Virus record (IMG/VR): IMGVR_UViG_3300045988_137643
Coordinates: 28,377-92,376 of that record
Strand: one strand, 5' to 3'
Length of the DNA: 64,000 nt
From: a virus
Lineage: Duplodnaviria > Heunggongvirae > Uroviricota > Caudoviricetes
Part shown: positions 1 through 64,000 of the stretch, one piece after another
Numbering within the stretch: position 1 is the first letter of the stretch
Layout of the letters: each line of letters opens with the position of its first letter
The notes under the pieces: model-generated
What the model was told of the DNA's origin: nothing
The model's database searches: none
Seen by the model: the letters and a program-made list of their open reading frames with translations, nothing else
Translations under genes and position numbers: made by a program

Positions 1-1
1 T

Positions 2-1501
2 CAGTCTCTTCGCGATACAACGAAATCGCTGACAGATTTGGCTAATGCGGTTCCTAACGAGTTCATCACTCAAGAGATGATCGACAAGGCGAAAAAACGT
101 CTTGAAGACCTCAAAAATGCGACACCTGAATATCGCGAGATGTTTAATCGCCGCAATGTTGAGCAGATGATCTCCACTTGGGCACCGGAGGCGGATTCCA
201 TTATTAGTGCTGGCTATACGCCGTCTCGCGAAGAGAAAGTTGCTGATTTCGAAGACACCTACAACCGCAATCTCAAAGCGTTGATAGAACTTCGTGATAA
301 GGCGTCTGATCCTAAAGTCGTGGCGCTTTATACAAAGAAAATCAATCAACTTATTGCTGCTGGCAATACCGCGCTTATTAAAGAGACGGGGACTGCGACG
401 CAGAAGTTGGCACTGGAATACGAAAACCTGGCAGAGCAGATCGAAAGCACCTGGACTGATTTGTTTAGTGGCTTAACTGATGTCCTGACTGATTTCGTTA
501 TTAACGGGAAGATGAGCTTCTCCAGCCTATCTCAGTCCATTTTGAAAGATATCACCAATATGGTCGTGAAGTCGCAGATCACGCTGCCTCTAATGAACAT
601 GTTGGGGATGGGAACCACCGCAGCTGGTAGTTCACAGAGTGGTAATTTGCTGACCGGGGTTGCTTCCGCCGTTGCTAATCAAGGTGTACGAATGGGTAAC
701 ACTGTTAACGGCGACAAGTCAGTAGGAGAAGCCACGAAGGAGACGTCCAGTTCGGTAACTGGATTGGGGCAAACAACACAGCAGACCACCAGCGCAATTG
801 GCACAGCAACAAATGCGATTGGTAGCTGGGTATCAGGGCTATTTGATAGCACTGAAGCCAAAGATGCTGAGACAAAAGCAGTGAAGGACTCCATCTTCTC
901 GATGCAGAACCTAAGCTCTGTTACCGGCGCGCTGTCTGCCGCGTTTGCAATGCTTGGAGCTAATGCTTCCGGCTCTGGTAATAAGTGGTTGAGTTTTGGA
1001 GCAACGGTTGCATCTGGTCTTGTTTCAGCTTGGGCTGGCGGTGGTTTCGACAGCGTGACATCAAGCTCTGCTAAAACCGCAACCAGCAGTGTGGCTGACG
1101 GAACTAAAGGCATTCCTGCAATCCCGAAGTTTGCAAATGGAGGAATATTCGGAAAAGACGGCGTGATCCCGCTCCGGGCATACCAGAAAGGCGGTATTGC
1201 TAACTCGCCTCAATTAGCGTTGTTTGGGGAAGGTTCTATGAATGAGGCGTATGTTCCATTGCCTGATGGTCGAACAATCCCTGTAACGCTCAGTACCGAT
1301 GGTATGAGTGGAGGAGGAAATGTTCTTTCTCCGGTATCAATTGAGATCAACGTCCATAGTGACGGTAGCACAACTGAATCCGGCGATGCAGAAAGCATAT
1401 GGAACAATGCCGCTCAACGGATGAAAGCAATCGCGCTTGAGACTATCGCTCAAGAGAAACGCCCTGGCGGATCACTCAACCCAAACACTCAACGTAACTA
1501 A
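2..1501 (+). CDS. Tail tape measure protein, C-terminal part (5' end lies outside the window)
   Basis: Reading frame is open from window start; Gly/Ser/Thr-rich; sits immediately upstream of the M-L-K-I-J-like tail genes. Confidence 0.6.
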   Translation, partial: QSLRDTTKSLTDLANAVPNEFITQEMIDKAKKRLEDLKNATPEYREMFNRRNVEQMISTWAPEADSIISAGYTPSREEKVADFEDTYNRNLKALIELRDKASDPKVVALYTKKINQLIAAGNTALIKETGTATQKLALEYENLAEQIESTWTDLFSGLTDVLTDFVINGKMSFSSLSQSILKDITNMVVKSQITLPLMNMLGMGTTAAGSSQSGNLLTGVASAVANQGVRMGNTVNGDKSVGEATKETSSSVTGLGQTTQQTTSAIGTATNAIGSWVSGLFDSTEAKDAETKAVKDSIFSMQNLSSVTGALSAAFAMLGANASGSGNKWLSFGATVASGLVSAWAGGGFDSVTSSSAKTATSSVADGTKGIPAIPKFANGGIFGKDGVIPLRAYQKGGIANSPQLALFGEGSMNEAYVPLPDGRTIPVTLSTDGMSGGGNVLSPVSIEINVHSDGSTTESGDAESIWNNAAQRMKAIALETIAQEKRPGGSLNPNTQRN

Positions 1502-1543
1502 CTATCGACTGCCCCGATCGGGGCAGTCTCACAAGGATGTGAG

Positions 1544-1879
1544 ATGGAAAGACAAACGTTTAATTGGTATCCAGATTACGAATCTGAAAAGAGCGTAAAA
1601 CCGAATGTAACGGTACTTAATTTTGGTGATGACTACGAGCAGCGACAGGCTCAAGGTCTTAATCGTATTAAAGAAGAATGGTCGTTAACCTTTACCAGAT
1701 CATACAACGAAATTAATGCAATCGATGACTTCTTGACTGAGCGATCAGGCGTTGAATCGTTCTATTGGGTTAATCCAAGAGGCAAGCAGATTGTAGTTGT
1801 ATGTGACAGTCATACGGTCAAGCGATATCAGGGGTACTGTGTCTTAACTGCTACATTCAGACAAGTATTTGAGGCTTAA
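1544..1879 (+). CDS. Minor tail protein, lambda gpM-like
   Basis: 111 aa, size and position match lambda M; AAGGA RBS before ATG. Confidence 0.5.
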   Translation: MERQTFNWYPDYESEKSVKPNVTVLNFGDDYEQRQAQGLNRIKEEWSLTFTRSYNEINAIDDFLTERSGVESFYWVNPRGKQIVVVCDSHTVKRYQGYCVLTATFRQVFEA

Positions 1880-1961
1880 GTATCTGGATAAGTAAGTACT
1901 AATTTACTATTATTGTGGCGCTGACAGGATGTTAGCGCCTACTTATTTCAAGGATGAAACA

Positions 1962-2660
1962 ATGGGAATTAAAGCTGATATTCAGAGCTTATCTCCCTCT
2001 GCACTCATTGAGTTGTTCGTACTGGATATGTCGAACACAACTTCAGGGGGGAAGCTATTCTTCCACGCCGGAACAAACGAACTGATGCAACCGGTCGTCT
2101 GGCAAGGAGTGACATATGAGCCGTGGCCAATCAAAGCCTCAGGTTTTGACAAAACGGGCCAGGGAACGTTGCCACGTCCAAAAATTCAGGTATCGAACTT
2201 TGCCGGAACCGTCTCTGCGGAAGTTCAGGCAAACGACGATCTTGTTGGCTGCCGCATTATTCGCAAGATGACGCTGGCTCGCTTCCTCGATGCCGTTAAT
2301 TTTAAAGACGGCAACCCAACAGCAGATCCAAACCAACATTTCCCGGATGAAATGTGGTTTATCGAACAGAAAACTCTCGAAACTCATCAGGTTGTCGAGT
2401 TTGAATTGTCCAGTGTGTTCGATTTGATGGGGGTGCAACTGCCGTATCGTCAGATCATTAAAAACACCTGCCCGTGGAAATACCGAGGGCCAGAATGCGG
2501 CTATACCGGTCCATATTTCGACAAAAATAACCAGCAGACGTCTATGTCTGGTGCGGATTACTGCACAAAACGTTATGACGCCTGTAATGCGCGTCGGAAT
2601 TATTTTGCCAACGGAGTGATCCATTTTGGCGGGTTTATTGGAGCTACGCGATATGGGTAA
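1962..2660 (+). CDS. Minor tail protein, lambda gpL-like
   Basis: Position between M and K; internal ATG at 1962 with AAGGA RBS gives 232 aa (track start 1929). Confidence 0.5.
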   Translation: MGIKADIQSLSPSALIELFVLDMSNTTSGGKLFFHAGTNELMQPVVWQGVTYEPWPIKASGFDKTGQGTLPRPKIQVSNFAGTVSAEVQANDDLVGCRIIRKMTLARFLDAVNFKDGNPTADPNQHFPDEMWFIEQKTLETHQVVEFELSSVFDLMGVQLPYRQIIKNTCPWKYRGPECGYTGPYFDKNNQQTSMSGADYCTKRYDACNARRNYFANGVIHFGGFIGATRYG

Positions 2661-3450
2661 TAAAGCAATCCCTGAGCTTGGCTCTGATGTTATGCAGCAA
2701 ATCTATCTCTGCGCCATAAATCGCTACCCTAATGAAGCGTGTGGCTTTCTGGTTAGAACTAATGGCGACAAATATCGCTTTATGGAAGCGCGGAATGTTT
2801 CGGAGAACCCGCAGAACACTTTTGTAATGCACGTTGACGACATTATGGCGGCAGAGGATGCGGGTGATGTTATCGCAATCTGGCATTCACATACTGATGA
2901 ATCAGCAGAAGCATCTGATGCCGATCGTGCAGGCTGCGAAGCGACGGAAGTTCCGTGGATGATTCTGGCTATTCGCAAGAATGTTGAGGGAGATGCCCCT
3001 TTCCATTTTAGCGAGATGAATGTGATCACACCTGATGGTTTCGAAATGCCATACCTGGGCAGACCGTATGTATTTGGCGTATTCGATTGCTGGATGTTGT
3101 GTCGGGACTATTTGAAGCGTGAGTTTAACGTCGAACTAAACCCGAACGCACACCTGCATATTCCATCGTGGTACACCGGCGATAACGACATTCTAGACCA
3201 GAACTACCGAAACGAAGGATTGGTGCGTCTTGCGCCCGGAACAGAGCCTCAACGTGGGGACATCTTCTTTATCCAATACGGGAAAATGCCTGACCACTGC
3301 GCGGTTTATATCGGCGATGGAATGATTCTTCATCACCAGATCGACCGCCTAAGTTGTCGTGCTTATTACGGCGGGATGTATCAGAAACATACGACGCATC
3401 ACTTGCGTCACAGAGACTTGCTCAAGGGAGATGAGACGTGTCTGAGTTAG
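2653..3450 (+). CDS. Tail assembly protein K-like (MPN/JAMM plus NlpC/P60-like)
   Basis: JAMM-type motif HSHTDESAEASDAD; Cys/His-containing C-terminal half; track start 2626 is TTG, ATG at 2653 has GGAG RBS. Confidence 0.6.
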   Translation: MGNKAIPELGSDVMQQIYLCAINRYPNEACGFLVRTNGDKYRFMEARNVSENPQNTFVMHVDDIMAAEDAGDVIAIWHSHTDESAEASDADRAGCEATEVPWMILAIRKNVEGDAPFHFSEMNVITPDGFEMPYLGRPYVFGVFDCWMLCRDYLKREFNVELNPNAHLHIPSWYTGDNDILDQNYRNEGLVRLAPGTEPQRGDIFFIQYGKMPDHCAVYIGDGMILHHQIDRLSCRAYYGGMYQKHTTHHLRHRDLLKGDETCLS

Positions 3451-4028
3451 TTCATGTGCAGCTTGGCGGCCCTATGGCCAAACATTTTGGCCGCCACTGG
3501 CATCTAAAGGTGCGCAATACAAAACAGGCTCTGGATTTAATTGAGGCCAACAAGCCGGGGTTTAAAGCATGGATGAAGCGCAATATCAAAACCTATGACA
3601 GATACCACATCCAGATCACCAATAAACAGGGCCACAAGTGGTCTGTGGACGAGAGTGAATATCAGATGATGGGGCAGTCTGACAACATTGCCAAAATCCG
3701 CATTACCCCTGTTCCGCGAGGAAGTGGCGGATCTGCTTTTGGATGGTTTCAGACGGTTGTTGGAGCAGTGTTAATGGTTGCCTCGATATGGGTGCCCGCT
3801 CTTGCGCCTCTCGGTTTGTCACTGATGATGGGTGGTATAGCGCAAATCATATCTCCGCAAGCCACTAACGAAAGTGTGAGGCAGGCGGATAACTCGAACT
3901 CTTATTACTTCGATGGACCTCAAAACACAACAAACCAGGGGAACCCTGTACAGCTTATCTATGGTGAGGAAATTTTAGTTGGCTCACAGGTCGTGAGTTC
4001 TTCTATCACCATCGACCAGCTTATGTAA
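3438..4028 (+). CDS. Tail assembly protein I-like
   Basis: Position between K and J; hydrophobic C-terminal segment; GTG start with AGGGAG RBS. Confidence 0.45.
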   Translation: MSELVHVQLGGPMAKHFGRHWHLKVRNTKQALDLIEANKPGFKAWMKRNIKTYDRYHIQITNKQGHKWSVDESEYQMMGQSDNIAKIRITPVPRGSGGSAFGWFQTVVGAVLMVASIWVPALAPLGLSLMMGGIAQIISPQATNESVRQADNSNSYYFDGPQNTTNQGNPVQLIYGEEILVGSQVVSSSITIDQLM

Positions 4029-4045
4029 TCAAGGATTTTTTGGAC

Positions 4046-7000
4046 ATGGAACAGTTCAAGAAGAAAAAATTACCGCTTCTTATTGCCGGTGCTGGTGGCA
4101 AGAAAAGTAAAAGCTCCAGCCGTACTCCGGTTGAAGCTGATGATACTGTCAATTCTCGTGCTATGGCAGCCATCCTCGACCTTCTTGGCGAGGGGGTTAT
4201 CGGTGGCCTGGTAAATGGCGCAAAGTCGATCTTCATCGACGATTTACCGATCTTGAATGAAGATGGCTCTTCCAACTTCAGCGGTATTACATGGGATTTT
4301 CGTGACGGCTCACAAGACCAGACGCCAATGGCTGGTTTTGATTTTGTCGAAACGCCTAAGTCCGTAAATATTCAGCTTAAAAAAACACACGACGTTACGG
4401 TTTCAATCGATAACGATGAAGCTGATCGCGTTCGTGTCATCATGAAATTCCCATCTTTACGTAGCGTTGATAAAAGCTCTGGCGATACAAATGGCACTAC
4501 GGTGAAGTACAAATTCCAGATCGCCAACGGAGACGCAACATTTTCTGATGTAGTGGCAGAAGGTGAGAAAAGCGTTGATATCACGCTAACGGCAAAGAAA
4601 ACCGGCGTGTATTACCGTAGCTATGAGCTGAAACTGCCTAAGCCTGGTCGTGCATACAAGGTTAGGGTGATTCGTCTTACAGATGATAACAGTAGCCAGT
4701 ACCTCTACAACGACACATGGGTTGATTCCATCGGTGAGATTGTCGACACGCCAATGAACTACCCTAACTCAGCTCTTGTTGGCTTGAAGGTCAATTCAGA
4801 GCAGTTTGGTAGCACAATGCCTTCCCGTTCGTATTTGGTGCGCGGTATCAAAATCCGAGTACCGTCAAACTACAACGAATACACCAATACTTATGTCGGC
4901 GTATGGGACGGTACTTTTAAGCTGTTGTCTTCTTCAAACCCTGCGTGGATTCTCTACGATTTGCTTACCAATACTCGGTATGGTCTTGGGCAATTTGTGT
5001 CGGAATCCATGATTGACCTCGGCCAGCTCTACCAGATTGGTCGATATTGTGACGAAGAGGTCGATGATGGCTTTGGGGGTAAAGAGAAACGCTTTGCAAT
5101 CAATACGCAGATCACCAGTCGACAAGACGCATACCGATTAATTCAGGATATTGCCGGTGCATTCCGCGGCATGGTGTTTTGGGCTGGTGGCATGGTTAAC
5201 ATCATGCAGGATAGCCCATCAGATCCGGTAATGATGTTTACCAACTCCAACGTCAAAGATGGACTATTTACCTATAAAGGTTCTGCGCGTAAAGATCGCC
5301 CATCCGTTGCGCTCGTAACCTACAACAACAAGGAGGACGGTTATAAGCAAAACATCGAGTACGTTGAAGATCAGGACGCAATGCGCCGTTATGGTGAGCG
5401 TAAAACAGAAGTCGTAGCATTTGGATGTACAAGCCGAGGCCAGGCTCACCGAGTTGGTTTGTGGCTTTTGTATACCGCCAGAATGGAGTCGGATGTAATT
5501 ACATTTACTGCCGGCTTAGACGCCTCATTTCTGATGCCCGGTGAAACCGTTCTGATTCAGAACAAATATCGTGCAGGTAAACGTAACTCCGGTCGAATTG
5601 TGGAGTTTACCAAAAACAGCATCACTCTCGATGCGCCTGTGTCGTTAGCTAAAAGCGGCAGCTTTATTCGGATATTGAATCAGGAAGGCAAAATCGTTGA
5701 ACGCGATGTTCTTGAAACTGGCGAAAACATAACAAAGGTTACGTTTTCAAAAGCTCTGTCGTCAGCGGAAACGCCTGTTTTGAACGGTGTCTGGACAATT
5801 ACAGAACCAGATCTCGAACCTATGCGCGTTCGCATCGTTAACATCGCGCAGGGGGAAACGCCGGGTAGCTTTGACATCACCGCTGTTGAGAACAATCCGT
5901 CTAAATATGAGGCAATCGACAATGGTGCAACGCTTATCCCGCAGAATACGACGGTATTGGACCCGACTTACTCTAAGCCATCTAATTTGCAAATCACTGA
6001 AGGGACTTACCTCTCAAGCCCGGGAAACCTGTCAGTAAAACTGACTGCAACATGGGAAGGGAAATCTCCAGAGTATTGGATCAGTTGGCGACGTTCTGAT
6101 GAAAACAATGTATCGAACTGGCAATCGGCGCGTGTAACCGAAGAGCAATACGAAATCGTTAATGTAGCGGAGAATGGACGCTACGACTTCCAACTGTATG
6201 CGGTTTCATTCAACGGTAAAAAAACAGAAATTATCAGTACCGTTTATCAGGTGCTGGGAACAATGACACCGCCGGATGCACCAACGTCATTAACGGCCGT
6301 TGGAGACTATCGTAATGTGATACTGAATTGGGTTAATCCAGATTCGGTAGACCTTGATCACATTAATGTTTACGCATCCCAGACCAACAATCTGGATACG
6401 GCGAAACTGATCGCAGAGTCTGCAAGCACCACCTTTACACATGCTGGTCTTGGGGATAGCGAAACGTGGTATTACTGGGTTCGAGCATCGAACAAGCGAG
6501 GTATGTTAAGCCCTCCGAACTCAAACTTGGGTACAGAGGCGACAACTCGCGATGTACTGTCGTTCCTGGCTGGCAAAATTACATCTTCCGAGCTTGGTCA
6601 GGCTCTGCTTGAGGACATCAACAGCAAAGCCTCTCAAGAAGCAGTTGACGAGTTAAATGAGCATATCAACCAGAGCGTCGAATCTTTGGAGGGGTCGGTA
6701 AACGACGTTAAGGAAGATATAGCTGAATTAGATAAGCAGTTCAGCGATAACCTCGCGGATTTTGAAATAAAATTCAACGAGCGTAGCGATGCTTTGGAGA
6801 ACGCACAAACCGAACTTAAAGGTGAGGTTTCGGCAACGATCGACAAGGTCAATGAAGCGTTTGAAAAAATTGATGCTACTGATGCTGCAATTGTTGAAAT
6901 CGAAAACACCGTATCTGAACACGATAAAGCTCTCGCTAATACAGTCGAGGCAATAAAGGCTGCAAGAGATGAAGCAGCAGCTCTTATTGCTAAGGAAAGC

Positions 7001-8770
7001 GAGGCTCGTGTTGAAGGCGATGCTGCAAACGCTAAACAACTGGAAGTGTTGCAGTCAACGGTAGAGGAAAGCTCCGCTGCCGTTGAAGAAATGAAAAAGA
7101 CGGTTGCAGAGGTCGATCGTGCCAGTGCAGAACTGACTACGAACATTGAGGCGTTAGCCAAAACAAATATTGACCTGGCTCTTCGTCAAGATGAAGACCA
7201 GCACAAGCAGATGGTCAATAACGCGAAGATCGCAACAACACAGAAAACCTTTGCTGATGATATGTCTGCAATGGCCACGAAGGTTGAGGAAATTCGCGTA
7301 GAAATTGGCGAAGACATTAAGGCCAGTATTCTGGAAGAGTCCACCGCTCGTGCCGATGGCGATGAAGCGTTGGCAAAGCGTGTCACTCAGCTGCAATCTA
7401 AGTTTGAAGGAGATATCAGCGCGGCGATTAGTACAGAGCAGGAGGCTCGTACATCTGCCGATGAAGCTCTGACGACACAGATCACTCAGCTTGAGTCGAA
7501 AGTAAGCAACGATATCGTCGCAGCTATTAAGGAAGAGCAAGAAGCCCGAGCAACGGAAGATTCGGCTCTGGCAAGCCAGATCACCCAACTACAGGCAAAG
7601 GTTGATGATGATATTTCTGCTGCAATACGTAGTGAGCAGGAGGCTCGAGCAAGCGGGGACTCTGCATTAGCCAAACAAATAAACCAGCTTCAGTCAAAGG
7701 TTGACGGTGATATATCCGCTGCCATCACTCAGGAGCAGGAGGCCAGGGCAAGTGCTGACCAGGCGCTCTCACGAGAAATTAACAGCCTGCGAGCACAGAC
7801 CGGAACTGATATTGCCGCAGCGGTTGCTGTAGAGACAAAGGCAAGGACTGATGCCGATAGTGCATTGTCCACTCAGATTACGTCTCTTACAGCAAAAGCT
7901 AATGATCTCGAGGCATCTCTTGCCAGAGAAACAACGGCTCGTGCAGATGGTGATACCGCTTTAACAAAAGAGGTTTCAAGTTTAAAAGCACAGACTGCGA
8001 AAGATATTAGTGCGGCCGTTGCAGTTGAAACGCAGGCTCGAACTGATGCTGACTCGGCGTTGTCATCTCAGATCACCAAGCTGACCTCTCAATACAAAGA
8101 GGATATTAAAGCGGCTGTAGCAACCGAAACGAAAACGCGTACAGAGCAAGATGCGGCACTGGCGACTCAAATCACAAACTTAGAGTCTCAAACAGCAGCC
8201 AACATTTCTGCGGCTGTCACAACTGAAACGACAGCGAGAACGCAGGCAGATAATGCTCTAAGTGGGCGAATCGATACTCTGAAAGCAGAGGTGGATGGAA
8301 ATACCGCGACAATTCAACAGCAGGCAACAGCCATTGCTGATACCAACAAAAAAGTCTCAACCGCGTGGACGTTGAAAATGGAGACTTCAACGAGCGGAGG
8401 GCAGAAGTATGTTGCCGGTATTGCGCTTGGTATCGACACCACCGGTCTTTCTCAGTTTTTGGTGCAGGCGGACAGATTTGGTTTGGTCAACTCTGTTAAC
8501 GGGAAGATCACCACGCCATTTGTTATCGAAAACAGTATCGCCTATATGAATGGTGCGTATATCAAGGATGGCACAATCACCAATGCAAAAGTAGGCGATC
8601 TGCAATCTACCAATTTTGTTAGCGGTAGATCTGGATGGCGGTTCGGCAAAAATGGAACGCTTGAGATCAACGGTAATAGCGGCGGCAATGGGCGACTGGT
8701 CATAAATGGTCAGCGGATTGACGTTTATGACGATAACAACGTACTACGAGTAAGAATTGGCCTTCTGTAA
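4046..8770 (+). CDS. Host specificity protein, lambda gpJ-like central tail fiber
   Basis: Blocks recognisably similar to lambda J as I recall it (VPSNYN...GVWDGTFK, AFGCTSRGQAHRVGLWLL, KYVAGIALG...LSQFLV); ATG 4046 with AAGGA RBS (track uses TTG 4040). Confidence 0.85.
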   Translation: MEQFKKKKLPLLIAGAGGKKSKSSSRTPVEADDTVNSRAMAAILDLLGEGVIGGLVNGAKSIFIDDLPILNEDGSSNFSGITWDFRDGSQDQTPMAGFDFVETPKSVNIQLKKTHDVTVSIDNDEADRVRVIMKFPSLRSVDKSSGDTNGTTVKYKFQIANGDATFSDVVAEGEKSVDITLTAKKTGVYYRSYELKLPKPGRAYKVRVIRLTDDNSSQYLYNDTWVDSIGEIVDTPMNYPNSALVGLKVNSEQFGSTMPSRSYLVRGIKIRVPSNYNEYTNTYVGVWDGTFKLLSSSNPAWILYDLLTNTRYGLGQFVSESMIDLGQLYQIGRYCDEEVDDGFGGKEKRFAINTQITSRQDAYRLIQDIAGAFRGMVFWAGGMVNIMQDSPSDPVMMFTNSNVKDGLFTYKGSARKDRPSVALVTYNNKEDGYKQNIEYVEDQDAMRRYGERKTEVVAFGCTSRGQAHRVGLWLLYTARMESDVITFTAGLDASFLMPGETVLIQNKYRAGKRNSGRIVEFTKNSITLDAPVSLAKSGSFIRILNQEGKIVERDVLETGENITKVTFSKALSSAETPVLNGVWTITEPDLEPMRVRIVNIAQGETPGSFDITAVENNPSKYEAIDNGATLIPQNTTVLDPTYSKPSNLQITEGTYLSSPGNLSVKLTATWEGKSPEYWISWRRSDENNVSNWQSARVTEEQYEIVNVAENGRYDFQLYAVSFNGKKTEIISTVYQVLGTMTPPDAPTSLTAVGDYRNVILNWVNPDSVDLDHINVYASQTNNLDTAKLIAESASTTFTHAGLGDSETWYYWVRASNKRGMLSPPNSNLGTEATTRDVLSFLAGKITSSELGQALLEDINSKASQEAVDELNEHINQSVESLEGSVNDVKEDIAELDKQFSDNLADFEIKFNERSDALENAQTELKGEVSATIDKVNEAFEKIDATDAAIVEIENTVSEHDKALANTVEAIKAARDEAAALIAKESEARVEGDAANAKQLEVLQSTVEESSAAVEEMKKTVAEVDRASAELTTNIEALAKTNIDLALRQDEDQHKQMVNNAKIATTQKTFADDMSAMATKVEEIRVEIGEDIKASILEESTARADGDEALAKRVTQLQSKFEGDISAAISTEQEARTSADEALTTQITQLESKVSNDIVAAIKEEQEARATEDSALASQITQLQAKVDDDISAAIRSEQEARASGDSALAKQINQLQSKVDGDISAAITQEQEARASADQALSREINSLRAQTGTDIAAAVAVETKARTDADSALSTQITSLTAKANDLEASLARETTARADGDTALTKEVSSLKAQTAKDISAAVAVETQARTDADSALSSQITKLTSQYKEDIKAAVATETKTRTEQDAALATQITNLESQTAANISAAVTTETTARTQADNALSGRIDTLKAEVDGNTATIQQQATAIADTNKKVSTAWTLKMETSTSGGQKYVAGIALGIDTTGLSQFLVQADRFGLVNSVNGKITTPFVIENSIAYMNGAYIKDGTITNAKVGDLQSTNFVSGRSGWRFGKNGTLEINGNSGGNGRLVINGQRIDVYDDNNVLRVRIGLL
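7310..8300 (+). repeat. In-frame tandem array of about ten 33-aa (99 bp) coiled-coil repeats inside the J-like gene
   Basis: Periodic protein motif DISAAI..EQEARA..D.AL..QIT.L..KV repeated back-to-back. Confidence 0.8.
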
Positions 8771-8862
8771 TGTAGAAAAAAATATTTACATCGGTAAAAA
8801 TAAGTATGTACTTACTTAATGGCGGGCAAGGATAGCTCGCCAAATCAAGGAGCATATTCAAC

Positions 8863-11800
8863 ATGTGGTACAGGGAAGGTACTATCACATTTACACAGGG
8901 TAGCAATACTCTGGTTGGGGTTGGGACAGCCTGGAACGTAACAGCTAATGGTGTGTTGCCGGGGATGATCGTCATTGGCCCCGACAATAAGCTGTATGAG
9001 ATCAAGCGCGTAACAAGCGATACGAATATTGTTCTCTCAGAACCTTATACCGGCGAAACTCAGTCTGAAGTTCCGTGCCGAATCATTACGACCTATGAAG
9101 GCGACTTAACACAGTTTAGCGCGCGCTTTACTGCGCTAATGTCGCGTATGTCGGCTGATTCCAAGTCCATGCGCAGTTGGTTGACTGCGCTGGATGAGGT
9201 GACAATCGAGCGTGAAGACGGTACAGAAGTGACCGTTAAGCCGCTGATGCAGATCGTCAACGAGCACAACGAAAACGTTGAGTGGTATAAAAATAACACC
9301 GATGCGATTGACGCTGCTGGCGACAAAGCTCGTGAGGCGGCGGCCAGTGCTGCCGCAGCAGCAGAAAGCGCCAATACCGCTGGAGAAAAAGCCTCTCAAG
9401 CGTCTCAAAGTGCATCCGCTGCGGCTTCCTCACAAAGTGCTGCAAGTGCGAGTGCAACTGCTGCGAAAAAATCTGAAACAAACGCAGAATCAGCATATGT
9501 CGCGGCAGCAGAATCAGCATCTGTAGCGTCGACTAAAGCATCGGAGGCGGCCACATCTGCGTCCAGTGCCTCTGCATCTAAGGATGCGGCTAAAGCATCA
9601 GAGACTAACGCGTCATCGAGTGCAAACGCGGCGGCATCATTTGCAACAGAAGCTGAAAATTCGTCTAAGGCAGCAAAAGCGTCAGAGACAAACGCAAAAG
9701 CATCTGAAACGGCAGCCGGGCAGAGTGCATCGTCTGCAAACAGTTCGAAATCTGCGGCAGAAGCGTCAGCAAGCGCAGCCTCAGCAAGTGCGGATAGTGC
9801 TTCATCAAGTGCAACTGCGGCAGGAAAATCTGCGGAAAGCGCGTCGTCATCAGCGACAACAGCTACCGCAAAAGCGACTGAGGCGACGAATCAGGCTACA
9901 GCCGCTAAAAATTCAGCATCGGCAGCAAAATCCTCTGAAACAAATGCAAAGACTTCAGAAGACAATGCCGCTTCCTCTAAGGCTGCAGCTGCTGAATCTG
10001 CAAGTTCTGCGTCAGCATCAGCCACCTCGGCGTCTGCTTCAAAGGATGAGGCGACCAAGCAGGCATCAGCTGCGAAGGGTAGTGCTTCAACGGCATCCAC
10101 GAAAGCAACAGAGGCGGCAGGCAGTGCGACGGCTGCATCTCAGAGCAAAACTGCTGCTGAATCCGCTGCGGCCCGTGCAGAAGCTGCCGCTGATCGTGCT
10201 GAAGAGATTGCCGGTGCAGTTGCGATGGAAGACGCAAGCCTTACAACTAAAGGTGTTGTGAAACTTAGCAGTGCTGTCGATAGCACCAGCGAATCACTGG
10301 CTGCAACTCCAAAGGCAGTTAAAGCTGCGAATGACAATGCGAATAGCCGATTGGCGAAGAACCAGAATGGTGCTGATATACCAGGTAAGGATACCTTCAC
10401 GAAAAATATTGGCGCTGGGCGAGCATTTGGAGGCTCTGTAAGCACAACAGCAGGAAACTGGACTACGGCACAGTTTGTCGAATGGTTGGACTCTCAAGGG
10501 GCGTTTAATCATCCGTACTGGATGTGTAAAGGCTCATGGTCGTATGGCAACAACAAAATCATTACTGATACTGGTTGTGGCGATATTCATCTTGCCGGGG
10601 CAGTAATTGAGGTAATGGGGATAAAGTCCGCAATGACGATCCGCGTTACCACACCAACAACATCTAGCGGTGGTGGTACTGCTAACGCTCAATTTACTTA
10701 TATTAACCACGGGACAGATTATTCTCCAGGCTGGCGACGAGACTACAATACAAAATACAAACCTACGCCATCGGATATAGGTGCATTATCAACATCAGGA
10801 GGGACGGTTTCAGGTCCGTTGTCTGTTACTGGTGGATTAACTGGTTCATTGAATGGCAATGCGAGTACCGCCACGAAATTGCAGACTGCAAGAACTATCG
10901 GCGGCGTGGCCTTCGATGGATCTGCGAACATAAATTTGCCTGGTGTAAACACGGCAGGTAATCAGAGCACTACTGGTAATGCCGCAACCGCTACAAAACT
11001 TCAAACGGCAAGAACGATTGGTGGCGTTTCATTTAACGGAACTGCCAACATCGACTTGCCCGGAGTTAACAAAGCTGGCAACCAAAGCACCACAGGTAAT
11101 GCTGCTACAGCTACTAAATTGCAGACAGCAAGAACCATCGGTGGTGTTAGCTTCGATGGCACTGCGAATATTAATTTGCCTGGTGTTAATGCTGCCGGTA
11201 ATCAGAACACTACCGGTAACGCGGCCACAGCGACCAAGTTGCAAACTGCTAGAACTATTAACGGGGTGTCGTTTAACGGCTCTGCGAATATTTCAATACC
11301 AACAATTACGTCCAGAGGACGCGTTACTGCGCTCACAGGTACAACACAAGGTGCTGCGACTGGATTGCAGATGTACGAGGCATATAACAATGGCTACCCT
11401 TCGACTTACGGGAATGTGCTTCATCTTAAGGGCGCAACGGCCGTTGGTGAAGGTGAGTTGTTCATAGGTTGGAGCGGTACAAGTGGCGCTCATGCACCTG
11501 TACATGTACGTTCGCGACGAGATACGGATACATCCAGTTGGTCTGAATGGGCGCAAGTTTATACGTCCAAAGACTCAATTCCAGGTGTCAATGCCACCGG
11601 TAATCAGAACACTACTGGCAACGCAGCCTCTGCAACGAAGTTGCAGACAGCCAGAACAATTGGAGGTGTGTCGTTTAATGGTACCGCCAATATTAACTTG
11701 CCGGGTGTTAATATAGCGGGTAATCAGAATACGACTGGTAACGCAGCTTCAGCCACGAAGTTACAAACGGCTCGTACTATCGGTGGTGTTAGTTTTAACG

Positions 11801-12519
11801 GTACAGCCAATATTAACTTACCTGGTGTGAATACGACCGGTAATCAGAACACTACTGGTAATGCTGCAACCGCCACAAAATTGCAGACAGCAAGGAAAAT
11901 TGCTGGTGTGGCGTTTGATGGCTCTGCCGATATTACTTTGACTGCGGCTAACCTTAATGCTTATACGAAAACTGAGGTAACAAACCTTCTAAGTTCCTAT
12001 GCAAGCAGATCATCACTGACAGGCTATAGTGGCAACCTGGATATTATCGCTGAAACACTGGTTGTCAAATCAGGCGGTAGTGGAGGGTTTGCTATATGGG
12101 ATATTGGCACAACTACTAGCGGTGCCAATATGTACATTGATCCAAACCCAGGTATCAATACAGTTTGGCGTTCAACATCTTCAAGGCGCTATAAAAAGGA
12201 TATTGAAACATTACAAGATCGATATGCTGATGAACTTTTGTCATTAAGACCTGTTTGGTATCGTTCAATTTGTCGAGGTGACCGAAAGGATTGGGGGTAT
12301 TACGGCCTTATTGCTGAAGAGGTTGGTGAGATTGCCCCGCAATATGTCCATTGGCGTGAACCAACAAATAATGATTCTCCAGAAGATATTTCCTCAAATG
12401 GTATGGTCGCTGAAGGGGTGATGTATGAGCGTTTGGTTGTACCACTCATTCATCATATTCAGCAATTGACCAAAAGGGTTGAGGAGCTTGAAACGAAGTT
12501 AAATTCACCTAAAGAATAA
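8863..12519 (+). CDS. Side tail fiber protein (lambda Stf-like N-terminal region) with C-terminal S74-type intramolecular chaperone
   Basis: Ala/Ser-rich heptad region with KASETNAKASETAAG-type units as in lambda Stf; 40-aa repeats; C-terminus SSRRYKKDIE...GLIAEEV typical of autoproteolytic chaperone domains. Confidence 0.8.
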   Translation: MWYREGTITFTQGSNTLVGVGTAWNVTANGVLPGMIVIGPDNKLYEIKRVTSDTNIVLSEPYTGETQSEVPCRIITTYEGDLTQFSARFTALMSRMSADSKSMRSWLTALDEVTIEREDGTEVTVKPLMQIVNEHNENVEWYKNNTDAIDAAGDKAREAAASAAAAAESANTAGEKASQASQSASAAASSQSAASASATAAKKSETNAESAYVAAAESASVASTKASEAATSASSASASKDAAKASETNASSSANAAASFATEAENSSKAAKASETNAKASETAAGQSASSANSSKSAAEASASAASASADSASSSATAAGKSAESASSSATTATAKATEATNQATAAKNSASAAKSSETNAKTSEDNAASSKAAAAESASSASASATSASASKDEATKQASAAKGSASTASTKATEAAGSATAASQSKTAAESAAARAEAAADRAEEIAGAVAMEDASLTTKGVVKLSSAVDSTSESLAATPKAVKAANDNANSRLAKNQNGADIPGKDTFTKNIGAGRAFGGSVSTTAGNWTTAQFVEWLDSQGAFNHPYWMCKGSWSYGNNKIITDTGCGDIHLAGAVIEVMGIKSAMTIRVTTPTTSSGGGTANAQFTYINHGTDYSPGWRRDYNTKYKPTPSDIGALSTSGGTVSGPLSVTGGLTGSLNGNASTATKLQTARTIGGVAFDGSANINLPGVNTAGNQSTTGNAATATKLQTARTIGGVSFNGTANIDLPGVNKAGNQSTTGNAATATKLQTARTIGGVSFDGTANINLPGVNAAGNQNTTGNAATATKLQTARTINGVSFNGSANISIPTITSRGRVTALTGTTQGAATGLQMYEAYNNGYPSTYGNVLHLKGATAVGEGELFIGWSGTSGAHAPVHVRSRRDTDTSSWSEWAQVYTSKDSIPGVNATGNQNTTGNAASATKLQTARTIGGVSFNGTANINLPGVNIAGNQNTTGNAASATKLQTARTIGGVSFNGTANINLPGVNTTGNQNTTGNAATATKLQTARKIAGVAFDGSADITLTAANLNAYTKTEVTNLLSSYASRSSLTGYSGNLDIIAETLVVKSGGSGGFAIWDIGTTTSGANMYIDPNPGINTVWRSTSSRRYKKDIETLQDRYADELLSLRPVWYRSICRGDRKDWGYYGLIAEEVGEIAPQYVHWREPTNNDSPEDISSNGMVAEGVMYERLVVPLIHHIQQLTKRVEELETKLNSPKE
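10830..11940 (+). repeat. About nine 40-aa (120 bp) tail-fiber repeats, interrupted at 11290-11570
   Basis: Repeated unit PGVN.(A)GNQNTTGNAATATKLQTARTIGGVSFNGTANINL. Confidence 0.8.
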
Positions 12520-12579
12520 ACAACTTCAATCGGGGCTGGAACTAAACCAGCCCCTGCTTAAAAGTATAAGGATATATTT

Positions 12580-12834
12580 ATGAGCTATGGTGCACAGGTT
12601 TGGTCGCCATCAAGACAGGAGATGGTCGATGCGTTGGCCCCTGTTTATTACCTCGATTATTTTACTCCCTCTGGTTCTGGAAGTAGAACATATGATGTTG
12701 AGGCGGGATTGGGAATCGACTATTACATAATGGACGTAACCAATGGGAAATACACAAGTCTTACGGTTTCTGGAAATACCATTTCATGGTCTGGAGCTAG
12801 TGGTAATTTAAACATATTGGTTTTTCAAAAATAA
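12580..12834 (+). CDS. Hypothetical protein downstream of tail fiber
   Basis: ORF with AAGGA RBS; no recognisable motif. Confidence 0.3.
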   Translation: MSYGAQVWSPSRQEMVDALAPVYYLDYFTPSGSGSRTYDVEAGLGIDYYIMDVTNGKYTSLTVSGNTISWSGASGNLNILVFQK

Positions 12835-13442
12835 TGTACGGAAGCAAGATATATCGATCTGACGGGAAGGTCTGGATGTCTCCTTCTTTGTCTCCTATCG
12901 TTTTTCAGAGAAAGCAGGTTGTTTCTTTATCCGGCGGGACAGAGTTTAACACCCAAATATCTCCAGATCGTTCACCGATGATTTTTGTTGCCTATTCGAA
13001 AGCTGTTTCATTAATAGCCAACAGAATAGTGCGTAACAACCAGGTGATTTACAGTTTCGGAGGTCAGGGTAGCGACTCTAGTGCCACGATATACGTATTT
13101 TCGAAAGGTATAGCCAAAAAAGAAACTTGGGGCATGAGTTTTTTCAATGCACAAGGGGAGGAAATCTATAATACGGCAAATATCCCACTTTCATTTACCT
13201 TTCTTAATAATACGGAGTGGAACAGCTCTGGAGGGCATGTTTTTGATTACCCACCAGCGATAATCCCAACATATGCGAATGTGTTCGCTGTTCCAGTACC
13301 GGGCGGAGCCATGACAATGGTTTATGGATATGCGGCATATGGAAATACTGTTAGCTCGATATTCGTAAACCAACTTAATGGCGGCCATAGTTTTAGCGTA
13401 AATGGCAGAGTACCGGTAATAAATAGAAATCTGTATAACTGA
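12834..13442 (+). CDS. Hypothetical protein, possibly tail-fiber associated
   Basis: Start overlaps upstream stop (TAATG); no recognisable motif. Confidence 0.3.
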   Translation: MYGSKIYRSDGKVWMSPSLSPIVFQRKQVVSLSGGTEFNTQISPDRSPMIFVAYSKAVSLIANRIVRNNQVIYSFGGQGSDSSATIYVFSKGIAKKETWGMSFFNAQGEEIYNTANIPLSFTFLNNTEWNSSGGHVFDYPPAIIPTYANVFAVPVPGGAMTMVYGYAAYGNTVSSIFVNQLNGGHSFSVNGRVPVINRNLYN

Positions 13443-13449
13443 TGAGTAA

Positions 13450-13683
13450 ATGATGAAAAGATTATTTCTAACAATAGCTGTTGTTCTCTCTCTTACTGGC
13501 TGCCAGAAATTGCCGACACCTATATGTTATGGTGAGGCTATCATTGGTGGACAGGAGACAGTCATACCTATATATGCTGTTAAAAAGGTTAACGGCTATA
13601 CCTTATACAAAGCGGGTAGCATCTATAACTGGCGATGGGTTGGAGTAGGTGCTTTCTCATCTGTGCGTTGCAATGCTGAATGA
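13450..13683 (+). CDS. Small lipoprotein, candidate superinfection-exclusion protein (Cor/Llp-like position)
   Basis: Signal peptide plus lipobox LSLTGC; 77 aa; directly after receptor-binding genes. Confidence 0.4.
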   Translation: MMKRLFLTIAVVLSLTGCQKLPTPICYGEAIIGGQETVIPIYAVKKVNGYTLYKAGSIYNWRWVGVGAFSSVRCNAE

Positions 13684-13764
13684 TAAGTAAGTACACACCT
13701 ACAACAAGAAGGTGAAATGTGATATAAATCCGCCATCCCGATTTGACTTTTCATGGAGGAAAAC

Positions 13765-14088
13765 ATGTCGAACGAGATGGCGGGCGTTACAACAGAGCAA
13801 GTTGAGCGTATTGCCGCGATCGTTGCTCGGGAGGTTGTTGGCAAATTAGGCAAAGAGCTACGTGAAGAAATTGGCCAGGAGGTCAATGATCAGCTGAAAA
13901 CCTACTTTGGTGATATGACCCCGGCGCAACATAGTATTCAACACTCCAACCTGGACAAGCTCCTTAACCGGTTAGATTCCATCTCCAGTGGGTTCTTTGG
14001 CGGCATTGTTTCTAAAATAACGTCGTTCATTATTACCGCACTGCTTTTGGGGTTAGCCGCGTATGGCGTAAAAAATGGACTGCAATAA
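13765..14088 (+). CDS. Putative holin or lysis membrane protein
   Basis: C-terminal transmembrane segment; GGAGG RBS before ATG 13765; begins the lysis cassette. Confidence 0.3.
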   Translation: MSNEMAGVTTEQVERIAAIVAREVVGKLGKELREEIGQEVNDQLKTYFGDMTPAQHSIQHSNLDKLLNRLDSISSGFFGGIVSKITSFIITALLLGLAAYGVKNGLQ

Positions 14089-14101
14089 CAGGAGATCAAG
14101 G

Positions 14102-14794
14102 ATGAAGACTCCGAGAGGCATTCGTAATAATAACCCCGGTAATCTTGATAAAGGATCACCGTGGCAAGGTCTGGTTGCGAATCCAGACGAACCGCGCTTT
14201 TGCACGTTTAAAGACCCTGTTTGGGGGATTCGTGCGCTGGCGGTGACTCTAATTACCTACCACGACAAACGTCGCGCAAAAGACGGCTCAAGTATCGATA
14301 CCATTCGTGAAGTTATTGAACGTTGGGCACCGCCGAATGAAAACAACACTGACGCCTACATTAATGAGGTGTCTAAAGCCGTTGGTGTAACCGCAGACAT
14401 GATCATCGATCTGCATGATTACGACATCCTTCGACCTTTGGTTGAGGCAATCATTCGCCACGAGAATGGCCGGGGGCCGCTAAAAACGCTGAACACCTGG
14501 TATGCGGCAGAAGTTATTGAGGAAGGTCTGCGTCGAGCTGGCGTTGTTAAGCCGGTGAAAACCGTGAAGGCTGTTCCTGTAACTAAAGAAACAGCAGGCG
14601 CAACTGTTACAGCAGGTATTGGTCTGGCGCAACTGGCCGATGTTATGCCGCAGGTTTCCGCTGCTATGGATAAGGCACAAGGCCATATCTCTAGCGGGGA
14701 TACAGTACGCATCATCTTCGGTATTGCCACTATTGTTGTGGCCGGATTCATTGCCTGGTCGCAGGTAAGAAAACACCAGAAAGGGATGGTCTAA
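14102..14794 (+). CDS. Hypothetical lysis-cassette protein with C-terminal membrane anchor (endolysin candidate)
   Basis: Motif GIRNNNPGNL near N-terminus; C-terminal TM helix; sits between holin candidate and spanins; AGGAG RBS before ATG 14102. Confidence 0.3.
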   Translation: MKTPRGIRNNNPGNLDKGSPWQGLVANPDEPRFCTFKDPVWGIRALAVTLITYHDKRRAKDGSSIDTIREVIERWAPPNENNTDAYINEVSKAVGVTADMIIDLHDYDILRPLVEAIIRHENGRGPLKTLNTWYAAEVIEEGLRRAGVVKPVKTVKAVPVTKETAGATVTAGIGLAQLADVMPQVSAAMDKAQGHISSGDTVRIIFGIATIVVAGFIAWSQVRKHQKGMV

Positions 14795-14795
14795 T

Positions 14796-15047
14796 ATGCT
14801 AGGCAGCCTGATGACAAAGCTAAAAGTTGCTTTGATTACGCTGGCTGCCGTTCTTTTCGTTCTGGTCGGCGCTTACACGATGGGCGGGAATGCAGCACGA
14901 CGAGCAATGGAAGAGAAGGCAAAACAGGAAGACAGAAAACGACTTCAAAGCACAGTGGACGTCAAAAATGAAACACTTGATGAGTTACGGCGCAAGGATG
15001 CTTCTTCTGTTCATCATGAGTTGCACAATAAGTGGTTGCGTGATTAA
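14796..15047 (+). CDS. i-spanin (Rz-like)
   Basis: N-terminal TM helix followed by charged coiled-coil; contains an embedded out-of-frame lipoprotein ORF. Confidence 0.5.
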   Translation: MLGSLMTKLKVALITLAAVLFVLVGAYTMGGNAARRAMEEKAKQEDRKRLQSTVDVKNETLDELRRKDASSVHHELHNKWLRD

Positions 15048-15198
15048 GCCTCAACCCGCTGGTGTGCTTTTCTGCGATGCGGCTACACCGCTATACATCA
15101 GTCGTGATGATCTCATGACCGAAGAGACTGAAAGAGAGGTGCTTTTTCACAATATGATAGGGGAGCGATTGTGTGGATGGGGCAGAAAATTACCATAA
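14968..15198 (+). CDS. o-spanin (Rz1-like lipoprotein), overlapping the i-spanin gene
   Basis: Signal peptide with lipobox TISGC; starts inside the i-spanin ORF in another frame and extends past its stop. Confidence 0.5.
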   Translation: MKHLMSYGARMLLLFIMSCTISGCVIKPQPAGVLFCDAATPLYISRDDLMTEETEREVLFHNMIGERLCGWGRKLP

Positions 15199-15374
15199 CA
15201 GAAGTGGAGTTTTCTAACATAAAATTTGCATATTATTAGAGCACAAGGTAGATTTAAGGCACGGGTGTCAAGTAAATCATCCGTTGCTTTAAAGCTGCGA
15301 AGCATTATCGTAGCCTCTAAATCCCTTTGGGGTCGCCGCAATAACATACACTTGTTAACGGCTAAGGTGGAAAC

Positions 15375-15794
15375 ATGCTAAATTATCATGACAATACGCG
15401 TTCTATGCAGACGATCCGCACCAATACTGCGGTTATCGACAGCTTTCCTATGCGTATTCACAACAGTGAAGACGCAGTAGAAGTGCGACGTATGTTGTGC
15501 CGTGAATCAGCTAACCGCCAGCACTTCATCGTCACTTTTAAGAGCGATGTGGCGCGTGCCGAAAAGATCTCTAATTCTACGTCACTGGTTAAACCGTTGG
15601 CCGAGGTTGTCGCTAACGGTAAACGAACCTCTTTTGTTTTAGATGTTGCTGAACAATATCCTGACTTGAAGTGTTTAGATCGTGATATTTCTTCACGAAT
15701 CAAACAAGTTGTAGAGTCTTTTATGAAGAAATTCTGTAAAATCGATGATATGGAACCATCAACGGCACAGAATACTTCATGGCACCATCTCTAA
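15375..15794 (+). CDS. Hypothetical protein
   Basis: ORF only. Confidence 0.3.
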   Translation: MLNYHDNTRSMQTIRTNTAVIDSFPMRIHNSEDAVEVRRMLCRESANRQHFIVTFKSDVARAEKISNSTSLVKPLAEVVANGKRTSFVLDVAEQYPDLKCLDRDISSRIKQVVESFMKKFCKIDDMEPSTAQNTSWHHL

Positions 15795-16552
15795 TTGGTC
15801 AGGCGAACAGATTAATCCCTGAAATAGAAGACTACAGCAAGGTCTTGTCTGAAATGCCGAGAGCGACGAGAATTATCGCTCTCGGTGAGTTCTATTTTAT
15901 CTCCCGAGGTTTCGATCTAATTCGATTTACCGAATACGAGCTTGTTGATTCGGCCTATGAACGCTGTATTGTTGGCGAGTGTCTTGAGTCATGTGATCCT
16001 GATTACCAAGAGCAGGAAGTTAAGCGACTCAAACGTGCTGGTTACACACCTCTTGAGATAGGAGCAGAAATTGAATCCTACAAGTTGCATGTGGGGCAGT
16101 CAGTCCAAACAGTCTTCCGCGTGGCCTACTGCGAGTTTCCAATCAAGGATAAATCTGGAGTAAAAGTCAGCGCCAAGCAGATTAGAGGGGTTTTTACTCA
16201 TGCTGATTATATGGGATTAGGCATCGCAAGTTTTGCTTACCTTTATCTCGTAGATAAGTATCAGTACTTGGTTTGCGATACGTTACAGACGGTAAAAGGC
16301 GCAACTCTTTGGGCTGTGAGTATGCGCAAACATGGACTGGTAGAAATTTACGATACGAAGAACGAAAATTTTATAGAGGAATTGGGTGAGGATGCCTGTG
16401 GCGTAAGTGGTTTTATTCCGTGGGATATTGGTAAGTCTGACGGAGGCCAGATGCGAAGACGTGAAGAGTGGGGGACTAATAAAATCAATCTCACCCCAGG
16501 TGCTTGTACTCATATAGTGAACATTCTGAGTAAACGATCTATGAATCCATAA
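15779..16552 (+). CDS. Hypothetical protein (weak GNAT-like motif)
   Basis: ORF; segment HADYMGLGIASFAY loosely resembles an acetyl-CoA binding motif. Confidence 0.3.
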   Translation: MAPSLIGQANRLIPEIEDYSKVLSEMPRATRIIALGEFYFISRGFDLIRFTEYELVDSAYERCIVGECLESCDPDYQEQEVKRLKRAGYTPLEIGAEIESYKLHVGQSVQTVFRVAYCEFPIKDKSGVKVSAKQIRGVFTHADYMGLGIASFAYLYLVDKYQYLVCDTLQTVKGATLWAVSMRKHGLVEIYDTKNENFIEELGEDACGVSGFIPWDIGKSDGGQMRRREEWGTNKINLTPGACTHIVNILSKRSMNP

Positions 16553-16575
16553 ACCCGCTACGGCGGGTTTTTTTG
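16551..16575 (+). terminator. Rho-independent terminator
   Basis: CCCGC-tacg-GCGGG hairpin followed by TTTTTTT. Confidence 0.55.
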
Positions 16576-16701
16576 TTATTAAGCCCCCCTATGTACCTAT
16601 CATTAAACCTTTACACCGCAGCCGTAGGCATTTAGGCTATATCACATATAAGAAAACAAGTTGTTTCAGACGATAATTATATACGCAAAGGGAACTCTCC
16701 A

Positions 16702-17370
16702 ATGACCAAGATCTTTGTGGTTGGCGGCACAAAGGGCGGGCCTGGCAAATCCACCGTTGCCCAGCAAATTGCCGTTTGCCTGAAAGTCAAAAAGAAGAAG
16801 AAGGTTTATATCACCGATATAGATATTCAGCGCACGACAACGAGCTGGTGTGAAGACCGTCGACAGAACGAAGACCTTGAGCTGATTCCTTTTGCATACG
16901 TTCAGGATGACATCATTAAGCACCTAAAATCGCTTCAGGGTAGAGCTGAGTATGTAGTGGTAGATGCTGGTGGCTTCGACTCCGAAATTCAGCGACAAGC
17001 GATGCTGATGGCTGACGTTATCATTATCCCGCTGCGTCCTAAGCGTCGTGATTTGAAATCTTTACGTGACATCGATCCTATTATCGACAATGTTCGCAAT
17101 GTAAACGATAAAGTGAAGGTCCGCGCGGTCATGAACCAGTGCCCGGCTTTGCCATCACAAGTGTCTCGCATTCTGGCGGCTAAAGAGATTGTCGAGACGT
17201 TTGGCATCGAGTCTGCGCCTGTCAATCTATATAACCGCAACGTCTACGATGATGCGGAAGAGTCTGGTCGTTCTATCTTTGAAATGACCGGTAGCGAGCG
17301 CGACAAAAAGGCGGAAGCCGAGTTTGAAGAATTTGTAGATTATCTGTTGAGTCTGGAGGAAGAAGAATAA
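16702..17370 (+). CDS. parA: ParA-type plasmid partition ATPase
   Basis: Deviant Walker A GGTKGGPGKST at N-terminus; 222 aa. Confidence 0.8.
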   Translation: MTKIFVVGGTKGGPGKSTVAQQIAVCLKVKKKKKVYITDIDIQRTTTSWCEDRRQNEDLELIPFAYVQDDIIKHLKSLQGRAEYVVVDAGGFDSEIQRQAMLMADVIIIPLRPKRRDLKSLRDIDPIIDNVRNVNDKVKVRAVMNQCPALPSQVSRILAAKEIVETFGIESAPVNLYNRNVYDDAEESGRSIFEMTGSERDKKAEAEFEEFVDYLLSLEEEE

Positions 17371-17729
17371 TGTCCATGAAAATGGGTGACCTAGCAAAGC
17401 GCAAAGAGCCTGATGCACCGGCTAAGAACACAACTCCTTTGCGCCAACCAGTCAGACCACAGGGACGCCCGACTCGTGGCAAAGAGAAAATTAAAAGCCG
17501 CACAATGTCACTGGAAGACGAATACTTCGAACTGCTGGAGATGATGAAGTTCATCCCTCGCTTCGAGAAATTCACCCGCTCTGATGTGATTCGTGCTGCT
17601 ATTTTCCATCTTGCGGAGAAGACACCGCAGGAAATCGAGGACATCGTGAAACTTAACGAGGCGATCACAGCTGCCGATGTAACGATGCGTACCGATGAAA
17701 TCAAGCGAGAACTCATGAAAAAAGGCTGA
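17370..17729 (+). CDS. Small partition adaptor (ParG/ParB-like centromere-binding candidate)
   Basis: ATGA-overlapped with parA; basic N-terminus; 119 aa. Confidence 0.4.
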   Translation: MSMKMGDLAKRKEPDAPAKNTTPLRQPVRPQGRPTRGKEKIKSRTMSLEDEYFELLEMMKFIPRFEKFTRSDVIRAAIFHLAEKTPQEIEDIVKLNEAITAADVTMRTDEIKRELMKKG

Positions 17730-17922
17730 CAACTTCCGGTCTGGCAGCTTCAATCAGAACCTGTTTCTGTATTTAAATAATAAGTAACTTATTAAATATA
17801 TATACGGAAGCAGGTCTTTTAAAAGACACCCACCAGAACAACTCCCTTCCGTTTTCACTTCCAAAAACTGACACCAGTCGCTATCATCCGCTCATTGTGA
17901 TAAGTAAGTAACTACCTACCAG

Positions 17923-18672
17923 GTGAGCCACATGAGCCAAATCTTTTTCGATACCATCGACAACGACCAGTACGACTTCATGACAGAGTGGAATACCGCT
18001 GTTATGGACAAGTGGGTCGCTGAAAACATTGGTTTGTCGCGCTGTAAAGACGAGGCTGAACTCTTCGAGACGAAGTGGTTTGATTACCGAGACATGCATC
18101 CTCTTATGGCCACCTGTCTGTTTACGGAGGCATACAAACGTCAGTACTCAAATATCATGCTGACGCACGGTCGCGAACACTTTGAAACAGCTCCGTTCAC
18201 CACCGGGTTAAAACGCCTGCCTTATCAGGAGTTGTCGACTGCCAATAAAACGTCGCTATGGAAAGCACGCCAGTTTGCTGATCGCTATTGCTGCTCATAC
18301 GACTACTTTATCTCCACCGTGCTTTCCGCAGCTGCACGACGTCTGTGGGACAAGCTGCCTCGCCCACAGCATTTGTGGCAGCCAGAACTGATTGAGATAT
18401 TTGAAGAGAAATTAGCCAGACGCGCAACAACCCGTCTGGATGACTCTCTGGTTAGTTTTAAGCATATGGGAGACATGCAGTTCAACCCGATCCAGGAAAG
18501 CTATTTTGAGTGGATTCTGGAGCGTTTACGCACCATCCCCCGCAGCAAGCGCATACGCGCAATTTTCTCCGCTATCTGGCTAATGGAAATCGTTCCAGAG
18601 CGCCTTATTTCCGCCCATTTTCCAGAAGAACTGGAGGAAGCACGGCGGTTTATTGATCCCCTATCCAATTAA
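17923..18672 (+). CDS. Hypothetical protein upstream of helicase
   Basis: ORF only. Confidence 0.3.
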   Translation: MSHMSQIFFDTIDNDQYDFMTEWNTAVMDKWVAENIGLSRCKDEAELFETKWFDYRDMHPLMATCLFTEAYKRQYSNIMLTHGREHFETAPFTTGLKRLPYQELSTANKTSLWKARQFADRYCCSYDYFISTVLSAAARRLWDKLPRPQHLWQPELIEIFEEKLARRATTRLDDSLVSFKHMGDMQFNPIQESYFEWILERLRTIPRSKRIRAIFSAIWLMEIVPERLISAHFPEELEEARRFIDPLSN

Positions 18673-18715
18673 CTAATACTAGAAAACAATTTGTTTAAAA
18701 AACAAAGGAAAGCAC

Positions 18716-20056
18716 ATGACCGAACTTTGCCATACAGGACGCGGGCTGTCCGAAGAGTTTGATGAAGATTTCCAGAACAGATTGACGGCATATTTTTGTC
18801 GTGATCACGAGTTTCTTACTCGTGCGGGAGATCTGGTTGTACCTAGCCAATTTGCCAATGCGGCCAATGCCATATTGGTTAATATGGTTTCGGGCTATTA
18901 CCGTATGTACAAGAGCGCGCCCTCTTCATCTGCAATTCTGGATATGCTTAAGCGTGCGAAACGCGATAAGACTATCCGTGAGGAACTATTCGCCGATGTT
19001 GTTGCTGCGTTTAAGCGCATCCTTGCAGAAAAATTGTCCGATACCTCGTACATGGTTGACCAGGTATCAACCTTCGCAAAAAGCGTAGCGTTTGATGATG
19101 CTCTGATTAAGGCTGCTGAACTGAAAGAGAAGGGCGACTTTCAGGGGGCGATGGCAATCATGGCCAAGGTTCAGCAGATTGGATCGAACGAAGCGACCGG
19201 AATCTATGACTACTACACCTCCGCAAGTGAGCGATTGAAAGCGCGTGAATATGAGGCTTCAGAGGAGTATGTACCAAACAGTATTACAACTGGACTCCCT
19301 CTTCTCGATAGGTTGCTGTACCAAAAAGGCTGGGCAAAGCGCGAAATGGTGCTCTTCATGGGGTTCGCTAAATCCGGTAAATCGACCGCAATGGGTGAGT
19401 TTTCCATAAACGCAACGCTTGCTGGCTACAATGTACTGTATCTCTCGCTGGAGGTTCACACCAACATTTTGTCCGACCGTTTTGATGCAAGATTGTCGGA
19501 GACGGAAATGTCCAAGCTGGTGGAACGGCGCGATGAAGTTCATCGTAAGTTGGCAGAGTTGGGAGCCACTAAGGGGATTGGTAGTTTGTGGGTTGTTGAG
19601 CGTCCGTCAGGAAGTATGTCACCGGCAGATCTGGACCGTATGCTTAACAGTATGAAAGCCAATGGCATGGTGCCTGACATGCTTGTTGTCGACTACGCAG
19701 ATTTGATGCGTGCCAGTTATGACCTTCGTGATGATCGCGCCAACATTCGTAGTATCTACACCGATTTACGTGCTCTTTATGACAAACATAACGTTGCTGG
19801 AATCACGGCATCGCAGACAAACCGTGAAGGTGGCGCGTCAGAAGTTGCCACAATGATGCACGCCGCCGACAACATCGAAAAAGTACGTATTGCTGACCTG
19901 GTAATAACGATCAACAAAACCGAAGAAGAAGAAGCGAAAGGAGAGGCTCGTCTCTACTTTGCTGGTTCACGTAACCAGCAGGGAGGGATCAGCATTCGTG
20001 TTAAACAAAACCTCGAACAAATGCGCTTCATTGAGCGGATCTTAGACGTTACCTAA
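18716..20056 (+). CDS. DnaB-family replicative helicase
   Basis: Walker A GFAKSGKST; LVVDYADLM and ASQTNREG helicase motifs. Confidence 0.75.
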   Translation: MTELCHTGRGLSEEFDEDFQNRLTAYFCRDHEFLTRAGDLVVPSQFANAANAILVNMVSGYYRMYKSAPSSSAILDMLKRAKRDKTIREELFADVVAAFKRILAEKLSDTSYMVDQVSTFAKSVAFDDALIKAAELKEKGDFQGAMAIMAKVQQIGSNEATGIYDYYTSASERLKAREYEASEEYVPNSITTGLPLLDRLLYQKGWAKREMVLFMGFAKSGKSTAMGEFSINATLAGYNVLYLSLEVHTNILSDRFDARLSETEMSKLVERRDEVHRKLAELGATKGIGSLWVVERPSGSMSPADLDRMLNSMKANGMVPDMLVVDYADLMRASYDLRDDRANIRSIYTDLRALYDKHNVAGITASQTNREGGASEVATMMHAADNIEKVRIADLVITINKTEEEEAKGEARLYFAGSRNQQGGISIRVKQNLEQMRFIERILDVT

Positions 20057-20137
20057 AAAATAAGCGTGGAGAACACCTCCACGCTTGATTCATTGGTGAA
20101 ACAACTTTTCTTTTGCCAAACCACAAAAGAAAAACAC

Positions 20138-21319
20138 ATGAGCCTTTATGTTATATCAACATTTAGGTTGGTCACAATATTGCCTGTTAAAAGTGGAATT
20201 ATCGTGAGCGAGCTGAAAGAGCTAATTACCGAATTAGATTTTGAACAATGGTTGGACACTGAAGGTATCGTTTATCGACGTGGAGGCGTGAGTGCTCGCG
20301 GTCGTGAAGTGAATATCAAGGAGTGTCCGGTATGCGGCAGCTCCAACTGGAAGGTATATTTCAATCTGACCAGTGGCGTCGGCAAATGCTTCGCTGGTGA
20401 TCATCCCGAAGAGATTCAGTTCAATAAGCTGGTCTTCCTCAAGCACTACAGCGGTAAATCACGACGACAGTTCGAGGAATATGTGCAGAACGCTCTTCTT
20501 TCCCAGGGGTGGGCACCAAAGAAAGAAGAGATAGTGCTTACAAGCACAGTCGAGTTAGAGGGACCACTTGCACTCCCTCGTCATTACGAACTTCCTATAG
20601 ATGGCCGTCTTCCAGACTATCTGGTTGAACGAAACATATCGCCTGAAATGGCAAAGTATTTTGACCTACGATACTGCGTCGAAGGCAAGCACGCTTATGT
20701 AGATCCGTATACAGATCAGGTTAAAGGACAGATATTCGATATGCGAATACTGATACCGGTTTACGATCTGGATGGGGTAATGAAGACATTTCAGGGGCGA
20801 GACATTACCGGTACAGCTGAACGTCGCTACCTCTTTCCTATGCAGCTTCCAGCTTCAGGCAAGTTTCTCTACAACGGCCATAATGCGGTCGGCAAACAGA
20901 CTGTAGTTGTCTGTGAGGGGGCGTTCGATGTTATGGGGGTTAAACGAGCTATTTTTGATGAAGAAACATTACGTGATTACGTGGAACCGATAGGAACGTT
21001 CGGGATGCATCTATCTGGTAACACCACTCAGGATGCAGAAGATCAGTTAGGCGCGTTCCTGACGCTCAAGGCGCGTGGGTTACGTAATGTGATCATGATG
21101 TGGGATAGTGAAAAGCAAGCTATACGCAACACTATGGCCGCAGCCAGGCGACTGACCAGTATCGGTCTTAATGTCAAAGTTGCGTGTTTGGGTGAGGAAG
21201 GACTCGACCCGGGCGGTGCAACGCCAGAACAAATTATCAAAGCCTATTATCGGGCAAAACCGTATACCAAACAGTTGGAGTTGCAAAGCAAGGTTTTGGG
21301 CATTAAGGCTCTATCGTAA
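20138..21319 (+). CDS. DNA primase (zinc ribbon plus TOPRIM)
   Basis: CPVCGSS...GKC zinc ribbon; VVVCEGAFDVMG TOPRIM; ATG 20138 preferred because the track start 20066 overlaps a hairpin and 20138 has the conserved AAAGAAAAACACATG context. Confidence 0.65.
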   Translation: MSLYVISTFRLVTILPVKSGIIVSELKELITELDFEQWLDTEGIVYRRGGVSARGREVNIKECPVCGSSNWKVYFNLTSGVGKCFAGDHPEEIQFNKLVFLKHYSGKSRRQFEEYVQNALLSQGWAPKKEEIVLTSTVELEGPLALPRHYELPIDGRLPDYLVERNISPEMAKYFDLRYCVEGKHAYVDPYTDQVKGQIFDMRILIPVYDLDGVMKTFQGRDITGTAERRYLFPMQLPASGKFLYNGHNAVGKQTVVVCEGAFDVMGVKRAIFDEETLRDYVEPIGTFGMHLSGNTTQDAEDQLGAFLTLKARGLRNVIMMWDSEKQAIRNTMAAARRLTSIGLNVKVACLGEEGLDPGGATPEQIIKAYYRAKPYTKQLELQSKVLGIKALS

Positions 21320-21394
21320 CAAGTGCCGCTAAAATAAGTAGATGATTACTTATCTTTCTGTAAGAATACTTTCATCTGTTAGCTAGGAGTTGGT

Positions 21395-22177
21395 ATGAAA
21401 GACGAAATTCACAAATTAGCCTGCGACATCATTGATAAAACTGGTTTAGAAATCAGCGAGAGCAATCGACTAGACATCATTGAAAAAGCGGTAAAAACAG
21501 CAATGGATCATATCGCCACTCGTTTGGTTGAGATCCCGCTACCAGGGCTACCTTATCTGAAAGTTGAGTTACACGTATGGGGTGAACCTTCTTGTGCACG
21601 GCGTTCTGCATTAGTTGTTTTTATTAGCAAAGAAAACCCGCTCAGTCTTAAAGTGCAGGTTGGTGCATGGATGGATGGCAAAGTGATCTACACAAATACC
21701 GTTTTTTGTGCGCCAAACGACAGTATTATTGAAGAGGCTATTCAGGAATCACTTCTTACTATGCATAGCTTAGTTTTGCTGGAAGACAAGCAAAACTACG
21801 AAGAGTACTTACGGTCGATAAAAGGTGAGAGAACATTGTCACTTAAAGCCGATTTCGTTACCCCGACAAACCTGTTGGAAGTCTTGCTTAATAAAGGGGC
21901 TAATGATGCCGTAAATGTAATCAGAGAGAGTGAGTATGCGTCTCTTTGCGACATGTGCAAAAGCCAGTTGGATCTGGTGCATATCGTTATTGATGCTGGG
22001 AAGGCATGTGATGGCGTAATGGCGGAATTTGCTGGGAAGATGGTCAGGATTGCTAACGAATTACCGATGATAGAGCAAGAGGCTAAATCATACGCCACCA
22101 ATCATGTCACAGAGCTTCTTGTCCCCTATCGCTTAGAAAGCAATCAGCGCAAGATGGTTAGCTGGGGAAGTTGGTAA
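21395..22177 (+). CDS. Hypothetical protein
   Basis: ORF only. Confidence 0.3.
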   Translation: MKDEIHKLACDIIDKTGLEISESNRLDIIEKAVKTAMDHIATRLVEIPLPGLPYLKVELHVWGEPSCARRSALVVFISKENPLSLKVQVGAWMDGKVIYTNTVFCAPNDSIIEEAIQESLLTMHSLVLLEDKQNYEEYLRSIKGERTLSLKADFVTPTNLLEVLLNKGANDAVNVIRESEYASLCDMCKSQLDLVHIVIDAGKACDGVMAEFAGKMVRIANELPMIEQEAKSYATNHVTELLVPYRLESNQRKMVSWGSW

Positions 22178-22232
22178 TCTCTCCGCGCGTCGTTTTTTAC
22201 GCAAATAACGATAGGTAAGTACAAGATTATTT

Positions 22233-22715
22233 ATGGCGGTAGTTGTGAAAACTGATTTGTCAAAAATCCCCTCTATTTCAGGAAATAATGGTTATTCACT
22301 TCGTTGTGAGGAAGTAAAGATAAACGGTGAGTCGGCATATTGCAGCTACTCCGTTTGCCAGCACACCATTCTTGCCTTCAAAGAAAACCGTCTTCCTCGA
22401 ACTTCATTCCAGTCGTGCGCAACCGCTATCAAAGCAGGCAAATGCAAGGCGTTAAAAATGATGCTTGAAGAGATTCGTAAAGGAGAATCTCTGTATTTCG
22501 AAGATATGACCGCGCTCATTAAGGAGGTTGAAGAACGGAATAAACAAGCCAGAACTTTAAAACGAAAACGTGACAGTGTAACGATTAATAGCATGGTTAA
22601 GAAGAGCGCCACATCACAAACAGCGATCACTGACGTGTATGCGGCGTTGCTTGAAGAAACAACAAAAGAAACACATGAGCAAATCGATCAACATATGGAG
22701 GCAAAACAACAATGA
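22233..22715 (+). CDS. Hypothetical protein
   Basis: ORF only. Confidence 0.3.
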   Translation: MAVVVKTDLSKIPSISGNNGYSLRCEEVKINGESAYCSYSVCQHTILAFKENRLPRTSFQSCATAIKAGKCKALKMMLEEIRKGESLYFEDMTALIKEVEERNKQARTLKRKRDSVTINSMVKKSATSQTAITDVYAALLEETTKETHEQIDQHMEAKQQ

Positions 22716-24034
22716 AAAAGTTGATCGCACTTAAGCATAAGCTGGACGAAATGAAAGCTATGGGAACCAATGCAAAAAAAGAGGCATTGGCCAACATGGA
22801 TGACTTCGAGCAAAGCATGGTTTCATTGATGCTCAACCCTTTCATCCGTTTTGGGGTAAAGAAATACAAAGTGGCAGAGCCGCTTAGTGAGTCCGTCCCA
22901 AGTGACGAAAAAGCCATTGATATACTGAATAAGCTGGCCTCTCGCGAGCTGACGGGGAACGCAGCAATAGCTGCTGTTGAGTCTATCGTGGCGTCAATGT
23001 GCGCCGATGGGCAGGACGTGTTCCGTCGTTTCCTCTTAAAAGATCCGAAAGCTGGCGTTGGGATTAGCCTATGCAACAAGGTTTTTGAAAATCCCATTCC
23101 GAAATTCGAGGTGCAGCTGGCGTCACCGTATAAAGAAAAAGGTGACAAATACCCCTTCAAGCCAAATCCTAAAGCCAAATGGCCGATGATTGGCAGCCTT
23201 AAGCTCGATGGTTTGCGAGTAATTTGTGAGGTTATTGTTGACGAGGAAGAGGTTAACTTCCTTTCTCGTACTGGTAATCCAATCACGTCTCTCGATCACC
23301 TAAAGCCAGCCATGCTCGAATTAGGCAAACTTTCAGGCCACAAACACATCTTCTTCGATGGTGAAGGAACAGCCGGTTCATTTAACCAGTCCGTATCTGC
23401 ATTGCGCAAAAAGAACGTGCAGGCAATTGGCGCTATTTATCATGTTTTCGACTTCTTCCTACCGGAATGGCGAGCACAGGCTAAATCCAAAGAGTATGCA
23501 AAGACAGGTATGAAGCTGAAAGAGCGCCTGGCTATGCTGGTGGCGTTGTTCAAAAACGATCGCAGTGAAGGCTACACACAAGACATTCACCTGCATCCGT
23601 TCTATATCATCCATAGCCACGAAGACTTCATCGAACGCTTCATGAAACGCCTGGACGATAACGAAGAAGGGGAGATGGGCAAAGATCCGAACTCTGTTTA
23701 CGAGTTTAAACGTACCCGCAGCTGGTGGAAGTTAAAAGACGAAGATTCAGAAGATGGTGAAATTATCGACTTTGAGCCGGGCGACCCGGACTCTGGTTTT
23801 GCCAACACACTTGGAAAAATTGTTATTCGTCTTGAAAACGGCGTCATCGTTCGTGCGAGCGGCATTAAGCATAAATATCTGGACGAGATCTGGAACAACA
23901 AAGAGAAGTACCGTGGTCGTATTGTCGAGGTTCATTGTCACGAGAAAACACCGGACGGCAGCTTACGCCACCCACGACTGAAATGGCCGCGTTGCTTACG
24001 CGATACAGAAGATCGAATCGGAGATAAAGAATGA
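22712..24034 (+). CDS. ATP-dependent DNA ligase
   Basis: Ligase motif I KLDGLR; 440 aa. Confidence 0.7.
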   Translation: MKKLIALKHKLDEMKAMGTNAKKEALANMDDFEQSMVSLMLNPFIRFGVKKYKVAEPLSESVPSDEKAIDILNKLASRELTGNAAIAAVESIVASMCADGQDVFRRFLLKDPKAGVGISLCNKVFENPIPKFEVQLASPYKEKGDKYPFKPNPKAKWPMIGSLKLDGLRVICEVIVDEEEVNFLSRTGNPITSLDHLKPAMLELGKLSGHKHIFFDGEGTAGSFNQSVSALRKKNVQAIGAIYHVFDFFLPEWRAQAKSKEYAKTGMKLKERLAMLVALFKNDRSEGYTQDIHLHPFYIIHSHEDFIERFMKRLDDNEEGEMGKDPNSVYEFKRTRSWWKLKDEDSEDGEIIDFEPGDPDSGFANTLGKIVIRLENGVIVRASGIKHKYLDEIWNNKEKYRGRIVEVHCHEKTPDGSLRHPRLKWPRCLRDTEDRIGDKE

Positions 24035-24207
24035 TGCTCGGCTGGATGATTGCATTTTTAGCGGTTGGTTTTTTAATCGGTATTGTTGTGATGTCCAGTT
24101 GCATCAATGACTACATTAAAAGCGGTGTTATAGAAAGACGCGGTCGTATTTATCGCATTGTTGAAATAACCAACACCGTGAAGGAGATTAAGGATGATCG
24201 TATTAAG
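24031..24207 (+). CDS. Small membrane protein (paralogue of 24406-24558)
   Basis: 58 aa, below the track cutoff; N-terminal TM then GRIYRIVEITNTVKE; start overlaps ligase stop (ATGA). Confidence 0.3.
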
Positions 24208-24409
24208 TAAACGGGAGAAGGAAACGCTTCATGAAATCAGTAAGTGGCCGGAGTTCCCTGAGTACTGGAAGCCTAAAACGCGAGCTAAGTTAGAGCGTTT
24301 AGGGTTGGTTGCAAACGTTTCTGAAACGAAGTGTTCGGCCAACTACCAGTTAACTGATAAAGGGAAAGTATTGCTACAGCAATTAGTAGAATCAGGAGTG
24401 TTAAAATGA
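24194..24409 (+). CDS. Hypothetical small protein
   Basis: ORF only. Confidence 0.3.
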   Translation: MIVLSKREKETLHEISKWPEFPEYWKPKTRAKLERLGLVANVSETKCSANYQLTDKGKVLLQQLVESGVLK

Positions 24410-24558
24410 TTCCATATATCTCATTAGCTTTTATGGGTGGCTTCCTTATCGGCTTCGGCATCTGTCGTGATTTAATTAAGCAGGAACTTAAAACCAAAAC
24501 ACTGTGCATCGGAAAGCGCGTGTATCGGGTAGTTCATGAAACAAAGGTGAAAAAATGA
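24406..24558 (+). CDS. Small membrane protein (paralogue of 24031-24207)
   Basis: 50 aa; N-terminal TM then KRVYRVVHETKVKK; ATGA overlaps at both ends. Confidence 0.3.
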   Translation: MIPYISLAFMGGFLIGFGICRDLIKQELKTKTLCIGKRVYRVVHETKVKK

Positions 24559-24845
24559 GCAAGTTAACTTCTTGGGAATGGTGGTTGGCCACCTATTTCT
24601 TAGCGACCGGAGTCGCATTCGCCTTTTACGTAGGTCAGTTAGTCGTAAAACTGTTGCTGATTAAATTTGCTAGTCATAAACGTATCGATGATGGTCTGTG
24701 GCGTCTTGGCACCCTGGTGGAAACTCGCTACGGGCAACTTAAGGAGAACGAAACCATTACTATCCAAGCGAAACGATTCACTGCCACCATCACAAGAACA
24801 CCTGATCGTAGAGTGGCCTTGATCAAAAAAGTCACAACCGAATAA
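24555..24845 (+). CDS. Hypothetical membrane protein
   Basis: N-terminal hydrophobic helix. Confidence 0.3.
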   Translation: MSKLTSWEWWLATYFLATGVAFAFYVGQLVVKLLLIKFASHKRIDDGLWRLGTLVETRYGQLKENETITIQAKRFTATITRTPDRRVALIKKVTTE

Positions 24846-25623
24846 AAACACAATAATAAGTATTTACTTACTTATTTTTTATGTATAAGATGACTTTGTT
24901 TTCGTTGAGACGCGACTGTTTGAACTTAAATACAAGTGCAAACGAAGAAGTCTATCTGGCAGTAGCCTAATAAGCCAAACACCAGCGAGGTCAGTTTCCA
25001 GCCTCGTTACCGAAATGGGACACACTGAGCGAGTGTGATTACAGAACGCAGGAGGGAACATTCATGTTCCCTCCGATGAAGTAACAGAATGGGCGGTTGG
25101 TATATTTTCAACTCCATATGACTCCCGGATTCTTAGCCACTGACCGTCCATCCTGTTACGTCATTTTGTTCAATTATGTCGTTTATACTGGGTTAAAAAG
25201 CGGCGACGTAGCCCGGCTGGTATGGTTAGCCAGCACACAACGTTGAGGCCATTACATTTTTATCAATTCTAAGGTTCTATCCACAGAAAAACCGGCGAAC
25301 GTTGATATGTAACATGTTGGGCAAACATTCAATCGGAGTAGTGGCCTCAACGTTGTGAAGACAGGATAGTTGTGTAGGTTTAACCACTGTTGCCATTGGT
25401 GCCTGTTTTCACAACAAATGATTCCATACATCACATTGTATAAATTACAAAGTAGGTGCTGTCCTCAGAAACATCATCTACTTAAAGAGTTTGCCTTCTA
25501 CTATTGAGCGAAGTCGAAAGCGTCTGGCACTAACGAAAAGTGCAAGTAGCGGTGCGTTTCCTGGCAGAAACTAAACCGTCGCGATTGGCACTGTTGAGTA
25601 ATAAATACTGGCAGTGCCGAATT

Positions 25624-25698
25624 GATGGTGTAGCTCAGCGGTAGAGCAGTTGGCTGTTAACCAACTGGTCGGTGGTTCGAATCCACCCACCATCGCCA
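25624..25698 (+). tRNA. tRNA-Asn (anticodon GTT)
   Basis: Cloverleaf read by hand: 7-bp acceptor gatggtg/caccatc, D-arm GCTC...GAGC, anticodon loop ctGTTaa, T-arm GGTGG-TTCGAAT-CCACC, encoded CCA. Confidence 0.8.
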
Positions 25699-25703
25699 AT
25701 TTA

Positions 25704-25790
25704 GGGGAGTTAGTCCGTAGGGGTAGCGGGGTAGACTGTAAATCTACTGTCATTGCGACTCGGGTGGTTCGACTCCATCACTCCCCACCA
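25704..25790 (+). tRNA. tRNA-Tyr (anticodon GTA), long variable arm
   Basis: Acceptor ggggagt/actcccc, anticodon stem GTAGA/TCTAC with loop cuGUAaa, T-loop TTCGACT, encoded CCA. Confidence 0.7.
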
Positions 25791-25794
25791 AATT

Positions 25795-25870
25795 GCCGGT
25801 TTAGCTCAGTTGGTAGAGCAGTCGCTTTGTAAGCGAATGGCCAGCGGTTCAAGTCCGTTAACCGGCACCA
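25795..25870 (+). tRNA. tRNA-Thr (anticodon TGT)
   Basis: Acceptor gccggtt/aaccggc, D-arm GCTCAGTTGGTAGAGC, anticodon loop ttTGTaa, T-loop TTCAAGT, encoded CCA. Confidence 0.7.
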
Positions 25871-26538
25871 ACATAATATTGAGAACATTGGCGTAACGGG
25901 GTCATATCCCAATCTATGAATAAATGTCGCGTTGCAGCGTGACAACCAGTGTTCTCAACATTGTGGTGAATGCACAGGCTGATGTGCCGCAACTACAGTA
26001 GTGCGCGCTTTGCGGGGCTTGCTACAACCCTGTGTCGGAGTTCAGCACCGACCATCACAATTTGGCTCTCTTGCAACAGCATAACGCTGAAATATGTCCA
26101 ACCTGGTGCGGCCTGTTCACCCGCCGTTAGCTCCACGAAACGGAGCGCACAACAGATAAGAGAACTTCCCATATGGGGCTTGGCTTAAATGCATCGAGTT
26201 CTCTTATCGCTGTGTCACAGACAAATTTCCGACAGCCCTGTTTATCATCGGACGCAACCTAAAAGGTCGAGGCAAAGCCAGGTAATAGCGGAGGGAGTGA
26301 CACAGCACACAACAGGTAAGAGCATTTGTAGAGTTCGACTCTCTACCGTGGGCTTTTTCCCGCGATGCGAGCCATAAATGCTCTTTCCGTTGTGGTGGAT
26401 TCGCAGACTGATGCGATAGCTTTCTTGGATGTTAGGGAAATGCGGCCGCAAATCTTCCCTTTCGCGAGCGGTGATCGTCCGTAGTCCTAATTGGCTGCAC
26501 CGTATGCCGGAGATTCAGTACCGGCCACCACAACGGCC

Positions 26539-26625
26539 GGAGAGTAGGGAGCATGGTGCTCAAGCGGTCTTGAAAACCGTCCCATTGTGCAAACGATGAT
26601 GGTTCGATTCCATTACTCTCCGCCA
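26539..26625 (+). tRNA. tRNA-Ser (anticodon TGA) candidate with atypical D-arm
   Basis: Acceptor ggagagt/actctcc, anticodon loop cuUGAaa, long variable arm, T-loop TTCGATT, CCA; D-loop unusually short so may be degenerate. Confidence 0.5.
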
Positions 26626-26804
26626 GACACAGCGTTGAGCGGTTTGGCCTTTTAATCACCCAGATTAAGACTCCGCTAACATAAACCAGACCGCTCAACG
26701 CTGTGATAGACAATTACGGCAGACGTTCTTAACCATAGCTTGCTAACATCCTAGCAACACTTTTTACAGCGCAAAATTCAAAGGGGCTTCGGCCCCTTTT
26801 TTGG

Positions 26805-27701
26805 TTACTGATTATCTAGGTATGCTATTAACTCATTTTTAATGATCAGTGAATATTCTAAAATCTCACCTAGTAAATACTCTGCTTTTTTAAAATGCCA
26901 CCCCATATAGCCTAATTTTTCTGAAGGTTTTTCTAACAACATTATAATATCGCCGTCTTTCTCTTTGGCAATGTATTGTCTTATTTCTATCTCCCCATTA
27001 TTTCTTGCCTTTCCACTTATTGATGATTCATCCAAAACTTTAGTTATAAACTTTTCCGTGTCGGTGAACTTTCCTGCATTATGCACAATTGTATGTCTTA
27101 GCAATTCAATTAGAGTGATCTCTAAACGATAGTTTTTACCCATCTTGTTATTTATTTCTACGTCTCTGAAATTGGGTAATTTTCTTCTAAATACTTTCAG
27201 GATTTTTTTTGGTGCTTTATTATTTCTTTTTATCGCATTGTAGTAGGTTTCCATGTCTCCATTTTGTTCGATCTGAACATTTTTAAATTCACTAGTTGAC
27301 CAAAAATGGTCATGAATACTCACTGTATGGGCATATATTTTCTTAATATAGTCTTCAAACAATTCATATGCTTCGGTTATAACCCATTGATACTGTTTAT
27401 TTTTTAACACCTCACATAATTTTATCTTCTCTGAGAGATCTGTTCTAGTATACCCAATTCCAAATGTTGAACCTGTATATGGATTTGAGCATGTATAGTT
27501 TGCTAACGTTGTCCCGCATGTTATTGGGGAAGTATTATTAGCATCTAGAGTTTGTACGTTTTCAAGTGTATGCTTAAATCGCTTTATGTTGTCTTTCGTT
27601 GTAACATTTATATGACCTAACAAGTCACAACGTAATATTATTTCATTTCTTAAATCAGTGAATATTTTTTCGACAAAAGAACCTGGTGGGTTTTCAATCA
27701 T
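26805..27701 (-). CDS. AT-rich accessory gene: HEPN-motif protein, candidate abortive-infection/RNase effector
   Basis: 298 aa; Rx4H motif (LLRHTIVHN) at about 27078-27110; markedly lower GC than flanking sequence; only minus-strand gene in its neighbourhood. Confidence 0.4.
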   Translation of the reverse strand: MIENPPGSFVEKIFTDLRNEIILRCDLLGHINVTTKDNIKRFKHTLENVQTLDANNTSPITCGTTLANYTCSNPYTGSTFGIGYTRTDLSEKIKLCEVLKNKQYQWVITEAYELFEDYIKKIYAHTVSIHDHFWSTSEFKNVQIEQNGDMETYYNAIKRNNKAPKKILKVFRRKLPNFRDVEINNKMGKNYRLEITLIELLRHTIVHNAGKFTDTEKFITKVLDESSISGKARNNGEIEIRQYIAKEKDGDIIMLLEKPSEKLGYMGWHFKKAEYLLGEILEYSLIIKNELIAYLDNQ

Positions 27702-27876
27702 CTAAACCTCTACGAAAATCTTACCTATAAGACAGTCCTTAATGTAATCTGTTTTCTCCACTACTTCAAATTACCTCACAATCTACCGATAGGTGACTAC
27801 CTACTTACATACAAAGTTGATTTATAGTATAGTCCCTCTGTTGCGTATTAGTATTTTTAAAGGCATTTGTTAAGTT

Positions 27877-28122
27877 ATGACGATCACTATCTACGGACGA
27901 GATAACTGCTCATACTGCAAACGTGCGGTCGAGCTGGCGAAGCAACTAAAGGGACATGGCTACGGTGATTATGAGTACATCGACATCACCACTGCCGGTA
28001 TCGACAAGAAAAAACTAAGTGAAATTGTTGGTAAACCGGTAGAGACTATCCCCCAAGTACTGATCGATGGTCAACCGATTGGCGGATACACAGAACTGGC
28101 TGCATACGTCAGCACCCTCTGA
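27877..28122 (+). CDS. Glutaredoxin-like redoxin (NrdH/Grx family)
   Basis: 81 aa; CSYC active site near N-terminus; thioredoxin-fold size. Confidence 0.7.
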   Translation: MTITIYGRDNCSYCKRAVELAKQLKGHGYGDYEYIDITTAGIDKKKLSEIVGKPVETIPQVLIDGQPIGGYTELAAYVSTL

Positions 28123-28128
28123 TTTTAA

Positions 28129-28152
28129 CGGCTCACAGGAGCCGTTTTTTAT
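28129..28152 (+). terminator. Rho-independent terminator
   Basis: CGGCTC-acag-GAGCCG hairpin followed by TTTTTT. Confidence 0.6.
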
Positions 28153-28202
28153 TCCCACCAAACTCACTCCTGTTTCCCTTAAAATTCAAAAAACAACGTC
28201 TA

Positions 28203-28235
28203 AATGATTCCATACCTACTATGTATGGAATCATT
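28203..28235. other. Lox/dif-like candidate recombination site: perfect 13-bp inverted repeats around a 7-bp spacer
   Basis: AATGATTCCATAC ctactat GTATGGAATCATT, about 100 bp upstream of the tyrosine recombinase gene. Confidence 0.45.
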
Positions 28236-28333
28236 CGTGAAAATGAGTTACTTTTACTCTTGATCCTATAAGAATCTATGCCTAATATACTGTTTACTTA
28301 TACAGTGAATCGGCGTAACTCGGTGATTGTCAT

Positions 28334-29437
28334 ATGAAAAATAGCTTTGACAGAGCACGCGCTGCGGAGAACACCTCAAAAGAGGCGATTGAGTATCTCG
28401 AAAGAGCATCTCAAATGCAGGCCGTTATGATCTCGCAGGTTAGCATTGATATGAGATTCTCGGACGCATTCATGTTATTCACTCGCTTATCTCTGCTGAT
28501 AACCAGACGTCGGCCAGAGATCGCTGTTCATTGTATTTTGATACATGTTTTGCCGCACATTGCCGATGTAAAAGTAAGTGACATTAATAGGTTCATGGTG
28601 AACCAACTGGTCAACCCACTAATACTGGATGGCAAAATTGTTATGGGCCGCCGCGTTTTCTCTCTGATGAAGCAGTTCCTTAGCTGGTGCGCCTTCCAGG
28701 GGATGATAGACGTGTCACCGTTAAACGATATGTCACTAAACAAAGTTGCCGGTGGCGCAAAGCCCACACCTCGCGAGCGGAAGCTGACCGACGCAGAGGT
28801 ATGGGTGTTCTGGAATATATGGGACTACTTCAATGTGTGCGCTGGTACAAAATGGGCGGCCAGGCTGTGTCTTGTATCAGCAAGACGACCTGACGAAGTA
28901 CTGCGGGCTAAAAAAAGTGAGTTCAATCTTAAGCGTGGGGTTTGGAATCAAGGCAAGAGAAACAAGTCAGCACGTGAGCATTCGCTGCCTTTAAGCACAT
29001 TAATGCGCACATGCATTGAAGAGTTGTTCGAATACGGTAAAGACAGCCAGTGGCTCGTGCCTTCGAATAAAAAAATCGGGAAAGACCTTCCTATGTCTAA
29101 AGTGGCAATAGCCCAGGCATTACGTCGTATTCTGGAACGACCAGAACTGATGGAGCTTGAGCCATTTACACCCCGAGATTTGCGCCGTACTGCGCGTAGT
29201 TACTTCCCAGCATTAGGCATAAGCCAGGAGGTATCACGCAAAATCATGAACCACAGTCTTGAGGGGATAGATCGGGTCTACGACCGGCACGATTATATGG
29301 ACGAGATGCGAGACGCCTTAGAAAGTTTCTCGACGTACATCGCATCAATCGTAGAGCAACCGGATTTAGACGAAATTGACCACAAATTCAAGGGAGATCG
29401 TCTATCAACAGAGCTTATTCGTGTAAATTTTTCATAG
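28334..29437 (+). CDS. Tyrosine recombinase (phage integrase family)
   Basis: 367 aa; C-terminal catalytic-region residues (DLRRTARS, HSL, VYDRHDY). Confidence 0.7.
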   Translation: MKNSFDRARAAENTSKEAIEYLERASQMQAVMISQVSIDMRFSDAFMLFTRLSLLITRRRPEIAVHCILIHVLPHIADVKVSDINRFMVNQLVNPLILDGKIVMGRRVFSLMKQFLSWCAFQGMIDVSPLNDMSLNKVAGGAKPTPRERKLTDAEVWVFWNIWDYFNVCAGTKWAARLCLVSARRPDEVLRAKKSEFNLKRGVWNQGKRNKSAREHSLPLSTLMRTCIEELFEYGKDSQWLVPSNKKIGKDLPMSKVAIAQALRRILERPELMELEPFTPRDLRRTARSYFPALGISQEVSRKIMNHSLEGIDRVYDRHDYMDEMRDALESFSTYIASIVEQPDLDEIDHKFKGDRLSTELIRVNFS

Positions 29438-29818
29438 AGACTTTATGGCCTCAACAACCTTTTGTGATGCGCCTTTCTCTTTACCGAATCGCTCGTTATA
29501 TGCAGCAAGAACCTGTTTTTCGTCCTCGTTAAGAGGAGCGGTGCCTTCTTTGTATAAAAATGCTGCGAGTTCAGGTTGGCGTTCTTCCAGCACCATCATC
29601 ATAAGACGACTTGGCTCAATACCCAGCGCCAGCGCCAGCGGACGAACCTTATCGATAGGCAAAGGAATTTTGCCACTTTTAATTAAAGAAAGGTTGTTGG
29701 CATTTTTATAACCAATAAGTCTGGCTATTTGGGCCTGACTCATAGGTGAGGATTCAATCAGCCCTGCGATAAAAGCAGCATAGCGACTTTCTATAAATTC
29801 AATCTTGTTGTCAGACAT
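29432..29818 (-). CDS. XRE-family HTH repressor (CI-like)
   Basis: HTH SQAQIARLIGYKNANNLSLIKSGK; divergent from downstream + strand genes across an AT-rich 250-bp region. Confidence 0.6.
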   Translation of the reverse strand: MSDNKIEFIESRYAAFIAGLIESSPMSQAQIARLIGYKNANNLSLIKSGKIPLPIDKVRPLALALGIEPSRLMMMVLEERQPELAAFLYKEGTAPLNEDEKQVLAAYNERFGKEKGASQKVVEAIKSL

Positions 29819-29849
29819 TGTTACAACCTTTGCGCGTTTAATTCTCTCT

Positions 29850-29863
29850 GGTAAGTGCTTACC
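29850..29863. promoter_or_regulatory. Candidate operator palindrome GGTAAGtgCTTACC
   Basis: Perfect 14-bp palindrome in the divergent region next to the repressor gene; related to the genome-wide TAAGT..ACTTA motif. Confidence 0.4.
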
Positions 29864-30069
29864 GATATTACATCAAAGGTTAGGGTTGTAAAGCTATTAT
29901 CATTTTTTTCGGCAGGCACTTGTAAGACCAAGCAAAGGTCCATGCATGGAGAAAAACTAGCCCAAAATAGGTAAGAAAATTAACTTGCATCTGATATAGA
30001 TGTATTCAGTATTGATACAAATTTTAGTAGTATTCCTTACCATAGTATAAGTTAGAATGGATTGATTGA

Positions 30070-30282
30070 ATGAAAACCACTATTTCCAGCCTAATCGCTC
30101 TTGAGATCGGACACGTACAGAAATTAGCTGATGAGTGTGTAGCTGACATCCTCACCGATCTACCGAATGAGCAGATTCAGGTTGGTGTGAATGACACAAC
30201 TGGCTTTATATTCGAACTTAACAACAAACGCTTCACGCTTCTCAATACCGGCTCCGGGTCTTTAGCCGTCAGAATCTGTTAA
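30070..30282 (+). CDS. Hypothetical small protein
   Basis: ORF only. Confidence 0.25.
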   Translation: MKTTISSLIALEIGHVQKLADECVADILTDLPNEQIQVGVNDTTGFIFELNNKRFTLLNTGSGSLAVRIC

Positions 30283-30380
30283 CCCCTCTTCTCCCTGCGC
30301 GAATGGCTTAGTTCCCTGTTCGCGCAGTGCTACATTAAACACACTAGTAAATAATTTGTTTTCATAACAAAGGATTAGCC

Positions 30381-32489
30381 ATGTCTAAAAAACGTTCCAT
30401 CAAAGAGGTTCAGGACTTCCGTGACAGTGTAAAACGAGTAGTCGCTCTCCTTTCAGGTAAAAACATCCCTGTTGCAGAACGAGGGGACGACGCTTATGTA
30501 CGCTATAACGATGATGGAGAGCCAATTCTCGTAAACATCCCATCAATCCCGGATAACGCAACACCGGCATTGATGAATGCTGTGCGCGGATTTCTCGATC
30601 ATGAGGTTGCTCACATTTTGTTTACCGATATTCGTGTGTCCAACAAAATGAGAGAAAAAGGACGCGTTCCTTCCTGGTCGCTATGGAATGCCTTAGAAGA
30701 CGTGTTCATCGAGCGAAAAATGGGGCAGGTCTTTAACGGAACAAGACGTAATCTGATGGCAACTCAGCGCCTTATAATCGAAAAAGTCTTTAAACCAAAG
30801 GCTTCAGAGGCTATTGCTTATTGTGGCAAAGATCAGCGCGCGCTTTTTCTAAACTTCTTTCTCTGTCCGGTTGTAAGAGCCTGGGATGGCCAAGCACCGT
30901 TCGTAGATTTCATGGATGAATATTGGCCTGTCATTGAGAAACCAATTTCATTATTAAAAGAACATGGTATCGATGTGGCCGTGCGTAACATGTCTTGCAC
31001 CGAGGATTGTGTAAAGGTGGCTGCGACCATAGCTAAGCTCCTCAAAGACACTGAAAGTGAAAGCAAAGGTAAGGAGTCAGCTCCGGGAAAAACTTCCGAT
31101 CCTTCAGACGCTGACCAGACGGATGCCTCTGGAGAAAACAATGAAGACAACGAAGATCATGAGACACCCTCAGAGATAGATAATCACAAATCTATCAAAT
31201 CAGAATCACATAGTAAGCACAAGCATGATAATAACGACAGTGATGATTCAGATAATTCTGAATCATCAGAAACAATATTCGATGATACAGAAAATGATAA
31301 AGAGGTATCAGATTCTGATGCTTCTGATAACGCGGCGTCAGAATCATTAACCGCTGACCACGAAAAAAGAAAAACGACAGAAGACGGCTCTTCAGATATT
31401 CCAACCCCGTCAAAAATGAGTCTGGAAGAGGCTTTAGAGGAGCTGGATAGCATAGAAGATGAAGTCGGAGGCATGACAGAAGATGCTCTATCCGAAACGA
31501 TTAAAAGCGAGTTAACAGAAAGCTCGAAAAGCGAATACAGGCCATACAATCGCTCATACGACTTCATCGGCTCGATTGATCAGGCAGAAGCCCATATCAA
31601 ACGGCTTATTAAAACATTCTCCGATATTGATTTAGGAGGATATCCAATCAGCCGCTATCGCATCGTTCCTGAAGGCAACCAGCTCTTCGACAAATATATT
31701 GAAAAGCATCTTTCGTCAGGTGTTTCGTCGACGCTGGCAAAAGACCTGGAGCGAGCAATAGCAAGCAGAAACAGAGTTCAGTTTATACCGGGCCAGCGTC
31801 GGGGGCGCATTCATGGTTCTAGTATCTACAGATTAGCAATGAATGATGATCGCGTGTTTCGTAAAAAAGAAGAATCTAAAGCCGTTAACGCCTGTGTTCA
31901 ACAAGTGATTGATTTATCAGGTTCAATGAGTGGCGAAACGATAAAACTAGCTCTTGCAAGTGCATATACCATCGCCGATGCTCTTGATCGAATAAATGTT
32001 CCCAACATTATCACCGGCTTCACTACATTTGGCAGTCATCTGGCAGCGATAGAACTTAAGGCTGTCAAGTATGAGTTCTCTCGCTTTGAATCTTTAATGC
32101 TACCTATCATCAAAAATTGGAATGAAAAGGTAAATTCTCGCGAAGTTCGCTCACGTATGGGGTGCGTAGGCTACACATTCCCACTTCTTAATAACGTGGA
32201 TGGTGAAAGCATAGCCAGCCTTGCATCGTTATTTTCCGGTCGCATGGAGGACAGGAAGATCATGCTTGTTCTGAGCGATGGCGAGCCGCTGGCTGTTGGG
32301 AGAGGTTTTGACGCTCATTTGCGTTCGGTTGCGAAGCAAATTGAAACGCAGACTGACATTGATTTGATGGCAATTGGCATCATGACTGACGCACCGGAGA
32401 GATTTTACGCAAATCATGCCCTGGTAACGAGCGTTGATAGTCTTGGTTCATCTGTAGTTACTGAACTATCTCGTATCATTTTGAAGTGA
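30381..32489 (+). CDS. vWA-domain protein (CobT-like) with acidic low-complexity linker
   Basis: MIDAS motif DLSGSMSGE; long D/E/S-rich region; paired with downstream AAA+ ATPase. Confidence 0.6.
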   Translation: MSKKRSIKEVQDFRDSVKRVVALLSGKNIPVAERGDDAYVRYNDDGEPILVNIPSIPDNATPALMNAVRGFLDHEVAHILFTDIRVSNKMREKGRVPSWSLWNALEDVFIERKMGQVFNGTRRNLMATQRLIIEKVFKPKASEAIAYCGKDQRALFLNFFLCPVVRAWDGQAPFVDFMDEYWPVIEKPISLLKEHGIDVAVRNMSCTEDCVKVAATIAKLLKDTESESKGKESAPGKTSDPSDADQTDASGENNEDNEDHETPSEIDNHKSIKSESHSKHKHDNNDSDDSDNSESSETIFDDTENDKEVSDSDASDNAASESLTADHEKRKTTEDGSSDIPTPSKMSLEEALEELDSIEDEVGGMTEDALSETIKSELTESSKSEYRPYNRSYDFIGSIDQAEAHIKRLIKTFSDIDLGGYPISRYRIVPEGNQLFDKYIEKHLSSGVSSTLAKDLERAIASRNRVQFIPGQRRGRIHGSSIYRLAMNDDRVFRKKEESKAVNACVQQVIDLSGSMSGETIKLALASAYTIADALDRINVPNIITGFTTFGSHLAAIELKAVKYEFSRFESLMLPIIKNWNEKVNSREVRSRMGCVGYTFPLLNNVDGESIASLASLFSGRMEDRKIMLVLSDGEPLAVGRGFDAHLRSVAKQIETQTDIDLMAIGIMTDAPERFYANHALVTSVDSLGSSVVTELSRIILK

Positions 32490-32584
32490 TTAAAACAGCC
32501 TTAACGATAAGTAACTACTTATGATAGTTAATGATATATTTATATAAGAAGTTGAACGCTCATTAGAGAACAAAGGAAAAACGC

Positions 32585-33820
32585 ATGACTACTACTGCAC
32601 TGCAAAATGAAAAAAATCCTTCTGATTACCTTGTTTGCAAGTGGTGCGGAAAATCATTTCACTATTTTAAGTCCCATGTAGCCTATGGTAATTGCGAGGG
32701 CATTCCTGAGTCGGTAAAAGATGCCGATCCTGACACCGTACTGAAAATGTACACAACGCAGTTTCCAGATGAACCAACGCTATCGAAAAAGGCACTTGAT
32801 GCAATTCAAGCTAAACGTGCCGAGCAAAAAAGCGAAATGGCCAAATCTTCTGGTGTGACCAGTAGCCCAGGCTACATAGGCACAGTTGAGTACAAGACAG
32901 ATCTGGTCGCAGCTCACGAACTGCTAGACGTAACGGTGGAAGAACTCGGAACAAAACGTGGGACGCCGCTCATGGTTAGCGTCAACGTCAATACGCCGTT
33001 TCCAGAGTTCGTTCCTGAAGTGAAGAAGGGCTACGTATATGGCGACTTCGAACTGATCAAAGACATTTTCATGATGCTTGAACTTGGCATACCAGGCTAT
33101 TTGTGGGGACATGCAGGAACAGGCAAATCGTCATTGCCTACACAGCTATGTGCTTTGCTCAATCGTCCGTTGATCCGTGCCCAACATACAGCATCAATGG
33201 AAGAAGCTCATGTTACGGGTCAAATTCTGGCGCGTGATGGCTCTACGTATTTCGAGCCAGGCTTGCTTGCGCTCGCAATGAAGCATGGCTGGGTTTACCT
33301 CGCGGATGAATACGACTTTGCGTTTCCACAAATTCTTGGCGTGTATCAGCCAGTGCTGGAAGGTGAAGCGTTGGTCATCAAAGAGGCGACACCAGAATGG
33401 CGTCGCATTACTCCGCATAAACGGTTTGCTTTTATTGGCACTGGCAACACGAACGGATCTGGTGATGAAACCGGCTTGTACCAGGGTACAAACATCCAGA
33501 ACGCCGCGAACTTTTCGCGTTTTGGCATCGTTTCGAATGTGAAATACATGAGCAAAGAGGCAGAGATCAACATGTTGATAAATGCCGGCATTGTGGATGA
33601 GTACGCTGAAAAGATGGTTAAGTTTGCCGGTATCGTTCGCGATGGTTACGAAGAACACAATATCAGCCAACCGATTGGGCCTCGTGAGCTTTTGTTGTCG
33701 GCCAAGATTGGAATGATGCGAGGCGACTTTGTGACAGGTATTGAGCGTTCTTTCATTAACAAACTCCCTTCAGCTTCTGCGCAAGCGGCACGTGAAGTTG
33801 TTCAAAAAATATTTGGTTAA
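32585..33820 (+). CDS. AAA+ ATPase, CobS/MoxR-like
   Basis: Walker A GHAGTGKSSL, Walker B VYLADEYD; N-terminal Cys-rich segment. Confidence 0.65.
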   Translation: MTTTALQNEKNPSDYLVCKWCGKSFHYFKSHVAYGNCEGIPESVKDADPDTVLKMYTTQFPDEPTLSKKALDAIQAKRAEQKSEMAKSSGVTSSPGYIGTVEYKTDLVAAHELLDVTVEELGTKRGTPLMVSVNVNTPFPEFVPEVKKGYVYGDFELIKDIFMMLELGIPGYLWGHAGTGKSSLPTQLCALLNRPLIRAQHTASMEEAHVTGQILARDGSTYFEPGLLALAMKHGWVYLADEYDFAFPQILGVYQPVLEGEALVIKEATPEWRRITPHKRFAFIGTGNTNGSGDETGLYQGTNIQNAANFSRFGIVSNVKYMSKEAEINMLINAGIVDEYAEKMVKFAGIVRDGYEEHNISQPIGPRELLLSAKIGMMRGDFVTGIERSFINKLPSASAQAAREVVQKIFG

Positions 33821-34000
33821 TCGTGCGTAAAGGATGTTTCGGCTCTCTTATCGCTGCTTCTGAAACTGGTAAGGCTTGTCTGGTGTGTCCAGACAAGCCC
33901 GATTGTCACCAATCAGCAAAAGAAGTTGCGATTTCGATGCATGGGAAGTTCGTAGGCTTCCCAAATGACAAAATCAAAAAAACCAGAAAGGTAAAAACAC

Positions 34001-37000
34001 ATGAAGGCACTGATGGTTCGAACTGACTTCTCACTTGGGGAGTCGGCTCTAAAAGCAGAAAACGCGGTGAAGATTGCCAGAGAAGCTGGCTACACCGCTG
34101 TAATTTCAGCAGATAGCATGAATATTGCGAGTGTTATTCCACTACAACGTGCCGCTGGTGACGACATGGCGGTTATTTGTGGTGTGAAACTAAACATCGT
34201 TGATGATCCCACATACGAGCACCGGGCTAAACTTGCTAAAGAATCTAAGGGATGTATGGAATCATTAGAGCGAGGACGTAACTACTCGTTTACCGCTCTA
34301 ATTAAAAATGAGCAAGGATATCGCGACATCTGCGAACTAATGACGGTGGCCAACACACGAGAACAGTTCTACTTTGTACCGCGTCTCTCGCTCGAACAGT
34401 TGGTTTCTACATATGCCAAAGGCAACATCATCCTGCTCACTTCCGACATCGGTAGCGTGTTCCAACGCAACGATTTTGCAAAAATCATAAGCACACTGAT
34501 TACAGCGGGTGGAAAAGACAACTTCTATAGTGTGGTTTATCCGCACCCTACCCCATTCTACGACCAGATTAACGTCCGGGCGATGAAAGTCGCCAGCGCA
34601 CTGAAAATAGAGCCAGTAGCGTTCTATCCCGCTTATTACGAATCGATCGACGATGCAGACATTAAAGACATTGCGCACATGGTTACGAACAACATCAAAA
34701 TCGACCAGCCGCATCGTCTGCGTATCCCCCACCAGCGAGATAACGCCGTCAATGGTCGCCGCCATCTCCTTGAGGCGCTGAAAGCCTTCTCCGTTCGCAT
34801 GGATGTGCCGGTAACAGCTGCAATGGCCTCAACAACGCAGGATACCATTATCGATGCCTGCACATGGCGCTGGCATGAATTGCCACCAGCACTGCCAAAG
34901 ATGGCAGACGACGAGCCTGCAACGCTGATGAAACTGGCCGTTGCTGGGCTGCGTAAACGTCTTACCACAAAAGAGTTTGGCTACACACCACCGGCTTCTG
35001 AGAACAGGATTTATGTTGAACGGCTTAAGTACGAAATGGACACGCTGACTCGCCTGGGATTTTGTGGTTACTTCCTGATGGTACGCGATCTGATGAATCA
35101 CAGCCGTGAAACTGGCATTCCTGTCGGGCCTGGTCGTGGTTCCTCTGCCGGTTCTCTGGTGGCGTGGTGCATAGGCATAACCAACGTCGACCCAATCCGT
35201 CACGGTCTTCTGTTTGAGCGTTTCATCAACCCTGAGCGTCTCGACTTGCCGGATGCGGACTTGGACTTCAGCCAGGCACGTCGCCATGAGGTGATCGAGT
35301 ATCTGAATGAACGCTACGGCGAAGATTACGTTGCAGGCATTCCGAACTTCACCTACCTGGGCGCAGCCTCTGCACTACGTGACACCGCTCGTATTTATGG
35401 TGTGGAGTCCGCAGATATGGCGGTATCAAAAGAACTGAAGAACGTCGAGGATGATAGCCTTCCATTGGAAGAACTGCGCGAACAACTGGCAAGTCTCGAC
35501 AAATACGCAACAAAATATCCTGATGCATTCAATGCAGCCTGCAAGTTACAAAGCCTTATGCGTGGCTTTGGTAGACATGCGGCAGGGATGATCGTAGCAG
35601 GTGTTCCTCTGACAGAACGCACACCGGTTGAGCGCCGTGGTGACGCGCGTTGTATCGCATTTGACAAGCGTTACTGCGAGGCTATGGGCCTAATTAAGCT
35701 GGACGTGCTTGGCCTGGCAACTCTCGATTTGCTCGATAGTGCAAAACGCTACATAAAAGAGAACACAGGTGAAGATATCAATCTTGATGCCATTTCTCTT
35801 GAGGATCGCAAGGTGCTGGATGGTTTTGCTGCTGGGTACACTCAAGGTGTTTTCCAGCTTGAATCAGGCCCAATGCGCAAGCTGCTTAAAGATTTAGGTG
35901 GTGGAATTGAGCCAATGAGCTTTAAAACGGTTGTTGCTACGACTGCGCTCTTCCGGCCGGGGCCAATTCAGTCAGGCATGTTGGATGATTATGTTTCTGT
36001 CGCCAAAGGCTTTATGACGCCGGAATCATTACACCCCGTTCTTGATGAACTTACCGCAGAAACAAATGGCGTGATTCTCTATCAGGAACAGACGATGAAC
36101 GCGACTCGATTGCTTGCTGGCTTCACAATGGCTGAAGCTGACGGTGTTCGTAAAGCGATCGGCAAAAAAGACATGGAAAAAATGAAGAGCATGGGCGAGA
36201 AGTTCATCGTTCAGGCTCAAGCTGGCTGGATAGACGTTGAGCTGGAAGATGGCACTACACAGCGCATTCACCGTGCGGAACATTTTAAATGCGAAGACGG
36301 AACTCTGAAAACTGTCGAAGAGGCACTTGAGTACGGCGCAAAACTACCTATAAACGCAGTACGCGTTACAGCGTCACATCCAGGGCTATCAGAGATGAAA
36401 GCGAAGGAGATCTGGACCGCATTCGAAAAGAATGGTGCCTACCAGTTCAACAAATCACACTCTGTTGCTTACTCCTTAATCAGTTATCAATCTATGTGGT
36501 TGAAAACTCATTATCCCGCAGAGTTTTTCGCTGCTGCTCTCACTATTCTTGGCGAAGATAAACACCAGGGGCTGGTTAAAGATGCGCTGACCTATGGTAT
36601 TCGCGTATTGCCACCAGACGTTAACGTGTCATCTAACCGAATCGAGATCCGCACGCTTGAAGATGGCAGCCAGGTGCTGTATGCGCCCTTCTCTGCTGTG
36701 AAAGGTTGTTCTGAGAATGGCTGCCAGGCCATCATGAGAGCGCGAGAAAAAGTTGGCGGCAAATTCGAGTCACTGGCGCAATTCGAAGAAGCTGTCGAGA
36801 AACGTGCCTGTAATAGTCGAGTGCGCGAATCACTGCAAAAAGTAGGGGCGTTTGCATCCATCGAGCCAGGTAGTCTGCCAGCAACTGATCCAGAGCGTCT
36901 CCGCGACCAAGCTGAATTGATGGGAAACCTTGTCATAGACGCAGTTAAAGCCTCACGTCCGTTTGAGATGAACCCCAAACGTTCGGCTGAGATTAACGTG

Positions 37001-37519
37001 CTCATGACACGGATGGCGGCTGAAATGGGATTAGGTGATGAACTAATCCGCCCTAGCATTGGCATTAAGCCGAAAATCATGATCATTCTGGACAATGCAA
37101 ACGGCAATGATGCTCGAACCGGTTACTTTATGGAGAACGGATACGACGATTTTAAGGCCAAGCTGTTGACGGCTGGGGATTTGCGCATGGGCGATCTCTA
37201 TGTCACAGGCGTTTGCAAAAAGGTGAAAGACAAAGAAAAGGACTACACCAAAGACGAGATCGGCCAGTTCACCGACTTTATGCGTGAAGAGATCAATCTG
37301 GTGCGCCCGACCTATGTGCTGACGTGTGGCAGCCGGGCAACGGCATTGTTTAACAACAAAAACAAGCCATCCGATTTGGTCGGCAGGAAGGAGTACCTTC
37401 CAGACCTTGACGTTACTGTCTTTTACGGGTTTAACCCCAACATTCTTTACTTCAGACCTGAAGAGGGAGAACGACTAGAAGCGATATTAGCCGACGTAGC
37501 AGAAACCATTAAGACGTGA
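34001..37519 (+). CDS. dnaE: DNA polymerase III alpha-subunit family (DnaE-like)
   Basis: 1172 aa; PHP-like N-terminus; pol III alpha-like core blocks (GPGRGSSAGSLVAWCIGIT, LDVLGLATLD); AAAACACATG start context. Confidence 0.85.
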   Translation: MKALMVRTDFSLGESALKAENAVKIAREAGYTAVISADSMNIASVIPLQRAAGDDMAVICGVKLNIVDDPTYEHRAKLAKESKGCMESLERGRNYSFTALIKNEQGYRDICELMTVANTREQFYFVPRLSLEQLVSTYAKGNIILLTSDIGSVFQRNDFAKIISTLITAGGKDNFYSVVYPHPTPFYDQINVRAMKVASALKIEPVAFYPAYYESIDDADIKDIAHMVTNNIKIDQPHRLRIPHQRDNAVNGRRHLLEALKAFSVRMDVPVTAAMASTTQDTIIDACTWRWHELPPALPKMADDEPATLMKLAVAGLRKRLTTKEFGYTPPASENRIYVERLKYEMDTLTRLGFCGYFLMVRDLMNHSRETGIPVGPGRGSSAGSLVAWCIGITNVDPIRHGLLFERFINPERLDLPDADLDFSQARRHEVIEYLNERYGEDYVAGIPNFTYLGAASALRDTARIYGVESADMAVSKELKNVEDDSLPLEELREQLASLDKYATKYPDAFNAACKLQSLMRGFGRHAAGMIVAGVPLTERTPVERRGDARCIAFDKRYCEAMGLIKLDVLGLATLDLLDSAKRYIKENTGEDINLDAISLEDRKVLDGFAAGYTQGVFQLESGPMRKLLKDLGGGIEPMSFKTVVATTALFRPGPIQSGMLDDYVSVAKGFMTPESLHPVLDELTAETNGVILYQEQTMNATRLLAGFTMAEADGVRKAIGKKDMEKMKSMGEKFIVQAQAGWIDVELEDGTTQRIHRAEHFKCEDGTLKTVEEALEYGAKLPINAVRVTASHPGLSEMKAKEIWTAFEKNGAYQFNKSHSVAYSLISYQSMWLKTHYPAEFFAAALTILGEDKHQGLVKDALTYGIRVLPPDVNVSSNRIEIRTLEDGSQVLYAPFSAVKGCSENGCQAIMRAREKVGGKFESLAQFEEAVEKRACNSRVRESLQKVGAFASIEPGSLPATDPERLRDQAELMGNLVIDAVKASRPFEMNPKRSAEINVLMTRMAAEMGLGDELIRPSIGIKPKIMIILDNANGNDARTGYFMENGYDDFKAKLLTAGDLRMGDLYVTGVCKKVKDKEKDYTKDEIGQFTDFMREEINLVRPTYVLTCGSRATALFNNKNKPSDLVGRKEYLPDLDVTVFYGFNPNILYFRPEEGERLEAILADVAETIKT

Positions 37520-37525
37520 TCCCAT

Positions 37526-37555
37526 AAACATGGCCTCTATGGCCATGTTTTCCCT
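37526..37555 (+). terminator. Hairpin terminator candidate (weak U-tract)
   Basis: AAACATGGCC-tctat-GGCCATGTTT then tccctt. Confidence 0.35.
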
Positions 37556-37644
37556 TATCCCCTCATATCCCCTATCCTCGAACTCCTTGCCTTATCATCA
37601 CAATGATATAATCAATATAAAATGATAAGTAAAAAGGAAAGCAC

Positions 37645-38076
37645 ATGATCACCGATATTTACGAGAAAATAATGTCTGATCTCGAGTTTGACCGAGACAA
37701 TCTGGAGGAAGTCTGGCGTAGACAACCCCGCCTTTTAATGGAGTATGGCTCAAAACTCGCTCATGCAGAAAGAAGTGTCGCAGAGGCAAAACTTAACCTT
37801 GAAGCTGTTGAAGCAAAGCTATACGACACAGAGCGTAAGAACTTGAGTATGAACGGCATTAAGTTCAACGAGTCTGTACTGGACGCTAAGGTTAAAACAA
37901 ACCCACAGTATCTGTCTAAACGGCAGAAGTTGGATGAAGCACGGCACATCGCAGACATATACAAACATGCTGTCGCCGCCTTTTCGCATCGCCGAGACAT
38001 GATCGTTCAGGCGTCGAAGATGGCCATCGTTGAGTTAGATCGATTAGGCTCTGAACGCTTTATTACTCCCCGTTGA
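37645..38076 (+). CDS. UvsY-like recombination mediator candidate
   Basis: 143 aa helical protein; loose resemblance to T4 UvsY as recalled; placed with SSB, FEN and UvsX-like genes. Confidence 0.3.
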   Translation: MITDIYEKIMSDLEFDRDNLEEVWRRQPRLLMEYGSKLAHAERSVAEAKLNLEAVEAKLYDTERKNLSMNGIKFNESVLDAKVKTNPQYLSKRQKLDEARHIADIYKHAVAAFSHRRDMIVQASKMAIVELDRLGSERFITPR

Positions 38077-38193
38077 TTTTTGATAGATAATAAGTAAGTA
38101 CTGATCTATCATTTAACAGCTCGAAAGAGCCACGAATGAACGAAAGCCCAACGCGCATAGCGCCATCGGCCAAATCACAACAAGGAGAAACAC

Positions 38194-39216
38194 ATGTCTA
38201 AGACATTACTTGATTTGCTTAACAAAACTCGTGAAGACATTGCCGCCAAACGTGGCAAAAACACTGATTTGACCCGCTTAAAAGACGGCATCAACTATAT
38301 CCGCATCTTCCCTAATAAAGACGACCCGAATGGTAAGTTCTTCCAGACTTTTGGTATGCACTACATTAAGTATCAGAACGAGGAAGGTAAAGAAGCAACC
38401 AATGCTTATATTTGTGAGCAACATACTCACGGTCGCGCTTGTCAGCTATGCGAAATGGTGATGGAAGGTCGCGCTCGTCACAAGGGTAACAAAGCAATGG
38501 AAGAGCGCATCGGTCAAATGCGTGCAACCCCTCGCTACCTGGTAAACGGCATTCTTTCAACTCGTGAGGATTTCTCCGATGCAGAGAAATGTCAGTTAAT
38601 CGAACTGCCTTCCACTGTGTTCGATGATATCTGCAAAGCAATCACCGAAGACATCGCTGACGATATCGGCAATCCATTAAGCAAAGAGGAAGGTTACGCA
38701 TTTCAAATTAAGCGCACAGGCTCTGGTCGCGATACAGAATATGACGTTTCACCAAAACGTAAAGTCTTCAAAGGTGATATCGAAGATAAATTCTGGAACA
38801 ACCAACATGACCTGATTGCTTATGTGAATCAGGCCGATGAAACTCGCCTTCTTGCGACAGTTCGCACTATGGGTCGTCTGATTGGCATCGCTGCACCAAC
38901 TGCCACTGCATCGGCACCAGCAATTTCCTCAACAGCGAAAACATCGGCCTCTGCACTGCCTGGATTTGGCTCGATCACTGGTCATACGGAAGGAGCGACG
39001 GCTGTAGCAACCGCCCACACTCCAGCTTCTGAACCAACCAGTCTGGTTGATGAAGAAGTCCTGCGAGCAATGGAATCTGAATTTAAATCAGAAACAAGTT
39101 CTGCTGCCGCATCAGCCAAAGAGTCTGAAGCAGACGCAACGACATCTGTAGCAGCCGCATCTGCGGCGGAAGATGAAGGTATTGATGACCTGCTGAAAGA
39201 ACTGGAGTCTCTGTAA
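38194..39216 (+). CDS. ssDNA-binding protein, T4 gp32-like
   Basis: IRIFPNKDD and YICEQHTHGRACQLC resemble the gp32 Zn-binding region as recalled; acidic C-terminal tail EDEGIDDLLKELESL. Confidence 0.5.
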   Translation: MSKTLLDLLNKTREDIAAKRGKNTDLTRLKDGINYIRIFPNKDDPNGKFFQTFGMHYIKYQNEEGKEATNAYICEQHTHGRACQLCEMVMEGRARHKGNKAMEERIGQMRATPRYLVNGILSTREDFSDAEKCQLIELPSTVFDDICKAITEDIADDIGNPLSKEEGYAFQIKRTGSGRDTEYDVSPKRKVFKGDIEDKFWNNQHDLIAYVNQADETRLLATVRTMGRLIGIAAPTATASAPAISSTAKTSASALPGFGSITGHTEGATAVATAHTPASEPTSLVDEEVLRAMESEFKSETSSAAASAKESEADATTSVAAASAAEDEGIDDLLKELESL

Positions 39217-39232
39217 TCCCATTACGTGACCA

Positions 39233-39261
39233 GTAAGGCGTCTACGGACGCCTTACTTTTT
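39233..39261 (+). terminator. Rho-independent terminator
   Basis: GTAAGGCGTC-tacg-GACGCCTTAC then TTTT; overlaps the track's GTG start at 39226. Confidence 0.6.
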
Positions 39262-39276
39262 GGAAGGAATGTACCG

Positions 39277-40221
39277 GTGAATTATCTCTTCGTAGATGGC
39301 AATAGCCTGGGTTATTACCACCAACAATCTGACAAATTGCACAACGGCGAAATGGAAGTACAGGCTGCTTTCGGCTTTGTTAAGAACGTCCGTCGTTATG
39401 CCTCCATCCTCCATGCCCGACCTATGATTCTTTGGGATGGATTTAGTGACAAGCGTCGCGACTTTTACCCGGACTACAAAGCAAATCGCGACGACGATCC
39501 TGATATGAAAAAGATGAAGGAAGGCTTTGCTGTCCAGAAGCCATACATCCTCAAAATGATGACCGCGCTTGGTGTTAACCAAATCATTGCAAAAGATGCA
39601 GAAGCGGATGATCTGGCCGGGCTGCTGGTATCCCGCATGGCACCGCAGCCAACCGTTGAACACATCTATCTGTTAACAGGCGATAGCGACTGGCTTCAGT
39701 TAGTTCGCGAAAACGTAAGCTGGGTAAGCCTGCGTGAAGACGCCAAAAACAAGCAGGTTAATTTTGAGCAATTTGCGGAGCTGACAGGATTCGCCACGCC
39801 TCGCGCATTTTTGGAAGCAAAAGCATTACAAGGCGATAACTCGGACAACATTAGCGGTGTTGGTGGCATTGGTGCTGGCGGCGCGAAAGAGCTGCTGCAT
39901 GAATGGGGAAGTGTCGCAACGATGGTACGCGGCATCAACGACGGCTCAATCGTGGTTAATAAAGGGCGTCATAAGACCGCCTTCAACAAACTAGCGAAGA
40001 ATGCCTTCAACGAGAAAACAGGCTGTCGAATGCTCGAAGCGTTCAAGAGAAACATCACGCTAATGAACCTGATTGAGACGAAGTTTCCGCCTACCGAAAT
40101 CGAAACAATCAAAGGCAATCGTGACGTGAAAGCATTCGAGCAACTGTGCTACGAGCTGAATTTCCGTTCGTTCCTTGAAGACCTTGAAGTGTTTGTTCTT
40201 CCATTCGAAAGGTATTGCTAA
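39277..40221 (+). CDS. 5'-3' exonuclease / flap endonuclease (FEN, RNase H-like)
   Basis: N-terminal LFVDGNSLGYY and acidic GDSDWLQL blocks; GTG 39277 with GGAAGG RBS, downstream of the terminator. Confidence 0.6.
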   Translation: MNYLFVDGNSLGYYHQQSDKLHNGEMEVQAAFGFVKNVRRYASILHARPMILWDGFSDKRRDFYPDYKANRDDDPDMKKMKEGFAVQKPYILKMMTALGVNQIIAKDAEADDLAGLLVSRMAPQPTVEHIYLLTGDSDWLQLVRENVSWVSLREDAKNKQVNFEQFAELTGFATPRAFLEAKALQGDNSDNISGVGGIGAGGAKELLHEWGSVATMVRGINDGSIVVNKGRHKTAFNKLAKNAFNEKTGCRMLEAFKRNITLMNLIETKFPPTEIETIKGNRDVKAFEQLCYELNFRSFLEDLEVFVLPFERYC

Positions 40222-40487
40222 TGCTTAAATCGATTATTAATGGCGCTACCACCACCCCTACCCAACTGGCAAAAGAGATTGTCTTTTATCACGGTGAGTA
40301 CGCTGTCATCGCACTGCCGTCAATTCTAGGCGCTGCCGGAATGAAAGCGACAGATCGCGAGTTTGGATTAGTCAGCGAGCAGGTCGTAAAAATCCTCGCT
40401 CGTGTATCCAAACACCTTAACCACGATGCGATTGTATTCGACGAATCCGCCGCTTTAAAACGAATCAACAAAACAAAAGGAGCCTGA
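40215..40487 (+). CDS. Hypothetical protein
   Basis: ORF only. Confidence 0.25.
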   Translation: MLMLKSIINGATTTPTQLAKEIVFYHGEYAVIALPSILGAAGMKATDREFGLVSEQVVKILARVSKHLNHDAIVFDESAALKRINKTKGA

Positions 40488-40489
40488 TC

Positions 40490-41563
40490 ATGGCAAAAGG
40501 AAAATCCGCACTGGCACTTGCTCTGAAAAAGAAAATCGGTAGCAACGACGAAATTCAGAAAGTAACCCATTGGATTGACACAGGCTTTCCTCCGTTAAAC
40601 AAAGCTATTTCAGGTCGTTACGATGGCGGTTTCCCATGTGGTCGTATCGTAGAAGTATTCGGGCCGCCAAGCGCGGGGAAAACCTTTTTGGCAACAGCAG
40701 CAATGATCTCCGCTCAGAAACAAGATGGTCTGGCGGTATTCCTCGATCATGAGAACAGTTTTGACGTTGGCCTGGCGGTAGCCAATGGCCTGAATGCAGA
40801 TGAGGATGACGGCCAGTGGGTATACAAGCAGCCTGATACCTTCGAAGACTCTGTAGAGTTGATCGGCACAATACTTAAATTGGTACGTGATGAAGAGCTT
40901 ATCCCTGAATCAGCACCTATCTGTATCGTGGCTGACTCACTTGCGTCTATGGTTCCGAACTCCAAAGCCGAGAAGTTCGAAAAGATGGCTGAAGGCACTG
41001 CCAAAGACAAAGATCAGCTAAACATGAACGACAATACGGCGCTTGCTCGTGCGACGAGCGCGAACTTCCCCACTCTGGCTTTGTGGGCACGCAAATATAA
41101 CGCCTGCATCATCTTCTTGAATCAGGTTCGCACAAAAATCGGTGTAATGTTTGGCGACCCTACGACGTCACCAGGCGGCGATTCACCGAAGTTTTACGCT
41201 TCTGTGCGCATCCGTCTCGGTGCATCGGTGATGAAGGATGGTAAAGAGAAGATCGGTCAGGACGTAGGCGCAGAGTGCATCAAAAACAAAGTTGCACCAC
41301 CGTATGGCAAATGCACCTGGAAATTCTACTTCGATCCTACTCGTGGCCTCGACGTTATCGAATCGCTCGTCGAGTACATGCTGGATGAAGGATACCTGCC
41401 AAAGAACGCCAGCGGGCGCGTAGAAATTGGTGACAAGAAATACACCAAATCACAGATCGTCGAGATGTATCGGGAGAAGCCACTAGCTGAAATCATTGCG
41501 GCTTTACAGGCAATCGACGACCGGAGATCAAAAGACAATCCCACCGAGTCAGTAGAAGAGTAA
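40490..41563 (+). CDS. RecA/UvsX-like recombinase
   Basis: GG.PCGRIVEVFGPPSAGKTFLA RecA-type Walker A context; 357 aa. Confidence 0.7.
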   Translation: MAKGKSALALALKKKIGSNDEIQKVTHWIDTGFPPLNKAISGRYDGGFPCGRIVEVFGPPSAGKTFLATAAMISAQKQDGLAVFLDHENSFDVGLAVANGLNADEDDGQWVYKQPDTFEDSVELIGTILKLVRDEELIPESAPICIVADSLASMVPNSKAEKFEKMAEGTAKDKDQLNMNDNTALARATSANFPTLALWARKYNACIIFLNQVRTKIGVMFGDPTTSPGGDSPKFYASVRIRLGASVMKDGKEKIGQDVGAECIKNKVAPPYGKCTWKFYFDPTRGLDVIESLVEYMLDEGYLPKNASGRVEIGDKKYTKSQIVEMYREKPLAEIIAALQAIDDRRSKDNPTESVEE

Positions 41564-41568
41564 ACACA

Positions 41569-41593
41569 AGGCGTCCACAGGACGCCTTTTTTA
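41569..41593 (+). terminator. Rho-independent terminator
   Basis: AGGCGTCC-aca-GGACGCCT then TTTTTT. Confidence 0.6.
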
Positions 41594-41655
41594 TCTCTTG
41601 AAAATATATAAGTACTTACTTATCATTTTCGCATAACAACCACATAGGAAAACAC

Positions 41656-41856
41656 ATGATCAAAATCTATCTATTGGCAGTAGCCACAGGCCTTTCAGTG
41701 GCTCTCATCTACGGATTACTGGTTCCGTCGCTGATTTCTGCAAAGAGTGATTTGGCCGTCATGCTTGGAGTTCTCGTTGGTTTTGGTACTCCTGTAATCG
41801 GTCTTATTGCTGGTCGTAAGTTTATTAACTCATTAATCAAAGCAAAGGGGAAATAA
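41656..41856 (+). CDS. Small two-TM membrane protein
   Basis: 66 aa, two hydrophobic helices; directly upstream of SPFH lipoprotein. Confidence 0.3.
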   Translation: MIKIYLLAVATGLSVALIYGLLVPSLISAKSDLAVMLGVLVGFGTPVIGLIAGRKFINSLIKAKGK

Positions 41857-41859
41857 GTA

Positions 41860-42690
41860 ATGAAGAAAGGTTTACTTGCAGTTGCTCTGGCGGCTATTTG
41901 CACAATGGGTCTTACTGGCTGTGATCGCGTAGAGCCTGGATACGTTGGCATCAAAGTAAACAAATTAGGTGAAGACAAAGGGATTGGTGAAGTGGTTGGC
42001 GTTGGTCGCCAATGGACAGGTCTTAACACCGAACTTTACGTATTCCCGACCTTCAAACAAATGAAGACCTACGACGAGCCGTTCACATTCCAGATGAGTG
42101 ACGGTACTGCTATTGGTCACAAAATTGGCGTTGCGTATCTGGTTAATCGTGACAAGGTAACGACGGTGTTCCAGACCTATCGCAAAGGCGTAGACGATAT
42201 CACCGAATCAGATCTGCGTCAGAAAATTGCCGACTCTCTAAACCGTTTGGCCAGCCGTATGACCACTGACTCATTTATCGACGGTGGTAAGGCACAATTG
42301 CTGGACAACGCACTGAAAGATATTCAGAAAGAGATGTCTCCGGTTGGTATTGAGGTACTGAGCCTGTCATGGGTTGGAAAGCCTGATTACCCAAAAACCG
42401 TCATTGAATCTATCAACGCCAAAGTAACGGCTAACCAGCGTACTCTGCAACGTCAGCAGGAAGTTGAACAACGTAAAGCTGAGGCGAATATGCTACGTGA
42501 ACAGGCTAATGGTGAAGCTGATGCTATCCGTGCTCGTGCGCAAGCAGAAGCAGACGCCATTCGTCTGCGCGGTGAAGCTCTGCGTCAAAACCCGAACGTT
42601 ATGGAGCTGGAAGCCATCAATAAATGGAATGGCCAGTTACCGCAGTACATGACTCAAGGGGCTAACACTCCTTTCATTACAGTGAAATAA
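41860..42690 (+). CDS. SPFH/band-7 domain lipoprotein
   Basis: Signal peptide with lipobox LTGC; HflK/C-like coiled-coil C-terminus. Confidence 0.55.
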   Translation: MKKGLLAVALAAICTMGLTGCDRVEPGYVGIKVNKLGEDKGIGEVVGVGRQWTGLNTELYVFPTFKQMKTYDEPFTFQMSDGTAIGHKIGVAYLVNRDKVTTVFQTYRKGVDDITESDLRQKIADSLNRLASRMTTDSFIDGGKAQLLDNALKDIQKEMSPVGIEVLSLSWVGKPDYPKTVIESINAKVTANQRTLQRQQEVEQRKAEANMLREQANGEADAIRARAQAEADAIRLRGEALRQNPNVMELEAINKWNGQLPQYMTQGANTPFITVK

Positions 42691-42708
42691 CTCTCTTTGA
42701 GAAGATCA

Positions 42709-42734
42709 GGCGTCCAGTTGGACGCCGTTTTATT
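42709..42734 (+). terminator. Rho-independent terminator
   Basis: GGCGTCCA-gt-TGGACGCC then GTTTTATT. Confidence 0.55.
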
Positions 42735-42785
42735 CTCGTTATTATCACACACAAGAAAACAATTTGTTAAAAGGTTAAGTTAATT

Positions 42786-43610
42786 ATGCCCAACCACATT
42801 ACAAACGAAATCCGAGTCATAGGTGGTACAAATAAACAACGCTTAGATTTCATACGTGCCATAACTAACAAAAAAGGTCTAATTGACTTTAATACCATTT
42901 GCAGACGTCCGAAAAGTATAGAAATGGAAGAAAACAATCATATCAGGCGCATGGCCTCTGCAATGGCGGGCGAAACAGTTTACGACTACATGTTCGGTGA
43001 ATTAAAGACTCCAGAGCAGGTCGAATTAGCTATGCGTGAATCAGGAATGACACGCAAGGAAATTCGCAAAATCAAAGAGCAGGCTCTTATGCGGCTTGAG
43101 AATTATCGTCGCTATGGCTATTACTCGTGGTTTGACTGGTCGCGAGCTAATTGGGGAACAAAATGGAATGCCTACAACATCGAAATGCCCGTAAAACGTA
43201 TCCCTACACGTATTAAGTACGGCCATAATTTCCGCCATACACACGTTCGAGCATATGCAAAACGAATCTATAAAAAACGTCTTGCAAGACATGCCGCAAC
43301 TGGTGGTGAGTTGGTGATTCGCTTTGAAACAGCCTGGTCTATGCCAAAACCAATTTATCAAGCGATGGCTAGAAAGTTCCCGCACCTTGAGTTTGTAATA
43401 CGTTATGCAGACGAAGACTTCGGCAATAACTGCGGATTCATTTTACTTCGCAACGGCAAATGGGAATATGACTACATTGCACCGGCGAATAACGAACAAT
43501 CGTCAGAAGAAAAAATCAAATGGCGCAAGTTCGCCTTTGAGTTATGTTGTCCGGGTATTACTCCACAAGAATACGGTCTAAATGAAGAATACGAATACGC
43601 CGGATATTAA
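42786..43610 (+). CDS. Hypothetical protein
   Basis: ORF; Trp-rich segment YSWFDWSRANWGTKWNA. Confidence 0.3.
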   Translation: MPNHITNEIRVIGGTNKQRLDFIRAITNKKGLIDFNTICRRPKSIEMEENNHIRRMASAMAGETVYDYMFGELKTPEQVELAMRESGMTRKEIRKIKEQALMRLENYRRYGYYSWFDWSRANWGTKWNAYNIEMPVKRIPTRIKYGHNFRHTHVRAYAKRIYKKRLARHAATGGELVIRFETAWSMPKPIYQAMARKFPHLEFVIRYADEDFGNNCGFILLRNGKWEYDYIAPANNEQSSEEKIKWRKFAFELCCPGITPQEYGLNEEYEYAGY

Positions 43611-43643
43611 AGAATTGTCATTTGGCTTTACGCACGAAGCATA

Positions 43644-44396
43644 GTGGTTAAGAAGATGAAAAGAAAAATTGAAGAACCAAAAACGACACTTAATAAACAT
43701 GGGGAAAAAATTCAAACACACCCAGCGTTCGGTCTTGTGAAAACAAGCCGTGTTAACACGACTGGCATTCGCCTATTTGATTCAGAACTGGAACATAGAG
43801 ACTATATTGAAATAGGCGTTTACGAGGCTGAACTGTCCTTAGACAATGAACGAACCCGGCCACAAAGGAGTAGCAATAGACGGCCTTTAGTTGAAATTAG
43901 ACTTAGCCAGGCACAATGGGCTGCTATGGTTAGCAGTTTTGGCGTGGGCGAAGGTGTGCCATGTACTATTTCATATAAAACCATTGGCGACTCAATTAGA
44001 GTTCATGATATTGCCGAGCAAAAAAGTATTCGGCAAAAATTCAACGATCAAATAAAGGCAGCTACGAATAGTGAGATTGATCGACTTAATCAGCAAGTTT
44101 CAGAGCTAGGTGAGCTTGTGAAAAAAGGAAGAGCTGGAAAACGTGACCTTGAAGAACTATATAGAAAACTTGCATCTGCTGTAGCTAACCTTCCTGAAAA
44201 TCTGTGCTTTGCTACCGAATTAATGCAGGAGCAAATGGATGAAATTGTCTCATCTGGAAAGGCGGAGATTGAGGCGTATGTTGCAGGCACTGTTATGCGT
44301 AAAGGGTTAGCAGCATTAGGCACAGAATCATGCATTAACGATGATCCTACTGTCTCTATCACCAAAATGGAAAGCGGTAAAGAATTACTGCCATAA
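43644..44396 (+). CDS. Hypothetical protein
   Basis: ORF only. Confidence 0.3.
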   Translation: MVKKMKRKIEEPKTTLNKHGEKIQTHPAFGLVKTSRVNTTGIRLFDSELEHRDYIEIGVYEAELSLDNERTRPQRSSNRRPLVEIRLSQAQWAAMVSSFGVGEGVPCTISYKTIGDSIRVHDIAEQKSIRQKFNDQIKAATNSEIDRLNQQVSELGELVKKGRAGKRDLEELYRKLASAVANLPENLCFATELMQEQMDEIVSSGKAEIEAYVAGTVMRKGLAALGTESCINDDPTVSITKMESGKELLP

Positions 44397-44416
44397 ATGT
44401 ATCTGAGGTACTGACA

Positions 44417-44806
44417 ATGCTTTTAATTCAACCTGGGTTCGGTTTAAAGATAAAAAAAGGACATATGTTCGGTTTCAAAGAATCGAAACGAAAAATTCTG
44501 TCCATTAGATTGCCGTTTATCACCATTCATTGGTTAAACAGAGAGTCAACCGATTATTGGTATAAATGTGCTCTGGCCGCATTTAACGACCCTGACTGGT
44601 TTATAGAAAACCACCATGCTGTTCGTCAGGCAAAGAGAAAAGCTAATACGACATACATGAAGGCGTATCGGAAGGCATGGAAAGAACACCGCGATCGATA
44701 CCAAAAAGACATGGAGAAACTTGAATTGGAAAATATGGATCTAAGAAGGAAGCTCGGTGAAGCACGGCGAGATATTGAAGCATATAAACGTCTTGTATCG
44801 GAGTGA
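44417..44806 (+). CDS. Hypothetical protein
   Basis: ORF only; basic coiled-coil C-terminus. Confidence 0.25.
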   Translation: MLLIQPGFGLKIKKGHMFGFKESKRKILSIRLPFITIHWLNRESTDYWYKCALAAFNDPDWFIENHHAVRQAKRKANTTYMKAYRKAWKEHRDRYQKDMEKLELENMDLRRKLGEARRDIEAYKRLVSE

Positions 44807-44869
44807 ATATATCTTTGCTTTATTTTTTTCAAAGGTGATTATTTTCCTATTTATAAGGAGAAGTAAAAC

Positions 44870-45295
44870 ATGGCAGCAATTAAGAAACTCTACGATGCCG
44901 CAAACGCGGCTCTGGATGTTATTGATGATGAAGTATCAAAAGGCTTTCCTGAACCTGATTGGGCGCATCAGCTACGAAACGCTATCGCCGAAATGAATCC
45001 ACCAAATCCGACAACCGACGAGACAGACTGGCAGCGATTTATCCGTATGTACGCTCAGGAAATAGGTCCAACGCCAACGGCAGAGCAAGCAATGCTGCTG
45101 AAATACTTCAAAGAGGCGGGAGAGGATTTACCAATTGATGACTCAGCATATTGGTTCCACTGCGCATGGCGTAAGTATGACGTGATATTCACGCAAGGTA
45201 TGGGAAGCAAAGATATGGTTGTGTGGCATCTACTCCATATAGACACAGCCGTTGACAGAGTTATTGAACAGTTTTTCCCTAAACAAGAAGATTGA
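44870..45295 (+). CDS. Hypothetical protein
   Basis: ORF with GGAGAAG RBS. Confidence 0.3.
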   Translation: MAAIKKLYDAANAALDVIDDEVSKGFPEPDWAHQLRNAIAEMNPPNPTTDETDWQRFIRMYAQEIGPTPTAEQAMLLKYFKEAGEDLPIDDSAYWFHCAWRKYDVIFTQGMGSKDMVVWHLLHIDTAVDRVIEQFFPKQED

Positions 45296-45350
45296 TCGCC
45301 TATTCGTAACTAACAAAATAAGTAAACACTAACCACAAAAGGAAAAACAC

Positions 45351-45626
45351 ATGAGAGTTTTAGTTCGAATCGTTACCAGCACTGTCTATGACGTGTTTCC
45401 GCTTTTTATGGTCAAAGCCGATGGCCTTAACGACGAAGAAACTGACGCGCTGATCCAGCGTATTCTCGTTGAATATACAGGTCATGACGCTGATTCAGTG
45501 ATGGTTGATGATGATGGTGTTTGTTGGCATAACGGCAACTGTTGGTACGTAGAAGAGACTCAACAAATCAGTGATGAAGATGCCGCACATCTTGAGCGTA
45601 TTTTAAGCATCAGCACTTTTGAGTGA
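45351..45626 (+). CDS. Hypothetical protein
   Basis: ORF with conserved AAAGGAAAAACACATG start context. Confidence 0.35.
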   Translation: MRVLVRIVTSTVYDVFPLFMVKADGLNDEETDALIQRILVEYTGHDADSVMVDDDGVCWHNGNCWYVEETQQISDEDAAHLERILSISTFE

Positions 45627-45841
45627 GTTTACAGTAAAATTTATATAAGTTAGTATCTACCTATCATGAAGATTTTTATTGAATACTTGTTACTCATCGT
45701 GTCAGTAGCTTTTGTCATCGACTGCATTTTCACTGGTGTCATTCGTAAAGTCTTTTCCCCGGTGAACGACGTAGTAATAAACGCTTTGGCTATCGTGCTC
45801 GTATTTAATTCAGCATTTGATGTAATCAAAGAGGTGGCAGC

Positions 45842-46177
45842 ATGAAGGCCATCCCATTCGCGCTGTTGTTCCTTTCTTCGATCGTTGTGGCCGACACCAC
45901 TGTTTATCAGTGTGAAATGTCTGTAGCCGACGTTAAGAATGGCGCTCTTACCGACGTCATAAAAGCACCATATGGAGCGATGGTCGTAGACAGCGGCGAC
46001 CAGTTCTATGTTGTGCGTGACGATCGAGTGTTGTCATCCCCATATCTCACAAACCGTAATGGCAAATTAACCGGCGTCGGAGAAGACCACTTCGTATACA
46101 ACAAATACAAGGGCTTCTATGGCGTTCACGCTTCTCAGCAAAGCTACCTTTTCGATGACTGCAAGGAGGTTGGATAA
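45842..46177 (+). CDS. Secreted hypothetical protein
   Basis: N-terminal signal peptide MKAIPFALLFLSSIVVA. Confidence 0.3.
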   Translation: MKAIPFALLFLSSIVVADTTVYQCEMSVADVKNGALTDVIKAPYGAMVVDSGDQFYVVRDDRVLSSPYLTNRNGKLTGVGEDHFVYNKYKGFYGVHASQQSYLFDDCKEVG

Positions 46178-46389
46178 TGGCATTAACACTGGCAGGTCTG
46201 GAAATCGAGAAAACAAGCGGCTACTGGCGTGCTAAGGGTTTCAAGCAGCCTGGCATTCTTGAGCGTCTGGAACGTGAAGATGGGTATATCGTCCACCAGC
46301 GGCGTGAATGGCGTATGTACGATCCAGAAACAGGAAAACTGACTACAAAAGCCGGAACACTTTGGGGTCTGTTAAAGAAAATACACTAA
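46177..46389 (+). CDS. Hypothetical small protein
   Basis: ATGA-coupled to upstream ORF. Confidence 0.25.
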   Translation: MALTLAGLEIEKTSGYWRAKGFKQPGILERLEREDGYIVHQRREWRMYDPETGKLTTKAGTLWGLLKKIH

Positions 46390-46397
46390 ATACAAAC

Positions 46398-46428
46398 TGA
46401 CTGCGGCACGTTCCGCAGTCATATTTCA
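46398..46428 (+). terminator. Hairpin terminator candidate
   Basis: TGACTGCGG-cacgtt-CCGCAGTCA then tatttc. Confidence 0.4.
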
Positions 46429-46436
46429 TAGTCGTC

Positions 46437-46971
46437 ACCGCTGACAGCATACACAATCAACTACCGCTGATAGCATATCGAGAGTCTATCTCACCGCTCA
46501 CAGCATACTTTACTCGATTTTTTTACCGCTGACAGCATACTTAAGACATTGCATGAATAATGTGTACCGGTATGGGTATAACCAGAACAAAATTACCGCT
46601 GGCAGCATACGAAGGTCTGACATATACCATTAATTACCGCTGATAGCATATCCAAACAAAAATTCCTCAATAAAACACCGCTGACAGCATACGTTCTATC
46701 AGGGAGCAGCAGGCAATAAATGCCTTTCACTACAAGCAATCAGCGCAATAGCAATAGAATGTTAGTGAGCGCAAACCTATATGGAATGCACTCTTCGAGG
46801 TTAGTAACCACTGGGGAGGTATGACAGAGCATTGAGTGGTGATAGATGATTTACCGCTCACAGCATACGTTCATCTCACTATACCGCTGGTAGCATATCT
46901 TTAACCGTTCACAGCATACTTTTCAGAAAAATAGCCGCTGATAGCATACATTTCACCGCTGACAACATATC
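46437..46971. repeat. Iteron array, about 12 direct repeats of ACCGCTGACAGCATAC (incA-like, 3' of repA)
   Basis: Twelve 16-bp copies with 1-3 substitutions each, irregular spacing, same orientation. Confidence 0.85.
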
Positions 46972-48064
46972 AAAGCAGTTTGAGACTATTGGAAAGGATC
47001 TCAATCATCTTGATATTTTCAGGCGTCAAATTCTGCGAAAGTTCGGTTATCTTGTTGATAATGTTCTGTTTGGCATCAATTTCCCCAGCTTTCTCATCTG
47101 GTTTTTTGGGTTCGATGTCTTCAGGTTTTGGCGGTGCGACTTTAAGTTTTGGATTGCGGCTGTGAATCTGGATATAGATCGACCGCCCTCGCTTAATCTC
47201 GCTGTATTCGAGATAGCCCAAATCTTGGAGAGCTTTTAAGCCGTTACGTATAGTCTGATTCTGCGAGCTGACATTCCTGCTGCTCAAATTTAGTCGCGCA
47301 CGCAATCGAGCAAGCGATACCGGCGCAGGCTTGGTTGGAAGACTTTCGATGAAGGTGTACAGAGCCTGTGCTGTTTCTTTGCGTGGTAGCTTATTGATGA
47401 CCTTTAACTGCAAAAGAACCTTATGATCAAAGCGATATAGTTCGGCCAGCTTCGGTTCTGCATAGAACACCACCGTATCTTTCTGCTCGTTGTAGTCCAC
47501 ACTATTGATTAGGTGCACCATCAGAAGCGAGATCTTGTTAGAGCCGTCGACGTTCTTTTCTTCATACGTTCTCTGGAAAGACAGAGTTGTACGCATGATC
47601 TTCAAAAGACTGTTTGTAAGCCGGTCGCGGAGTGTTTTGCGGATCTGTGACGATGGATAGCCACAAAACTTCGCAAATTTCGTGATGCTTAACTCGACAC
47701 GACCGTTAGGTTCGCCGTATTCTGCCAGCGAACGCACAACGCCCACCCACGTTTTGAAATCATGATCCATGTCGAGACGAGGACCGGTTATCTTGATATC
47801 GGAATAGCCTTCAGAACGGGCTACTTCGAGCTGAACAAGCTCCTTTGAAGCATCGATCTCATTTGGCTTGTTACGCTTGCTGTATTTTGTCCCCTTGAGC
47901 GTGGGCACGAACAACCCCAGCCGCATCAACGCAATTGGTTGGACTGTATTGTTGCTATTAGGGACAAGTTCCCCTGTGTACAATTCAAGGGAACCTTCTT
48001 CAAAGTTGTCGAGATTATCTTCTACTTCTTTGTTATTTTTACCTTTTTTATTTTTTGTGGACAT
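46970..48064 (-). CDS. repA: RepA-type iteron-binding replication initiator
   Basis: Minus-strand ORF flanked on both sides by iterons; start set at internal Met (MSTKNKKGK) because the track start at 48184 overlaps the upstream iterons. Confidence 0.65.
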   Translation of the reverse strand: MSTKNKKGKNNKEVEDNLDNFEEGSLELYTGELVPNSNNTVQPIALMRLGLFVPTLKGTKYSKRNKPNEIDASKELVQLEVARSEGYSDIKITGPRLDMDHDFKTWVGVVRSLAEYGEPNGRVELSITKFAKFCGYPSSQIRKTLRDRLTNSLLKIMRTTLSFQRTYEEKNVDGSNKISLLMVHLINSVDYNEQKDTVVFYAEPKLAELYRFDHKVLLQLKVINKLPRKETAQALYTFIESLPTKPAPVSLARLRARLNLSSRNVSSQNQTIRNGLKALQDLGYLEYSEIKRGRSIYIQIHSRNPKLKVAPPKPEDIEPKKPDEKAGEIDAKQNIINKITELSQNLTPENIKMIEILSNSLKLL

Positions 48065-48085
48065 GTGGACACCTTTGTCATTCAA

Positions 48086-48186
48086 CCGCTGACAGCATAC
48101 TTGATTTGCCGCTGGCAGCATACCAAAAACAGTTGGCAGCATACGGCGAACCGTTGACAGACTATCAATTACCGCTGGCAGCATAC
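48086..48186. repeat. Five iterons upstream of repA (incC-like)
   Basis: Copies of (A/G)CCGCTG(A/G)CAGCATAC in the repA promoter region. Confidence 0.8.
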
Positions 48187-48219
48187 ATGAACATGGCTTC
48201 AGACCAGTCGTGGCGCGGC

Positions 48220-57542: not shown

Positions 57543-58412
57543 ATGAACTTTACCAAACTGACTGACCACCTGAAACTTGCCACCGATCGACTCATTGGAT
57601 TTAAGCCAGAACCATATGAGTTGCATGAAGGTCATGGTGTAGCTACTGAAAGTATTTACAAGATGGTCGATCAGTTTCATGAACTCTTCCAGCATCCGAG
57701 ACGCGTTATGCCGACACCAGAGCTGCTTCGTCTCCGTGCAAGCCTGATTCATGAAGAAGCTGTAGTGGAAGGTATTCCAGCCGCAATGAATGGGGATATT
57801 GAGCAACTGCTGGATGCAATGGCCGACTTTTTATACGTTGGTGTTGGTACGATGGTCGCCATCAAAGGTGGTATTTCTACCGGCATGACCTATTACACGC
57901 AGGAACAGAGCATTGATCGCTTTATGCAGACAATTTTTGTGCCTGGTAACACTGTTTTCGATGATATGGCAATGCCATTTCAGGAAGCTCGTGAGGCGTC
58001 ATGTATGCTCGAAGAGCTGGCAGATAAACTTGAGAACAAGACTGTTAAGGATTCTGAGCTGATTCAGGAACTGCGCCGTGTAATGAACAAAATCTATGTG
58101 GCGTGCATGATGACCTATCGACTGGCTGATTTCCTCGGTATCAATGTCGTCGAACTGGTTGGCGAAATTCATCGGTCCAACATGACAAAATTATGGCCTG
58201 CAGATGCCGAAGAGCGTCGCCATGCTGTGGCCAACTGCAAATACGACTCTTCTGACCTGGGATTTCGCCATGCTGATGGCACCGATAAGATGATCGGTTT
58301 TCGAATTTCCGATGGAAAGATTCTGAAGTCTCCAACCTATAGTGATGTCGATTTATCCTCCTTTGTTGAGCAAGCTAAAGCCTCAGCAATGTACGGAATG
58401 ATCAAAAAATAA
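57543..58412 (+). CDS. Hypothetical protein, possibly an all-alpha NTP pyrophosphohydrolase (MazG/dimeric dUTPase-like)
   Basis: Acidic helical motif LIHEEAVVEGIPA...DIEQLLDAMADFLYV; sits between nrdB and thyA. Confidence 0.3.
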   Translation: MNFTKLTDHLKLATDRLIGFKPEPYELHEGHGVATESIYKMVDQFHELFQHPRRVMPTPELLRLRASLIHEEAVVEGIPAAMNGDIEQLLDAMADFLYVGVGTMVAIKGGISTGMTYYTQEQSIDRFMQTIFVPGNTVFDDMAMPFQEAREASCMLEELADKLENKTVKDSELIQELRRVMNKIYVACMMTYRLADFLGINVVELVGEIHRSNMTKLWPADAEERRHAVANCKYDSSDLGFRHADGTDKMIGFRISDGKILKSPTYSDVDLSSFVEQAKASAMYGMIKK

Positions 58413-58480
58413 TTGTAGGTAGTTATCTATCCGTGTATATTGCATTGGCGCGTTAAATTTCTGAAACAACTATTCGTTTT

Positions 58481-58507
58481 TGGTGGCCTATGGCCACCAT
58501 TTTTTTA
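58481..58507 (+). terminator. Rho-independent terminator
   Basis: TGGTGGCC-tat-GGCCACCA then TTTTTTTT. Confidence 0.65.
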
Positions 58508-58583
58508 TCTGTCTGGTCTTGTTCGCTCAATAAATGTAAACTCACTTAATGAATAAGTAGTTACTTATCTTTGTGAGGTTTTT

Positions 58584-59687
58584 GTGTCACTCCTTTTGAA
58601 TCGTGAGCATACGAACGGTCAGGTAACAAACGCATCGTATGCAAAAGTTATTGAGACGGTGCTTAAAAGCGGCGTGCAGGCTGATGATCGCACAGGCACT
58701 GGTACTTTAAGCACCTGCTACGTTCCCTCTTACTACATGCTTACTGGTGGGACTGTGCCGCTTATTTCTGGAAAGGCGGTAAATCTTAAGCCACTACTTG
58801 TCGAACTTGAGTGGTATCTGAAAGGCACGGGCAACATCCAATTTCTCAAGGATAACGGCGTTAAAATTTGGGATGCATGGGCCGATGAGAATGGCGATTT
58901 GGGGCCGGTTTACGGTAAGCAGTGGCGTCGATGGGAAGATACCCGCATCGTGAGCCATAGTGAATATCTGAGCAAGATCGATACTTTCCGTGAACGCGGG
59001 TACAAAGTCGAGGGATACCTGGGTATCAGTGAAGATCGCGTAGTGCTGTCCCGTGAAATCGATCAGCTACAGCGTATTGTCGATACACTGCGCACGAACC
59101 CTACCGATCGTCGCATCATGCTTAACGCATGGAACGTAGGCGAGCTTGAGGATATGAAACTGCCACCTTGCCACTTTGTCTTCTCTTTGTGGAGTCGTGA
59201 GCTTGATTTTGAAACCCGTTTAACGATGGCAACTGACATTGGTCTTCAACACAGTCGCCTCGGTTATGAGTCTATCTACACCAAGATGCTATACGATCTG
59301 GAGATGGACGGCAGTGTTACTGAAACTGAACTGGATGAACTTGGAATCCCCAAACGCATCCTCAACTCCTGCCTCGTACAGCGTAGCGTAGACACTTTTG
59401 TTGGTATGCCATTCAATATTGCTGGCTATGGCATTCTCACTCATTTTCTCGCGAAGATTACGGGTCACATGGCCGGTGCATTTGTGCATTTTGGCTTTGA
59501 CGTGCATTTATACAATAACCACATGGAAAGTGTGTGTGAGCTAATGAAACGACAGGCTCCAGAGCATTCAGATCCGGTCGTTATTTTCCCTCATGAATGG
59601 TCTGAGCTGGATGATTTCAAATGGGACGATATTCTGATTCTTGGCTATGACCCTCTACCGTGGATCAAGGTTCCAGTGGCGGTGTGA
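58584..59687 (+). CDS. thyA: Thymidylate synthase with an internal insertion of about 45 aa
   Basis: DRTGTGT, WADENGDLGPVYGKQWR, LPPCH, GMPFNIAGY, C-terminal GYDPLPWIKVPVAV; GTG start. Confidence 0.85.
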   Translation: MSLLLNREHTNGQVTNASYAKVIETVLKSGVQADDRTGTGTLSTCYVPSYYMLTGGTVPLISGKAVNLKPLLVELEWYLKGTGNIQFLKDNGVKIWDAWADENGDLGPVYGKQWRRWEDTRIVSHSEYLSKIDTFRERGYKVEGYLGISEDRVVLSREIDQLQRIVDTLRTNPTDRRIMLNAWNVGELEDMKLPPCHFVFSLWSRELDFETRLTMATDIGLQHSRLGYESIYTKMLYDLEMDGSVTETELDELGIPKRILNSCLVQRSVDTFVGMPFNIAGYGILTHFLAKITGHMAGAFVHFGFDVHLYNNHMESVCELMKRQAPEHSDPVVIFPHEWSELDDFKWDDILILGYDPLPWIKVPVAV

Positions 59688-59688
59688 T

Positions 59689-60102
59689 ATGGCAAGAGGT
59701 ATGTATGTCTTATGCGAAATTGAAGGTGTGCTGGCAAATACCAGCCATCGTAAATCTGTATCTGACGCGGATGCAGGCCAGCTCATTGTCGGTGATGAAC
59801 TCATTTTCCCCACCAGCCGTATGTTGCGTGGTTTTGCTCGCTCAGGGGCTGAAGTGGTGCTTATCAGTAGCCGCTCTGAAACTCTTGAAGCGCCCACTAA
59901 ACGATGGCTGAAAGATTTTGGCGTTGATTACGACTGGCTTCATCTTGTACCGAATGGCACCAGTTATGAGAAGCATATTAAGCGCACATTAGCGGAGCAT
60001 AAAGGCGATCTGCTTATCGCTGCGCTGGTGCACGATCCTCGACTCCGTGCTGCTTTAGCTGACTCTCATCATAGACCGGTCATCTATGAGGTGAGCAAAT
60101 GA
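59689..60102 (+). CDS. Hypothetical protein (weak resemblance to 5'(3')-deoxyribonucleotidase)
   Basis: Motif VLCEIEGVLAN where a HAD-type DxDGVLAD would be expected; start at internal ATG after thyA stop. Confidence 0.25.
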   Translation: MARGMYVLCEIEGVLANTSHRKSVSDADAGQLIVGDELIFPTSRMLRGFARSGAEVVLISSRSETLEAPTKRWLKDFGVDYDWLHLVPNGTSYEKHIKRTLAEHKGDLLIAALVHDPRLRAALADSHHRPVIYEVSK

Positions 60103-60575
60103 AGATGATAGCTGCTGTAGGCCGTAACTATGAGATCGGCATAGCGAACGAACTGCCCTGGCGTTGTTCTACCGATCTGAAGCTATTTAAGAGACTCACC
60201 AAAAACGCCACTGTCGTTATGGGGCGTAAAACGATGGAAAGTCTCAAACGCCCTCTTCCAGAGCGTCATAACCTCGTTTTGACGCGCTCTCATGGCTTTG
60301 TACCAAATGGATTCTACCCTGCTGGTGTGGATGATGTGTTGCGATTACCAGAGCCTGTGTGGGTGATTGGCGGGGAACAAATTTACTCGCTATTCATGCC
60401 GCATGTTGAAGAGATTTGGCTCTCTCACATCGGCGTTGATGTACCAAACGCCGATGCATTCTTCCCGGCAAGCATGATGCGTAACTTAGGCTTTGTGCCT
60501 GTTGAAACAGCTTATACCCAACGAGCCAGCGAGGAAGAGCCTGGCTTTTCGCAGATCGTATACAGAAGGTCGTAA
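60099..60575 (+). CDS. folA: Dihydrofolate reductase
   Basis: N-terminus MIAAVGRNYEIGIANELPW...VVMGRKTMESL matches the DHFR fold signature; 158 aa. Confidence 0.8.
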   Translation: MKMIAAVGRNYEIGIANELPWRCSTDLKLFKRLTKNATVVMGRKTMESLKRPLPERHNLVLTRSHGFVPNGFYPAGVDDVLRLPEPVWVIGGEQIYSLFMPHVEEIWLSHIGVDVPNADAFFPASMMRNLGFVPVETAYTQRASEEEPGFSQIVYRRS

Positions 60576-61219
60576 TGGATTACCGGATTGGGATCACTGG
60601 TGCTCAGGGCAGTGGGAAAACAACCCTGGCTAAATATATCGACAAACATTACGGAATCCCTTACGTGGATGCTGGTGTCGGAAGTTTGATGAGCCGCCTC
60701 GGTGTTCGAGTAGGTGAGTCTATGCCTCTATATGAGCGGCTTCAGATTCAAATGGAAATAGCAAAGCATATAGAGCTACTTACACGTGGTGTTGAAGGCT
60801 TTGTTATCGATCGCACACCTGCTGATGTTATGGCCTACACGTTGGATTTGGTCGGCCATACCAATGAAGATCGGTGTATTGAGTTAGCCCTCGATATCGA
60901 AAAGTTTTGCCACAAAACTGCTATTTCAAACTTTAACGCCATTGCTGGCTTACGCCCGGGAGTCGCTCTCTCAGAGCGAGATTACTTGCGATCACAACGA
61001 GCATCATTAGACCGTCTGTATGTCGCTCGTATTGATGCGTTGATGTGCGGGGAACTGACAAAAATTCACCTGCATCCGCAAAGGGGAGATCTGCAAACCT
61101 TCGTCGTTTCCAACCGATATCGCACGGTTGAAGCAAGAGCCAGATCAGTGATGAGAATGCTAGATAACGCTGTAGAAAAGATAGAAAACCGGTTCTGTGG
61201 CCGAGTAACCGTTCATTAG
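60575..61219 (+). CDS. P-loop kinase, putative nucleotide or nucleoside kinase
   Basis: Walker A GITGAQGSGKTT at N-terminus; VIDRTPADV segment. Confidence 0.45.
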   Translation: MDYRIGITGAQGSGKTTLAKYIDKHYGIPYVDAGVGSLMSRLGVRVGESMPLYERLQIQMEIAKHIELLTRGVEGFVIDRTPADVMAYTLDLVGHTNEDRCIELALDIEKFCHKTAISNFNAIAGLRPGVALSERDYLRSQRASLDRLYVARIDALMCGELTKIHLHPQRGDLQTFVVSNRYRTVEARARSVMRMLDNAVEKIENRFCGRVTVH

Positions 61220-61280
61220 AAATTGTTCGCCTCTTCGACATTGCAACAATAAAACTCTCAAAATGGGTTAAGGATAAAAA

Positions 61281-61700
61281 ATGTTTAGTGAAATGTTGCT
61301 TGAAGATGAACTGGATCGGAAAACAACAGAGGCTTTGATTCGTGTAGCGGACGAACATTCCCGGTCGCTTATGACCGATCGAGAGGCTCGTCTGGCTATT
61401 CGTGCCATATTCGAAACTGCGCAGGGGCTTGTTGGCGCACAAGTAGGTGAAGCCATTAACATCGCCATGTCTCAGTTCAGTGAAGACAGTAAAAAGCCTC
61501 TGTTTCCTATGCATTTGATGCTGGCTGGTGGCACGGTGCTTTATATCTCTGTTTGTCTGGATAGCAACCAAATCAATATTCTCAACACTGCGTCAGGTAA
61601 GTGGAAAGATCCGATTGTCTGTGAAACCAGTGAAGAAACTTTGAAAAAAGCGGCTCAATTTGTACGTAGCGCACTACTTAAGGGCGCTAAGAAGTTGTAA
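61281..61700 (+). CDS. Hypothetical protein
   Basis: ORF only. Confidence 0.3.
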   Translation: MFSEMLLEDELDRKTTEALIRVADEHSRSLMTDREARLAIRAIFETAQGLVGAQVGEAINIAMSQFSEDSKKPLFPMHLMLAGGTVLYISVCLDSNQINILNTASGKWKDPIVCETSEETLKKAAQFVRSALLKGAKKL

Positions 61701-61709
61701 GGAGTTCTG

Positions 61710-62267
61710 ATGACAACGATTGTTGCAGGCATCGATATCGAGTCTACGGGACTGGATTTCCTTGCTGGTCATAAAATTATTGAAATCGCAATTACCCGCT
61801 ATGAACTGGAGACACAGAGACATATTGATAGTCTGGAGATGCGTTTTAACCCTCGCAGAAACATAGATCCGAAAGCTCAAGCCGTTCATGGCATTTCATT
61901 GGAACAGCTCGCAGCTGAACCTTTGTTGTCAAATCATGCCAGCGAAATTGGCGCTTATATGGGGGCATGTAGTGCGTGGATTGCTCATAACGGTGAAGCG
62001 TTTGATATACCATTTATTCGACACGAGTTTTCAGGGTATGGAGTAAGACTGCCAGACGTTCCTGTTATAGATACTATGTTATCGGGATTGTGGGCCACAG
62101 AAGACGGTAAACGTCCCCGCCTTGAAGAGTTGGCCTTCTCTCTTGGCTTTATATACGATCATGCCAAAGCACATAGTGCCTTATATGACACAAACTTAAT
62201 GATGCAATGCTTCTTTAAGGCACGTAATAAGTACGGATTTTTTAAATTACCCTCTGAAATTGTGTAA
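61710..62267 (+). CDS. DnaQ-like 3'-5' exonuclease (DEDDh)
   Basis: Exo I GIDIESTG, Exo II HNGEAFDIPF, Exo III HSALYDTNLM. Confidence 0.65.
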   Translation: MTTIVAGIDIESTGLDFLAGHKIIEIAITRYELETQRHIDSLEMRFNPRRNIDPKAQAVHGISLEQLAAEPLLSNHASEIGAYMGACSAWIAHNGEAFDIPFIRHEFSGYGVRLPDVPVIDTMLSGLWATEDGKRPRLEELAFSLGFIYDHAKAHSALYDTNLMMQCFFKARNKYGFFKLPSEIV

Positions 62268-62272
62268 AGCAA

Positions 62273-62312
62273 AAGCCTACTTTAAAGAGAGTTTAAAGTA
62301 GGCTTTCTTTTA
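62273..62312 (+). terminator. Rho-independent terminator
   Basis: AAGCCTACTTTAA-agagagt-TTAAAGTAGGCTT then TCTTTT. Confidence 0.6.
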
Positions 62313-62427
62313 AAGAACAGTCGCCTTTCAATCATTTCCTGCCTGTATTTAATACTTTTCCGCCTGATAGGTTTAGTCAAAATGTAGCCATCGAAACGCA
62401 AATGTAACCAAACAGAAGGAGACTTAC

Positions 62428-63237
62428 ATGAGTTCGGTTGAAAATGTAATGACAAATGATGATCTGGACGAACTGACAGCTATGTTGCAATCACTTGATG
62501 AACCGGTAAAAAAAGCTGCACAGGTTGAGAATACTGATGATATTGACGATCTGCTTCTAGGCCTCGATGCTGGCGTAGCCATGAGTTCTGATGATGTTGC
62601 CGAAGAACTGTTCAATGAAGAAAAAGCAGGTGATTTCAGCTCCGCTTTAAATGAGTTGGAGTTAGCGCATGAGCCTATAAACGTAATTAACACTGAAAGT
62701 GGTGAAGCTGCCGAAAACGAGCCAGAACAATTGGGATTTATTGAGGTTGAAGATTGTGTTGAGGTTAATGATGAATTAAAAGTTCAACAGTCAAATGATA
62801 GCAATACAAATAAAAAAGCTCGTACTGCAAGAGGTCCTCGTTTTACTTTAAGTGATAAAGATGATTCGTTTTTCAATAAAGCAGGCTTAGAAAAAGATAT
62901 TTTCTTAGACGCTTACGAAAACGCGCCTGTCAAAGCAAAGGATAAGATATTAAACCTTCTTAATTGGTTTAGCGGAGGTCCAGATATTAGTGTTTACACG
63001 GTAATTTCCATGAGACACCTTCTCACAGAAAAGAAGGCTACAAGTAATAGTATTAAGATTGCTTTAATGAGCAATCCAGAAAAACCGTATCCGCTTAACA
63101 CTGCGTCAACTCAGGCTGGGCAAATGATGGCTGTATTTCCAGCTACAGGAATTGCTGTTAGAGACGGTGGAAATCTAACATTGAACGAAGAATCACCGAT
63201 CGTTAAGAAGTTTGTCGCGGAGTACACTATTGGATGA
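62428..63237 (+). CDS. Hypothetical protein with strongly acidic N-terminal region
   Basis: First ~110 aa D/E-rich; directly upstream of the Dam methyltransferase gene. Confidence 0.3.
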   Translation: MSSVENVMTNDDLDELTAMLQSLDEPVKKAAQVENTDDIDDLLLGLDAGVAMSSDDVAEELFNEEKAGDFSSALNELELAHEPINVINTESGEAAENEPEQLGFIEVEDCVEVNDELKVQQSNDSNTNKKARTARGPRFTLSDKDDSFFNKAGLEKDIFLDAYENAPVKAKDKILNLLNWFSGGPDISVYTVISMRHLLTEKKATSNSIKIALMSNPEKPYPLNTASTQAGQMMAVFPATGIAVRDGGNLTLNEESPIVKKFVAEYTIG

Positions 63238-63312
63238 CGTTCCCCTACTGAAAATAAAGCCCATAGAGAGCTTTATAGTGCTGGGTAAGCTAACCCATAC
63301 CCAGCACCACAA

Positions 63313-63358
63313 AAACGCGCCAGAGAGCTTCTTGTTCGCATTTCTGGCGCGTTTTATT
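63313..63358 (+). terminator. Rho-independent terminator
   Basis: CGCGCCAGA...TCTGGCGCG stem then TTTTATTT. Confidence 0.5.
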
Positions 63359-63419
63359 TGATTGCCATACATAAAATCAAATGCAAAAATAGGTAATCAC
63401 ATACCTATCGAGAAAGAAG

Positions 63420-64000
63420 ATGATTGCAGCCGAAAAAATCAAACAGCGAAAGCGCGACAACTCTCTTCGTGACCTCTGGAGAACACCTGATTGGCTGTTT
63501 TCTGCCATTCAACGTTATCTTGGAGTGACATTTGATGTTGACGTTGCCTGCAACAAGGACAATGCAAAGCTGCCTAATTTCATAGGCGTTGAGCGCGATG
63601 CTTTGAAATCTGAATGGGGACAGCCAGGTACAATTGCCTTCCTCAATCCACCCTACTCCAAAATCTCCCCCTGGATTGATGCTGCTATACGTGAGCAGGC
63701 TCGCGGAGTTACAACAGTGATGCTAATTCCTCAATCCCTCGATACAAAGTGGTATGAGCGTGCAACAGAGTATGCGAATGAGACGATTATTCTGTCTGGT
63801 GGCCGCGTAGCGTTTGTCGAGCCTGACGTCAATTTGGGTCAGGTAGAAGTAAACATCAACCCCGGTGGCAGTATGCTCGTTGTTTTTCGAGGATTCTGTC
63901 AGGACGCTGGGCACTCTATAAGCAAGATCCCTTTGGACGTAATGAAAAGTCTGGGAGGGTATGATCCTGCGAATGTGGTCAGGAAAAAAAGACCATCAAA
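63420..64000 (+). CDS. dam: Phage-type DNA N6-adenine methyltransferase (Dam family), 3' end outside window
   Basis: Hand translation from ATG 63420: WRTPDWLF, DVDVACNKDNAKLPNF, AFLNPPYS catalytic motif; reading frame still open at window end, so absent from the ORF track. Confidence 0.7.
   Translation, partial: MIAAEKIKQRKRDNSLRDLWRTPDWLFSAIQRYLGVTFDVDVACNKDNAKLPNFIGVERDALKSEWGQPGTIAFLNPPYSKISPWIDAAIREQARGVTTVMLIPQSLDTKWYERATEYANETIILSGGRVAFVEPDVNLGQVEVNINPGGSMLVVFRGFCQDAGHSISKIPLDVMKSLGGYDPANVVRKKRPS

Follow-up and report, generated by a model that had tools for sequence, protein, structure and literature searches.

A 20-bp palindrome repeated at lytic operons of an SSU5/pHCM2-type phage-plasmid as the candidate operator of a genome-wide repression network

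The window analysed here, a 64-kb stretch of DNA from an E. coli SSU5/pHCM2-type phage-plasmid, contains 16-18 copies (~17) of a 20-bp palindrome with the consensus ATAAGTAAGT followed by ACTTACTTAT. We propose that these palindromes are probably the operators of a genome-wide repression network, and that they would be bound by the product of an XRE-family helix-turn-helix gene on the minus strand at 29432..29818 (CYRAN_45, 'putative repressor'), a reading drawn from sequence comparison. The sites, their placement, symmetry and conservation, and their co-variation with the recognition helix of the XRE protein are direct observations. A global operator network, as the first-pass annotation of this DNA had suggested, is supported by a symmetric protein-type palindrome that lies over promoter regions and that a scan of the window did not find upstream of parA and repA.

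That annotation had described a recurring intergenic palindrome. A scoring matrix was built from the sites of Salmonella phage SSU5 only and then run on the window, where it returned 21, 14 and 12 sites at thresholds of 12, 16 and 20 bits as against 0.64, 0.04 and 0 in shuffles, so that the motif is real and clearly above shuffled sequence. Intergenic DNA makes up 10% of the window and holds 18 of the 19 sites scoring at least 13 bits. The exact form ATAAGTA-N(2-6)-TACTTAT has five matches (0.00 in shuffles), and inverted half-sites ATARGTA/TACYTAT with at most two mismatches in total occur 15, 18 and 7 times at spacers of 2, 6 and 10 (expectation ~0.4 per spacer), with 46 of 48 such matches intergenic. 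The refined motif is a 20-bp palindrome with left half ATA[A/G]GTAAGT and right half ACTTAC[T/C]TAT, carrying 19.5 bits of information and a 4-bp internal period. The arrangement of half-sites in this 4-bp register accounts for the variable "N2-6" spacers, and the same period makes the 16-bp and 20-bp forms one site read in two registers. There are ~30 sites per genome. Sixteen of the 17 positions first listed are genuine, while that at 17778 is weak (~13 bits) and forms part of an inverted repeat at 17760-17814. This repeat of ~55 bp, just downstream of parAB, is a separate element, present three times in PhiR41_1 and at least twice in SSU5.

Among 77 distinct sites pairing of mirrored positions was not more frequent than after shuffling (0.687 vs 0.695), one-sided changes numbered 237 and compensatory changes 10, and the left and right halves were equally conserved (p = 0.61). 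The motif is also symmetric with respect to gene direction, with no orientation bias. Since the halves vary independently and the motif has this symmetry, it looks, judged from sequence, like the target of a dimeric protein on double-stranded DNA, and neither a hairpin nor a directional promoter element would fit. The next start codon is 1-112 bp away, and one site lies ~770 bp before a tRNA cluster. No G+C-rich stems or T runs were found within the sites themselves, in agreement with the earlier view that they are not terminators.

The sites head operons for tail, lysis, replication, nucleotide metabolism and tRNAs, and cover the -35, spacer or -10 of promoter-like sequences before these lytic operons (scores are from the SSU5-trained matrix unless stated). 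In the tail and lysis region the palindrome ATAAGTAAGTACTAATTTAC at 1888..1907 (22.3 bits; SSU5 orthologue at L003 15589) sits between the genes M and L for minor tail proteins, overlaps the sigma70-like match TGGATA-17-TATTAT and has a G+C-rich hairpin (1917-1939) behind it. The site at 8800..8819 (25.6 bits; SSU5 orthologue at L003 21937) is upstream of the tail fibre gene (8863-12519), and that at 13683..13702 (25.4 bits) precedes the holin and lysis genes (13753 onward), with the palindrome kept within diverged flanks in a four-genome alignment and a conserved extended -10-like element, TGATATAAA, 17 bp downstream. At 17900..17919 (24.6 bits) the palindrome lies 5 bp before the ribosome-binding site of a 249-aa gene that precedes a DnaB-like helicase gene, and is conserved in SSU5, pHCM2 and K. 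pneumoniae. The site at 21334..21353 (20.3 bits), upstream of a 260-aa gene, forms a footprint in the genome alignment, and the conserved extended -10-like element TGTAAGAAT starts 5 bp downstream of it. A weaker site at 22211..22230 (14.7 bits, 17.5 with the first matrix), upstream of a 160-aa gene and the DNA ligase gene, has only its left half well conserved. The palindrome at 24856..24875 (25.7 bits), conserved in SSU5 and K. pneumoniae, heads the 770-bp non-coding stretch leading to the tRNA cluster (25624-25870), and that at 27789..27808 (19.0 bits) lies in the divergent region upstream of a glutaredoxin gene (27877-28122, assigned by Pfam), its right arm forming the -35-like CTTACA of a CTTACA-18-TATAGT match.

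Further along, a weak site at 31176..31195 (14.5-16.9 bits across matrices) lies inside a cobT-like gene and has strong counterparts at the orthologous position in SSU5 (L003 43661, 21.7 bits) and K. pneumoniae (L006, 24.5 bits). The operator at 32503..32522, upstream of a CobS/MoxR-like ATPase gene, scores 15.8 bits in the 20-bp frame, contains a perfect 16-bp form (exact match at 32507-32522) and shows as a footprint in the alignment, as does that at 38090..38109 (25.0 bits), which occupies the spacer and -10 of the promoter-like match TAGATA-17-TATCAT before the gene for a gp32-like single-strand DNA-binding protein (gp32 Pfam match 6e-65). Directly after a terminator at 41568-41588, the site at 41604..41623 (26.4 bits) likewise occupies the spacer and -10 of TTGAAA-17-TATCAT, and that at 45645..45664 (22.4 bits; SSU5 orthologue at L004 8074) stops 1 bp short of the ATG of a 59-aa ORF. 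The site at 49153..49172 (27.0 bits) is a further alignment footprint, upstream of the metallophosphoesterase/exonuclease operon; 6 bp downstream of it is an extended -10-like element that is conserved and reads TGnCATAAT in relatives. Upstream of nrdA the palindrome at 53837..53856 (26.4 bits) sits inside a TTGATA-17-TAACAT match and is followed by a hairpin at 53863-53884, the predicted transcription start falling in the 5' arm of the hairpin. The thyA gene is preceded by an operator at 58549..58568 (19.5-20.1 bits across matrices), with a perfect 16-bp form as an exact match at 58553-58568, and a weaker second site lies near thyA at 58411-58430 (13.1 bits). The last site, 63389..63408 (23.6 bits), is 11 bp upstream of the start of a DNA-methylase-like gene and has orthologues in PhiR41_1 and SSU5.

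The best candidate binder, on sequence grounds, is the XRE protein, which has a weak HTH_19 match and a match to phrog_8 ('transcriptional regulator') and showed no peptidase S24 domain in Pfam. Its gene has a predicted sigma70 promoter (TTTACA-16-TAATAT, minus strand, 29865..29892), whose hexamers are kept in K. pneumoniae and pHCM2 while the spacer has diverged. Immediately downstream of the predicted -10 is the core-only site GTAAGTGCTTAC at 29847..29866 (14.1 bits), a perfect 12-mer core kept in the same place in both relatives and a candidate autoregulatory operator. The palindrome first noted at 29850 as related to the others, GGTAAGTGCTTACC, indeed corresponds to the core at the centre of this motif (14 bits). 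In an LF82 lysogen the XRE homologue is expressed ~10-fold above background (Table 1, PMC9928086), and that table lists none of the genes directly behind strong sites within the first 50 kb of phage Cyrano. Against XRE as the binder, the switch region of the enteric elements holds the motif in its core-only form alone (14 bits), beside a unique different palindrome, CATCTGATATAGATG, which could be the true XRE operator. The binder of the repeated palindromes may also be another element-encoded protein, for example the 70-aa ORF divergent from XRE.

Comparison with relatives points to the XRE protein. In all seven related groups examined the XRE promoter or switch region carries one or more sites: one conserved site in E. 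coli, K. pneumoniae, pHCM2 and K. oxytoca, two strong sites in Photorhabdus pPAU1, two sites in Acinetobacter and one site in a viral-contig clade of ~60% G+C. The helix NANN[L/I]SLIKSG pairs with ATAAGTAAGT in E. coli, pHCM2 and K. pneumoniae pMB7868_2, the last with the same helix type and motif although its XRE protein is only 48% identical overall, and Photorhabdus has the close variant ANNLSMIKSG with the same motif. In a K. oxytoca plasmid the helix NVNTLSIIKAG pairs with ATATGTATGT, of which there are ~25 sites (8 dyads vs 0.05 expected), and in Acinetobacter NQNMVSFIVRG pairs with ATTAGTAAGC. The motif variant thus tracks the XRE recognition helix rather than the host, over ~seven lineages with one clear switch, and this, with the site at the XRE switch in every clade, argues for a link to the XRE repressor that had been named from the window alone. 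XRE homologues occur in 961 plasmids, including 92 Enterobacter plasmids. SSU5 is 98-99% identical to Enterobacter plasmids and lacks the integrase-XRE module, and its junction is found in 0 of 822 related plasmids; SSU5 is, as judged from these sequences, a recent deletion derivative without the XRE gene. With the module absent from SSU5 and XRE present in related plasmids, the module is tied to the plasmid state and dispensable for lytic growth, and XRE, if it is the binder, would therefore be a repressor and not an essential activator.

Under the proposed network the XRE protein would bind the 20-bp site, probably as two overlapping dimers because the half-sites lie in a 4-bp register. In the low-copy plasmid state bound repressor would silence the lytic operons and may also stop read-through, while the site-free parA and repA regions would remain on; the weaker core-only site downstream of the XRE -10 would give negative autoregulation, and loss of repressor would turn on all lytic operons simultaneously. 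XRE binding, repression as the direction of effect and the stoichiometry are what we infer. The palindrome overlaps sigma70-like matches at varied registers, with its centre ~-20, ~-30 or -38 to -42 from the inferred start, and at the XRE promoter it covers the inferred start; such positional freedom is usual for repressors and unusual for activators. Awkward for promoter occlusion are the sites at 17900, 22211, 45645 and 63389, which abut a ribosome-binding site or start codon, and several others that precede, and do not follow, terminator-like hairpins.

It is possible, though we consider it unlikely, that the palindromes are instead sites for the host nucleoid-occlusion factor SlmA (TetR family), which would repress lytic promoters at low copy number. 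If so, DNA amplification would titrate SlmA away and derepress these promoters; alternatively many dispersed SlmA-DNA complexes would block FtsZ ring assembly and hence host division. The first-pass annotation had missed how close the motif is to operators of this type: both its E. coli-type and its high-G+C-type consensus are near-identical to SlmA/TetR operators (GTAAGTGAGCGCTCACTTAC vs ATAAGTAAGTACTTACTTAT or GTAAGTAAGTGCTTACTTAC), with which it also shares the 4-bp register and the possible placement between -35 and -10. SlmA half-sites follow G-T-purine-A-G-pyrimidine, and G to A at position 3 gives a Kd of ~60 nM vs 50 nM (PMC3020112); the motif core GTAAGTACTTAC satisfies this rule. With the phage matrix the published 20-bp SlmA consensus oligo AAGTAAGTGAGCGCTCACTTACGT reaches 16.4 bits and the natural SBS17 11.7 bits. 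Fifteen window sites differ from the published 20-mer consensus at no more than five positions (1.69 in shuffles), compared with three mismatches for SBS17 and five for SBS12, both validated. The perfect 20-mer GTAAGTAAGYRCTTACTTAC occurs at 93 genome loci (~2 expected by our own estimate), 65 of them with a TetR-family gene within 300 bp; it usually sits between a TTGACA -35 and a -10, and one TetR protein beside it has SlmA structures as its best solved relatives. SlmA represses when an SBS is placed between -35 and -10, cells with SlmA and an SBS on a multicopy plasmid undergo a lethal division block, and each nucleoid has ~500 SlmA dimers and 24-52 SBS (PMC3573117). The 4-bp register fits SlmA binding as a dimer of dimers (PMC5519180). 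No TetR-like gene was found encoded by the elements themselves, which counts toward host SlmA and sets them apart from the TetR systems.

However, the A. baumannii phage-plasmid still carries ~36 sites in a host without an SlmA orthologue (PMC7481262, PMC13060281), and the motif changes where SlmA presumably does not, the ~25 ATATGTATGT sites of the K. oxytoca plasmid having T in place of an SlmA-critical A in a host that, like K. pneumoniae, is a Klebsiella, with SlmA specificity assumed unchanged. The 12-mer rule alone gives a modest enrichment (6 vs 1.57 at no more than one mismatch, 34 vs 21.5 at no more than two), the 12-bp SlmA core does not include the TA at 2-3 and 18-19, the best-conserved positions in the phage motif, and chromosomal SBS are mostly intragenic and not promoter elements (PMC3020112; PMC5519180). 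Should XRE be the binder, the near-identity of the E. coli-type and high-G+C-type motif to the SlmA site would be coincidence or mimicry.

We give little credence to the other earlier suggestion, that of phage-specific promoters, or to activator-dependent ones, at which a phage activator or sigma-like factor would bind in place of the -35, as at P1 Lpa late promoters and T4 MotA boxes. Most sites do have a poor -35 with a -10-like hexamer 0-17 bp downstream, in several cases a conserved extended -10, generic sigma70-like matches are rarer than in shuffles (12 vs 27.8, 17 vs 30.5, 20 vs 31.8), which leaves room for non-canonical promoters, and in the Acinetobacter relative a gene annotated as a sigma-70 family factor adjoins dnaE. 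Yet the motif has no gene-direction bias, its distance to the -10-like element is not fixed (-3 to +17 bp, with a 6-bp difference among orthologous holin promoters), the start at the XRE promoter is itself covered by a site, and one intragenic site is conserved. No Pfam match to an RNA polymerase or sigma gene was found among ten window ORFs tested, and the Acinetobacter sigma-like protein used as a tblastn query found no homologue in the enteric elements.

Action as RNA or DNA structure, whether as a terminator hairpin, an RNase III/processing site or a translational operator near the ribosome-binding site, is very improbable. Several sites do lie 0-15 nt from a ribosome-binding site or start codon, and in one version the palindrome would be bound by the conserved FljA-like core protein of the elements (PF03614 at 1e-68, 832 plasmids), Salmonella FljA being known to act on the fliC mRNA leader. 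Against this, compensatory covariation is lacking and pairing-breaking A..C combinations are common, a G+C-rich stem or T run is missing, one site heads the non-coding region with the tRNA cluster, the FljA-like gene's own promoter has no site and there was no Acinetobacter plasmid among the FljA-like matches listed. Equally doubtful are dispersed parS-like centromere sites for the element's partition system, for although many-copy palindromes on a low-copy plasmid-prophage have a precedent in phage N15, with its dispersed centromere sites near promoters, ~30 copies are far above known plasmid centromeres, the sites are tied to lytic-operon promoters and the XRE switch, and the inverted repeat at 17760-17814 is a better centromere candidate.

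A literature search found no description of such an operator network for the SSU5-like phage-plasmid family, so that the first claim of an undescribed network holds for this family, while the kind itself is classical, with genome-wide repressor operators in P1 (C1), phiC31 (CIR) and L5 (stoperators); the palindromes are a further case of a known kind. P1 is a plasmid-prophage of ~94 kb whose C1 immunity repressor controls many dispersed operators at lytic promoters and leaves maintenance genes free, as proposed here. The P1 operators, however, are asymmetric, 17 bp long and recognised by monomeric C1, and P1 late genes depend on an activator of their own, Lpa, whereas here a single symmetric 20-bp palindrome precedes early and late modules and the protein proposed as repressor, small and of the XRE family, has no relation to C1. 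The CIRs of the integrating Streptomyces phage phiC31 are 17-bp inverted repeats bound by repressor c, and resemble our sites as one palindromic operator repeated in intergenic regions, repressor binding here being proposed only; they are concentrated in the early region, while ~30 sites here extend over every module of a ~108-kb plasmid-prophage and are built of half-sites in a 4-bp register. Mycobacteriophages L5 and Bxb1 (gp71, gp69) similarly have ~30 repressor sites in short intergenic gaps genome-wide, and as there some of our sites are not at recognisable promoters, so that they might act as roadblocks; the stoperators are asymmetric, 13 bp long and fixed in orientation relative to transcription, unlike the symmetric motif here with no orientation bias. 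As in lambdoid CI/Cro switches, a short ORF and the early replication operon are transcribed divergently from the gene of a small helix-turn-helix repressor, one or more operators lie in the region between, and the repressor probably limits its own expression, but the XRE repressor has no peptidase S24 domain and the operators are genome-wide and not confined to the switch.

Between 28000 and 50000 the window is 97-99% identical to ~109-kb E. coli plasmids and to the phages PhiR41_1, CMS-2020a and Cyrano (pLF82), and ~80% identical to Salmonella phage SSU5, which identifies it as part of a phage-plasmid of the SSU5/pHCM2 type. Nearly all genes lie on the plus strand. Their order, read from the annotation of relatives together with Pfam, begins with tail and lysis genes followed by parA, helicase/primase/ligase genes, a tRNA cluster and a glutaredoxin gene, and then the integrase and a convergent XRE-family helix-turn-helix gene (29432-29818, minus strand). 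Genes for cobT-like and cobS-like proteins and dnaE come next, followed by a gp32-like single-strand DNA-binding gene, an exonuclease, a RecA-like gene, repA with iterons, and finally an SbcCD-like pair, nrdAB, thyA, DHFR and dnaQ. About a dozen iterons (ACCGCTGACAGCATAC) flank repA (46970-48184, minus strand) at 46390-46969 and 48230-48300, and a cluster of GATC-rich GGATCTAT repeats is found upstream of this gene.

The first-pass annotation had described A+T-rich palindromes recurring before operons throughout the window, and these prove to be far more frequent than expected by chance. The pattern as originally written has 5 exact matches where 0 are expected, and inverted ATARGTA/TACYTAT half-sites with at most 2 mismatches occur 15, 18 and 7 times at spacers of 2, 6 and 10 (~0.4 expected per spacer), with 46 of the 48 hits at up to two mismatches being intergenic. 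Iterative alignment gave a 20-bp palindrome, ATAAGTAAGTACTTAC[C/T]TAT (19.5 bits). In order to avoid circularity we built a matrix from the SSU5 sites alone and ran it on the window, where it found 14 sites at ≥16 bits against 0.04 in shuffled sequence, with 21 against 0.64 at 12 bits and 12 against 0 at 20 bits; 18 of the 19 sites scoring ≥13 bits are intergenic, intergenic DNA making up 10% of the window. Relatives carry similar numbers of site clusters, ~28 in SSU5 and 23 in PhiR41_1. The spacer of 2 to 6 bases originally described is accounted for by a 4-bp internal period (TAAG-TAAG-TAC-TTAC-TTA), a single site read in two registers gives the 16-bp and the 20-bp form, and a palindrome at 29850 that had been noted as related is the core of the main motif itself. 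A site listed at 17778 did not hold up, being weak and belonging to another, larger inverted repeat of ~55 bp (17760-17814; CCTGTTTCTGTAT-(A+T-rich palindrome)-ATACGGAAGCAGG) just downstream of parA and a 119-aa gene. This repeat, which may serve as a dispersed centromere or another kind of cis site, is present once in the window, three times in PhiR41_1 (L001 ~17130; L002 ~13448 and ~45595) and at least twice in SSU5 (L003 ~33469; L004 ~28319).

Several sigma70-like matches have their spacer and -10 occupied by a palindrome, namely TTGAAA-17-TATCAT (41598), TAGATA-17-TATCAT (38084), TTGATA-17-TAACAT (53834) and TGGATA-17-TATTAT (1885), and further matches at 27804 and 45640 are likewise overlapped by sites, the transcription starts being predicted from sequence alone. 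Elsewhere an extended -10-like element follows the palindrome at 4-8 bp or 17 bp and is kept in SSU5, pHCM2, Klebsiella and Photorhabdus with diverged flanks. The palindrome centre falls at ~-20, ~-30 or -38 to -42 from the inferred start, and in the holin promoter orthologues the distance is shifted by 6 bp between the enterics and Photorhabdus. Such positional freedom suits a repressor, an activator normally needing a fixed position. Sites at 17900, 45645 and 63389 abut the ribosome-binding site, one stands at the head of a 770-bp non-coding stretch preceding the tRNAs, and a weak site within cobT corresponds in position to strong sites of relatives. The upstream regions of parA and repA in the window have no main-motif site.

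Generic sigma70-like matches are rarer in the window than in shuffles (12 vs 27.8, 17 vs 30.5 and 20 vs 31.8 per 20 kb). G+C-rich terminator-like hairpins are found directly after, not before, the operator/promoter at 1917-1939 (site 1888) and 53863-53884 (site 53837), an arrangement also present in SSU5 (L003 ~5497); as the predicted start falls within the hairpin's 5' arm, termination would affect transcripts reading through from upstream and spare those started locally. A second palindrome, AAACAAnTTGTTT, occurs at 16654, 18684, 30349, 42757 and 56280 in intergenic regions without the main motif, 16-35 bp upstream of the start codons of parA, helicase, cobT and a 274-aa gene and across the start codon of nrdB, and may belong to a second regulon or act as a translational operator. 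The dyad AAACA-3-TGTTT is present 17 times in the K. oxytoca plasmid, with 0.24 expected.

The candidate binder of the main motif is the XRE gene product, which has a weak HTH_19 match, matches phrog_8 'transcriptional regulator' and corresponds to CYRAN_45, a 'putative repressor'; a search of solved structures returned no match. The XRE homologue is expressed ~10-fold over background in the LF82 lysogen (PMC9928086), and in the first 50 kb of Cyrano none of the genes directly 3' of strong sites is among the lysogen-expressed genes listed in that study. Each of the seven groups examined has one or more palindromes at the XRE promoter or switch region. In E. coli, K. pneumoniae and pHCM2 the XRE promoter TTTACA-16-TAATAT is kept with the core palindrome directly after it, the promoter spacer having diverged, and the switch region of Photorhabdus pPAU1 has two strong sites of 20.0 and 20.8 bits. 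Acinetobacter has two XRE-promoter sites, K. oxytoca one and K. pneumoniae pMB7868_2 one, and in a newly found high-G+C clade of viral contigs a site lies upstream of the XRE homologue and of the next two genes. The reach of the motif extends from Enterobacterales to Acinetobacter and this uncharacterised clade. The latter (IMG/VR contigs L013, L028, L031, L044, L056, L058, L063 and L085; ~87-121 kb, ~60% G+C) consists of distant SSU5 relatives with DnaE, helicase and tail proteins 35-40% identical to the SSU5-type proteins, and the same A+T-rich operator (GTAAGTAAGTGCTTACTTAC) is present in it at 3-8 sites per 10-14 kb. In the window, the divergent region between XRE and a 70-aa ORF also holds a unique perfect palindrome, CATCTGATATAGATG (29988-30002), which is kept in pHCM2 and not in K. 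pneumoniae and could be the operator for a second switch protein.

No XRE homologue was found in SSU5, which nevertheless keeps the palindromes, and it might be argued from this that XRE is not the binder. Across the deletion junction SSU5 is 98-99% identical to Enterobacter plasmids, the junction occurs in 0 of 822 related plasmids with the match breaking there in all of them, and XRE homologues are present in 961 plasmids, whose hosts are distributed as in the phage-plasmid family. The near-identity, the uniqueness of the junction and the spread of XRE together mark SSU5 as a recent deletion derivative, which rules out that argument. SSU5 has lost its integrase-XRE module very recently, and the module itself accompanies the plasmid state and is dispensable for lytic growth.

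Variants of the operator are linked to the XRE recognition helix. The half-site ATAAGTAAGT is found with NANNLSLIKSG in the E. coli-type element of the window and in pHCM2, with ANNLSMIKSG in Photorhabdus pPAU1 and with NANNISLIKSG in K. pneumoniae pMB7868_2, the XRE of which shares 48% identity with the E. coli protein. XRE of the K. oxytoca plasmid is 46% identical to that of pMB7868_2 and 46.5% to that of the window; there the helix NVNTLSIIKAG is accompanied by ATATGTATGT, and in Acinetobacter NQNMVSFIVRG is accompanied by ATTAGTAAGC. The K. oxytoca variant is present in ~25 sites with the changed base in both registers of the half-site (8 against 0.05 expected in unbiased dyad counts), and in every case the changes to the motif are mirrored in both arms. 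Over this small number of lineages operator type follows the recognition helix and not overall XRE relatedness; nor does it follow the host, because two operator types occur in Klebsiella. As a probe we name ATATGTATGTACATACATAT, beside the sites 41604-41623, 49153-49172, 53837-53856 and 29847-29866.

The strongest competing explanation is that the palindromes are universally bound by a host protein, the TetR-family nucleoid-occlusion factor SlmA. When species-representative genomes were scanned for the high-G+C-clade consensus GTAAGTAAGYRCTTACTTAC, the perfect palindrome was found at 93 genome loci (L131-L223) in very diverse phyla, against ~2 by our own estimate of expectation. A TetR-family gene lies within 300 bp in 65 of the 93, the palindrome typically standing between a TTGACA -35 and a -10; 28 loci (e.g. 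Psychrobacter) have no TetR match within 300 bp and 27 have none in the locus sequence. GTAAGTAAGYRCTTACTTAC is a widespread operator between the -35 and -10 of SlmA-like TetR gene promoters, with hosts among Acidobacteriota, Bacillota, Bifidobacterium, Bacteroidota, Planctomycetota and even Methanobrevibacter, and the closest solved relatives of one of these regulators are SlmA structures. Binding of E. coli SlmA to GTGAGTACTCAC depends critically on G1, T2, A4 and G5, and tolerates either purine as the third base and either pyrimidine as the sixth; the 12-bp core rule for an SlmA binding site (SBS) is G-T-R-A-G-Y / R-C-T-Y-A-C (PMC3020112), and its 20-bp consensus oligo is AAGTAAGTGAGCGCTCACTTACGT (PMC4423959). 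This oligo scores 16.4 bits on the phage matrix, and 15 window sites have ≤5 mismatches to the SBS 20-mer consensus compared with 1.69 in shuffles, the validated chromosomal sites SBS17 and SBS12 having 3 and 5.

In addition to this closeness of the E. coli-type sites to the published consensus, SlmA is favoured by the lack of a TetR regulator encoded by the elements: tblastn (E up to 1) found no TetR-like gene in the phage-plasmid loci, and none was found in any of them by a profile built on 42 N-terminal regions of TetR proteins (E up to 10), which gave 25 hits in 30 control loci. Against SlmA, enrichment by the 12-mer rule alone is modest, with 1 perfect match in the window (29851-29862) and 5 with one mismatch, 6 in all where 1.57 are expected, most sites having one perfect and one imperfect inner half-site. 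The 12-mer GTGAGTGCTCGC (20288-20299), inside the primase gene, has one mismatch to the core rule and lies outside the main motif family. A. baumannii has no SlmA orthologue (PMC7481262, PMC13060281), yet its phage-plasmid carries ~36 sites, and a TetR gene is missing from the 103 kb of it that we examined. The ~25 sites of the K. oxytoca plasmid have T in every register where SlmA needs A; here the specificity of the host's SlmA is assumed to be unchanged, the host being of the same genus as K. pneumoniae. SlmA as universal binder was demoted on the SlmA-less Acinetobacter and on this ATATGTA variant in a Klebsiella host, since a motif that is present without SlmA and changes without a change in SlmA must be read by a factor encoded on the element.

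The near-identity to the SlmA/TetR operator could be either coincidence or mimicry, and cross-binding of SlmA to the E. coli-type sites is possible. SBS lying between -35 and -10 are repressed by SlmA, of which there are ~500 dimers per nucleoid, and division is blocked when a multicopy SBS plasmid is combined with SlmA (PMC3573117). Judged by the published specificity of SlmA the E. coli-type operator would be a good SlmA site, and we consider it rather improbable that SlmA then also occupies the ~30 promoter-embedded sites per copy. If it did, SlmA would be a co-repressor sensing copy number and titrated once the DNA amplifies or, alternatively, replicating phage DNA would be a DNA-encoded inhibitor of host cell division as with multicopy SBS plasmids, and the operator of the element's own repressor would have come to imitate a host cell-cycle site, or to compete for one. 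The resemblance offers a separate, testable link from a plasmid-prophage to host division control.

An FljA-like protein (PF03614) is an unlikely binder, having no site at its own promoter and not being listed from the motif-bearing Acinetobacter plasmids. The gene, for a 'repressor of phase-1 flagellin' (PF03614 match at 1e-68) at L002 37192-37710 in PhiR41_1 and outside the window, is core to enteric SSU5-type elements; the 832 plasmids that have it include some from Klebsiella and Y. pestis, both of which are non-motile. Also in PhiR41_1 and outside the window, a LexA-box-like TACTGTACAGATAAACAGTA lies upstream of a umuD-like gene (L002 ~26330).

Phage-specific promoters, the other option offered by the first-pass annotation, are not supported, whether read by a phage sigma factor or RNA polymerase, a reading we reject, or by a P1 Lpa-type activator: the motif is symmetric, its distance to the -10-like element varies from -3 to +17 bp, and no homologue of the Acinetobacter sigma-like gene was found in the enteric elements. 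This gene, lying between the cobS-like gene and dnaE of Acinetobacter plasmid NZ_CP061522.1 (L007 15101-15766), is annotated as a sigma-70 family factor and has a weak PHROG sigma match only. Symmetry was analysed in 77 distinct sites from enteric relatives, where gene-proximal and gene-distal halves do not differ in a symmetric scan (p = 0.61, left/right mismatch counts). The two halves vary independently, with 237 one-sided departures from consensus versus 10 compensatory and with complementary mirrored positions at 0.687 compared with 0.695 +/- 0.009 when right halves are shuffled among sites; A at position 4 with C at position 17, a common pairing, would break a hairpin. Rfam matches were tRNAs only, with no family for the palindromes, and a terminator scan did not call the palindromes, which are A+T-rich, calling separate nearby hairpins. 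With independent halves, symmetry and no Rfam family, the motif has the character of double-stranded DNA bound by a dimeric protein and not of a hairpin or a directional promoter element. A hairpin, terminator or RNA element is ruled out by the absence of covariation, terminator features and an Rfam family, and the earlier view that these are not terminators is borne out by the lack of a G+C-rich stem followed by a T run.

We propose that XRE would bind the 20-mer, probably as two overlapping dimers because the half-sites are in a 4-bp register, and would occlude or block ~30 lytic promoters in the plasmid state as well as autoregulate through a weaker core site. Loss or inactivation of XRE would then fire all modules together. 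As XRE has no peptidase domain (Pfam), induction would likely proceed via another factor, speculatively an antirepressor.

We found no published account of the choice between plasmid maintenance and lytic growth in SSU5-type phage-plasmids, a family that includes pHCM2 of Salmonella Typhi, relatives of Y. pestis pMT1 and many Klebsiella, Enterobacter and E. coli plasmids, some with resistance genes. For this family our analysis provides a regulatory map with ~30 operators, a candidate master repressor, a probable autoregulatory site and at least three operator/immunity types. The absence of the repressor module would explain the lytic behaviour of SSU5, and the map predicts which elements should be immune to one another, being testable with cloned sites and one small protein.

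Of the two initial readings it is the operator network that gains support, from the many dispersed sites, the site at the XRE promoter in seven groups and the helix-linked variants. The claim that such an arrangement had not been described stands for the SSU5-type family, as we found no literature report of the main motif or of SSU5-type regulation, and fails for the kind of system, which has precedents in P1 C1, phiC31 and L5. The P1 C1 operator network, the phiC31 conserved inverted repeats (CIR) and the L5 stoperators are functionally the same kind of system. L5 stoperators are asymmetric and fixed in orientation to transcription, whereas the window motif is palindromic and so is not a stoperator. 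A TetR operator system would have its cognate TetR gene adjoining or within the element, unlike here, and a bona fide SBS set would follow the host factor, which the phage-plasmid motif does not. A network of the P1 C1 or phiC31 CIR type would have one motif in more than 10 dispersed copies, far above chance, a site at the repressor's own promoter, and operator specificity that co-varies with the repressor as immunity types; all three are seen here for the candidate repressor, the last over few lineages. The palindromes are most likely a dispersed operator network of this known kind, new for the SSU5-type family.

Follow-up and report, generated by a model that had tools for sequence, protein, structure and literature searches.

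A J-like central tail fibre with a long helical shaft of 33-residue units in an SSU5-like phage-plasmid, probably of the T1 gp33/F-pyocin type

Introduction

A long run of repeats in the J-like tail protein of a caudoviricete raises the question of what this segment builds and how receptor recognition is arranged in a phage that carries it. The gene lies in a 64,000-nucleotide stretch of viral DNA (IMG/VR record IMGVR_UViG_3300045988_137643, positions 28,377 to 92,376), which is called the window hereafter. SSU5-like phage-plasmids are common and carry resistance genes between hosts, and their host recognition has barely been studied. The binding of the LPS core by the side-fibre protein gp22 of SSU5 is the sole experimentally reported receptor interaction in this phage group. 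In other phages, receptor specificity is known to be set by exclusion proteins and by the receptor-binding proteins (RBPs) whose genes lie next to gpJ homologues. Here, we describe the J-like protein and the genes downstream of it. Its product is probably a central tail fibre (tip attachment protein) that belongs to the T1 gp33/F-pyocin type and not to the lambda type, in an SSU5-like phage-plasmid of E. coli, with the receptor read by a delegated RBP.

Results

Comparison of the J-like protein with lambda J

The gene for the J-like central tail fibre or tail tip protein was taken from the ORF list and its translation, and occupies positions 4046-8770 on the plus strand, including the stop codon. 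The open reading frame is 4040/4046-8770, and the protein has 1574 amino acids counted from the ATG at 4046, which is the start annotated for the homologue in NZ_CP027358.1. Pfam detected the domains FNIII-A_GpJ, Phage-tail_3, fn3 and Phage_Tail_Tip. In the BLASTP alignment, residues 20-858 paired with lambda J 3-835 (32% identity, 873 columns) and residues 1419-1507 paired with lambda J 841-931. By this alignment, the first ~845 residues run collinear with the lambda J region from which the tail tip hub is built, and the putative hub-forming part (aa 1-844; 4046-6577, plus strand) was delimited by its collinearity with lambda J 1-~820 and by matches to PDB sequences.

Between the two aligned blocks lies an insertion of about 560 amino acids, at a site where lambda J has about 5 residues. 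It consists of ~230-240 residues of non-repetitive helix followed by an array of 329 residues. The non-repetitive shaft segment (aa 845-1088; 6578-7309, plus strand) was recognized by its composition and by Fourier analysis and is absent from lambda J, and the array (aa 1089-1417; 7310-8296, plus strand) was defined by self-comparison and stacking of the units. The first-pass annotation had put the insertion at ~330 residues, which is too short. Its coordinates, 7310-8770, match the array and the tip domain exactly but omit the first 40% of the insertion.

The distal beta tip (aa 1418-1574; 8297-8767, plus strand) was defined by Pfam, AF2 and Foldseek. Phage_Tail_Tip (PF09327) covers aa 1422-1556 with an E value of 1e-41 and is the last domain, so that 18 residues remain to the C-terminus. 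The tip also has a conserved C-terminal strand (...LRVRIGLL), and the C-terminus can be aligned with the ends of T1 gp33 and DEV gp56. In lambda J, Phage_Tail_Tip at 845-972 is followed by the receptor-binding domain Ig_GpJ_C at 1001-1132, while a Pfam search at E 0.1 did not find Ig_GpJ_C (PF12421) in the J-like protein. The score for the NCBIfam model lambda_TipJ was 532.9 bits, below its cut-off of 1950. The KYVAGIALG...SQFLV block falls within the Phage_Tail_Tip domain, and the region after it is indeed much shorter than in lambda J, 100 residues as compared with 233. Nevertheless, the C-terminal domain is not a shortened one, as had been proposed; Phage_Tail_Tip is complete, and one whole domain is missing. 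Because the receptor-binding domain of lambda is absent, receptor recognition must be organized in another way, which supports the earlier suggestion of a different architecture with an extended stalk and a distinct tip.

The 33-residue unit

When the J-like protein was compared with itself, one lag alone dominated, at 33 residues with 32% identity, and echoes appeared at 66 and 99. Ten stacked units span aa 1089-1417, unit 6 having 32 residues, and this result confirmed the predicted array of about ten tandem repeats where lambda J has few residues. The consensus of the unit is xDISAAIxxETxARTxADxALxxQITxLxSKxx, in which A5, E10, R14, D18, A20, L21 and L28 are invariant across the stacked units. 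An isolated eleventh unit was found by a match to the unit HMM within the non-repetitive segment (aa 979-1011; 6980-7078, plus strand), and SSU5, pMT1 and PhiR41_1 have an equivalent copy. The repeat is visible in the protein only and not in the DNA. The DNA identity between units is 41-63%, no exact word in common exceeds 14 nt, and Tandem Repeats Finder reported no repeat in the array region of the DNA. A recent amplification of the array was rejected from this divergence. The unit itself is widespread, as 1951 cluster representatives contain it, and it occurs also in proteins with the T7-type tail-fibre N-terminus (PF03906).

The number of units was compared across related phage-plasmids. 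SSU5, pMT1 and PhiR41_1 have 5, 6 and 9 tandem units, respectively. Of 5426 complete E. coli genomes, 167 have plasmids with the exact array of the window, and near-identical E. coli plasmids (at least 96% identity over the array) have 9, 10 or 11 units, which always differ by whole-unit steps. NZ_CP027358.1 is a variant with 9 units and NZ_CP182176.1 one with 11, the window type having 10. Relatives have between 2 and about 30 units, and arrays of 20-31 units occur, so that ten is not an exceptional number. No protein of more than ~930 aa came out of the word-indexed homologue search, and full-length copy-number statistics from that search are unreliable. The array had been proposed as a likely site of copy-number variation. 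Such variation does occur, but a changed number is rare (a few of the 167 genomes), and the array, being old and diverged in its DNA, is not a hot spot. Host-range switching by frequent change of copy number was rejected on the same grounds, the rarity of the variants and the low DNA identity between units.

Predicted structure of the shaft and the tip

The segment of aa 845-1417 contains 573 residues without proline, with 16-20% Ala, and is acidic, with 113 D+E as compared with 58 K+R. Its hydrophobic period by Fourier analysis is 3.55 (heptad-like) in aa 845-1088 and 3.65 thereafter. In the AF2 model of the monomer, made with a 106-sequence alignment, one long helix (pLDDT of about 85-90) precedes a beta tip. 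The helix runs through the array unbroken except for one break at aa 1251-1254, and beta strands are predicted from aa 1409 on. A Foldseek search with the whole model was swamped by the long helix, and meaningful matches came from the tip alone, which matched the SU10 tail tip fibre (7z4b) and lambda J (8xcj/8xci). In this prediction, the J-like protein has a proline-free alpha-helical segment of roughly 565 residues between the hub and the tip.

By analogy with T1 and the pyocins, three chains would form a parallel coiled-coil shaft, and a rise of about 0.15 nm per residue would place the tip roughly 80 nm past the hub. With an 11/3 periodicity, nine positions per 33 residues would point into the core of the coil, and three of these nine would be the invariant charged triad E10-R14-D18. 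A charged triad in the core suggests that the coil is held in part by buried salt bridges.

Relationship to T1 gp33 and the F-type pyocins

Sequence matches in the PDB were to the F2 pyocin fibre, T1 gp33 and lambda J, with E values from 1e-155 to 1e-115, the F2 pyocin fibre being the best (1e-155). The T1 match takes in the own 33-residue units of T1 gp33 and its very C-terminus, and the shaft can be aligned with the shafts of both T1 and the F2 pyocin. The C-terminal 300 residues matched the F2 pyocin fibre (chain 882-1193) at E 6.6e-25. In the comparison with the pyocin shaft, only the last unit and the tip show strong homology, which counts against a pyocin-type reading. Phage_Tail_Tip is also the last domain in T1, SSU5 and PhiR41_1. 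The architecture of a J hub, an alpha-helical shaft and a beta tip is not new; it is known from T1 gp33, of which the C-terminus is an unresolved extension of ~37 nm, and from the central fibres of F pyocins, of which the shafts are trimeric coiled coils bearing side fibres, with small proteins proposed to sit at the tip.

Candidate receptor-binding genes downstream of the J-like gene

The J-like gene is followed on the plus strand by a gene for an Stf-like side tail fibre of 1218 aa (8863-12519), with a Mu/P1 S-like domain, two 40-aa repeat arrays and a C-terminal Peptidase_S74 chaperone domain. Behind it, 3.8 kb from J and not directly adjoining, lies a small module at 12580-13683 on the same strand. 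ORF84 (12580-12834; phrog_557, E 1.7e-24) belongs to the family of T1 gp32 and may serve the tip RBP as an adaptor or accessory; ORF202 (12834-13442; phrog_425) belongs to the family of T1 gp31 and is a candidate RBP attached to the J tip; and the third gene (13450-13683; phrog_1119, E 8e-30) encodes the superinfection-exclusion lipoprotein Cor of 77 aa. All three T1-type families are thus present together, as gp32, gp31 and Cor are in T1. SSU5 has the same order, with Stf between J and the triad.

The pairwise similarities to T1 differ in strength. ORF84 matched T1 gp32 by BLASTP at E 5e-4, and phrog_557 also takes in FritzSarasin bas04_0024 and VT2-Sakai orf63. Cor is 28% identical to T1 Cor (E 1e-10) and scored 79.5 bits against the NCBIfam equivalog lamb_exclu_cor (cut-off 31). 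The match of ORF202 to T1 gp31 is weak (E 0.014). A word-indexed search with ORF202 alone gave 5 relatives, and the wider set was obtained with an alignment seeded with the T1, FritzSarasin and VT2-Sakai homologues. The ORF202 family occurs in phages covered by a study of FhuA dependence, e.g., Teewinot and the JLBYU Warwickviruses. The ORF84-ORF202 gene pair also follows the tail-fibre gene of Stx podophages, and therefore does not depend on FhuA or a J-like protein for its occurrence. Searches of PDB sequences with the ORF202 family profile and with ORF84 (phmmer) gave no match. The predicted model of ORF202 is a soluble all-beta protein, for which the best match was the Oekolampad RBP.

In the window, the SSU5 gp22-type adhesin gene is absent and a self-chaperoned Stf is present instead. 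For its N-terminus, no similar chain was detected among the solved structures of the PDB, including the pyocin side fibres, and the match of this Stf to lambda Stf is confined to an Ala/Ser-rich region.

As in T1-like phages and DEV, ORF202, possibly with ORF84, would dock non-covalently on the J tip and read the terminal receptor, and the Cor lipoprotein would block the same receptor in lysogens. The presence of Cor beside the RBP module points to FhuA as the terminal receptor. Stf probably provides the first, reversible contact with LPS. The first-pass annotation had considered delegation of receptor recognition to the Stf-like fibre. The T1-type module is the more likely delegate for terminal binding, and a primary contact with LPS, of the kind that SSU5 gp22 is reported to make, may be supplied by Stf.

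Signs of a possible fold switch in the shaft

The shaft of the F7 pyocin refolds from a coiled coil to a beta-prism (He et al. 2026). That study used E < 1e-6 to F7 as its own homology criterion and performed its tests on trimers with AF3 and CF-random. In the J-like protein, the homology to the pyocin CFP's C-terminal region was measured to F2, as described above. The motif SxSxxMxxLxS gave 27 matches as compared with 5.7 ± 2.2 in shuffled sequences, and its phases are fixed, in reverse at phase 5 and forward at phase 20, each in 10 of the 10 units. The E/D-R i±4 pairs of He et al. are present in the 33-residue units, with E10-R14-D18 invariant. Hydrophobicity in the unit has its dominant harmonic at 2.06 residues (p 0.017). 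On the other hand, AF2 gave the repeats of the monomer as helix even with a deep MSA, without a beta-prism.

Each unit contains two SxSxxMxxLxS strand motifs, one in reverse and one forward, with Gly/Asp/Asn-rich turns between them, and could therefore refold into one beta-hairpin layer of a prism. By analogy with the pyocin, it is possible, with somewhat less than an even chance, that the coiled coil of the modules turns into a beta-prism once the receptor is bound, so that the shaft would become shorter and the tip would open. The number of units would then determine both how far the shaft reaches, with about 5 nm for each helical unit, and how much stored energy is freed on collapse. That the 33-residue unit is the quantal building block of this switch, and a shaft of 10-30 units a tunable spring, is a more doubtful extension.

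Discussion

Two alternatives to a delegated RBP were weighed. One assigns receptor binding to the J tip domain itself and regards ORF84 and ORF202 as morons or membrane proteins. It would fit the PHROG names of the two ("outer membrane protein" and "membrane associated protein"), their separation from J by Stf, and the view of some authors, who take T1 gp33 itself as the FhuA-binding RBP. However, neither ORF84 nor ORF202 has a predicted lipobox or a match to a membrane-protein family, ORF202 is modelled as a soluble protein resembling an RBP, and T1-like phages have conserved the triad that includes Cor next to J, at a locus that tracks receptor specificity. We therefore consider binding by the J tip improbable. 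The other alternative leaves recognition to Stf alone, with the central fibre as only a membrane-piercing device. The Stf protein is large and modular, with its S-like and repeat domains, and the LPS binding of SSU5 through gp22 would be a precedent, but the window has no such adhesin gene, and the retention of Cor and the T1-type RBP pair in both SSU5 and the window argues for a protein as the terminal receptor at the tip. This explanation is likewise given a low probability, and a delegated, tip-bound RBP is preferred.

For the shaft, an inert ruler, i.e., a trimeric coiled coil that never refolds and only gives reach through O-antigen or capsule, is a serious candidate that we place a little short of an even chance. 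It agrees with the purely helical AF2 model, with the range of unit numbers among relatives, which suits a length-setting role, and with the fact that lambda and T5 function without such a switch. It agrees also with the occurrence of the unit in PF03906 proteins; no fold switch is known for these T7-type fibres, and the unit may do no more than form a coiled coil. Against an inert ruler stand the invariant charged residues at three of the nine core positions, the beta-like strongest hydrophobic periodicity, the motif enriched about five-fold with fixed phases and alternating orientation, and the switching of the homologous F7 shaft. It is unlikely that the shaft serves mainly as a docking platform, on which the repeats would give multiple or adjustable sites for Stf. 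In the F2 and F7 pyocins, the coiled coil has an acidic kink to which the side fibres attach, and the shaft of the window is acidic, but the Stf N-terminus does not resemble pyocin side fibres or other solved chains, and pyocins use a single short site and no repeat array.

Placement of the tip in the T1/F-pyocin class predicts that ORF202 is the tip RBP, that FhuA is likely the terminal receptor, and that Cor is the exclusion factor. The modularity of the 33-residue unit and the natural variants that differ by whole units offer a simple genetic system for the coiled-coil-to-beta-prism switch in real phages, and these variants could show whether the switch scales with the length of the shaft. 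If the spring reading is true, the natural variants of 9, 10 and 11 units are ready-made length mutants.

Among the known systems, lambda GpJ (PDB 8iyk/8xcj) has in common with the J-like protein the domain order up to the second FN3 and Phage_Tail_Tip, and the gene neighbourhood M-L-K-I-J is also the same in relatives. T1 gp33 is similar in its J-like hub, its helical segment with 33-residue units, its last Phage_Tail_Tip and its homologous C-terminal strand. However, the shaft of T1 has about 165 residues and about 4 units, as compared with about 565 residues and 10+1 units in the window; the RBP genes of T1 directly follow J, whereas a 3.7-kb Stf gene lies between them here; and the window, unlike T1, belongs to a temperate phage-plasmid, about 110 kb in size. 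DEV (gp56-gp55-gp54) and Oekolampad (Bas18) have RBPs that bind LptD and lack sequence similarity to ORF202, and DEV is a podovirus, unlike the phage of the window. The F-type pyocin fibres (F2 PyoF10/PA0641; F7 CFP; PDB 25vf) share with the J-like protein a coiled-coil shaft, a beta-prism tip without a receptor-binding domain, the E-R salt bridges and the SxSxxMxxLxS pattern, and the small proteins PyoF11/F12 and PA0642 have been proposed as their tip binders. The pyocin shaft has 163-180 residues and has been described as heptad-based, whereas that of the window is three times longer with clear 33-residue units; docking of side fibres on the shaft and fold switching have been shown in the pyocins alone.

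Architecture of the J-like protein

The open reading frame of the J-like gene, which encodes the central tail fibre, opens at 4040 or 4046 and ends at 8770; counted from the ATG at 4046, where an annotated homologue also starts, it specifies 1574 aa. It is 99.7% identical to its counterpart on plasmid NZ_CP048306.1 and 94–95% identical to those of phages CMS-2020a and Cyrano, and remoter relatives were found in Klebsiella, Enterobacter and Citrobacter phage-plasmids, Salmonella phage SSU5 and Yersinia pestis pMT1. The source of the window is an SSU5-like phage-plasmid of Escherichia coli. In the close relative NZ_CP022167.1 (locus L013), J has an in-frame deletion of 4 aa (aa 272–275) in the N-terminal hub part, outside the repeats. 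Several antisense or out-of-frame ORFs of 80–230 aa overlap J and the downstream Stf gene (e.g., 8700–9005, minus strand, and 9566–10261 inside the Ala/Ser-rich region of Stf); they seem to be artefacts of compositional bias rather than genes.

BLASTP aligned lambda J 3–835 with aa 20–858 of the window J (32% identity) and lambda J 841–931 with aa 1419–1507, and the two blocks therefore define an insertion of about 560 aa. The first-pass annotation was right in seeing an insertion, but its size of ~330 aa was too small. The Pfam domain Phage_Tail_Tip reaches from aa 1422 to 1556 and is thus effectively the last part of the protein, whereas in lambda J the same domain (845–972) is followed by Ig_GpJ_C, the LamB-binding domain (1001–1132). 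Pfam found no Ig_GpJ_C in the window J at E 0.1. The C-terminus is shorter, as had been claimed, but since Ig_GpJ_C is absent as a whole and Phage_Tail_Tip is complete, no domain is shortened. The NCBIfam model lambda_TipJ scored 533 bits, below its cut-off of 1950.

The self-comparison of aa 856–1420 gave 33 residues as the sole dominant lag. Stacking confirmed ten tandem units at aa 1089–1417 (nt 7310–8296; one unit has 32 aa), and a unit HMM matched an isolated eleventh copy at aa 979–1011. The consensus of the ten units is xDISAAIxxETxARTxADxALxxQITxLxSKxx, in which A5, E10, R14, D18, A20, L21 and L28 are invariant. The units are 30–73% identical in protein but only 41–63% in DNA, their longest exact DNA match is at most 14 nt, and TRF reported no repeats on the array DNA; the low DNA identity, the short exact matches and the TRF result indicate that the array is old.

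Residues 845–1417 contain no proline, few glycines and 16–20% alanine. The hydrophobic period is 3.55 (heptad-like) in the non-repetitive part of the insertion and 3.65, or 33/9, in the array. Read from the consensus, nine positions per unit would point inward (3, 7, 10, 14, 18 (or 17), 21, 25, 28 and 32), and three of them, the invariant E10, R14 and D18, would form a buried charged triad with i, i+4, i+8 spacing. An AF2 model of the monomer (aa 1175–1574; alignment of 106 homologues), which covers the C-terminal part proposed for prediction, consists of a long helix (pLDDT mostly 84–91) with a single break at aa 1251–1254, followed by beta strands from aa 1409, and the modelled tip matched the SU10 tail-tip fibre and the lambda J central fibre.

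Spread and copy number of the unit

The ten-unit profile, searched against 1.84 billion cluster representatives, matched 1951 proteins at E ≤ 1e-3, 171 of them also at E ≤ 1e-30. Between 20 and 31 matched stretches occur in some of these, and P0219 (2138 aa) joins a J-like N-terminus to 22 units and Phage_Tail_Tip; ten units are mid-range among the unit-bearing proteins. As a shaft module, the unit has been shuffled and is not confined to J proteins without a receptor-binding domain. In the database homologues P0019, P0021, P0027 and P0031, P0038, it is joined to the lambda-type Ig_GpJ_C or to a T7-type tail fibre N-terminus (PF03906).

Among the complete E. coli genomes, 167 of 5426 carry the array, without exception on a plasmid. 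In addition to the isolated copy, the window has 10 tandem units, PhiR41_1 has 9, pMT1 has 6, and SSU5 and an E. hormaechei plasmid have 5 each. Plasmids with 96% or more identity over the array mostly have an array of exactly the same length as in the window, with four exceptions: aa 1185–1217 are missing in NZ_CP027358.1 and NZ_JBXSFF010000003.1, aa 1205–1237 are missing in NZ_CP081792.1, and NZ_CP182176.1 has an additional 33 aa following aa 1196. All changes are of whole units within units 3–5, the most alike of the array. The copy-number variation anticipated for this array is real but rare.

In some other relatives, the whole C-terminal half of J is replaced. E. coli plasmid NZ_CP083480.1 (locus L006, 2207–13978, minus strand) encodes a 3923-aa J with an ILEI-like domain and a terminal Phage_Tail_Tip, the last 316 nt being common to the window gene (86% identity), and Klebsiella phage vB_KpnS_p4727 (locus L008, from 5980) has a J-like ORF of 2877 aa or more, running up to the end of the locus examined. 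Both genes retain the N-terminal 2.6 kb at 75–89% nucleotide identity to the window J, and the 33-aa units are absent from both giant proteins. The J-like protein of pMT1 (locus L005, 3025–7656) continues for 135 aa without a Pfam match past Phage_Tail_Tip, so the tip is extended in some relatives and not in others; a DUF4376 gene adjoins it downstream.

Possible fold switching of the shaft

He et al. (PMC12874032) showed that the coiled coil (163 aa) of the F7 pyocin central fibre turns into a beta-prism upon cell contact and that killing is blocked when 'small' positions are changed from Ala to Gln; for 21 of the 24 phage homologues, AlphaFold predicts both states. The motif SxSxxMxxLxS is found in the strands, together with E/D-R pairs at i±4. 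The window array contains this motif 27 times, whereas 500 shuffles gave 5.7 ± 2.2 (at most 16). Its phases are fixed, reverse at positions 5–15 and forward at 20–30 in all ten units and additionally forward at 13–23 in six of the ten, and Gly/Asp/Asn-rich stretches part the two full motifs. In hydrophobicity, the unit has its top harmonic at 33/16 = 2.06 residues (column permutation, p 0.017); the helical harmonic does not stand out, since charged residues occupy three of the core positions. The AF2 model of the monomer gave a helix for the repeats, and the unit is present also in fibre types without a known fold switch. Judged from its sequence, the array appears compatible with both a coiled coil and a beta-prism, which is a fit and not proof of switching.

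Candidate receptor-binding module

Four genes follow J, the first being Stf (8863–12519). The others are ORF84 (12580–12834; phrog_557), ORF202 (12834–13442; phrog_425) and a 77-aa lipoprotein (13450–13683; phrog_1119, Cor), which scored above the NCBI Cor equivalog cut-off. T1 gp32, gp31 and Cor belong to the same three PHROGs and directly follow the J-like gene gp33, whereas in the window Stf lies between J and this triad; in FritzSarasin, too, the three small genes adjoining the J-like gene belong to these PHROGs. The locus next to the gpJ homologue of T1-like phages, taken together with its exclusion gene, follows the terminal receptor, and its products are thought to occupy the far tip of the J-like protein, an arrangement for which DEV gp56-gp55-gp54 provides an example with structural support. 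The ORF202 family is present in Teewinot and in JLBYU Warwickviruses, which were analysed in a FhuA-dependence study. On all these grounds, we propose ORF202 as a candidate tip receptor-binding protein, perhaps with ORF84 as an adaptor. Caveats are the position of Stf between J and the triad and the weak pairwise match between ORF202 and T1 gp31 (E 0.014). From the general biology of Cor, we take FhuA to be the likely receptor of this candidate. A further caveat is that short-tailed Stx phages (podophages), which lack a J-like protein, also carry the phrog_557 and phrog_425 pair directly after their tail-fibre gene, as seen in VT2-Sakai (locus L011, 4768–5618); the pair may be a movable module for receptor binding or for the fibre tip that unrelated tail types use.

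Delegation of receptor binding had been suggested as one possibility in the first-pass annotation, with the Stf-like fibre as recipient; we keep the delegation but propose ORF202, perhaps with ORF84, for this role. It also calls for caution that, for SSU5, the LPS core is the sole receptor reported, and that the side-fibre protein gp22 binds it. The window is without a gp22-type gene, and its Stf ends instead in a Peptidase_S74 self-chaperone domain. Elsewhere in Stf, aa 451–668 form an S-like domain of the Mu/P1 tail fibre kind (8ju3_A, E 5e-82), and one stretch rich in Ala, Ser and Thr shares 71% identity with a part of lambda Stf. Stf also contains two arrays (10876–11255 and 11584–11935), each of about three 40-aa (120-nt) repeats with the consensus ATKLQTARTIGGVSFxGxANIxLPGVNxxGNQxTTGNA.

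Comparison with known central fibres

Among solved structures, the window J is closest in sequence to the F2 pyocin fibre (E 1e-155), T1 gp33 (9l9p_S), lambda J, a 'J-like tail tip protein gp24' and DEV gp56 (9ze4_N). T1 gp33 has the 33-aa units (EALSREIDQLKAQIGDDIQASLTDIREVIATET) and the C-terminal strand in common with the window J; its C-terminal 350 aa, not resolved in the structure, were modelled as a ~37 nm extension. The central fibres of F2 and F7 pyocins have a trimeric coiled-coil shaft of 163–180 aa that binds the side fibres, and then a beta-prism tip, where the small proteins PyoF11/F12 and PA0642 are proposed to attach; the shaft of the window J is about three times as long. The extended helical stalk with a beta tip agrees with the different receptor-recognition architecture first suggested, but the likeness to T1 gp33 and the F-pyocins means that this architecture is already known, with a longer shaft here. 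The first-pass observation is thus borne out and widened, and its reading holds in part. We place the window J in the T1/F-pyocin class of central fibres as a new and long member; the useful additions are an explicit 33-aa modularity, natural whole-unit variants and a displaced T1-type RBP/Cor module, identified in SSU5-like phage-plasmids.

Follow-up and report, generated by a model that had tools for sequence, protein, structure and literature searches.

An array of four tRNA genes in an SSU5-type phage-plasmid: a candidate operon for tRNA supply and for countering tRNA-cutting defences

Phages can counter some tRNA-cutting defences with tRNAs of their own. The targets of AriB (PARIS) include tRNA-Asn(GUU) as well as tRNA-Thr(UGU); a tRNA-Lys/Thr/Asn set from phage T5 inhibits this system, and bypass requires a resistant tRNA-Lys (PMC12409363). 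The AriB site is U36AAUC|A41, and the changes U39A and A41C give resistance. The targets of P2-OLD also include Thr(UGU) and Asn(GUU), and in a study with a library of 245 tRNAs, rescue was obtained with the phage tRNA-Thr(UGU) variants tRNA-Thr6 and tRNA-Thr21; resistance requires an altered CNG motif plus a shortened stem, both together (PMC12445682). Thr(UGU) is among the targets of HepS as well. tRNA-Tyr(GUA) is a target of Retron-Eco7 and of Septu PtuAB (PMC11555353, PMC12673091, PMC13096335). The tRNA-Tyr of SP15, a T5-like phage, no longer inhibits Retron-Eco7 once its variable loop is swapped for that of the host, which is 5 nt shorter (PMC12673091), and according to Azam et al., the protection that the tRNA-Tyr of T5 or SP15 gives against Retron-Eco7 (PtuAB) depends on promoter strength. 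Finally, the HNH nuclease of the FORC82 retron targets all tRNA-Ser (PMC12475279), and the tRNA-Ser(GCU) of T5 is still cut by this retron.

There are also precedents for the form and the setting of the tRNAs that we describe below. In the (8/4) tRNA-Ser or allo-tRNA class, the 12-bp acceptor branch is split 8/4 (Mukai et al. 2017, PMC5389517). The GenBank record of T5 states that tRNA-Ser1(UGA) and tRNA-Tyr, which are homologues of the tRNA-Ser and tRNA-Tyr that we studied, are efficient suppressors after a change of anticodon. In P1, the annotation (NC_005856) places the genes trnA-trnT-trnI in the ban operon, which C1 represses.

The stretch of DNA that we analysed (hereafter, the window) is 64 kb long and belongs to an SSU5-type phage-plasmid of E. 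coli, so the preliminary description was right to assume a phage. ARAGORN finds four tRNA genes in the window and no others, all on the + strand: tRNA-Asn(GUU) at 25624-25698, a T5-type tRNA-Tyr(GUA) at 25704-25790, tRNA-Thr(UGU) at 25795-25870, and an (8/4)-type tRNA-Ser(UGA) at 26539-26625. This confirms the set that had been proposed. As the criterion for a canonical elongator tRNA, we took a score that reaches the gathering threshold of the Rfam covariance model RF00005, which is 29 bits; the scores are 75.5 bits for Asn, 69.0 for Thr, and 41.9 for Tyr, and Ser is below the threshold. All four tRNAs have an encoded CCA end, their discriminators are those of their E. coli counterparts (G73 in Asn, A73 in Tyr, A73 in Thr, and G73 in Ser), and they look chargeable by the host's synthetases. 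They are just 60-72% identical to the host's isoacceptors, which rules out that they are identical copies of host tRNAs; such copies, if not expressed, would have counted against the original proposal. Because of this low identity, we also rejected the idea that they are remnants of attP sites. Nor do we give much credence to the idea that they are non-functional hitchhikers, i.e., tRNA pseudogenes or recombination scars that are carried along with the module. The content of the array does vary among relatives, and tRNA-Ser fails the general tRNA model, as might be expected of relics. But the other three are far over the Rfam threshold, the CCA ends and discriminators are kept in all four, and tRNA-Ser has compensatory changes, both in its V arm (U-A in the window versus C-G in 21 other loci of the lineage) and across 40 homologues. 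We consider this reading to be disfavoured already, and very improbable.

The array lies directly downstream of a replication module (helicase, primase, and ligase) and on the same strand; the ligase is an ATP-dependent DNA ligase. A simple scan of the + strand gave no sigma-70 promoter immediately upstream of the array. If the array is expressed, then its transcript likely ends at 26780-26805 (+ strand), where the sequence predicts a strong intrinsic terminator (AAAGGGGCUUCGGCCCCUUU, then a U-run). Searches of the neighbouring ORFs with PADLOC, Pfam, PHROGs, and NCBIfam gave no defence, anti-defence, or tRNA-repair function. Across 34 related loci, the repertoire is combinatorial: the first slot holds either Asn or Arg-UCU, Tyr is present or absent, there are two main alleles of Thr, and cassettes with Arg-UCU or Ile-CAU replace or join the array's tRNAs. 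tRNA-Lys is missing from the window and also from the rest (49.5 kb) of the closest complete relative. Parts of the module match over 1,000 plasmid records in PLSDB.

Codon usage accounts for some of the set, and does so just as well as counter-defence. We defined codon demand as the ratio of usage in the window to usage in the host and ranked it among 40, with a sample of just 52 genes from K-12 as the host reference. Relative to this sample, enrichment is 1.9-fold for the codon UCU and 1.6-fold for both UCA and ACA, and the demand for Ser-UGA and Thr-UGU is 1.64 and 1.58 times that of the host (ranks 3 and 4 of 40). For Asn and Tyr, the ratio is 1.12 (ranks 13 and 12 of 40). K-12 has one gene each for Ser-UGA and Thr-UGU, four for Asn, and three for Tyr. 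By demand, the four tRNAs have a mean rank of 8.0 of 40 (p about 0.011); if demand is divided by the number of host gene copies, the mean rank is 15.8, which is not exceptional (p = 0.21). The preliminary description had allowed that codon usage might fully account for the set; it accounts well for Ser and Thr but not for Asn and Tyr.

Could the array be purely a matter of supply, with the differences from the host being neutral divergence from a phage tRNA lineage? The high ranks and the single-copy host genes of Ser-UGA and Thr-UGU fit, as does the mean rank of the set, and the cassettes of the relatives also carry tRNAs for rare codons (Arg-UCU, rank 1, and Ile-CAU, rank 7). Nevertheless, we think that this is possible but unlikely. 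Besides the low ratio for Asn and Tyr and their multiple gene copies in the host, Lys-UUU (rank 2) and the strongly enriched codons AAG, GAG, and CGA have no tRNA on the element, and demand per host gene copy is unexceptional, all of this as judged against a reference of 52 genes. Also, supply leaves unexplained two features that we describe below: the concentration of differences in the anticodon stem of Thr and the T5-type variable loop of Tyr.

The preliminary description suggested that the tRNAs may counter tRNA-targeting defences of the host, on the grounds that Asn and Tyr belong to the queuosine family, which anticodon nucleases are known to target. That rationale fails. Alignment to the host's isoacceptors shows that Asn, Tyr, and Ser have the same anticodon loops as their host counterparts and that the loop of Thr differs only by C32U, so there is no sign of escape from a nuclease that reads the loop. 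The suggestion itself fares better: the tRNAs are known targets, and Thr, Asn, and Tyr are altered at mapped determinants, although codon usage remains as an explanation. The four substrates of colicin E5 include Asn(GUU) and Tyr(GUA), so escape from nucleases of this type, which read queuosine-family anticodons, might seem attractive. However, both loops (CUGUUAA in Asn and CUGUAAA in Tyr) match those of the host exactly, and an enzyme that reads the loop should therefore cut the window's copies too. Furthermore, His and Asp tRNAs are absent from the array, and colicins come from competing bacteria and are not triggered by phage infection. We consider this hypothesis (discussed in PMC10264068) to be far-fetched for the array.

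The substitutions at mapped determinants are in Thr, Asn, and Tyr; Ser differs from the host in its D arm. The anticodon arm of Thr is GUCGC-UUUGUAA-GCGAA; G27 and A43 are mismatched, neither 28-30 nor 40-42 reads CNG, and the arm has U32, G39, and G41. Relative to the host's thrU, it has UAAGC|G instead of UAAUC|A, UCG/CGA instead of CUG/CAG, and G27.A43 instead of A27-U43. It combines both of the published features of resistance to P2-OLD (the paired CNG motifs are lost and 27:43 is mismatched), and neither U39 nor A41 of the AriB site is present. G39 is common to every phage tRNA-Thr that we examined. If we compare the Thr alleles of two SSU5-type elements, they differ at 6 of 10 positions in the anticodon stem and at 6 of 66 other positions (Fisher p = 0.00065), and their acceptor and D arms are identical. 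The Thr allele of P1 and Cyrano retains CNG/CNG and a full stem. For Asn, the anticodon arm is GUUGG-CUGUUAA-CCAAC. It has UAACC|A instead of the UAAUC|C of the host's asnT, with C in place of U39 of the AriB motif, and positions 28-30/40-42 are UUG/CAA instead of CGG/CCG, so both CNG motifs are gone. The P1-family allele of Asn retains a perfect AriB motif. Tyr is 80.9% identical to the tRNA-Tyr of T5, with identical variable and T arms. Its variable loop (GUCAUUGCGACUCG) is 14 nt long, versus 9 nt in the host, and the sole change from the host in its anticodon stem is C28U/G42A.

Our best explanation of the locus as a whole is that it is an operon for both counter-defence and supply, and we put the probability of this at roughly 55%. 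It would be an accessory tRNA operon, built from a pool of tRNA cassettes that is common to P1-family, N4-like, and T5-like phages, and during lytic growth its tRNAs would add to or replace the host's isoacceptors. The two benefits to the element would come from different members. Thr and Ser would serve supply: they would read ACA and UCA, codons that are about 1.6 times as frequent in the element as in the K-12 sample and for which the host's tRNA genes are single-copy. Thr, Asn, and Tyr would serve counter-defence. Thr should resist P2-OLD because of the loss of the paired CNG motifs and the shortened anticodon stem, and AriB because U39 and A41 are absent. Asn would be a variant, without U39 and both CNG motifs, of a host tRNA that the nucleases destroy. 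Tyr would act against the PtuAB of Retron-Eco7 by means of its T5-type long variable loop, which is needed for neutralisation.

There are several reasons for caution about counter-defence. Host tRNAs with the same anticodons are destroyed by nucleases from the same species, but this is a weak sign because so many tRNAs are now known to be targets. There is a look-elsewhere effect: between them, the systems that we consider attack Lys, Thr, Asn, Tyr, Ser, Ile, His, Pro, Val, and further tRNAs, so nearly every possible set of four would include some known target. Differences from the host in the anticodon stem are found in any diverged tRNA. The relatives, judging by their alleles, are not uniform in the putative escape features (i.e., the P1-family Asn and the P1/Cyrano Thr). 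And given that there is no tRNA-Lys, the set cannot defeat PARIS alone.

tRNA-Ser scores 46.8 bits with RF01852, the tRNA-Sec model, which is near the gathering score of 47 (E = 1e-7). It folds with an acceptor stem of 8 bp, a T stem of 4 bp, a D stem of 5 bp whose loop has 3 nt, and a V arm made up of a 5-bp stem and a GCAA loop; the gene encodes G73-CCA. We do not consider it to be a tRNA-Sec, which would have the anticodon UCA and a 13-bp (8/5) acceptor branch: it has a UGA anticodon (which reads UCA serine codons), a 4-bp T stem, and a score below gathering. Its anticodon arm retains the host's CGG/CCG. We examined covariation across 40 distinct viral homologues, including tRNA-Ser1 of T5, and compared it to 2,000 shuffles. 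N8:N66, which is A8-U66 in the window and forms the eighth acceptor pair, is paired in all 40 (AU in 32, GC in 6, UG in 1, and UA in 1), and 0 of 2,000 shuffles reach that. N49:N66, the alternative pair of a 7/5 fold, forms in 34 of 40, which is below the shuffle mean of 36.1. Six homologues fit only the 8/4 fold and none fit only the 7/5 fold. Pairs 2-4 of the D stem show 4-6 pair types (0 of 2,000 shuffles), the loop has 3-4 nt in every homologue, and two linker bases covary in Watson-Crick fashion with the first two bases of the variable region in 35-36 of the 40. The discriminator is G in 26 homologues, as in the window, and U in 14; for this class, G73 or U73 and a long V arm are the identity elements that SerRS recognises. 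The atypical D arm that had been noticed at the outset is real, then, but the suggestion that it might reflect decay is not borne out: the 5-bp stem with its 3-nt loop, which is conserved with covariation just as the eighth acceptor pair is, is the hallmark of the published (8/4) tRNA-Ser class (PMC5389517), and by its fold and covariation the window's tRNA-Ser is a member of that class. This places the tRNA-Ser of coliphages (T5, P1/P7/D6, and SSU5-type) in a non-canonical class, which is why tRNA finders handle them poorly (as noted in the D6 record).

The spacers appear to be structured as well. All of the following are on the + strand. Upstream of tRNA-Asn, leader modules at 25232-25415 include the hairpin E0, whose arms are at 25236-25255 and 25338-25357, along with another closed stem (25352-25415). 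E1, at 25869-25968, is a long spacer hairpin of what we call the E-type family. It is followed by module A and then segment X1 (25957-26150), which are about 92% identical to a region of P1 where the counterpart is annotated as plp/upl on the opposite strand. Module A has a terminal helix (GUUGUGGUG/CAUCACAA) and the hairpins GCAC-AGGCUGAU-GUGC and GUCGG-AGUUCAGCA-CCGAC. Next come the E-type hairpin E2 (26146-26220); module B (26209-26306), with a closing helix of 10 bp (GCUGUGUCAC/GUGACACAGC); the E-type hairpin E3 (26306-26398), with an inner T-arm-like hairpin (GUAGAG-UUCGACU-CUCUAC); and module C (26387-26538), a paralogue of A that has a perfect closing helix of 12 bp (CCGUUGUGGUGG/CCACCACAACGG) and ends directly at tRNA-Ser. 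E4 (26626-26709), another E-type hairpin, lies directly 3' of tRNA-Ser and has 20-nt arms that are 95% complementary. We scanned for E-type hairpins by duplex energy, as a rigid ungapped scan missed the window's own copies. The hairpin RNAs in the spacers covary when paralogues are compared; orthologous copies are 94-100% identical and show no covariation.

With permissive E-values, no Rfam family matched the spacer modules in the window, P1, P7, D6, Ro157c2, or Cyrano, and DicF was absent from the same six in a permissive Rfam search. Weak Rfam matches to Y-RNA (YrlA) and tmRNA merely overlap the true tRNAs. Homology to the stable RNAs of T5 was rejected because short-word blastn gave only chance matches of 7-11 nt. 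We also considered whether E4 might be a decoy for AriB, as it contains a 10-mer (CUUUUAAUCA) that is identical to positions 32-41 of tRNA-Lys, but this is probably a chance match: about 0.12 such matches per window would arise at random, and in the predicted fold the 10-mer is part of a stem.

The neighbour that is convergent to the array, on the - strand at 26805-27701, is an AT-rich ORF (31% GC) of 298 aa. Its Rx4H motif is invariant and its predicted fold is HEPN-like. HEPN RNases are defined by a four-helix fold with a conserved Rx4-6H motif, and this is a probable HEPN-fold gene. Foldseek against PDB and profile searches against Pfam and PDB gave no matches for this ORF, and a single-sequence AlphaFold model was unusable (pLDDT 30). 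One could imagine self-immunity, in which the ORF encodes the element's own tRNA-directed HEPN RNase (for exclusion or abortive infection) and the array supplies tRNAs that are insensitive to it, so that the element's lytic cycle can proceed in spite of the enzyme. We would be quite surprised if this were so.

A broader reading, which we offer tentatively and think rather improbable, is that the locus is an array of hairpin-bounded cassettes that is traded between unrelated families of phage-plasmids, namely P1-like myoviruses and SSU5-like siphoviruses, so that counter-defence tRNAs and structured RNAs are shuffled together. There would then be two uncatalogued families of structured RNA, one of E-type hairpins and one of A/C/Y modules (100-150 nt), and they might serve as boundaries for processing or recombination, or else might act as decoys for nucleases that attack tRNAs. 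The variable slot next to the array, which holds the probable HEPN RNase here, would belong to the same conflict hotspot.

If our preferred explanation, counter-defence along with supply, is correct, then temperate phage-plasmids carry a small and swappable toolkit against tRNA-cutting immunity (OLD, PARIS, Retron-Eco7, and Septu). To date, such counter-defence has been shown mainly for T5 and other virulent phages of large size. In E. coli and Klebsiella, elements of the SSU5 and P1 types are common, and phage-plasmids also bear resistance genes. The two Thr alleles of one element family, which differ almost only in the anticodon stem, are predicted to be unequal in their sensitivity to P2-OLD. 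These alleles and the presence or absence of Tyr are natural experiments, and they yield predictions as to which defences limit the spread of phage-plasmids.

How does the array compare to the known systems? As in the T5 set that inhibits PARIS, Thr(UGU) and Asn(GUU) have substitutions at the 40|41 cleavage site or beside it, and G39 of the window's Thr is also found in the tRNA-Thr of T5. Unlike that set, the array lacks tRNA-Lys(UUU), and because this tRNA is required (PMC12409363), the window's set would be insufficient against the PARIS of E. coli B185. Like tRNA-Thr6 and tRNA-Thr21, the window's Thr has a UGU anticodon with A37, an altered CNG pseudo-palindrome, and a 27:43 pair that is lost through A43. 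It carries UCG/CGA where Thr6 has CUC, and 21 of its 76 positions depart from thrU, as compared to 12 for Thr6. Tyr shares the anticodon and the long variable loop with the tRNA-Tyr of T5 and SP15 and differs in the acceptor, the D arm, and the anticodon stem; also, it is carried by a temperate phage-plasmid, whereas theirs are in a promoter-rich tRNA region of a virulent phage. tRNA-Ser and the (8/4) class of PMC5389517 share a long D stem that is Sec-like and has a loop of 3-4 nt, a long V arm, G73, a serine anticodon, a tRNA-Sec score close to the threshold, and a presence in phages. The coliphage branch that we see (T5, P1/P7/D6, and SSU5-type) is absent from the parts of that paper's text that we draw on.

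The spacer modules are like the tRNA-like stable RNAs of T5 (RNA1, RNA2, RNA3, RNAI, RNAIII, and RNAIV) in being structured RNAs of about 70-170 nt that lie among tRNA genes on the same strand; with no detectable sequence similarity, this is an analogy only. P1 lacks Tyr and Ser and has tciABC and tRNA-Ile2, and its Asn and Thr alleles keep the AriB and CNG motifs, unlike the window's. Our element is siphovirus-like, of the SSU5 type, with no C1 operator identified. Both arrays lie beside a replicative-helicase module, and both begin with homologous Asn and Thr genes and continue into the E1/A/X1 spacer segment at about 92% identity.

The window belongs to an SSU5-type phage-plasmid of E. coli. 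Positions 14000-38000 match Escherichia phage CMS-2020a (90% coverage, 95.7% identity), Cyrano, and PhiR41_1, as well as Salmonella phage SSU5 (at 80.7%), and the E. coli plasmid p009_B, the closest complete relative, shares 98.9% identity over the tRNA region. The preliminary description had reported a set of four tRNAs, and its coordinates were exact: in its 64 kb, ARAGORN calls four genes for tRNAs, each of them on the + strand, namely tRNA-Asn(GUU) at 25624-25698, tRNA-Tyr(GUA) at 25704-25790, tRNA-Thr(UGU) at 25795-25870, and tRNA-Ser(UGA) at 26539-26625. The first three score 75.5, 41.9, and 69.0 bits, respectively, with Rfam's tRNA model (threshold of 29 bits). The tRNA-Ser is below that threshold and scores 46.8 bits with the selenocysteine-tRNA model, just under the threshold of 47. 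All four genes encode the CCA end, and each has the same discriminator base as its counterpart in E. coli. They are not host copies or remnants of an attachment site, because they are just 60-72% identical to the isoacceptors of E. coli K-12 (Asn, 63%; Tyr, 66%; Thr, 72% to thrU; Ser, 60% to serT). A same-strand replication module (DnaB-like helicase, primase, and ATP-dependent DNA ligase) precedes the array, and a strong intrinsic terminator at 26780-26805 closes it. The array is a real and probably functional accessory tRNA operon.

P1, P7, D6, and Ro157c2YLVW carry parts of the tRNA module at 92-95% identity. The module is mosaic with the P1 family, which is itself unrelated to the window's element; in P1, the homologous Asn and Thr genes sit within the C1-repressed operon of the helicase ban. 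We also noticed that p009_B contains full-length metG (methionine--tRNA ligase) and apbC outside of the window (L131 31459-34750), and these look like chromosomal genes that were captured by a phage-plasmid. Upstream of the array, the unannotated segment 24886-24992 has about 76% identity to sequences in over 300 phages, from the Felixounavirus and Suspvirus groups and Klebsiella siphoviruses. In phage SUSP1, its counterpart lies inside a tRNA array, on the same strand, between tRNA-Ile and tRNA-Arg. The predicted fold of this segment is unexceptional (z = -0.9).

The 668-nt spacer between the Thr and Ser genes folds far better than shuffled sequences (z = -4.9 for the tRNA-sense strand and -2.4 for the antisense). 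It is a chain of stem-closed modules, and the subset of modules varies from phage to phage. Five E-type hairpins (E0-E4, at 25232-25361, 25869-25968, 26146-26220, 26306-26398, and 26626-26709) flank and separate the tRNAs, and there are more in P1, P7, D6, Ro157c2, and viral contigs. The outer parts of the hairpins are conserved in sequence (as ACAAC(A)GG-UAAGRG or ACAACG-UUGAG). The inner stems diverge, yet five of their positions are paired in every one of the 14 members, and up to five types of pair occur there; for 12 of these members, the tRNA-sense strand gives the more stable duplex. E-type hairpins have no match in Rfam, and we found none in 65 kb of the K-12 chromosome or in the tRNA region of T5. 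Two larger modules of 100-150 nt, A (25957-26066) and C (26387-26538), have a paralogue in P1 (Y, at about 3870-4020 of L002). These three share a terminal helix (GUUGUGGUG / CACCACAAC), a 5' hairpin whose loop, AGRCUGAU, is conserved, and a 3' hairpin whose loop is AG(A)UUCAG; by inspection, a few compensatory changes occur among them. They are superficially tRNA-like but lack a CCA end, and they match neither the tRNA covariance model nor any Rfam family. T5 has annotated tRNA-like stable RNAs, but these are analogous to the spacer modules rather than homologous.

Window positions 25855-26162 correspond to 3757-4326 of the P1 locus (L002), where plp, which overlaps trnT at its end, and upl are annotated as coding sequences on the opposite strand. 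The window's own frames on the reverse strand are fragmented (44-59 codons each) and its sense strand is highly structured. These coding sequences of P1 may be spurious. Also, sub-threshold matches to the sRNA family STnc100 (RF02076; 33-43 bits, gathering score of 47) occur in P1-family loci, not in the window (L002 4365-4484, L003 3448-3568, L005 3459-3578, and L006 2948-3063). In P1, D6, and P7, they lie just upstream of tciA or a homologue of it; in Ro157c2YLVW, the site is equivalent. Finally, hairpin E4 contains, at 26649-26658, a 10-mer (CUUUUAAUCA) that equals positions 32-41 of E. coli tRNA-Lys(UUU), including the cleavage motif of the defence nuclease AriB. The 10-mer is kept in p009_B, where the neighbouring loop varies. 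The expected number of such 10-mers is about 0.12 per window, and this one lies in a stem of the predicted fold; it is probably due to chance.

The preliminary description was right that the D arm of the tRNA-Ser is unusual, but its suggestion of decay does not hold up. The window's gene is 72% identical to tRNA-Ser1(UGA) of T5 and has the same architecture; according to the T5 record, that tRNA turns into an efficient suppressor if its anticodon is changed. A scan of a viral collection, with the D arm's 3' side and the anticodon loop as its only anchors, yielded 119 loci, with 107 ARAGORN calls of tRNA-Ser(UGA) and 55 distinct sequences. Forty of the sequences, the window's among them, have a linker of two bases. 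In these, an eighth acceptor pair (N8:N66) forms in all 40, with four pair types, which none of 2,000 shuffles reached. The rival fifth T-stem pair forms in 34, fewer than the average of 36.1 in shuffles. The 8/4 model alone accommodates six of the sequences, and no sequence is accommodated by 7/5 alone. Covariation is strong in the 5-bp D stem, which encloses a loop of 3-4 nt; the linker's two bases pair with bases one and two of the variable region in 35-36 of the 40, as compared to 2 for the canonical 10:25 pair; and within the window's lineage, the stem of the variable arm has a compensatory U-A/C-G change. These features define the (8/4) tRNA-Ser or allo-tRNA class, which is already known from bacteria and their phages (Mukai et al., PMC5389517), so the atypical D arm is a hallmark of the class rather than a sign of decay.

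A second group, of 12 viral tRNA-Ser(UGA) sequences, shares the long D stem and the 3-4-nt D loop, but its linker is a single base (L015, L021, L033, L038, L044, L061, L062, L066, L112, L114, L119, and others). These have a 7/5 acceptor branch (N8:N66 paired in 0/12, N49:N66 in 12/12), so the Sec-like D arm is separable from the 8/4 branch.

Why would the element carry these tRNAs? They might top up the supply for codons that it over-uses. We compared 53 ORFs from the window to 52 ORFs from K-12, called by the same procedure. AGA is the most over-used codon (2.2x), and UCU (1.9x), UCA (1.6x), and ACA (1.6x) are also enriched. If we rank 40 host tRNA species by the ratio of window to host demand, Ser-UGA is 3rd and Thr-UGU is 4th, and tRNAs from the cassettes of relatives also rank high (Arg-UCU 1st, Ile-CAU 7th). 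The mean rank of the four tRNAs is 8.0 (p about 0.011). However, Tyr and Asn have ratios of just 1.12 (ranks 12 and 13), and K-12 has three and four gene copies of these tRNAs, respectively. By demand per host gene copy, the mean rank is 15.8 (p = 0.21). Codon supply therefore explains Ser and Thr well, and at least as well as counter-defence does, but it explains Asn and Tyr poorly, so codon usage does not fully account for the set.

The tRNA repertoire of 34 related viral loci is combinatorial: 15 have Asn-Tyr-Thr-Ser, 8 have Asn-Thr-Ser-Met/Ile2, and 3 each have Arg(UCU)-Tyr-Thr-Ser-Met, Arg-Thr-Ser-Met, or Asn-Thr-Ser. In six viral contigs (L013, L019, L029, L083, L090, and L100), the first slot is occupied by tRNA-Arg(UCU) instead of Asn. 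There are two main alleles of the Thr anticodon arm in these loci, and the window's type always occurs together with Tyr. Between the Thr genes of two SSU5-type elements, 6 of 10 anticodon-stem positions differ, versus 6 of the 66 other positions (Fisher p = 0.00065); there are no differences in the acceptor and D arms. This is the pattern expected from diversifying pressure on the anticodon stem, but it is suggestive and not proof, because anticodon stems are intrinsically less constrained.

The idea that phage tRNAs counter tRNA-targeting defences is already known, and because so many tRNAs are known targets of nucleases, a match by the four anticodons is, taken alone, weak evidence. The preliminary description had invoked anticodon nucleases that target queuosine-family tRNAs. 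Escape from loop-reading nucleases of this kind (e.g., colicin E5) is unsupported: the loops of Asn, Tyr, and Ser are the host's, and Thr alone differs (C32U). Nevertheless, three members of the array (Thr, Asn, and Tyr) carry published determinants of nuclease escape. In E. coli tRNA-Tyr, the variable loop is cut by Retron-Eco7 and Septu PtuAB (PMC12673091, PMC13096335, PMC11555353). The T5-like phage SP15 has a tRNA-Tyr that is left uncut, and protection is lost if its longer variable loop is replaced with the host's (PMC12673091). The window's tRNA-Tyr is 80.9% identical to T5's, with identical variable and T arms; its anticodon stem differs from the host's only by C28U/G42A. As for Ser, E. 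coli FORC82 has a type I-A retron that depletes each of the four species of tRNA-Ser (PMC12475279), and the window's anticodon stem retains the host-like CGG/CCG.

AriB, the effector of PARIS, cleaves the Lys(UUU) and Thr(UGU) tRNAs of E. coli, and Asn(GUU) less efficiently, between 40 and 41 in U36-A-A-U39-C40↓A41; the resistance of T5's tRNA-Lys maps to U39A and A41C (PMC12409363). Inhibition of PARIS requires the Lys, Thr, and Asn tRNAs of T5 jointly (PMC12409363). Since tRNA-Lys is absent from the window and from the remaining 49.5 kb of p009_B, the published result implies that the element alone could not defeat the B185 PARIS system. The preferred target of P2-OLD is thrU, whose paired CNG pseudo-palindrome it severs after C28 and C40; cells are rescued from P2-OLD by tRNA-Thr(UGU) genes of phages (PMC12445682). 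Resistance requires two changes together: the CNG motif must be altered and the anticodon stem shortened, as with U43A (PMC12445682).

The array offers unusually clean natural contrasts between alleles for experiments. For Asn, host asnT has UAAUC↓C and CGG/CCG, whereas the window has UAACC↓A and UUG/CAA, and the P1-family allele retains a perfect AriB motif. For Thr, the P1/Cyrano-type allele retains CNG/CNG and a full stem. Host thrU has UAAUC↓A, CUG/CAG, and A27-U43, whereas the window's gene has UAAGC↓G, UCG/CGA, and G27.A43. Thus, the window's tRNA-Thr has both features of resistance to P2-OLD (the altered CNG and G27.A43) and lacks both of the positions mapped for AriB (it has G at 39 and G at 41).

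Follow-up and report, generated by a model that had tools for sequence, protein, structure and literature searches.

A solo gene with a predicted HEPN fold, exchanged as a cassette between SSU5-like phage-plasmids, and its putative role in phage exclusion

The minus-strand gene at positions 26805..27701 of the window (the whole stretch of viral DNA analyzed here, 64,000 nucleotides) encodes a 298-residue protein that, according to structural modelling, belongs to a previously unannotated family which is new within the HEPN superfamily. The gene is an accessory single-gene cassette exchanged between the backbones of phage-plasmids. From the predicted fold, the invariance of three active-site residues and the company kept by distant homologs, we favour, with a probability of roughly 60%, the full defence reading, in which the protein would be a self-contained, trigger-activated HEPN RNase for phage exclusion by abortive infection.

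Results

An AT-rich gene with a divergent 5' region

The open reading frame starts with an ATG at 27699-27701, 5 nt downstream of the Shine-Dalgarno sequence GAGG (27707-27710), and ends with a stop codon at 26805-26807. Its GC content is 0.314 (GC3 of 0.28) against 0.459 for the window, with the sliding GC profile lying at 0.30-0.33 exactly across the gene, so that the sequence-only reading, which had singled out this gene as AT-rich and compositionally distinct, is borne out. The same reading had described it as opposite in orientation to all its neighbours. This is correct for the tRNA genes (tRNA-Asn, -Tyr and -Thr at 25624-25870 and tRNA-Ser at 26539-26625), the glutaredoxin gene grx (27877-28122) and the integrase gene (28334-29437), all on the plus strand, but not for a repressor-like gene at 29432-29818, which also lies on the minus strand.

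The 5' intergenic region (27702..27876, minus strand) contains the Shine-Dalgarno sequence and presumably the gene's own promoter, and is shared divergently with grx. A promoter scan of its minus strand returned nothing at threshold, the sole candidate being a sub-threshold -35/-10 pair, TTGAAG-17-TACATT, at 27741-27769. On the other side, 5 nt beyond the stop codon and downstream of tRNA-Ser, the terminator scan and the sequence itself revealed a perfect 8-bp GC-rich hairpin (26780..26799), preceded by an A-run and followed by a T-run. This terminator-like element lies within a flank conserved in phage Cyrano, and its sequence is such that it could act in both directions.

A widespread family with three invariant residues

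Searches of Pfam, PADLOC (2023 models), NCBIfam and the PDB sequences with the single window protein retrieved nothing; in PHROGs it gave one full-length match, to phrog_35492 (function unknown), and no other, and a literature search by accession, PHROG identifier and plasmid name found no paper on the gene. The family is nonetheless large: a word-indexed search recovered only seven relatives, whereas an exhaustive profile search retrieved at least 441 representatives of 50%-identity clusters, 169 of them below 1e-30. Nearly all are stand-alone proteins of about 290 residues, they are distributed over many phyla, and members were also present on 14 IMG/VR viral contigs. Source metadata were available for 108 homologs; all of these are named "hypothetical protein", and none has a Pfam domain.

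The sequence-only reading had drawn attention to an Rx4H motif, LLRHTIVHN, as typical of HEPN RNases. The motif is indeed present (R202-H203-T-I-V-H207, codons at 27081..27098, minus strand). However, shuffled versions of the window protein contain Rx4H in 28% and Rx4-6H in 63% of cases, so that the motif by itself is no evidence and independent support is needed. That support came from an alignment of 136 homologs, mostly 20-30% identical to the window protein, where only three columns are invariant: R202, H207 and E113 (codon at 27363..27365, minus strand, within an NKQYQW...EAYExFE block). It is this invariance that gives the motif its significance. Conservation of at least 90% was found at N101, Q103, Y104, W106, Y112, Y123, W134, E182, N185, H203, I205, V206 and G210. 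By segment, conservation peaks in the second and third helices of the model described below (2.37 and 2.56 bits, respectively) and is lowest in the first helix, the 55-64 loop and residues 231-241 and 254-271.

A predicted HEPN-like bundle with three inserts

With an alignment of seven sequences AlphaFold reached a pLDDT of 75.8, which rose to 93.4 (pTM 0.90) with 136 sequences. The resulting model is a four-helix bundle made of two alpha-hairpins, with helices at residues 6-54, 89-129, 191-208 and 272-297, as in the HEPN core, which is described as an all-alpha, four-helix up-down bundle of two alpha-hairpins (Anantharaman et al. 2013, PMC3710099). The bundle is interrupted by three family-specific inserts, namely a beta-hairpin (65-87), a helical insert (130-190) and a stretch of helices plus a hairpin (209-271); the second of these consists of three short helices that are less conserved than helices 2 and 3, and it leaves the HEPN topology intact. 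The structure prediction that the sequence-only reading had proposed as a check thus returned a HEPN-like fold, with the closest structural matches among the HepT toxins of type VII toxin-antitoxin systems, although a Foldseek search of the good model against the PDB returned nothing significant.

The placement of the conserved residues in the model also follows the rules for the superfamily. HEPN proteins carry Rx4-6H at the end of helix 3 or the start of the loop to helix 4, with a polar N, D or H directly after the arginine, and have a conserved acid in helix 2, proximal to the motif, for which an Ex3[KR] context is typical and not obligatory (PMC3710099). In the model, R202-x4-H207 ends helix 3 and is followed by the near-invariant G210, residue 203 is H in 129 and N in 3 of 132 sequences, and the invariant E113 lies in helix 2, where the topology would bring it close to R202 and H207. 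The Ex3[KR] context is uncommon in the family (E113x3[KR] in 11/132 and E116x3[KR] in 18/132 sequences).

Sequence profiles, on the other hand, did not connect the family with any established HEPN family in Pfam, NCBIfam, PADLOC or the PDB sequences. Running Pfam on the 136 members gave no consistent family, with a match to PF05168 in a single member (1/136; E 0.0037, weak), and the 136-sequence profile searched against the PDB sequences found no HEPN chain, only spurious matches to CmlS and SNAP-25. As the structural features are present and a profile match is absent, homology with HEPN domains rests on structure and active-site logic, from which we consider the product very probably a catalytic HEPN-fold protein.

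The gene as an exchangeable cassette

The DNA around the gene matches SSU5-like phage-plasmids of about 108-112 kb, such as Escherichia phage CMS-2020a, Cyrano, pECOH89 and pMRY16-002_2. Comparison with two of them delimits an exchangeable cassette of 1073 bp (26804..27876) that comprises the gene and its 5' region. Homology with Cyrano, which has no such gene, stops at 26803 and restarts at 27877, and identity with pECOH89 drops to 61-78% in the cassette between flanks that are 96-100% identical. The 5' region (27702..27876) diverges along with the gene, at 64-77% identity, and identity returns to 96-100% beyond 27900. Moreover, the GC content of the gene is 29-35% in every host, against 45-55% for the flanks. 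These observations agree with the earlier proposal of a horizontally acquired insertion.

Synonymous divergence between the window and pECOH89 alleles is high (dS of about 1.07). Such a value between flanks of 96-100% identity indicates that old lineages were recombined between near-identical backbones and argues against fast local evolution. The gene-wide dN/dS of 0.2-0.45 indicates purifying selection on a functional gene; at this gene-wide resolution there was no sign of positive selection.

Sibling phage-plasmids fill the same slot with different cargo (loci L047, 2674-4587; L046, 567-4599; and L001, 4596-5927). In Cyrano it holds a gp49-like gene and a 184-aa minus-strand ORF (at the L001 coordinates), in CMS-2020a SCU-175 a gene for a 637-aa DUF1737/SASA-esterase/DUF6645 protein, and in PhiR41_1 chaperone-usher fimbriae genes together with an AraC regulator. 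PADLOC found no matches in this alternative cargo. We therefore rejected the idea of a defence hotspot: the slot is a general accessory-gene hotspot, not specific to defence, and because its occupants in the siblings are non-defence genes, location alone is no argument for a defence function.

Distribution among phage-plasmids

By tblastn, the gene was detected in 58 PLSDB plasmids and 2 phage records. The plasmids, all typed as non-mobilizable, come from Escherichia (29), Klebsiella (27), Citrobacter (1) and Pseudomonas (1). Since about 650 plasmids have the SSU5-type backbone ligase, these 58 carriers amount to some 9% of them. The phage-plasmid search did not find the gene in SSU5 or in any Enterobacter, Salmonella or Yersinia representative.

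In the phage-plasmids of E. coli, Klebsiella and Citrobacter the gene lies beside the tRNA cluster, on the strand opposite to both the tRNAs and the glutaredoxin gene, the latter directly adjoining it in E. coli and lying 1-2 kb off in Klebsiella and Citrobacter. This position is kept despite allele identities of 97, 87, 56 and about 38%.

Distant homologs adjoin defence and mobility genes

Most members of the family are chromosomal and reside in defence islands or integrative elements. At least 10 of the 99 proteins encoded within two genes of a homolog strongly match models of known or candidate defence systems, among them type IIG restriction-modification, a type I S subunit, PD-Lambda-1, PD-T7-5, PDC-S13, PDC-S15 (twice), PDC-S32, Avs4 and AbiEi. 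Pfam identifies a further one as a ToxN toxin, and among the others are integrases, Bro-N proteins, P2 tail genes and transposases. In Burkholderia pseudomallei, one homolog is found in an integrase-bounded island that also contains Shedu (SduA_C), an ABC-3C system, RelB and a Gp49/HI1420 pair, and a homolog from Enterobacter adjoins the transfer genes of an integrative and conjugative element (ICE), at its edge. In this neighbourhood of Shedu, ABC-3C, type IIG, Avs4, PDC-S15 and PDC-S32 systems, integrases and ICE genes, guilt by association suggests a defence role, and by such association only does the earlier designation as defence cargo find support.

We then looked for a partner at 36 independent chromosomal loci (L006-L045) from Beta-, Gamma-, Delta- and Epsilonproteobacteria, Bacteroidota, Nitrospira, Spirochaetes, Aminicenantes and others. 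Clustering by BLASTP of three genes on either flank yielded matches between sister species only and no recurring neighbour, and the 170 small ORFs within 450 bp of the homologs at these loci were likewise conserved between sister species only. A nucleotidyltransferase (MNT) antitoxin was not a conserved neighbour at the 36 loci, and the gene in the window is flanked by tRNA-Ser and grx. The sequence-only reading had noted that no partner antitoxin was evident and that the protein may act alone; both statements find support at family level, the second because no neighbour is conserved.

As a further option that reading had offered a nearby non-coding RNA. Between 26500 and 28200 there are no tandem or direct repeats, nor any notable inverted repeat in the cassette; the 5' region folds no better than shuffled sequences (z of 0.53), and Rfam identified only tRNAs across the surroundings of the cassette. 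An RNA antitoxin, including type III systems of the ToxIN or AbiF kind, for which upstream tandem repeats were sought in 26500-28200, was consequently rejected. Nor do the tRNAs offer a likely candidate for this role, as they adjoin the gene at few of the distant loci and are not tied to it within the phage-plasmids (see below), so that the non-coding RNA option found no support.

At 33 of 36 loci a family member and the gene upstream of it are co-oriented, and the gap between the two is often less than 100 bp; for the downstream gene, co-orientation was seen at 19 of 37. These upstream genes are unrelated to one another, and the ten most tightly coupled include five defence proteins of five unrelated systems, one integrase and one IS200-type transposase. 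One possibility is that family members preferentially insert behind other defence operons, at their 3' end.

A separate observation concerns a Burkholderiaceae MAG (L042), where a 166-aa ORF (2582-3079) lies 12 bp upstream of the family member and matches the PADLOC model "RTasHEPN" weakly (E 3e-4). The two genes may form a tandem HEPN arrangement. This ORF was also considered as a bridge to the PDB HEPN sequences for hhalign, and was set aside because its search against the PDB sequences gave no match.

Discussion

Comparison with known HEPN systems

Solo HEPN defence is exemplified by HepS, ApeA and DARNA, proteins that have no antitoxin, are inactive until triggered and cut tRNA; HepS in particular is triggered by a tail-tip protein, cuts tRNA-Thr, tRNA-Ile and tRNA-Ser, and is non-toxic when overexpressed (Sargen et al., Nature 2026, PMC13043305). 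The window gene resembles HepS, the "HEPN solo" abortive-infection protein of prophage Gifsy-1 (PDB 9oik), in being a single HEPN gene on a prophage without a partner. The two have, however, no detectable sequence relation, as the family profile misses the HepS PDB chain at E values up to 10, and they differ in size and architecture, HepS having about 218 residues and the window protein 298, the latter with a long N-terminal helix besides its three family-specific inserts. Their carriers differ as well, an integrated lambdoid prophage for HepS and a plasmid prophage for the window gene. As to the single-protein anti-phage tRNases ApeA and DARNA (PD-T7-3), the window protein is matched by none of the PADLOC (2023) models of known and candidate defence systems, and DARNA joins an N-terminal HEPN domain to a Pds5-like domain of 300 residues, whereas the window protein has its inserts within one HEPN domain.

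The HepT/DUF86 toxins (PDB 8xdj, 5yep, 7ae2 and 1ylm; HI0074, 1jog) adjoin an MNT antitoxin, which the window gene lacks, and are about half the size of the window protein, which the DUF86 and HEPN Pfam models do not match. Their motif is RX4HXY, in which the tyrosine is the AMPylation site; the title of entry 7ae2 names the Y109 site. The window protein reads RHTIVHNAG at the corresponding place, with A209 instead of tyrosine two residues after H207. The lactococcal Abi proteins with HEPN domains (AbiD/AbiF, which form Pfam Abi_2, AbiV, AbiU2 and the C-terminal HEPN domain of AbiA) have no Pfam or PADLOC match to the window protein either, and the upstream RNA repeat reported for AbiF has no counterpart at the window gene.

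Proposed function and alternatives

HEPN enzymes have a metal-independent RNase site that is composite across a dimer (PMC3710099). By analogy, E113 together with R202, H203 and H207 would form such a site, probably completed across a homodimer, and the three inserts would be the likely autoinhibition and sensing parts that hold the nuclease inactive. The expression signals of the cassette itself would allow the inactive protein to be made in the lysogen until a component of an incoming phage switches it on; the active nuclease would then cut cellular tRNA or mRNA, translation would stop and the infection would be aborted, protecting both the host population and the resident element. We infer RNase activity, dimerisation, expression in the lysogen, activation by a trigger, an RNA target and an anti-phage phenotype as the most likely properties of the protein.

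Several alternatives have to be weighed against this model. The gene might encode an addiction toxin whose antitoxin (a tiny peptide, an antisense or cis-acting RNA, or a distant gene) was overlooked, and which would stabilise the phage-plasmid by post-segregational killing instead of defending against phages. The resemblance of the model to HepT invites this explanation, as does the nature of the element, a low-copy plasmid prophage in which addiction modules are useful; some HEPN toxins, AbiF among them, are under RNA control, and the co-orientation of upstream genes at 33 of the 36 distant loci leaves room for variable partners. Against it, the 36 loci share no MNT, other neighbour or small ORF, the cassette has neither tandem repeats nor a structured leader, and the genes tightly coupled upstream are complete genes for defence or mobility that bear no relation to one another. 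In addition, about 91% of the SSU5-type backbones do without the gene, and antitoxin-free solo HEPN proteins are now documented, all of which makes an addiction toxin rather unlikely. Another unlikely candidate is a role in the life cycle or in counter-defence, as an RNase for host shutoff or RNA processing (for instance maturation of the tRNAs in the neighbouring cluster) or as a HEPN ring nuclease that destroys the cyclic oligonucleotides of host immune signalling. HEPN enzymes do include RNA-processing nucleases and degraders of cyclic oligoadenylate, and the tRNA cluster is no more than a few hundred bp away from any of the phage-plasmid alleles examined. However, the linkage to tRNAs fails both in siblings and at distant loci, as detailed in the next section, the gene is transcribed against the adjacent plus-strand tRNAs, grx and integrase gene, and the chromosomal location of most members in defence islands or integrative elements suits defence more than anti-defence.

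That the protein is a non-catalytic helical protein with a structural, regulatory or binding role, its Rx4H being incidental, is highly improbable. The frequency of the motif in shuffled sequences, the absence of a HEPN call from any profile library and the silence of Foldseek would fit with it, and some HEPN domains are indeed binding domains without catalysis (PMC3710099). The invariance of the E/R/H triad, nevertheless, speaks against it.

If this defence reading is right, the gene represents another self-contained HEPN immune nuclease, from a family of at least 441 clusters across many bacterial phyla. As solo HEPN defence is already established by HepS, ApeA and DARNA, what is new is the family and its presumed regulatory inserts. 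Missed by Pfam, NCBIfam and PADLOC and of function unknown in PHROGs, it goes uncounted in censuses of defence systems. It is carried on SSU5-like phage-plasmids found in E. coli and Klebsiella, among them pECOH89-type elements, by which CTX-M-15 is spread, and phage exclusion, if true, would have a bearing on the range of phages, including therapeutic ones, able to grow on the carrier strains. The anciently diverged alleles on near-identical backbones also form a natural series in which trigger specificity could be mapped.

The tRNA neighbourhood

The four tRNAs of the phage-plasmid (Asn-GUU, Tyr-GUA, Thr-UGU and Ser-UGA), all with an encoded CCA, share only 48-72% identity with the E. coli K-12 isoacceptors. 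Their 7-nt anticodon loops are those of K-12, except at position 32 of tRNA-Thr, and thus give no sign of loop changes that evade a nuclease. The siblings Cyrano and CMS-2020a SCU-175 keep the same tRNAs, tRNA-Tyr included, without the HEPN gene, and any tRNA is found within 6 kb at only 3 of 37 distant loci, for which reasons we rejected tRNA linkage as a trait of the family.

A more far-reaching version of the model would combine a widespread single-gene abortive-infection family and a new way of sensing triggers through the three inserts with a functional placement of the gene by the element's own tRNAs, which would serve as resistant replacements. Host tRNAs would then be cut at determinants outside the anticodon loop, and the divergent tRNAs of the element, with different stems and the same loops, would resist, so that the phage-plasmid translates while its competitors starve. 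We regard this combination as very unlikely, and the tRNA comparison gave no support for resistance through the stem differences.

Some non-coding stretches around the cluster are worth recording. The ~770 bp upstream of tRNA-Asn (24850-25620) are non-coding and contain a weak tmRNA- or tRNA-like Rfam match at 24919-25021 (17 bits, E 0.017, far below gathering). The ~670 bp between tRNA-Thr and tRNA-Ser (25871-26538), in which no tRNA or Rfam match was found, may derive from mobile DNA or from a tRNA that has decayed; pMRY16-002_2 lacks about 25890-26378, and P1, P7 and D6 share the initial ~300 bp of the stretch. Directly after tRNA-Ser there is a 20-nt inverted repeat (26628-26647 and 26686-26705, 95% complementary, with a 38-nt loop). 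As it lies in a flank that is 96% conserved in Cyrano, itself without the HEPN gene, it is outside the cassette, and could be a processing hairpin, a terminator hairpin or a recombination site. Finally, a self-complementary element of 33 bp (28203-28235) separates grx from the integrase gene; it gave an inverted blastn match in every relative compared, and may be a binding site for the integrase or the repressor.

Follow-up and report, generated by a model that had tools for sequence, protein, structure and literature searches.

Genomic context

The stretch of DNA analyzed here (64,000 nucleotides, hereafter the window) belongs to an SSU5-like phage-plasmid and is 96-99% identical to the Escherichia phages Cyrano, CMS-2020a and PhiR41_1, which bears out the premise of an earlier note on this DNA that the element is a phage-plasmid. 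A 211-bp gap between a glutaredoxin gene (grx) and the open reading frame of a tyrosine recombinase (int) contains the 13-7-13 inverted repeat AATGATTCCATAC-ctactat-GTATGGAATCATT. When the sequence was read and rechecked, both the 13-7-13 layout with perfect arms that the note had described and its estimate of about 100 bp between repeat and recombinase gene proved correct; the distance from the end of the repeat to the ATG is 98 bp. The coordinates of all features are listed in Table 1.

Table 1. Features of the window, ordered by position
Feature	Position	Strand	Remarks
Half-site AATGATTCCATATATC	24405..24420	+	On the start codon of a 50-aa hydrophobic ORF
Half-site AATGATTCCATACATC	25417..25432	+	About 190 bp (192 bp) upstream of a tRNA cluster
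Second variable spot	26803-27877		Away from the repeat
Glutaredoxin gene (grx)	27877-28122		
grx terminator	28127-28146		
A/T-rich motif AAAATTCAAAAAA	28181..28193	+	~10 bp left of the site; from the left-flank alignment
Left arm AATGATTCCATAC	28203..28215	+	Putative recombinase-binding element; sequence read
Asymmetric spacer CTACTAT (7 bp)	28216..28222	+	Putative crossover/overlap region; length constant in relatives
Right arm GTATGGAATCATT	28223..28235	+	Reverse complement of the left arm; sequence read
Candidate int promoter TTGATC-17 nt-TAATAT	28260..28288	+	Read from sequence; conserved in relatives
LexA-box-like motif TACTGTTTACTTATACAGTG (CTG-N10-CAG)	28288..28307	+	Abuts the -10 hexamer
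Tyrosine recombinase gene (367 aa)	28334..29437	+	Pfam PF00589 (Phage_integrase) 5e-10, PF22022; PHROG 1 integrase
HTH (XRE-like) putative prophage repressor	29432..29818	-	Convergent with int
Palindrome GGTAAGTGCTTACC	29850-29863		Divergent control region of the repressor; conserved 14-bp GGTAAG-N2-CTTACC
Half-site AATGATTCCATACATC	34251..34266	-	Inside the DNA polymerase III alpha gene, codons about 85-89

Inverted repeat and promoter region

The two arms are perfect reverse complements of each other, and their pairing is not extended by the outer neighbours on either side. Because the spacer is nearly palindromic (c-TA-c-TA-t), the repeat search also returned the site as a 16-1-16 repeat (94%). 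Perfect repeats with arms of at least 13 bp and a spacer of 3-10 bp occurred at a mean of 0.017 per window in 60 first-order Markov shuffles, compared with two in the real window. The repeat folds as a 13-bp stem with a DNA free energy of -12.1 kcal/mol (z = -6), as a protein-independent structure such as a hairpin terminator or a cruciform would. We consider it extremely improbable that the repeat is such a structure: no T-run follows the stem on either strand, the grx terminator is a separate element, and neither a terminator nor a known RNA was found at the repeat itself. It is also the arm sequence that is conserved, not just the pairing, and this sequence recurs as unpaired single copies (see below).

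The candidate int promoter scored 8/12, under the promoter-scan threshold of 9/12, and is absent from the scan list. Of 39 distinct downstream sequences compared, 36 have the CTG-N10-CAG motif next to it at the same position, though its interior varies; the motif is missing only from the distant loci L076, L084 and L089. The recombinase gene of the enterobacterial clade is predicted to be SOS-inducible through this LexA box. To our knowledge, SOS induction is not a textbook feature of a resolvase, and it counts against reading the system as one of multimer resolution.

Recombinase protein

Among 29 homologues, down to 25% identity, residues R185, K211, R284/R285 and Y316 are invariant and H307 is nearly invariant. 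In the HxxR box the first His is apparently replaced (RDLRR), while most catalytic residues are kept. The retention of the catalytic R, K, R, H and Y in these homologues argues for a working enzyme. In an AF2 model of the protein (pLDDT 84.5), an entirely helical N-terminal part precedes the catalytic domain. The top fold match of the model is to residues 75-356 of lambda Int (E about 1e-7). Cre was matched by Foldseek with an E of about 1e-2, which is weaker than the matches to lambda Int, Tn1549 Int and XerH; XerA and the repressors YopR and SroF were also among the fold matches. A sequence search of the PDB with the recombinase returned nothing at E <=1, so similarity to Cre is not detectable at this level, and together with the weak Foldseek match this places the recombinase outside the Cre family. 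Among named families the closest is that of the P4/CP4-57-type integrase domain, to which the relationship is distant. The arm-binding domain PF13356 is absent from the recombinase, although it is present in homologues at 26-34% identity, and no further arm-like motifs or arm-type repeats were found within about 200 bp of the site.

Linkage of site and gene

In about 190 related loci the repeat is single per element and lies 40-175 bp upstream of the recombinase gene. One site was found ~75-130 bp upstream of int in 72 of 76 related loci, and each of 113 IMG/VR stretches with the 11-mer arm pattern contains one site. Regarding the 110 new IMG/VR loci, int lies 40-110 bp from the site in 104; in the remaining six, the locus is truncated at its end or a group II intron separates the site from int. 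In E. coli, each of 252 plasmids has one site. Only one full site per locus is present within about 10 kb. The earlier note had proposed a search for a second copy; there is none in the window, in any related locus or in the complete 108-kb genome of Cyrano, which has one full site.

The 12-mer arm ATGATTCCATAC is invariant in 72 related loci (the 11-mer TGATTCCATAC in L076), and the arms are 100% conserved against flanks of 60-75% identity. The spacer is always 7 bp long; at least 14 different spacer sequences occur among the relatives, and four spacer types were found in both orientations relative to int. Constant arms around a spacer that is fixed in length but free in sequence and orientation are what a recombinase core site would be expected to show.

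Both arms change together, from TGATTCCATAC to TGACTCCAGAC, in recombinase homologues of 44-53% identity. Two arm classes can be distinguished: TGATTCCATAC, which accompanies Int proteins at least 56% identical, and TGACTCCAGAC, which accompanies those of 44-53% identity. An intermediate form of the arm occurs in Photorhabdus. The Providencia site reads ATGACTCCAGAC-N7-GTCTGGAGTCAT, and TGACTCCAGAC-N7-GTCTGGAGTCA was found in Xenorhabdus, Pantoea, Rahnella, Ewingella and Erwinia, with one arm of the Xenorhabdus site differing at its last base. Non-phage replicons of 0.44-0.72 Mb carry the site together with a lone recombinase gene among metabolic genes, and both the HTH repressor and orf70 are absent near the site on these replicons. 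Since the site lies there beside a lone recombinase, its partner has to be the recombinase.

The palindrome lies in a lysogeny module with the repressor gene 1.2 kb away, and it might for that reason be taken for the operator of the neighbouring HTH prophage repressor. This is highly improbable, because the repeat is present without such a repressor on the megaplasmid-size replicons and because the control region of the repressor has a different conserved palindrome, which is unchanged where the repeat arms have changed. The TAAGTA-related motifs in that control region are likewise unchanged in lineages with altered repeat arms. A centre-to-centre distance of 20 bp and half-sites of 12 bp are also atypical of a small Cro/CI-type dimer. 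Judged from these sequence comparisons, the repressor is a phage-plasmid neighbour of the site and not its partner.

Distribution among replicons

Copies of the recombinase gene are carried by 841 PLSDB plasmids and by about 5% of the complete E. coli genomes; among the PLSDB carriers are relatives of Yersinia pestis pMT1 and Salmonella Typhi pHCM2 as well as many Klebsiella plasmids. Regarding the 5,426 complete E. coli genomes, the gene was present in 252, all of its places (255 of 255) were on plasmids, and the 33-mer site yielded no chromosomal match. Neither an attB-like sequence nor an integrated form was found in the E. coli genomes searched. No split site (attL/attR) was found either, the site being intact in every locus examined. 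In a scan of species-representative genomes, close relatives were located only on plasmid-size contigs.

These data bear on the possibility that the repeat is the core of an attP, through which the enzyme would insert the phage-plasmid at an attB in the chromosome. The annotation of the gene as an integrase, its distant kinship with P4/CP4-57-type integrases and its position in the lysogeny module beside the repressor would all be in keeping with this, and chromosomal integration of Yersinia pestis pMT1/pFra was reported in the older literature. An attP is nevertheless quite improbable, considering the restriction of the gene to plasmids in E. coli, the unsplit sites and the lack of both an arm-binding domain and nearby arm-type repeats. 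Plasmids of one host species also have several spacers (CTACTAT, TCCTTAG, TCTTTAG), a diversity that a single conserved attB overlap would not allow, and the recombinase-site pair is found on megaplasmid-size replicons as well.

With up to two mismatches per arm allowed, neither the window nor the whole Cyrano genome yielded a Xer dif/cer/psi-like site. As Cyrano has one full site of the kind described here and no such Xer site, no other resolution site is evident in it.

Single half-sites

The arm recurs as three single copies at distances of 2.8-6 kb from the palindrome, and these copies point toward it from both sides; the observed count was reached in none of 100 shuffles (0/100). The copy at 24405 has one mismatch in the window and is exact in most relatives. 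Across 25 distinct sequences the copy at 25417 stands out as an island of 100% identity. In the copy within the polymerase III alpha gene, the 12-mer shows no variation even at wobble positions, while the flanking codons vary at the third position. No degenerate second arm at 7-bp spacing was found beside the half-sites. In SSU5 the half-sites are kept although int, the full site and the repressor are missing; its relatives are so close, however, that the half-sites would not be expected to have decayed. The TGACTCCAGAC clade has no half-sites but retains palindrome and gene.

Conserved single half-sites are not predicted by a pure resolution system. Two candidate functions for them were rejected: a shufflon-like inversion between half-sites, as the spacers are unshared (ATCACAT, ATCTCAT, ATCCCTT) and synteny is constant in about 70 loci, and a Ter-like or KOPS-like polarity, as the plus-left/minus-right pattern of three sites has a chance of about 1 in 4.

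It is possible, although we regard it as unlikely, that palindrome and half-sites serve regulation only, being bound without strand exchange by a recombinase-fold protein or another factor that controls transcription or replication genes, in the manner of YopR and SroF of SPbeta-like phages. The maintenance of the half-sites in a polymerase gene (even at wobble positions), on a start codon and upstream of tRNAs would be explained by such a factor, and YopR and SroF are among the fold matches of the protein. The Pantoea repeat ends 19 nt before the ATG, where binding would affect the expression of the gene itself. In the window, however, the repeat lies at least 25 bp upstream of the -35 hexamer, a location ill suited to repression. 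The conserved catalytic residues likewise speak against a purely regulatory protein, as do the TGACTCCAGAC clade, which has kept palindrome and gene without half-sites, and the fixed 7-bp spacer between arms of 12-13 bp, which is the geometry of a recombinase site.

Variable left flank and spacer orientation

Directly beside the site lies a cargo hot spot, where near-identical backbones carry at least seven unrelated left flanks; the breakpoints are at -1 to -19 from the repeat and often within 1-3 bp of the left arm. Homology to Cyrano and to Klebsiella pJN2-26 begins at -19, at the A/T-rich motif, which recurs as AGAWTTYAAAWWW in left flanks that are otherwise unrelated and may be a bending or accessory element. 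The breaks at the left arm could be those expected of a recombination hot spot, or could instead reflect purifying selection.

With this hypervariable region directly to its left, the site may be compared to the attI of an integron platform, that is, an entry point at which an SOS-induced recombinase would capture or exchange cargo (morons). The order cargo - site - 5' end of int resembles that of cassettes - attI - intI, and the LexA box on the int promoter has its counterpart in integron integrase promoters, for which such a box is known. One insert, CYRAN_43 of Cyrano, is a moron with high expression (PMC9928086). An attI-like function is very unlikely all the same, since none of the inserts is bordered by a second site, an attC-like element or a hybrid half-site, the second variable spot lies farther left and away from the repeat, and the copies on megaplasmids show no such array.

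An inversion between two sites was considered for the left flank of PhiR41_1 and rejected, as this flank is actually a 6.4-kb replacement of window positions 22741-28202. A connection between spacer flips and left-flank changes was rejected as well, because locus L039 and PhiR41_1 share both flanks and have opposite spacers. Conservative recombination cannot flip the spacer relative to the flank, so that loop inversion of the hairpin-forming repeat would explain the flips better. The flipped spacer is rare in E. coli plasmids, with no full-length exact match in the complete genomes. The spacer flips, the three single half-sites, the LexA box and the cargo hot spot abutting the site had not been foreseen in the earlier note.

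Comparison with known systems

The recombinase-site pair is new and uncharacterized, but the kind of system is already well known. As in Cre/loxP of the phage-plasmid P1, Dre/rox, Vika/vox and Panto/pox, perfect 13-bp inverted arms surround a short asymmetric spacer. Further properties shared with Cre/loxP are the position of the site beside the recombinase gene, its occurrence once per plasmid prophage, a two-domain enzyme without an arm-binding domain and, as the presumed role, multimer resolution or cyclization. Differences from Cre/loxP are the length of the spacer (7 bp here versus 8 bp), the lack of detectable sequence similarity to Cre, the LexA box on the promoter and the conserved single half-sites kilobases away. 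A survey of Cre-type systems published in 2023 does not mention the site in its main text.

Like XerH/difH, XerS/difSL and archaeal XerA/dif, which resolve replicon dimers, the pair has a palindromic site of the homodimer type (centre of 6-8 bp in those systems). Unlike these single-recombinase Xer systems, it is borne by plasmids or phages and not by chromosomes, its arms measure 12-13 bp instead of about 11 bp, and no FtsK dependence is known for it. The sites of XerCD (dif, cer, psi) have distinct XerC and XerD arms, whereas the arms described here are identical to each other.

The location of the site immediately upstream of the recombinase gene on a large low-copy plasmid is shared with ResD/rfsF of F, Rsd/crs of the Salmonella virulence plasmid and TnpI/IRS of Tn4430; this likeness is one of site layout, not of established sequence relationship. 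The inverted core of TnpI/IRS is likewise accompanied by additional single repeats that bind the recombinase, but these lie within ~100 bp of it, whereas the extra repeats reported here lie 2.8-6 kb away and in one clade only. Of the solved folds, that of the catalytic and core-binding domains of the lambda/P4-type integrases is closest to the predicted structure; in contrast to these integrases, no arm-binding domain, arm sites, attB or integrated state was found. The LexA box and the adjacent cargo are no more than resemblances to an integron platform, and neither a second site nor a repeat bounds the variable inserts.

Proposed role

Taken together, the linkage of site and gene, the co-variation of the arms, the catalytic residues, the lack of an arm-binding domain and the plasmid-only copies in E. 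coli indicate that the repeat is most likely a simple site and not an attP. We put at roughly 60% the probability that it is the Cre/lox- or XerH/dif-type site of the adjacent recombinase, serving multimer resolution. The earlier note had preferred a Cre/lox-like system to an attP, and all computational tests run favour this preference; it is the architecture and context of the site that suggest multimer resolution in particular.

According to the proposed mechanism, one recombinase monomer would bind to each 12-13-bp arm, and two sites would synapse as a tetramer, in which strand cleavage and exchange would take place at the borders of the 7-bp spacer by the scheme of Cre/loxP, Flp/FRT and XerH/difH. 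Because each plasmid monomer has one site, a dimer arising by homologous recombination has two direct copies, from which the enzyme would restore monomers. Such a conversion of dimers to monomers would stabilize the low-copy plasmid prophage. A possible second use of the site would be the cyclization of terminally redundant phage DNA after infection.

The apparently replaced histidine of the HxxR box and a fold nearer to lambda Int than to Cre count against this reading. The half-sites, the LexA box and the spacer flips leave room for an additional or alternative DNA-binding role. As a tentative idea, to which we assign little probability, the recombinase may also be an SOS-induced sequence-specific regulator, monomers of which would occupy the three half-sites and tune early or replication functions at prophage induction; the palindrome might also be a crossover point for cargo swaps between related phage-plasmids.

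Implications

The literature searched contains neither a mention of the site nor a description of how SSU5-like phage-plasmids stay monomeric. These elements are common, and a self-contained recombinase with a 33-bp site would, if the proposed role is true, explain their stability. It would also correct the routine annotation of the gene as 'integrase', which would then wrongly imply chromosomal integration, and the TGATTCCATAC and TGACTCCAGAC arm classes would become candidate orthogonal tools alongside Cre/lox. Finally, the half-sites and the predicted LexA control provide hypotheses that link the SOS response, prophage induction and plasmid maintenance in these phage-plasmids.

The site and its setting

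The 13-7-13 inverted repeat was recovered on re-reading with exactly the sequence and position claimed in the earlier note, in the interval that separates a glutaredoxin gene from int, the gene of a tyrosine recombinase. Perfect repeats of such size numbered 0.017 per shuffled window (60 Markov shuffles) versus 2 in the real window; the sole other one of comparable size has arms of 15 bp and a spacer of 5 bp. That the repeat is a bare structural hairpin is the least probable of the explanations considered here. The premise of a phage-plasmid was borne out: the window is of the SSU5-like type, with 96-99% identity to Escherichia phages Cyrano, CMS-2020a and PhiR41_1 versus approximately 74% to Klebsiella phage-plasmids. 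The recombinase gene is present on 841 PLSDB plasmids (from Klebsiella, Escherichia, Enterobacter, Yersinia (pMT1-like), Salmonella (pHCM2-size) and others).

Features of the window around the repeat, with the other comparable perfect repeat
Feature	Position	Strand	Remarks
Half-site ATGATTCCATACATC	24405-24420	+	Start codon of 50-aa hydrophobic ORF; one mismatch in window
Half-site ATGATTCCATACATC	25417-25432	+	190 bp upstream of tRNA cluster
tRNA gene cluster	25624-26625		Four genes (Asn, Tyr, Thr, Ser)
20-nt inverted repeat	26628-26705		95% complementary, 38-nt loop; directly after tRNA-Ser
Hypervariable cargo region	~26803-28202		Between tRNA cluster and palindrome; right boundary 1-19 bp from left arm
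Glutaredoxin gene	27877-28122		One side of gap holding repeat
Glutaredoxin gene's own terminator	28127-28146
13-7-13 repeat	28203-28235		AATGATTCCATAC-ctactat-GTATGGAATCATT
int promoter	28260-28288		TTGATC-17-TAATAT
LexA-box-like TACTGTTTACTTATACAGTG	28288-28307		CTG-N10-CAG; abuts -10 hexamer of int promoter
Tyrosine recombinase gene (int)	28334-29437	+	367 aa; other side of gap; Pfam Phage_integrase 5e-10
Palindrome GGTAAGTGCTTACC	29850-29863		Divergent region between HTH repressor gene and conserved 70-aa ORF
Further GGTAAG/CTTACC copies	29970-30045		Same divergent region
Half-site ATGATTCCATACATC	34251-34266	-	Inside polymerase III alpha gene
15-5-15 perfect repeat	62272-62306		AAAGCCTACTTTAAA-gagag-TTTAAAGTAGGCTTT

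Linkage to the recombinase gene

Among 76 loci gathered via the recombinase protein, the repeat occurs singly, approximately 75-130 bp 5' of the start codon, in 72; the exceptions are two very distant matches, one locus whose arms differ at the outermost base and another where the gene has a replaced 5' end. The reverse search, a scan of IMG/VR for TGATTCCATAC-N7-GTATGGAATCA, matched 113 stretches with one site apiece; of the 110 new loci, 104 have int 40-110 bp from the site. In the other six, the stored stretch ends there, or site and gene are separated by a group II intron directly after the LexA box (Rfam RF02005, 183 bits), as seen in some Klebsiella-type relatives (13247-13472 in locus L156, likewise in L174 and L175).

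Plasmid-size contigs of Nissabacter, Serratia, Photorhabdus, Xenorhabdus, Providencia and others carry homologues of 44-62% identity. In those of 56-60% identity only the outermost base of the arms differs, and it is altered on both sides together; at 44-53% both arms are TGACTCCAGAC / GTCTGGAGTCA, with the spacer still of 7 bp and still 5' of the gene, and a Photorhabdus element carries an imperfect, intermediate arm pair. The pattern TGACTCCAGAC-N7-GTCTGGAGTCA also precedes lone recombinase genes on large records, probably plasmids by their size: Pantoea vagans (508 kb), Rahnella victoriana (723 kb), Ewingella (contig of ~100 kb) and Pantoea/Erwinia (contigs of 437-459 kb). Metabolic genes surround these copies, and neither phage genes nor the repressor were found nearby; the sole gene in constant company of the repeat is therefore the recombinase. 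The same records make it highly improbable that the repeat is the operator of the HTH repressor, whose divergent control region has a different palindrome (GGTAAG-N2-CTTACC) plus TAAGTA motifs, all unchanged where the arms of the repeat differ. GGTAAGTGCTTACC and the GGTAAG/CTTACC copies are likely the operator set of this prophage repressor; the related TAAGTA motifs are present in distant relatives.

Arms and spacer

The 12-bp arms are invariant among related loci in which the surrounding DNA falls to 60-75% identity. Spacer length is constant at 7 bp; no fewer than 14 sequences occur, each AT-rich and the majority beginning or ending with CTA. Four types were seen both ways round with respect to the gene, each as a pair of exact reverse complements (CTACTAT/ATAGTAG, CTATTAA/TTAATAG, CTATAGA/TCTATAG and TTATATA/TATATAA), in otherwise similar contexts (L002/L079 (PhiR41_1), L007, L068, L092-L095 and IMG/VR loci); locus L039 and PhiR41_1 have both flanks in common and differ solely in the flipped spacer. 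Over evolutionary time the asymmetric centre thus flips with respect to the gene; the flipped form is rare among E. coli plasmids. A symmetric recombinase core site would be expected to combine arms that do not vary with a spacer that is fixed in length and free in sequence and orientation, as is the case here.

The enzyme

The catalytic residues (Arg, Lys, Arg, His and Tyr) are kept across 29 homologues. The recombinase has no PF13356 arm-binding domain, which is present in homologues one step more distant (26-34% identity), and no further arm-like motifs were found within ~200 bp of the site. In an AlphaFold model (pLDDT 84.5) an all-helical N-terminal part precedes the catalytic domain. The best solved fold matches are lambda integrase (residues 75-356, which cover just the core-binding and catalytic domains), Tn1549 integrase, XerH, XerA and IntI; the match to Cre is weaker, and Cre is not a relative by sequence. 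These features point to a functionally two-domain enzyme of the simple-site type.

Integration or plasmid maintenance

The recombinase gene occurs in 252 of 5,426 complete E. coli genomes, at 255 places, every one of them on a plasmid rather than a chromosome, and a one-genome-per-species scan found close relatives on 11-109 kb contigs only. The search for a second site suggested in the earlier note found one full site in the complete 108-kb Cyrano genome and no chromosomal copy in the E. coli genomes, where matches to the 33-mer are confined to the same plasmids. A split form was never seen in the loci compared. An attP is thus quite improbable; moreover, such spacer freedom in a single host species would be incompatible with a conserved attB on the chromosome. 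When one plasmid forms a dimer, its two copies of the site always match regardless of spacer. No Xer dif/cer/psi-like site was found in the window or Cyrano, so an alternative resolution site is not apparent. The preference of the earlier note for multimer resolution or cyclisation over attP therefore stands, on plasmid-only copies, the never-split site and free spacers; the role itself is one that we infer, with a probability of roughly 0.6 that the site serves multimer resolution, possibly also cyclisation of incoming phage DNA.

Neighboring cargo

A cargo hot spot adjoins the site on its left, with at least seven unrelated left flanks in near-identical backbones. Of 13 comparisons, 8 show homology restarting within 1-3 bp of the left arm, and two others show it restarting at an A/T-rich motif that lies a further 10 bp out. 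Inserts include 6.4 kb with an AraC-like gene (PhiR41_1), colicin and toxin-antitoxin genes (Xenorhabdus) and a highly expressed moron (Cyrano; PMC9928086). The sharp boundaries would fit crossover at the site, but selection on the site could also yield them. An integron-like entry point for cargo is very unlikely, as no second site bounds any insert.

The tRNA content nearby also varies (Asn, Thr and Ser in Cyrano; Asn only in this region of SSU5). In SSU5 (L080; JQ965645 32620-61219) cobT directly follows tRNA-Asn, and glutaredoxin, palindrome, recombinase, HTH repressor and 70-aa ORF are missing, as if the lysogeny module had been deleted.

Half-sites and predicted SOS control

Three single half-sites 2.8-6 kb from the palindrome repeat the arm sequence in a longer form, ATGATTCCATACATC, the two left copies in plus and the right copy in minus orientation; in the whole Cyrano genome these are the only other copies of the arm. 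They form islands of 100% identity across relatives, wobble positions included. Every relative with TGATTCCATAC arms has them, including those whose recombinase is only 56-60% identical; the TGACTCCAGAC clade does not. SSU5 retains them despite loss of site, recombinase and repressor, but this loss looks recent. The half-sites have neither a second arm nor a common spacer, which makes them unlikely to recombine with one another. A regulatory effect through monomer binding is possible, by analogy with YopR, a recombinase-fold repressor among the fold matches. That the palindrome itself is a purely regulatory binding site is unlikely.

In every lineage with at least 79% recombinase identity, CTG-N10-CAG with a variable interior follows the int promoter; this conserved LexA box predicts SOS-inducible expression of the recombinase. 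Cyrano is induced by ciprofloxacin (PMC9928086).

The papers searched, among them phage-plasmid surveys and the main text of a 2023 catalogue of Cre-type systems, say nothing on the site or the role of the recombinase. Simple pairs of tyrosine recombinase and site on plasmids are already known; the present pair appears to be new and is computationally well supported. Its unusual features are only the LexA control and the half-sites, which fall outside the picture of a simple recombination site.
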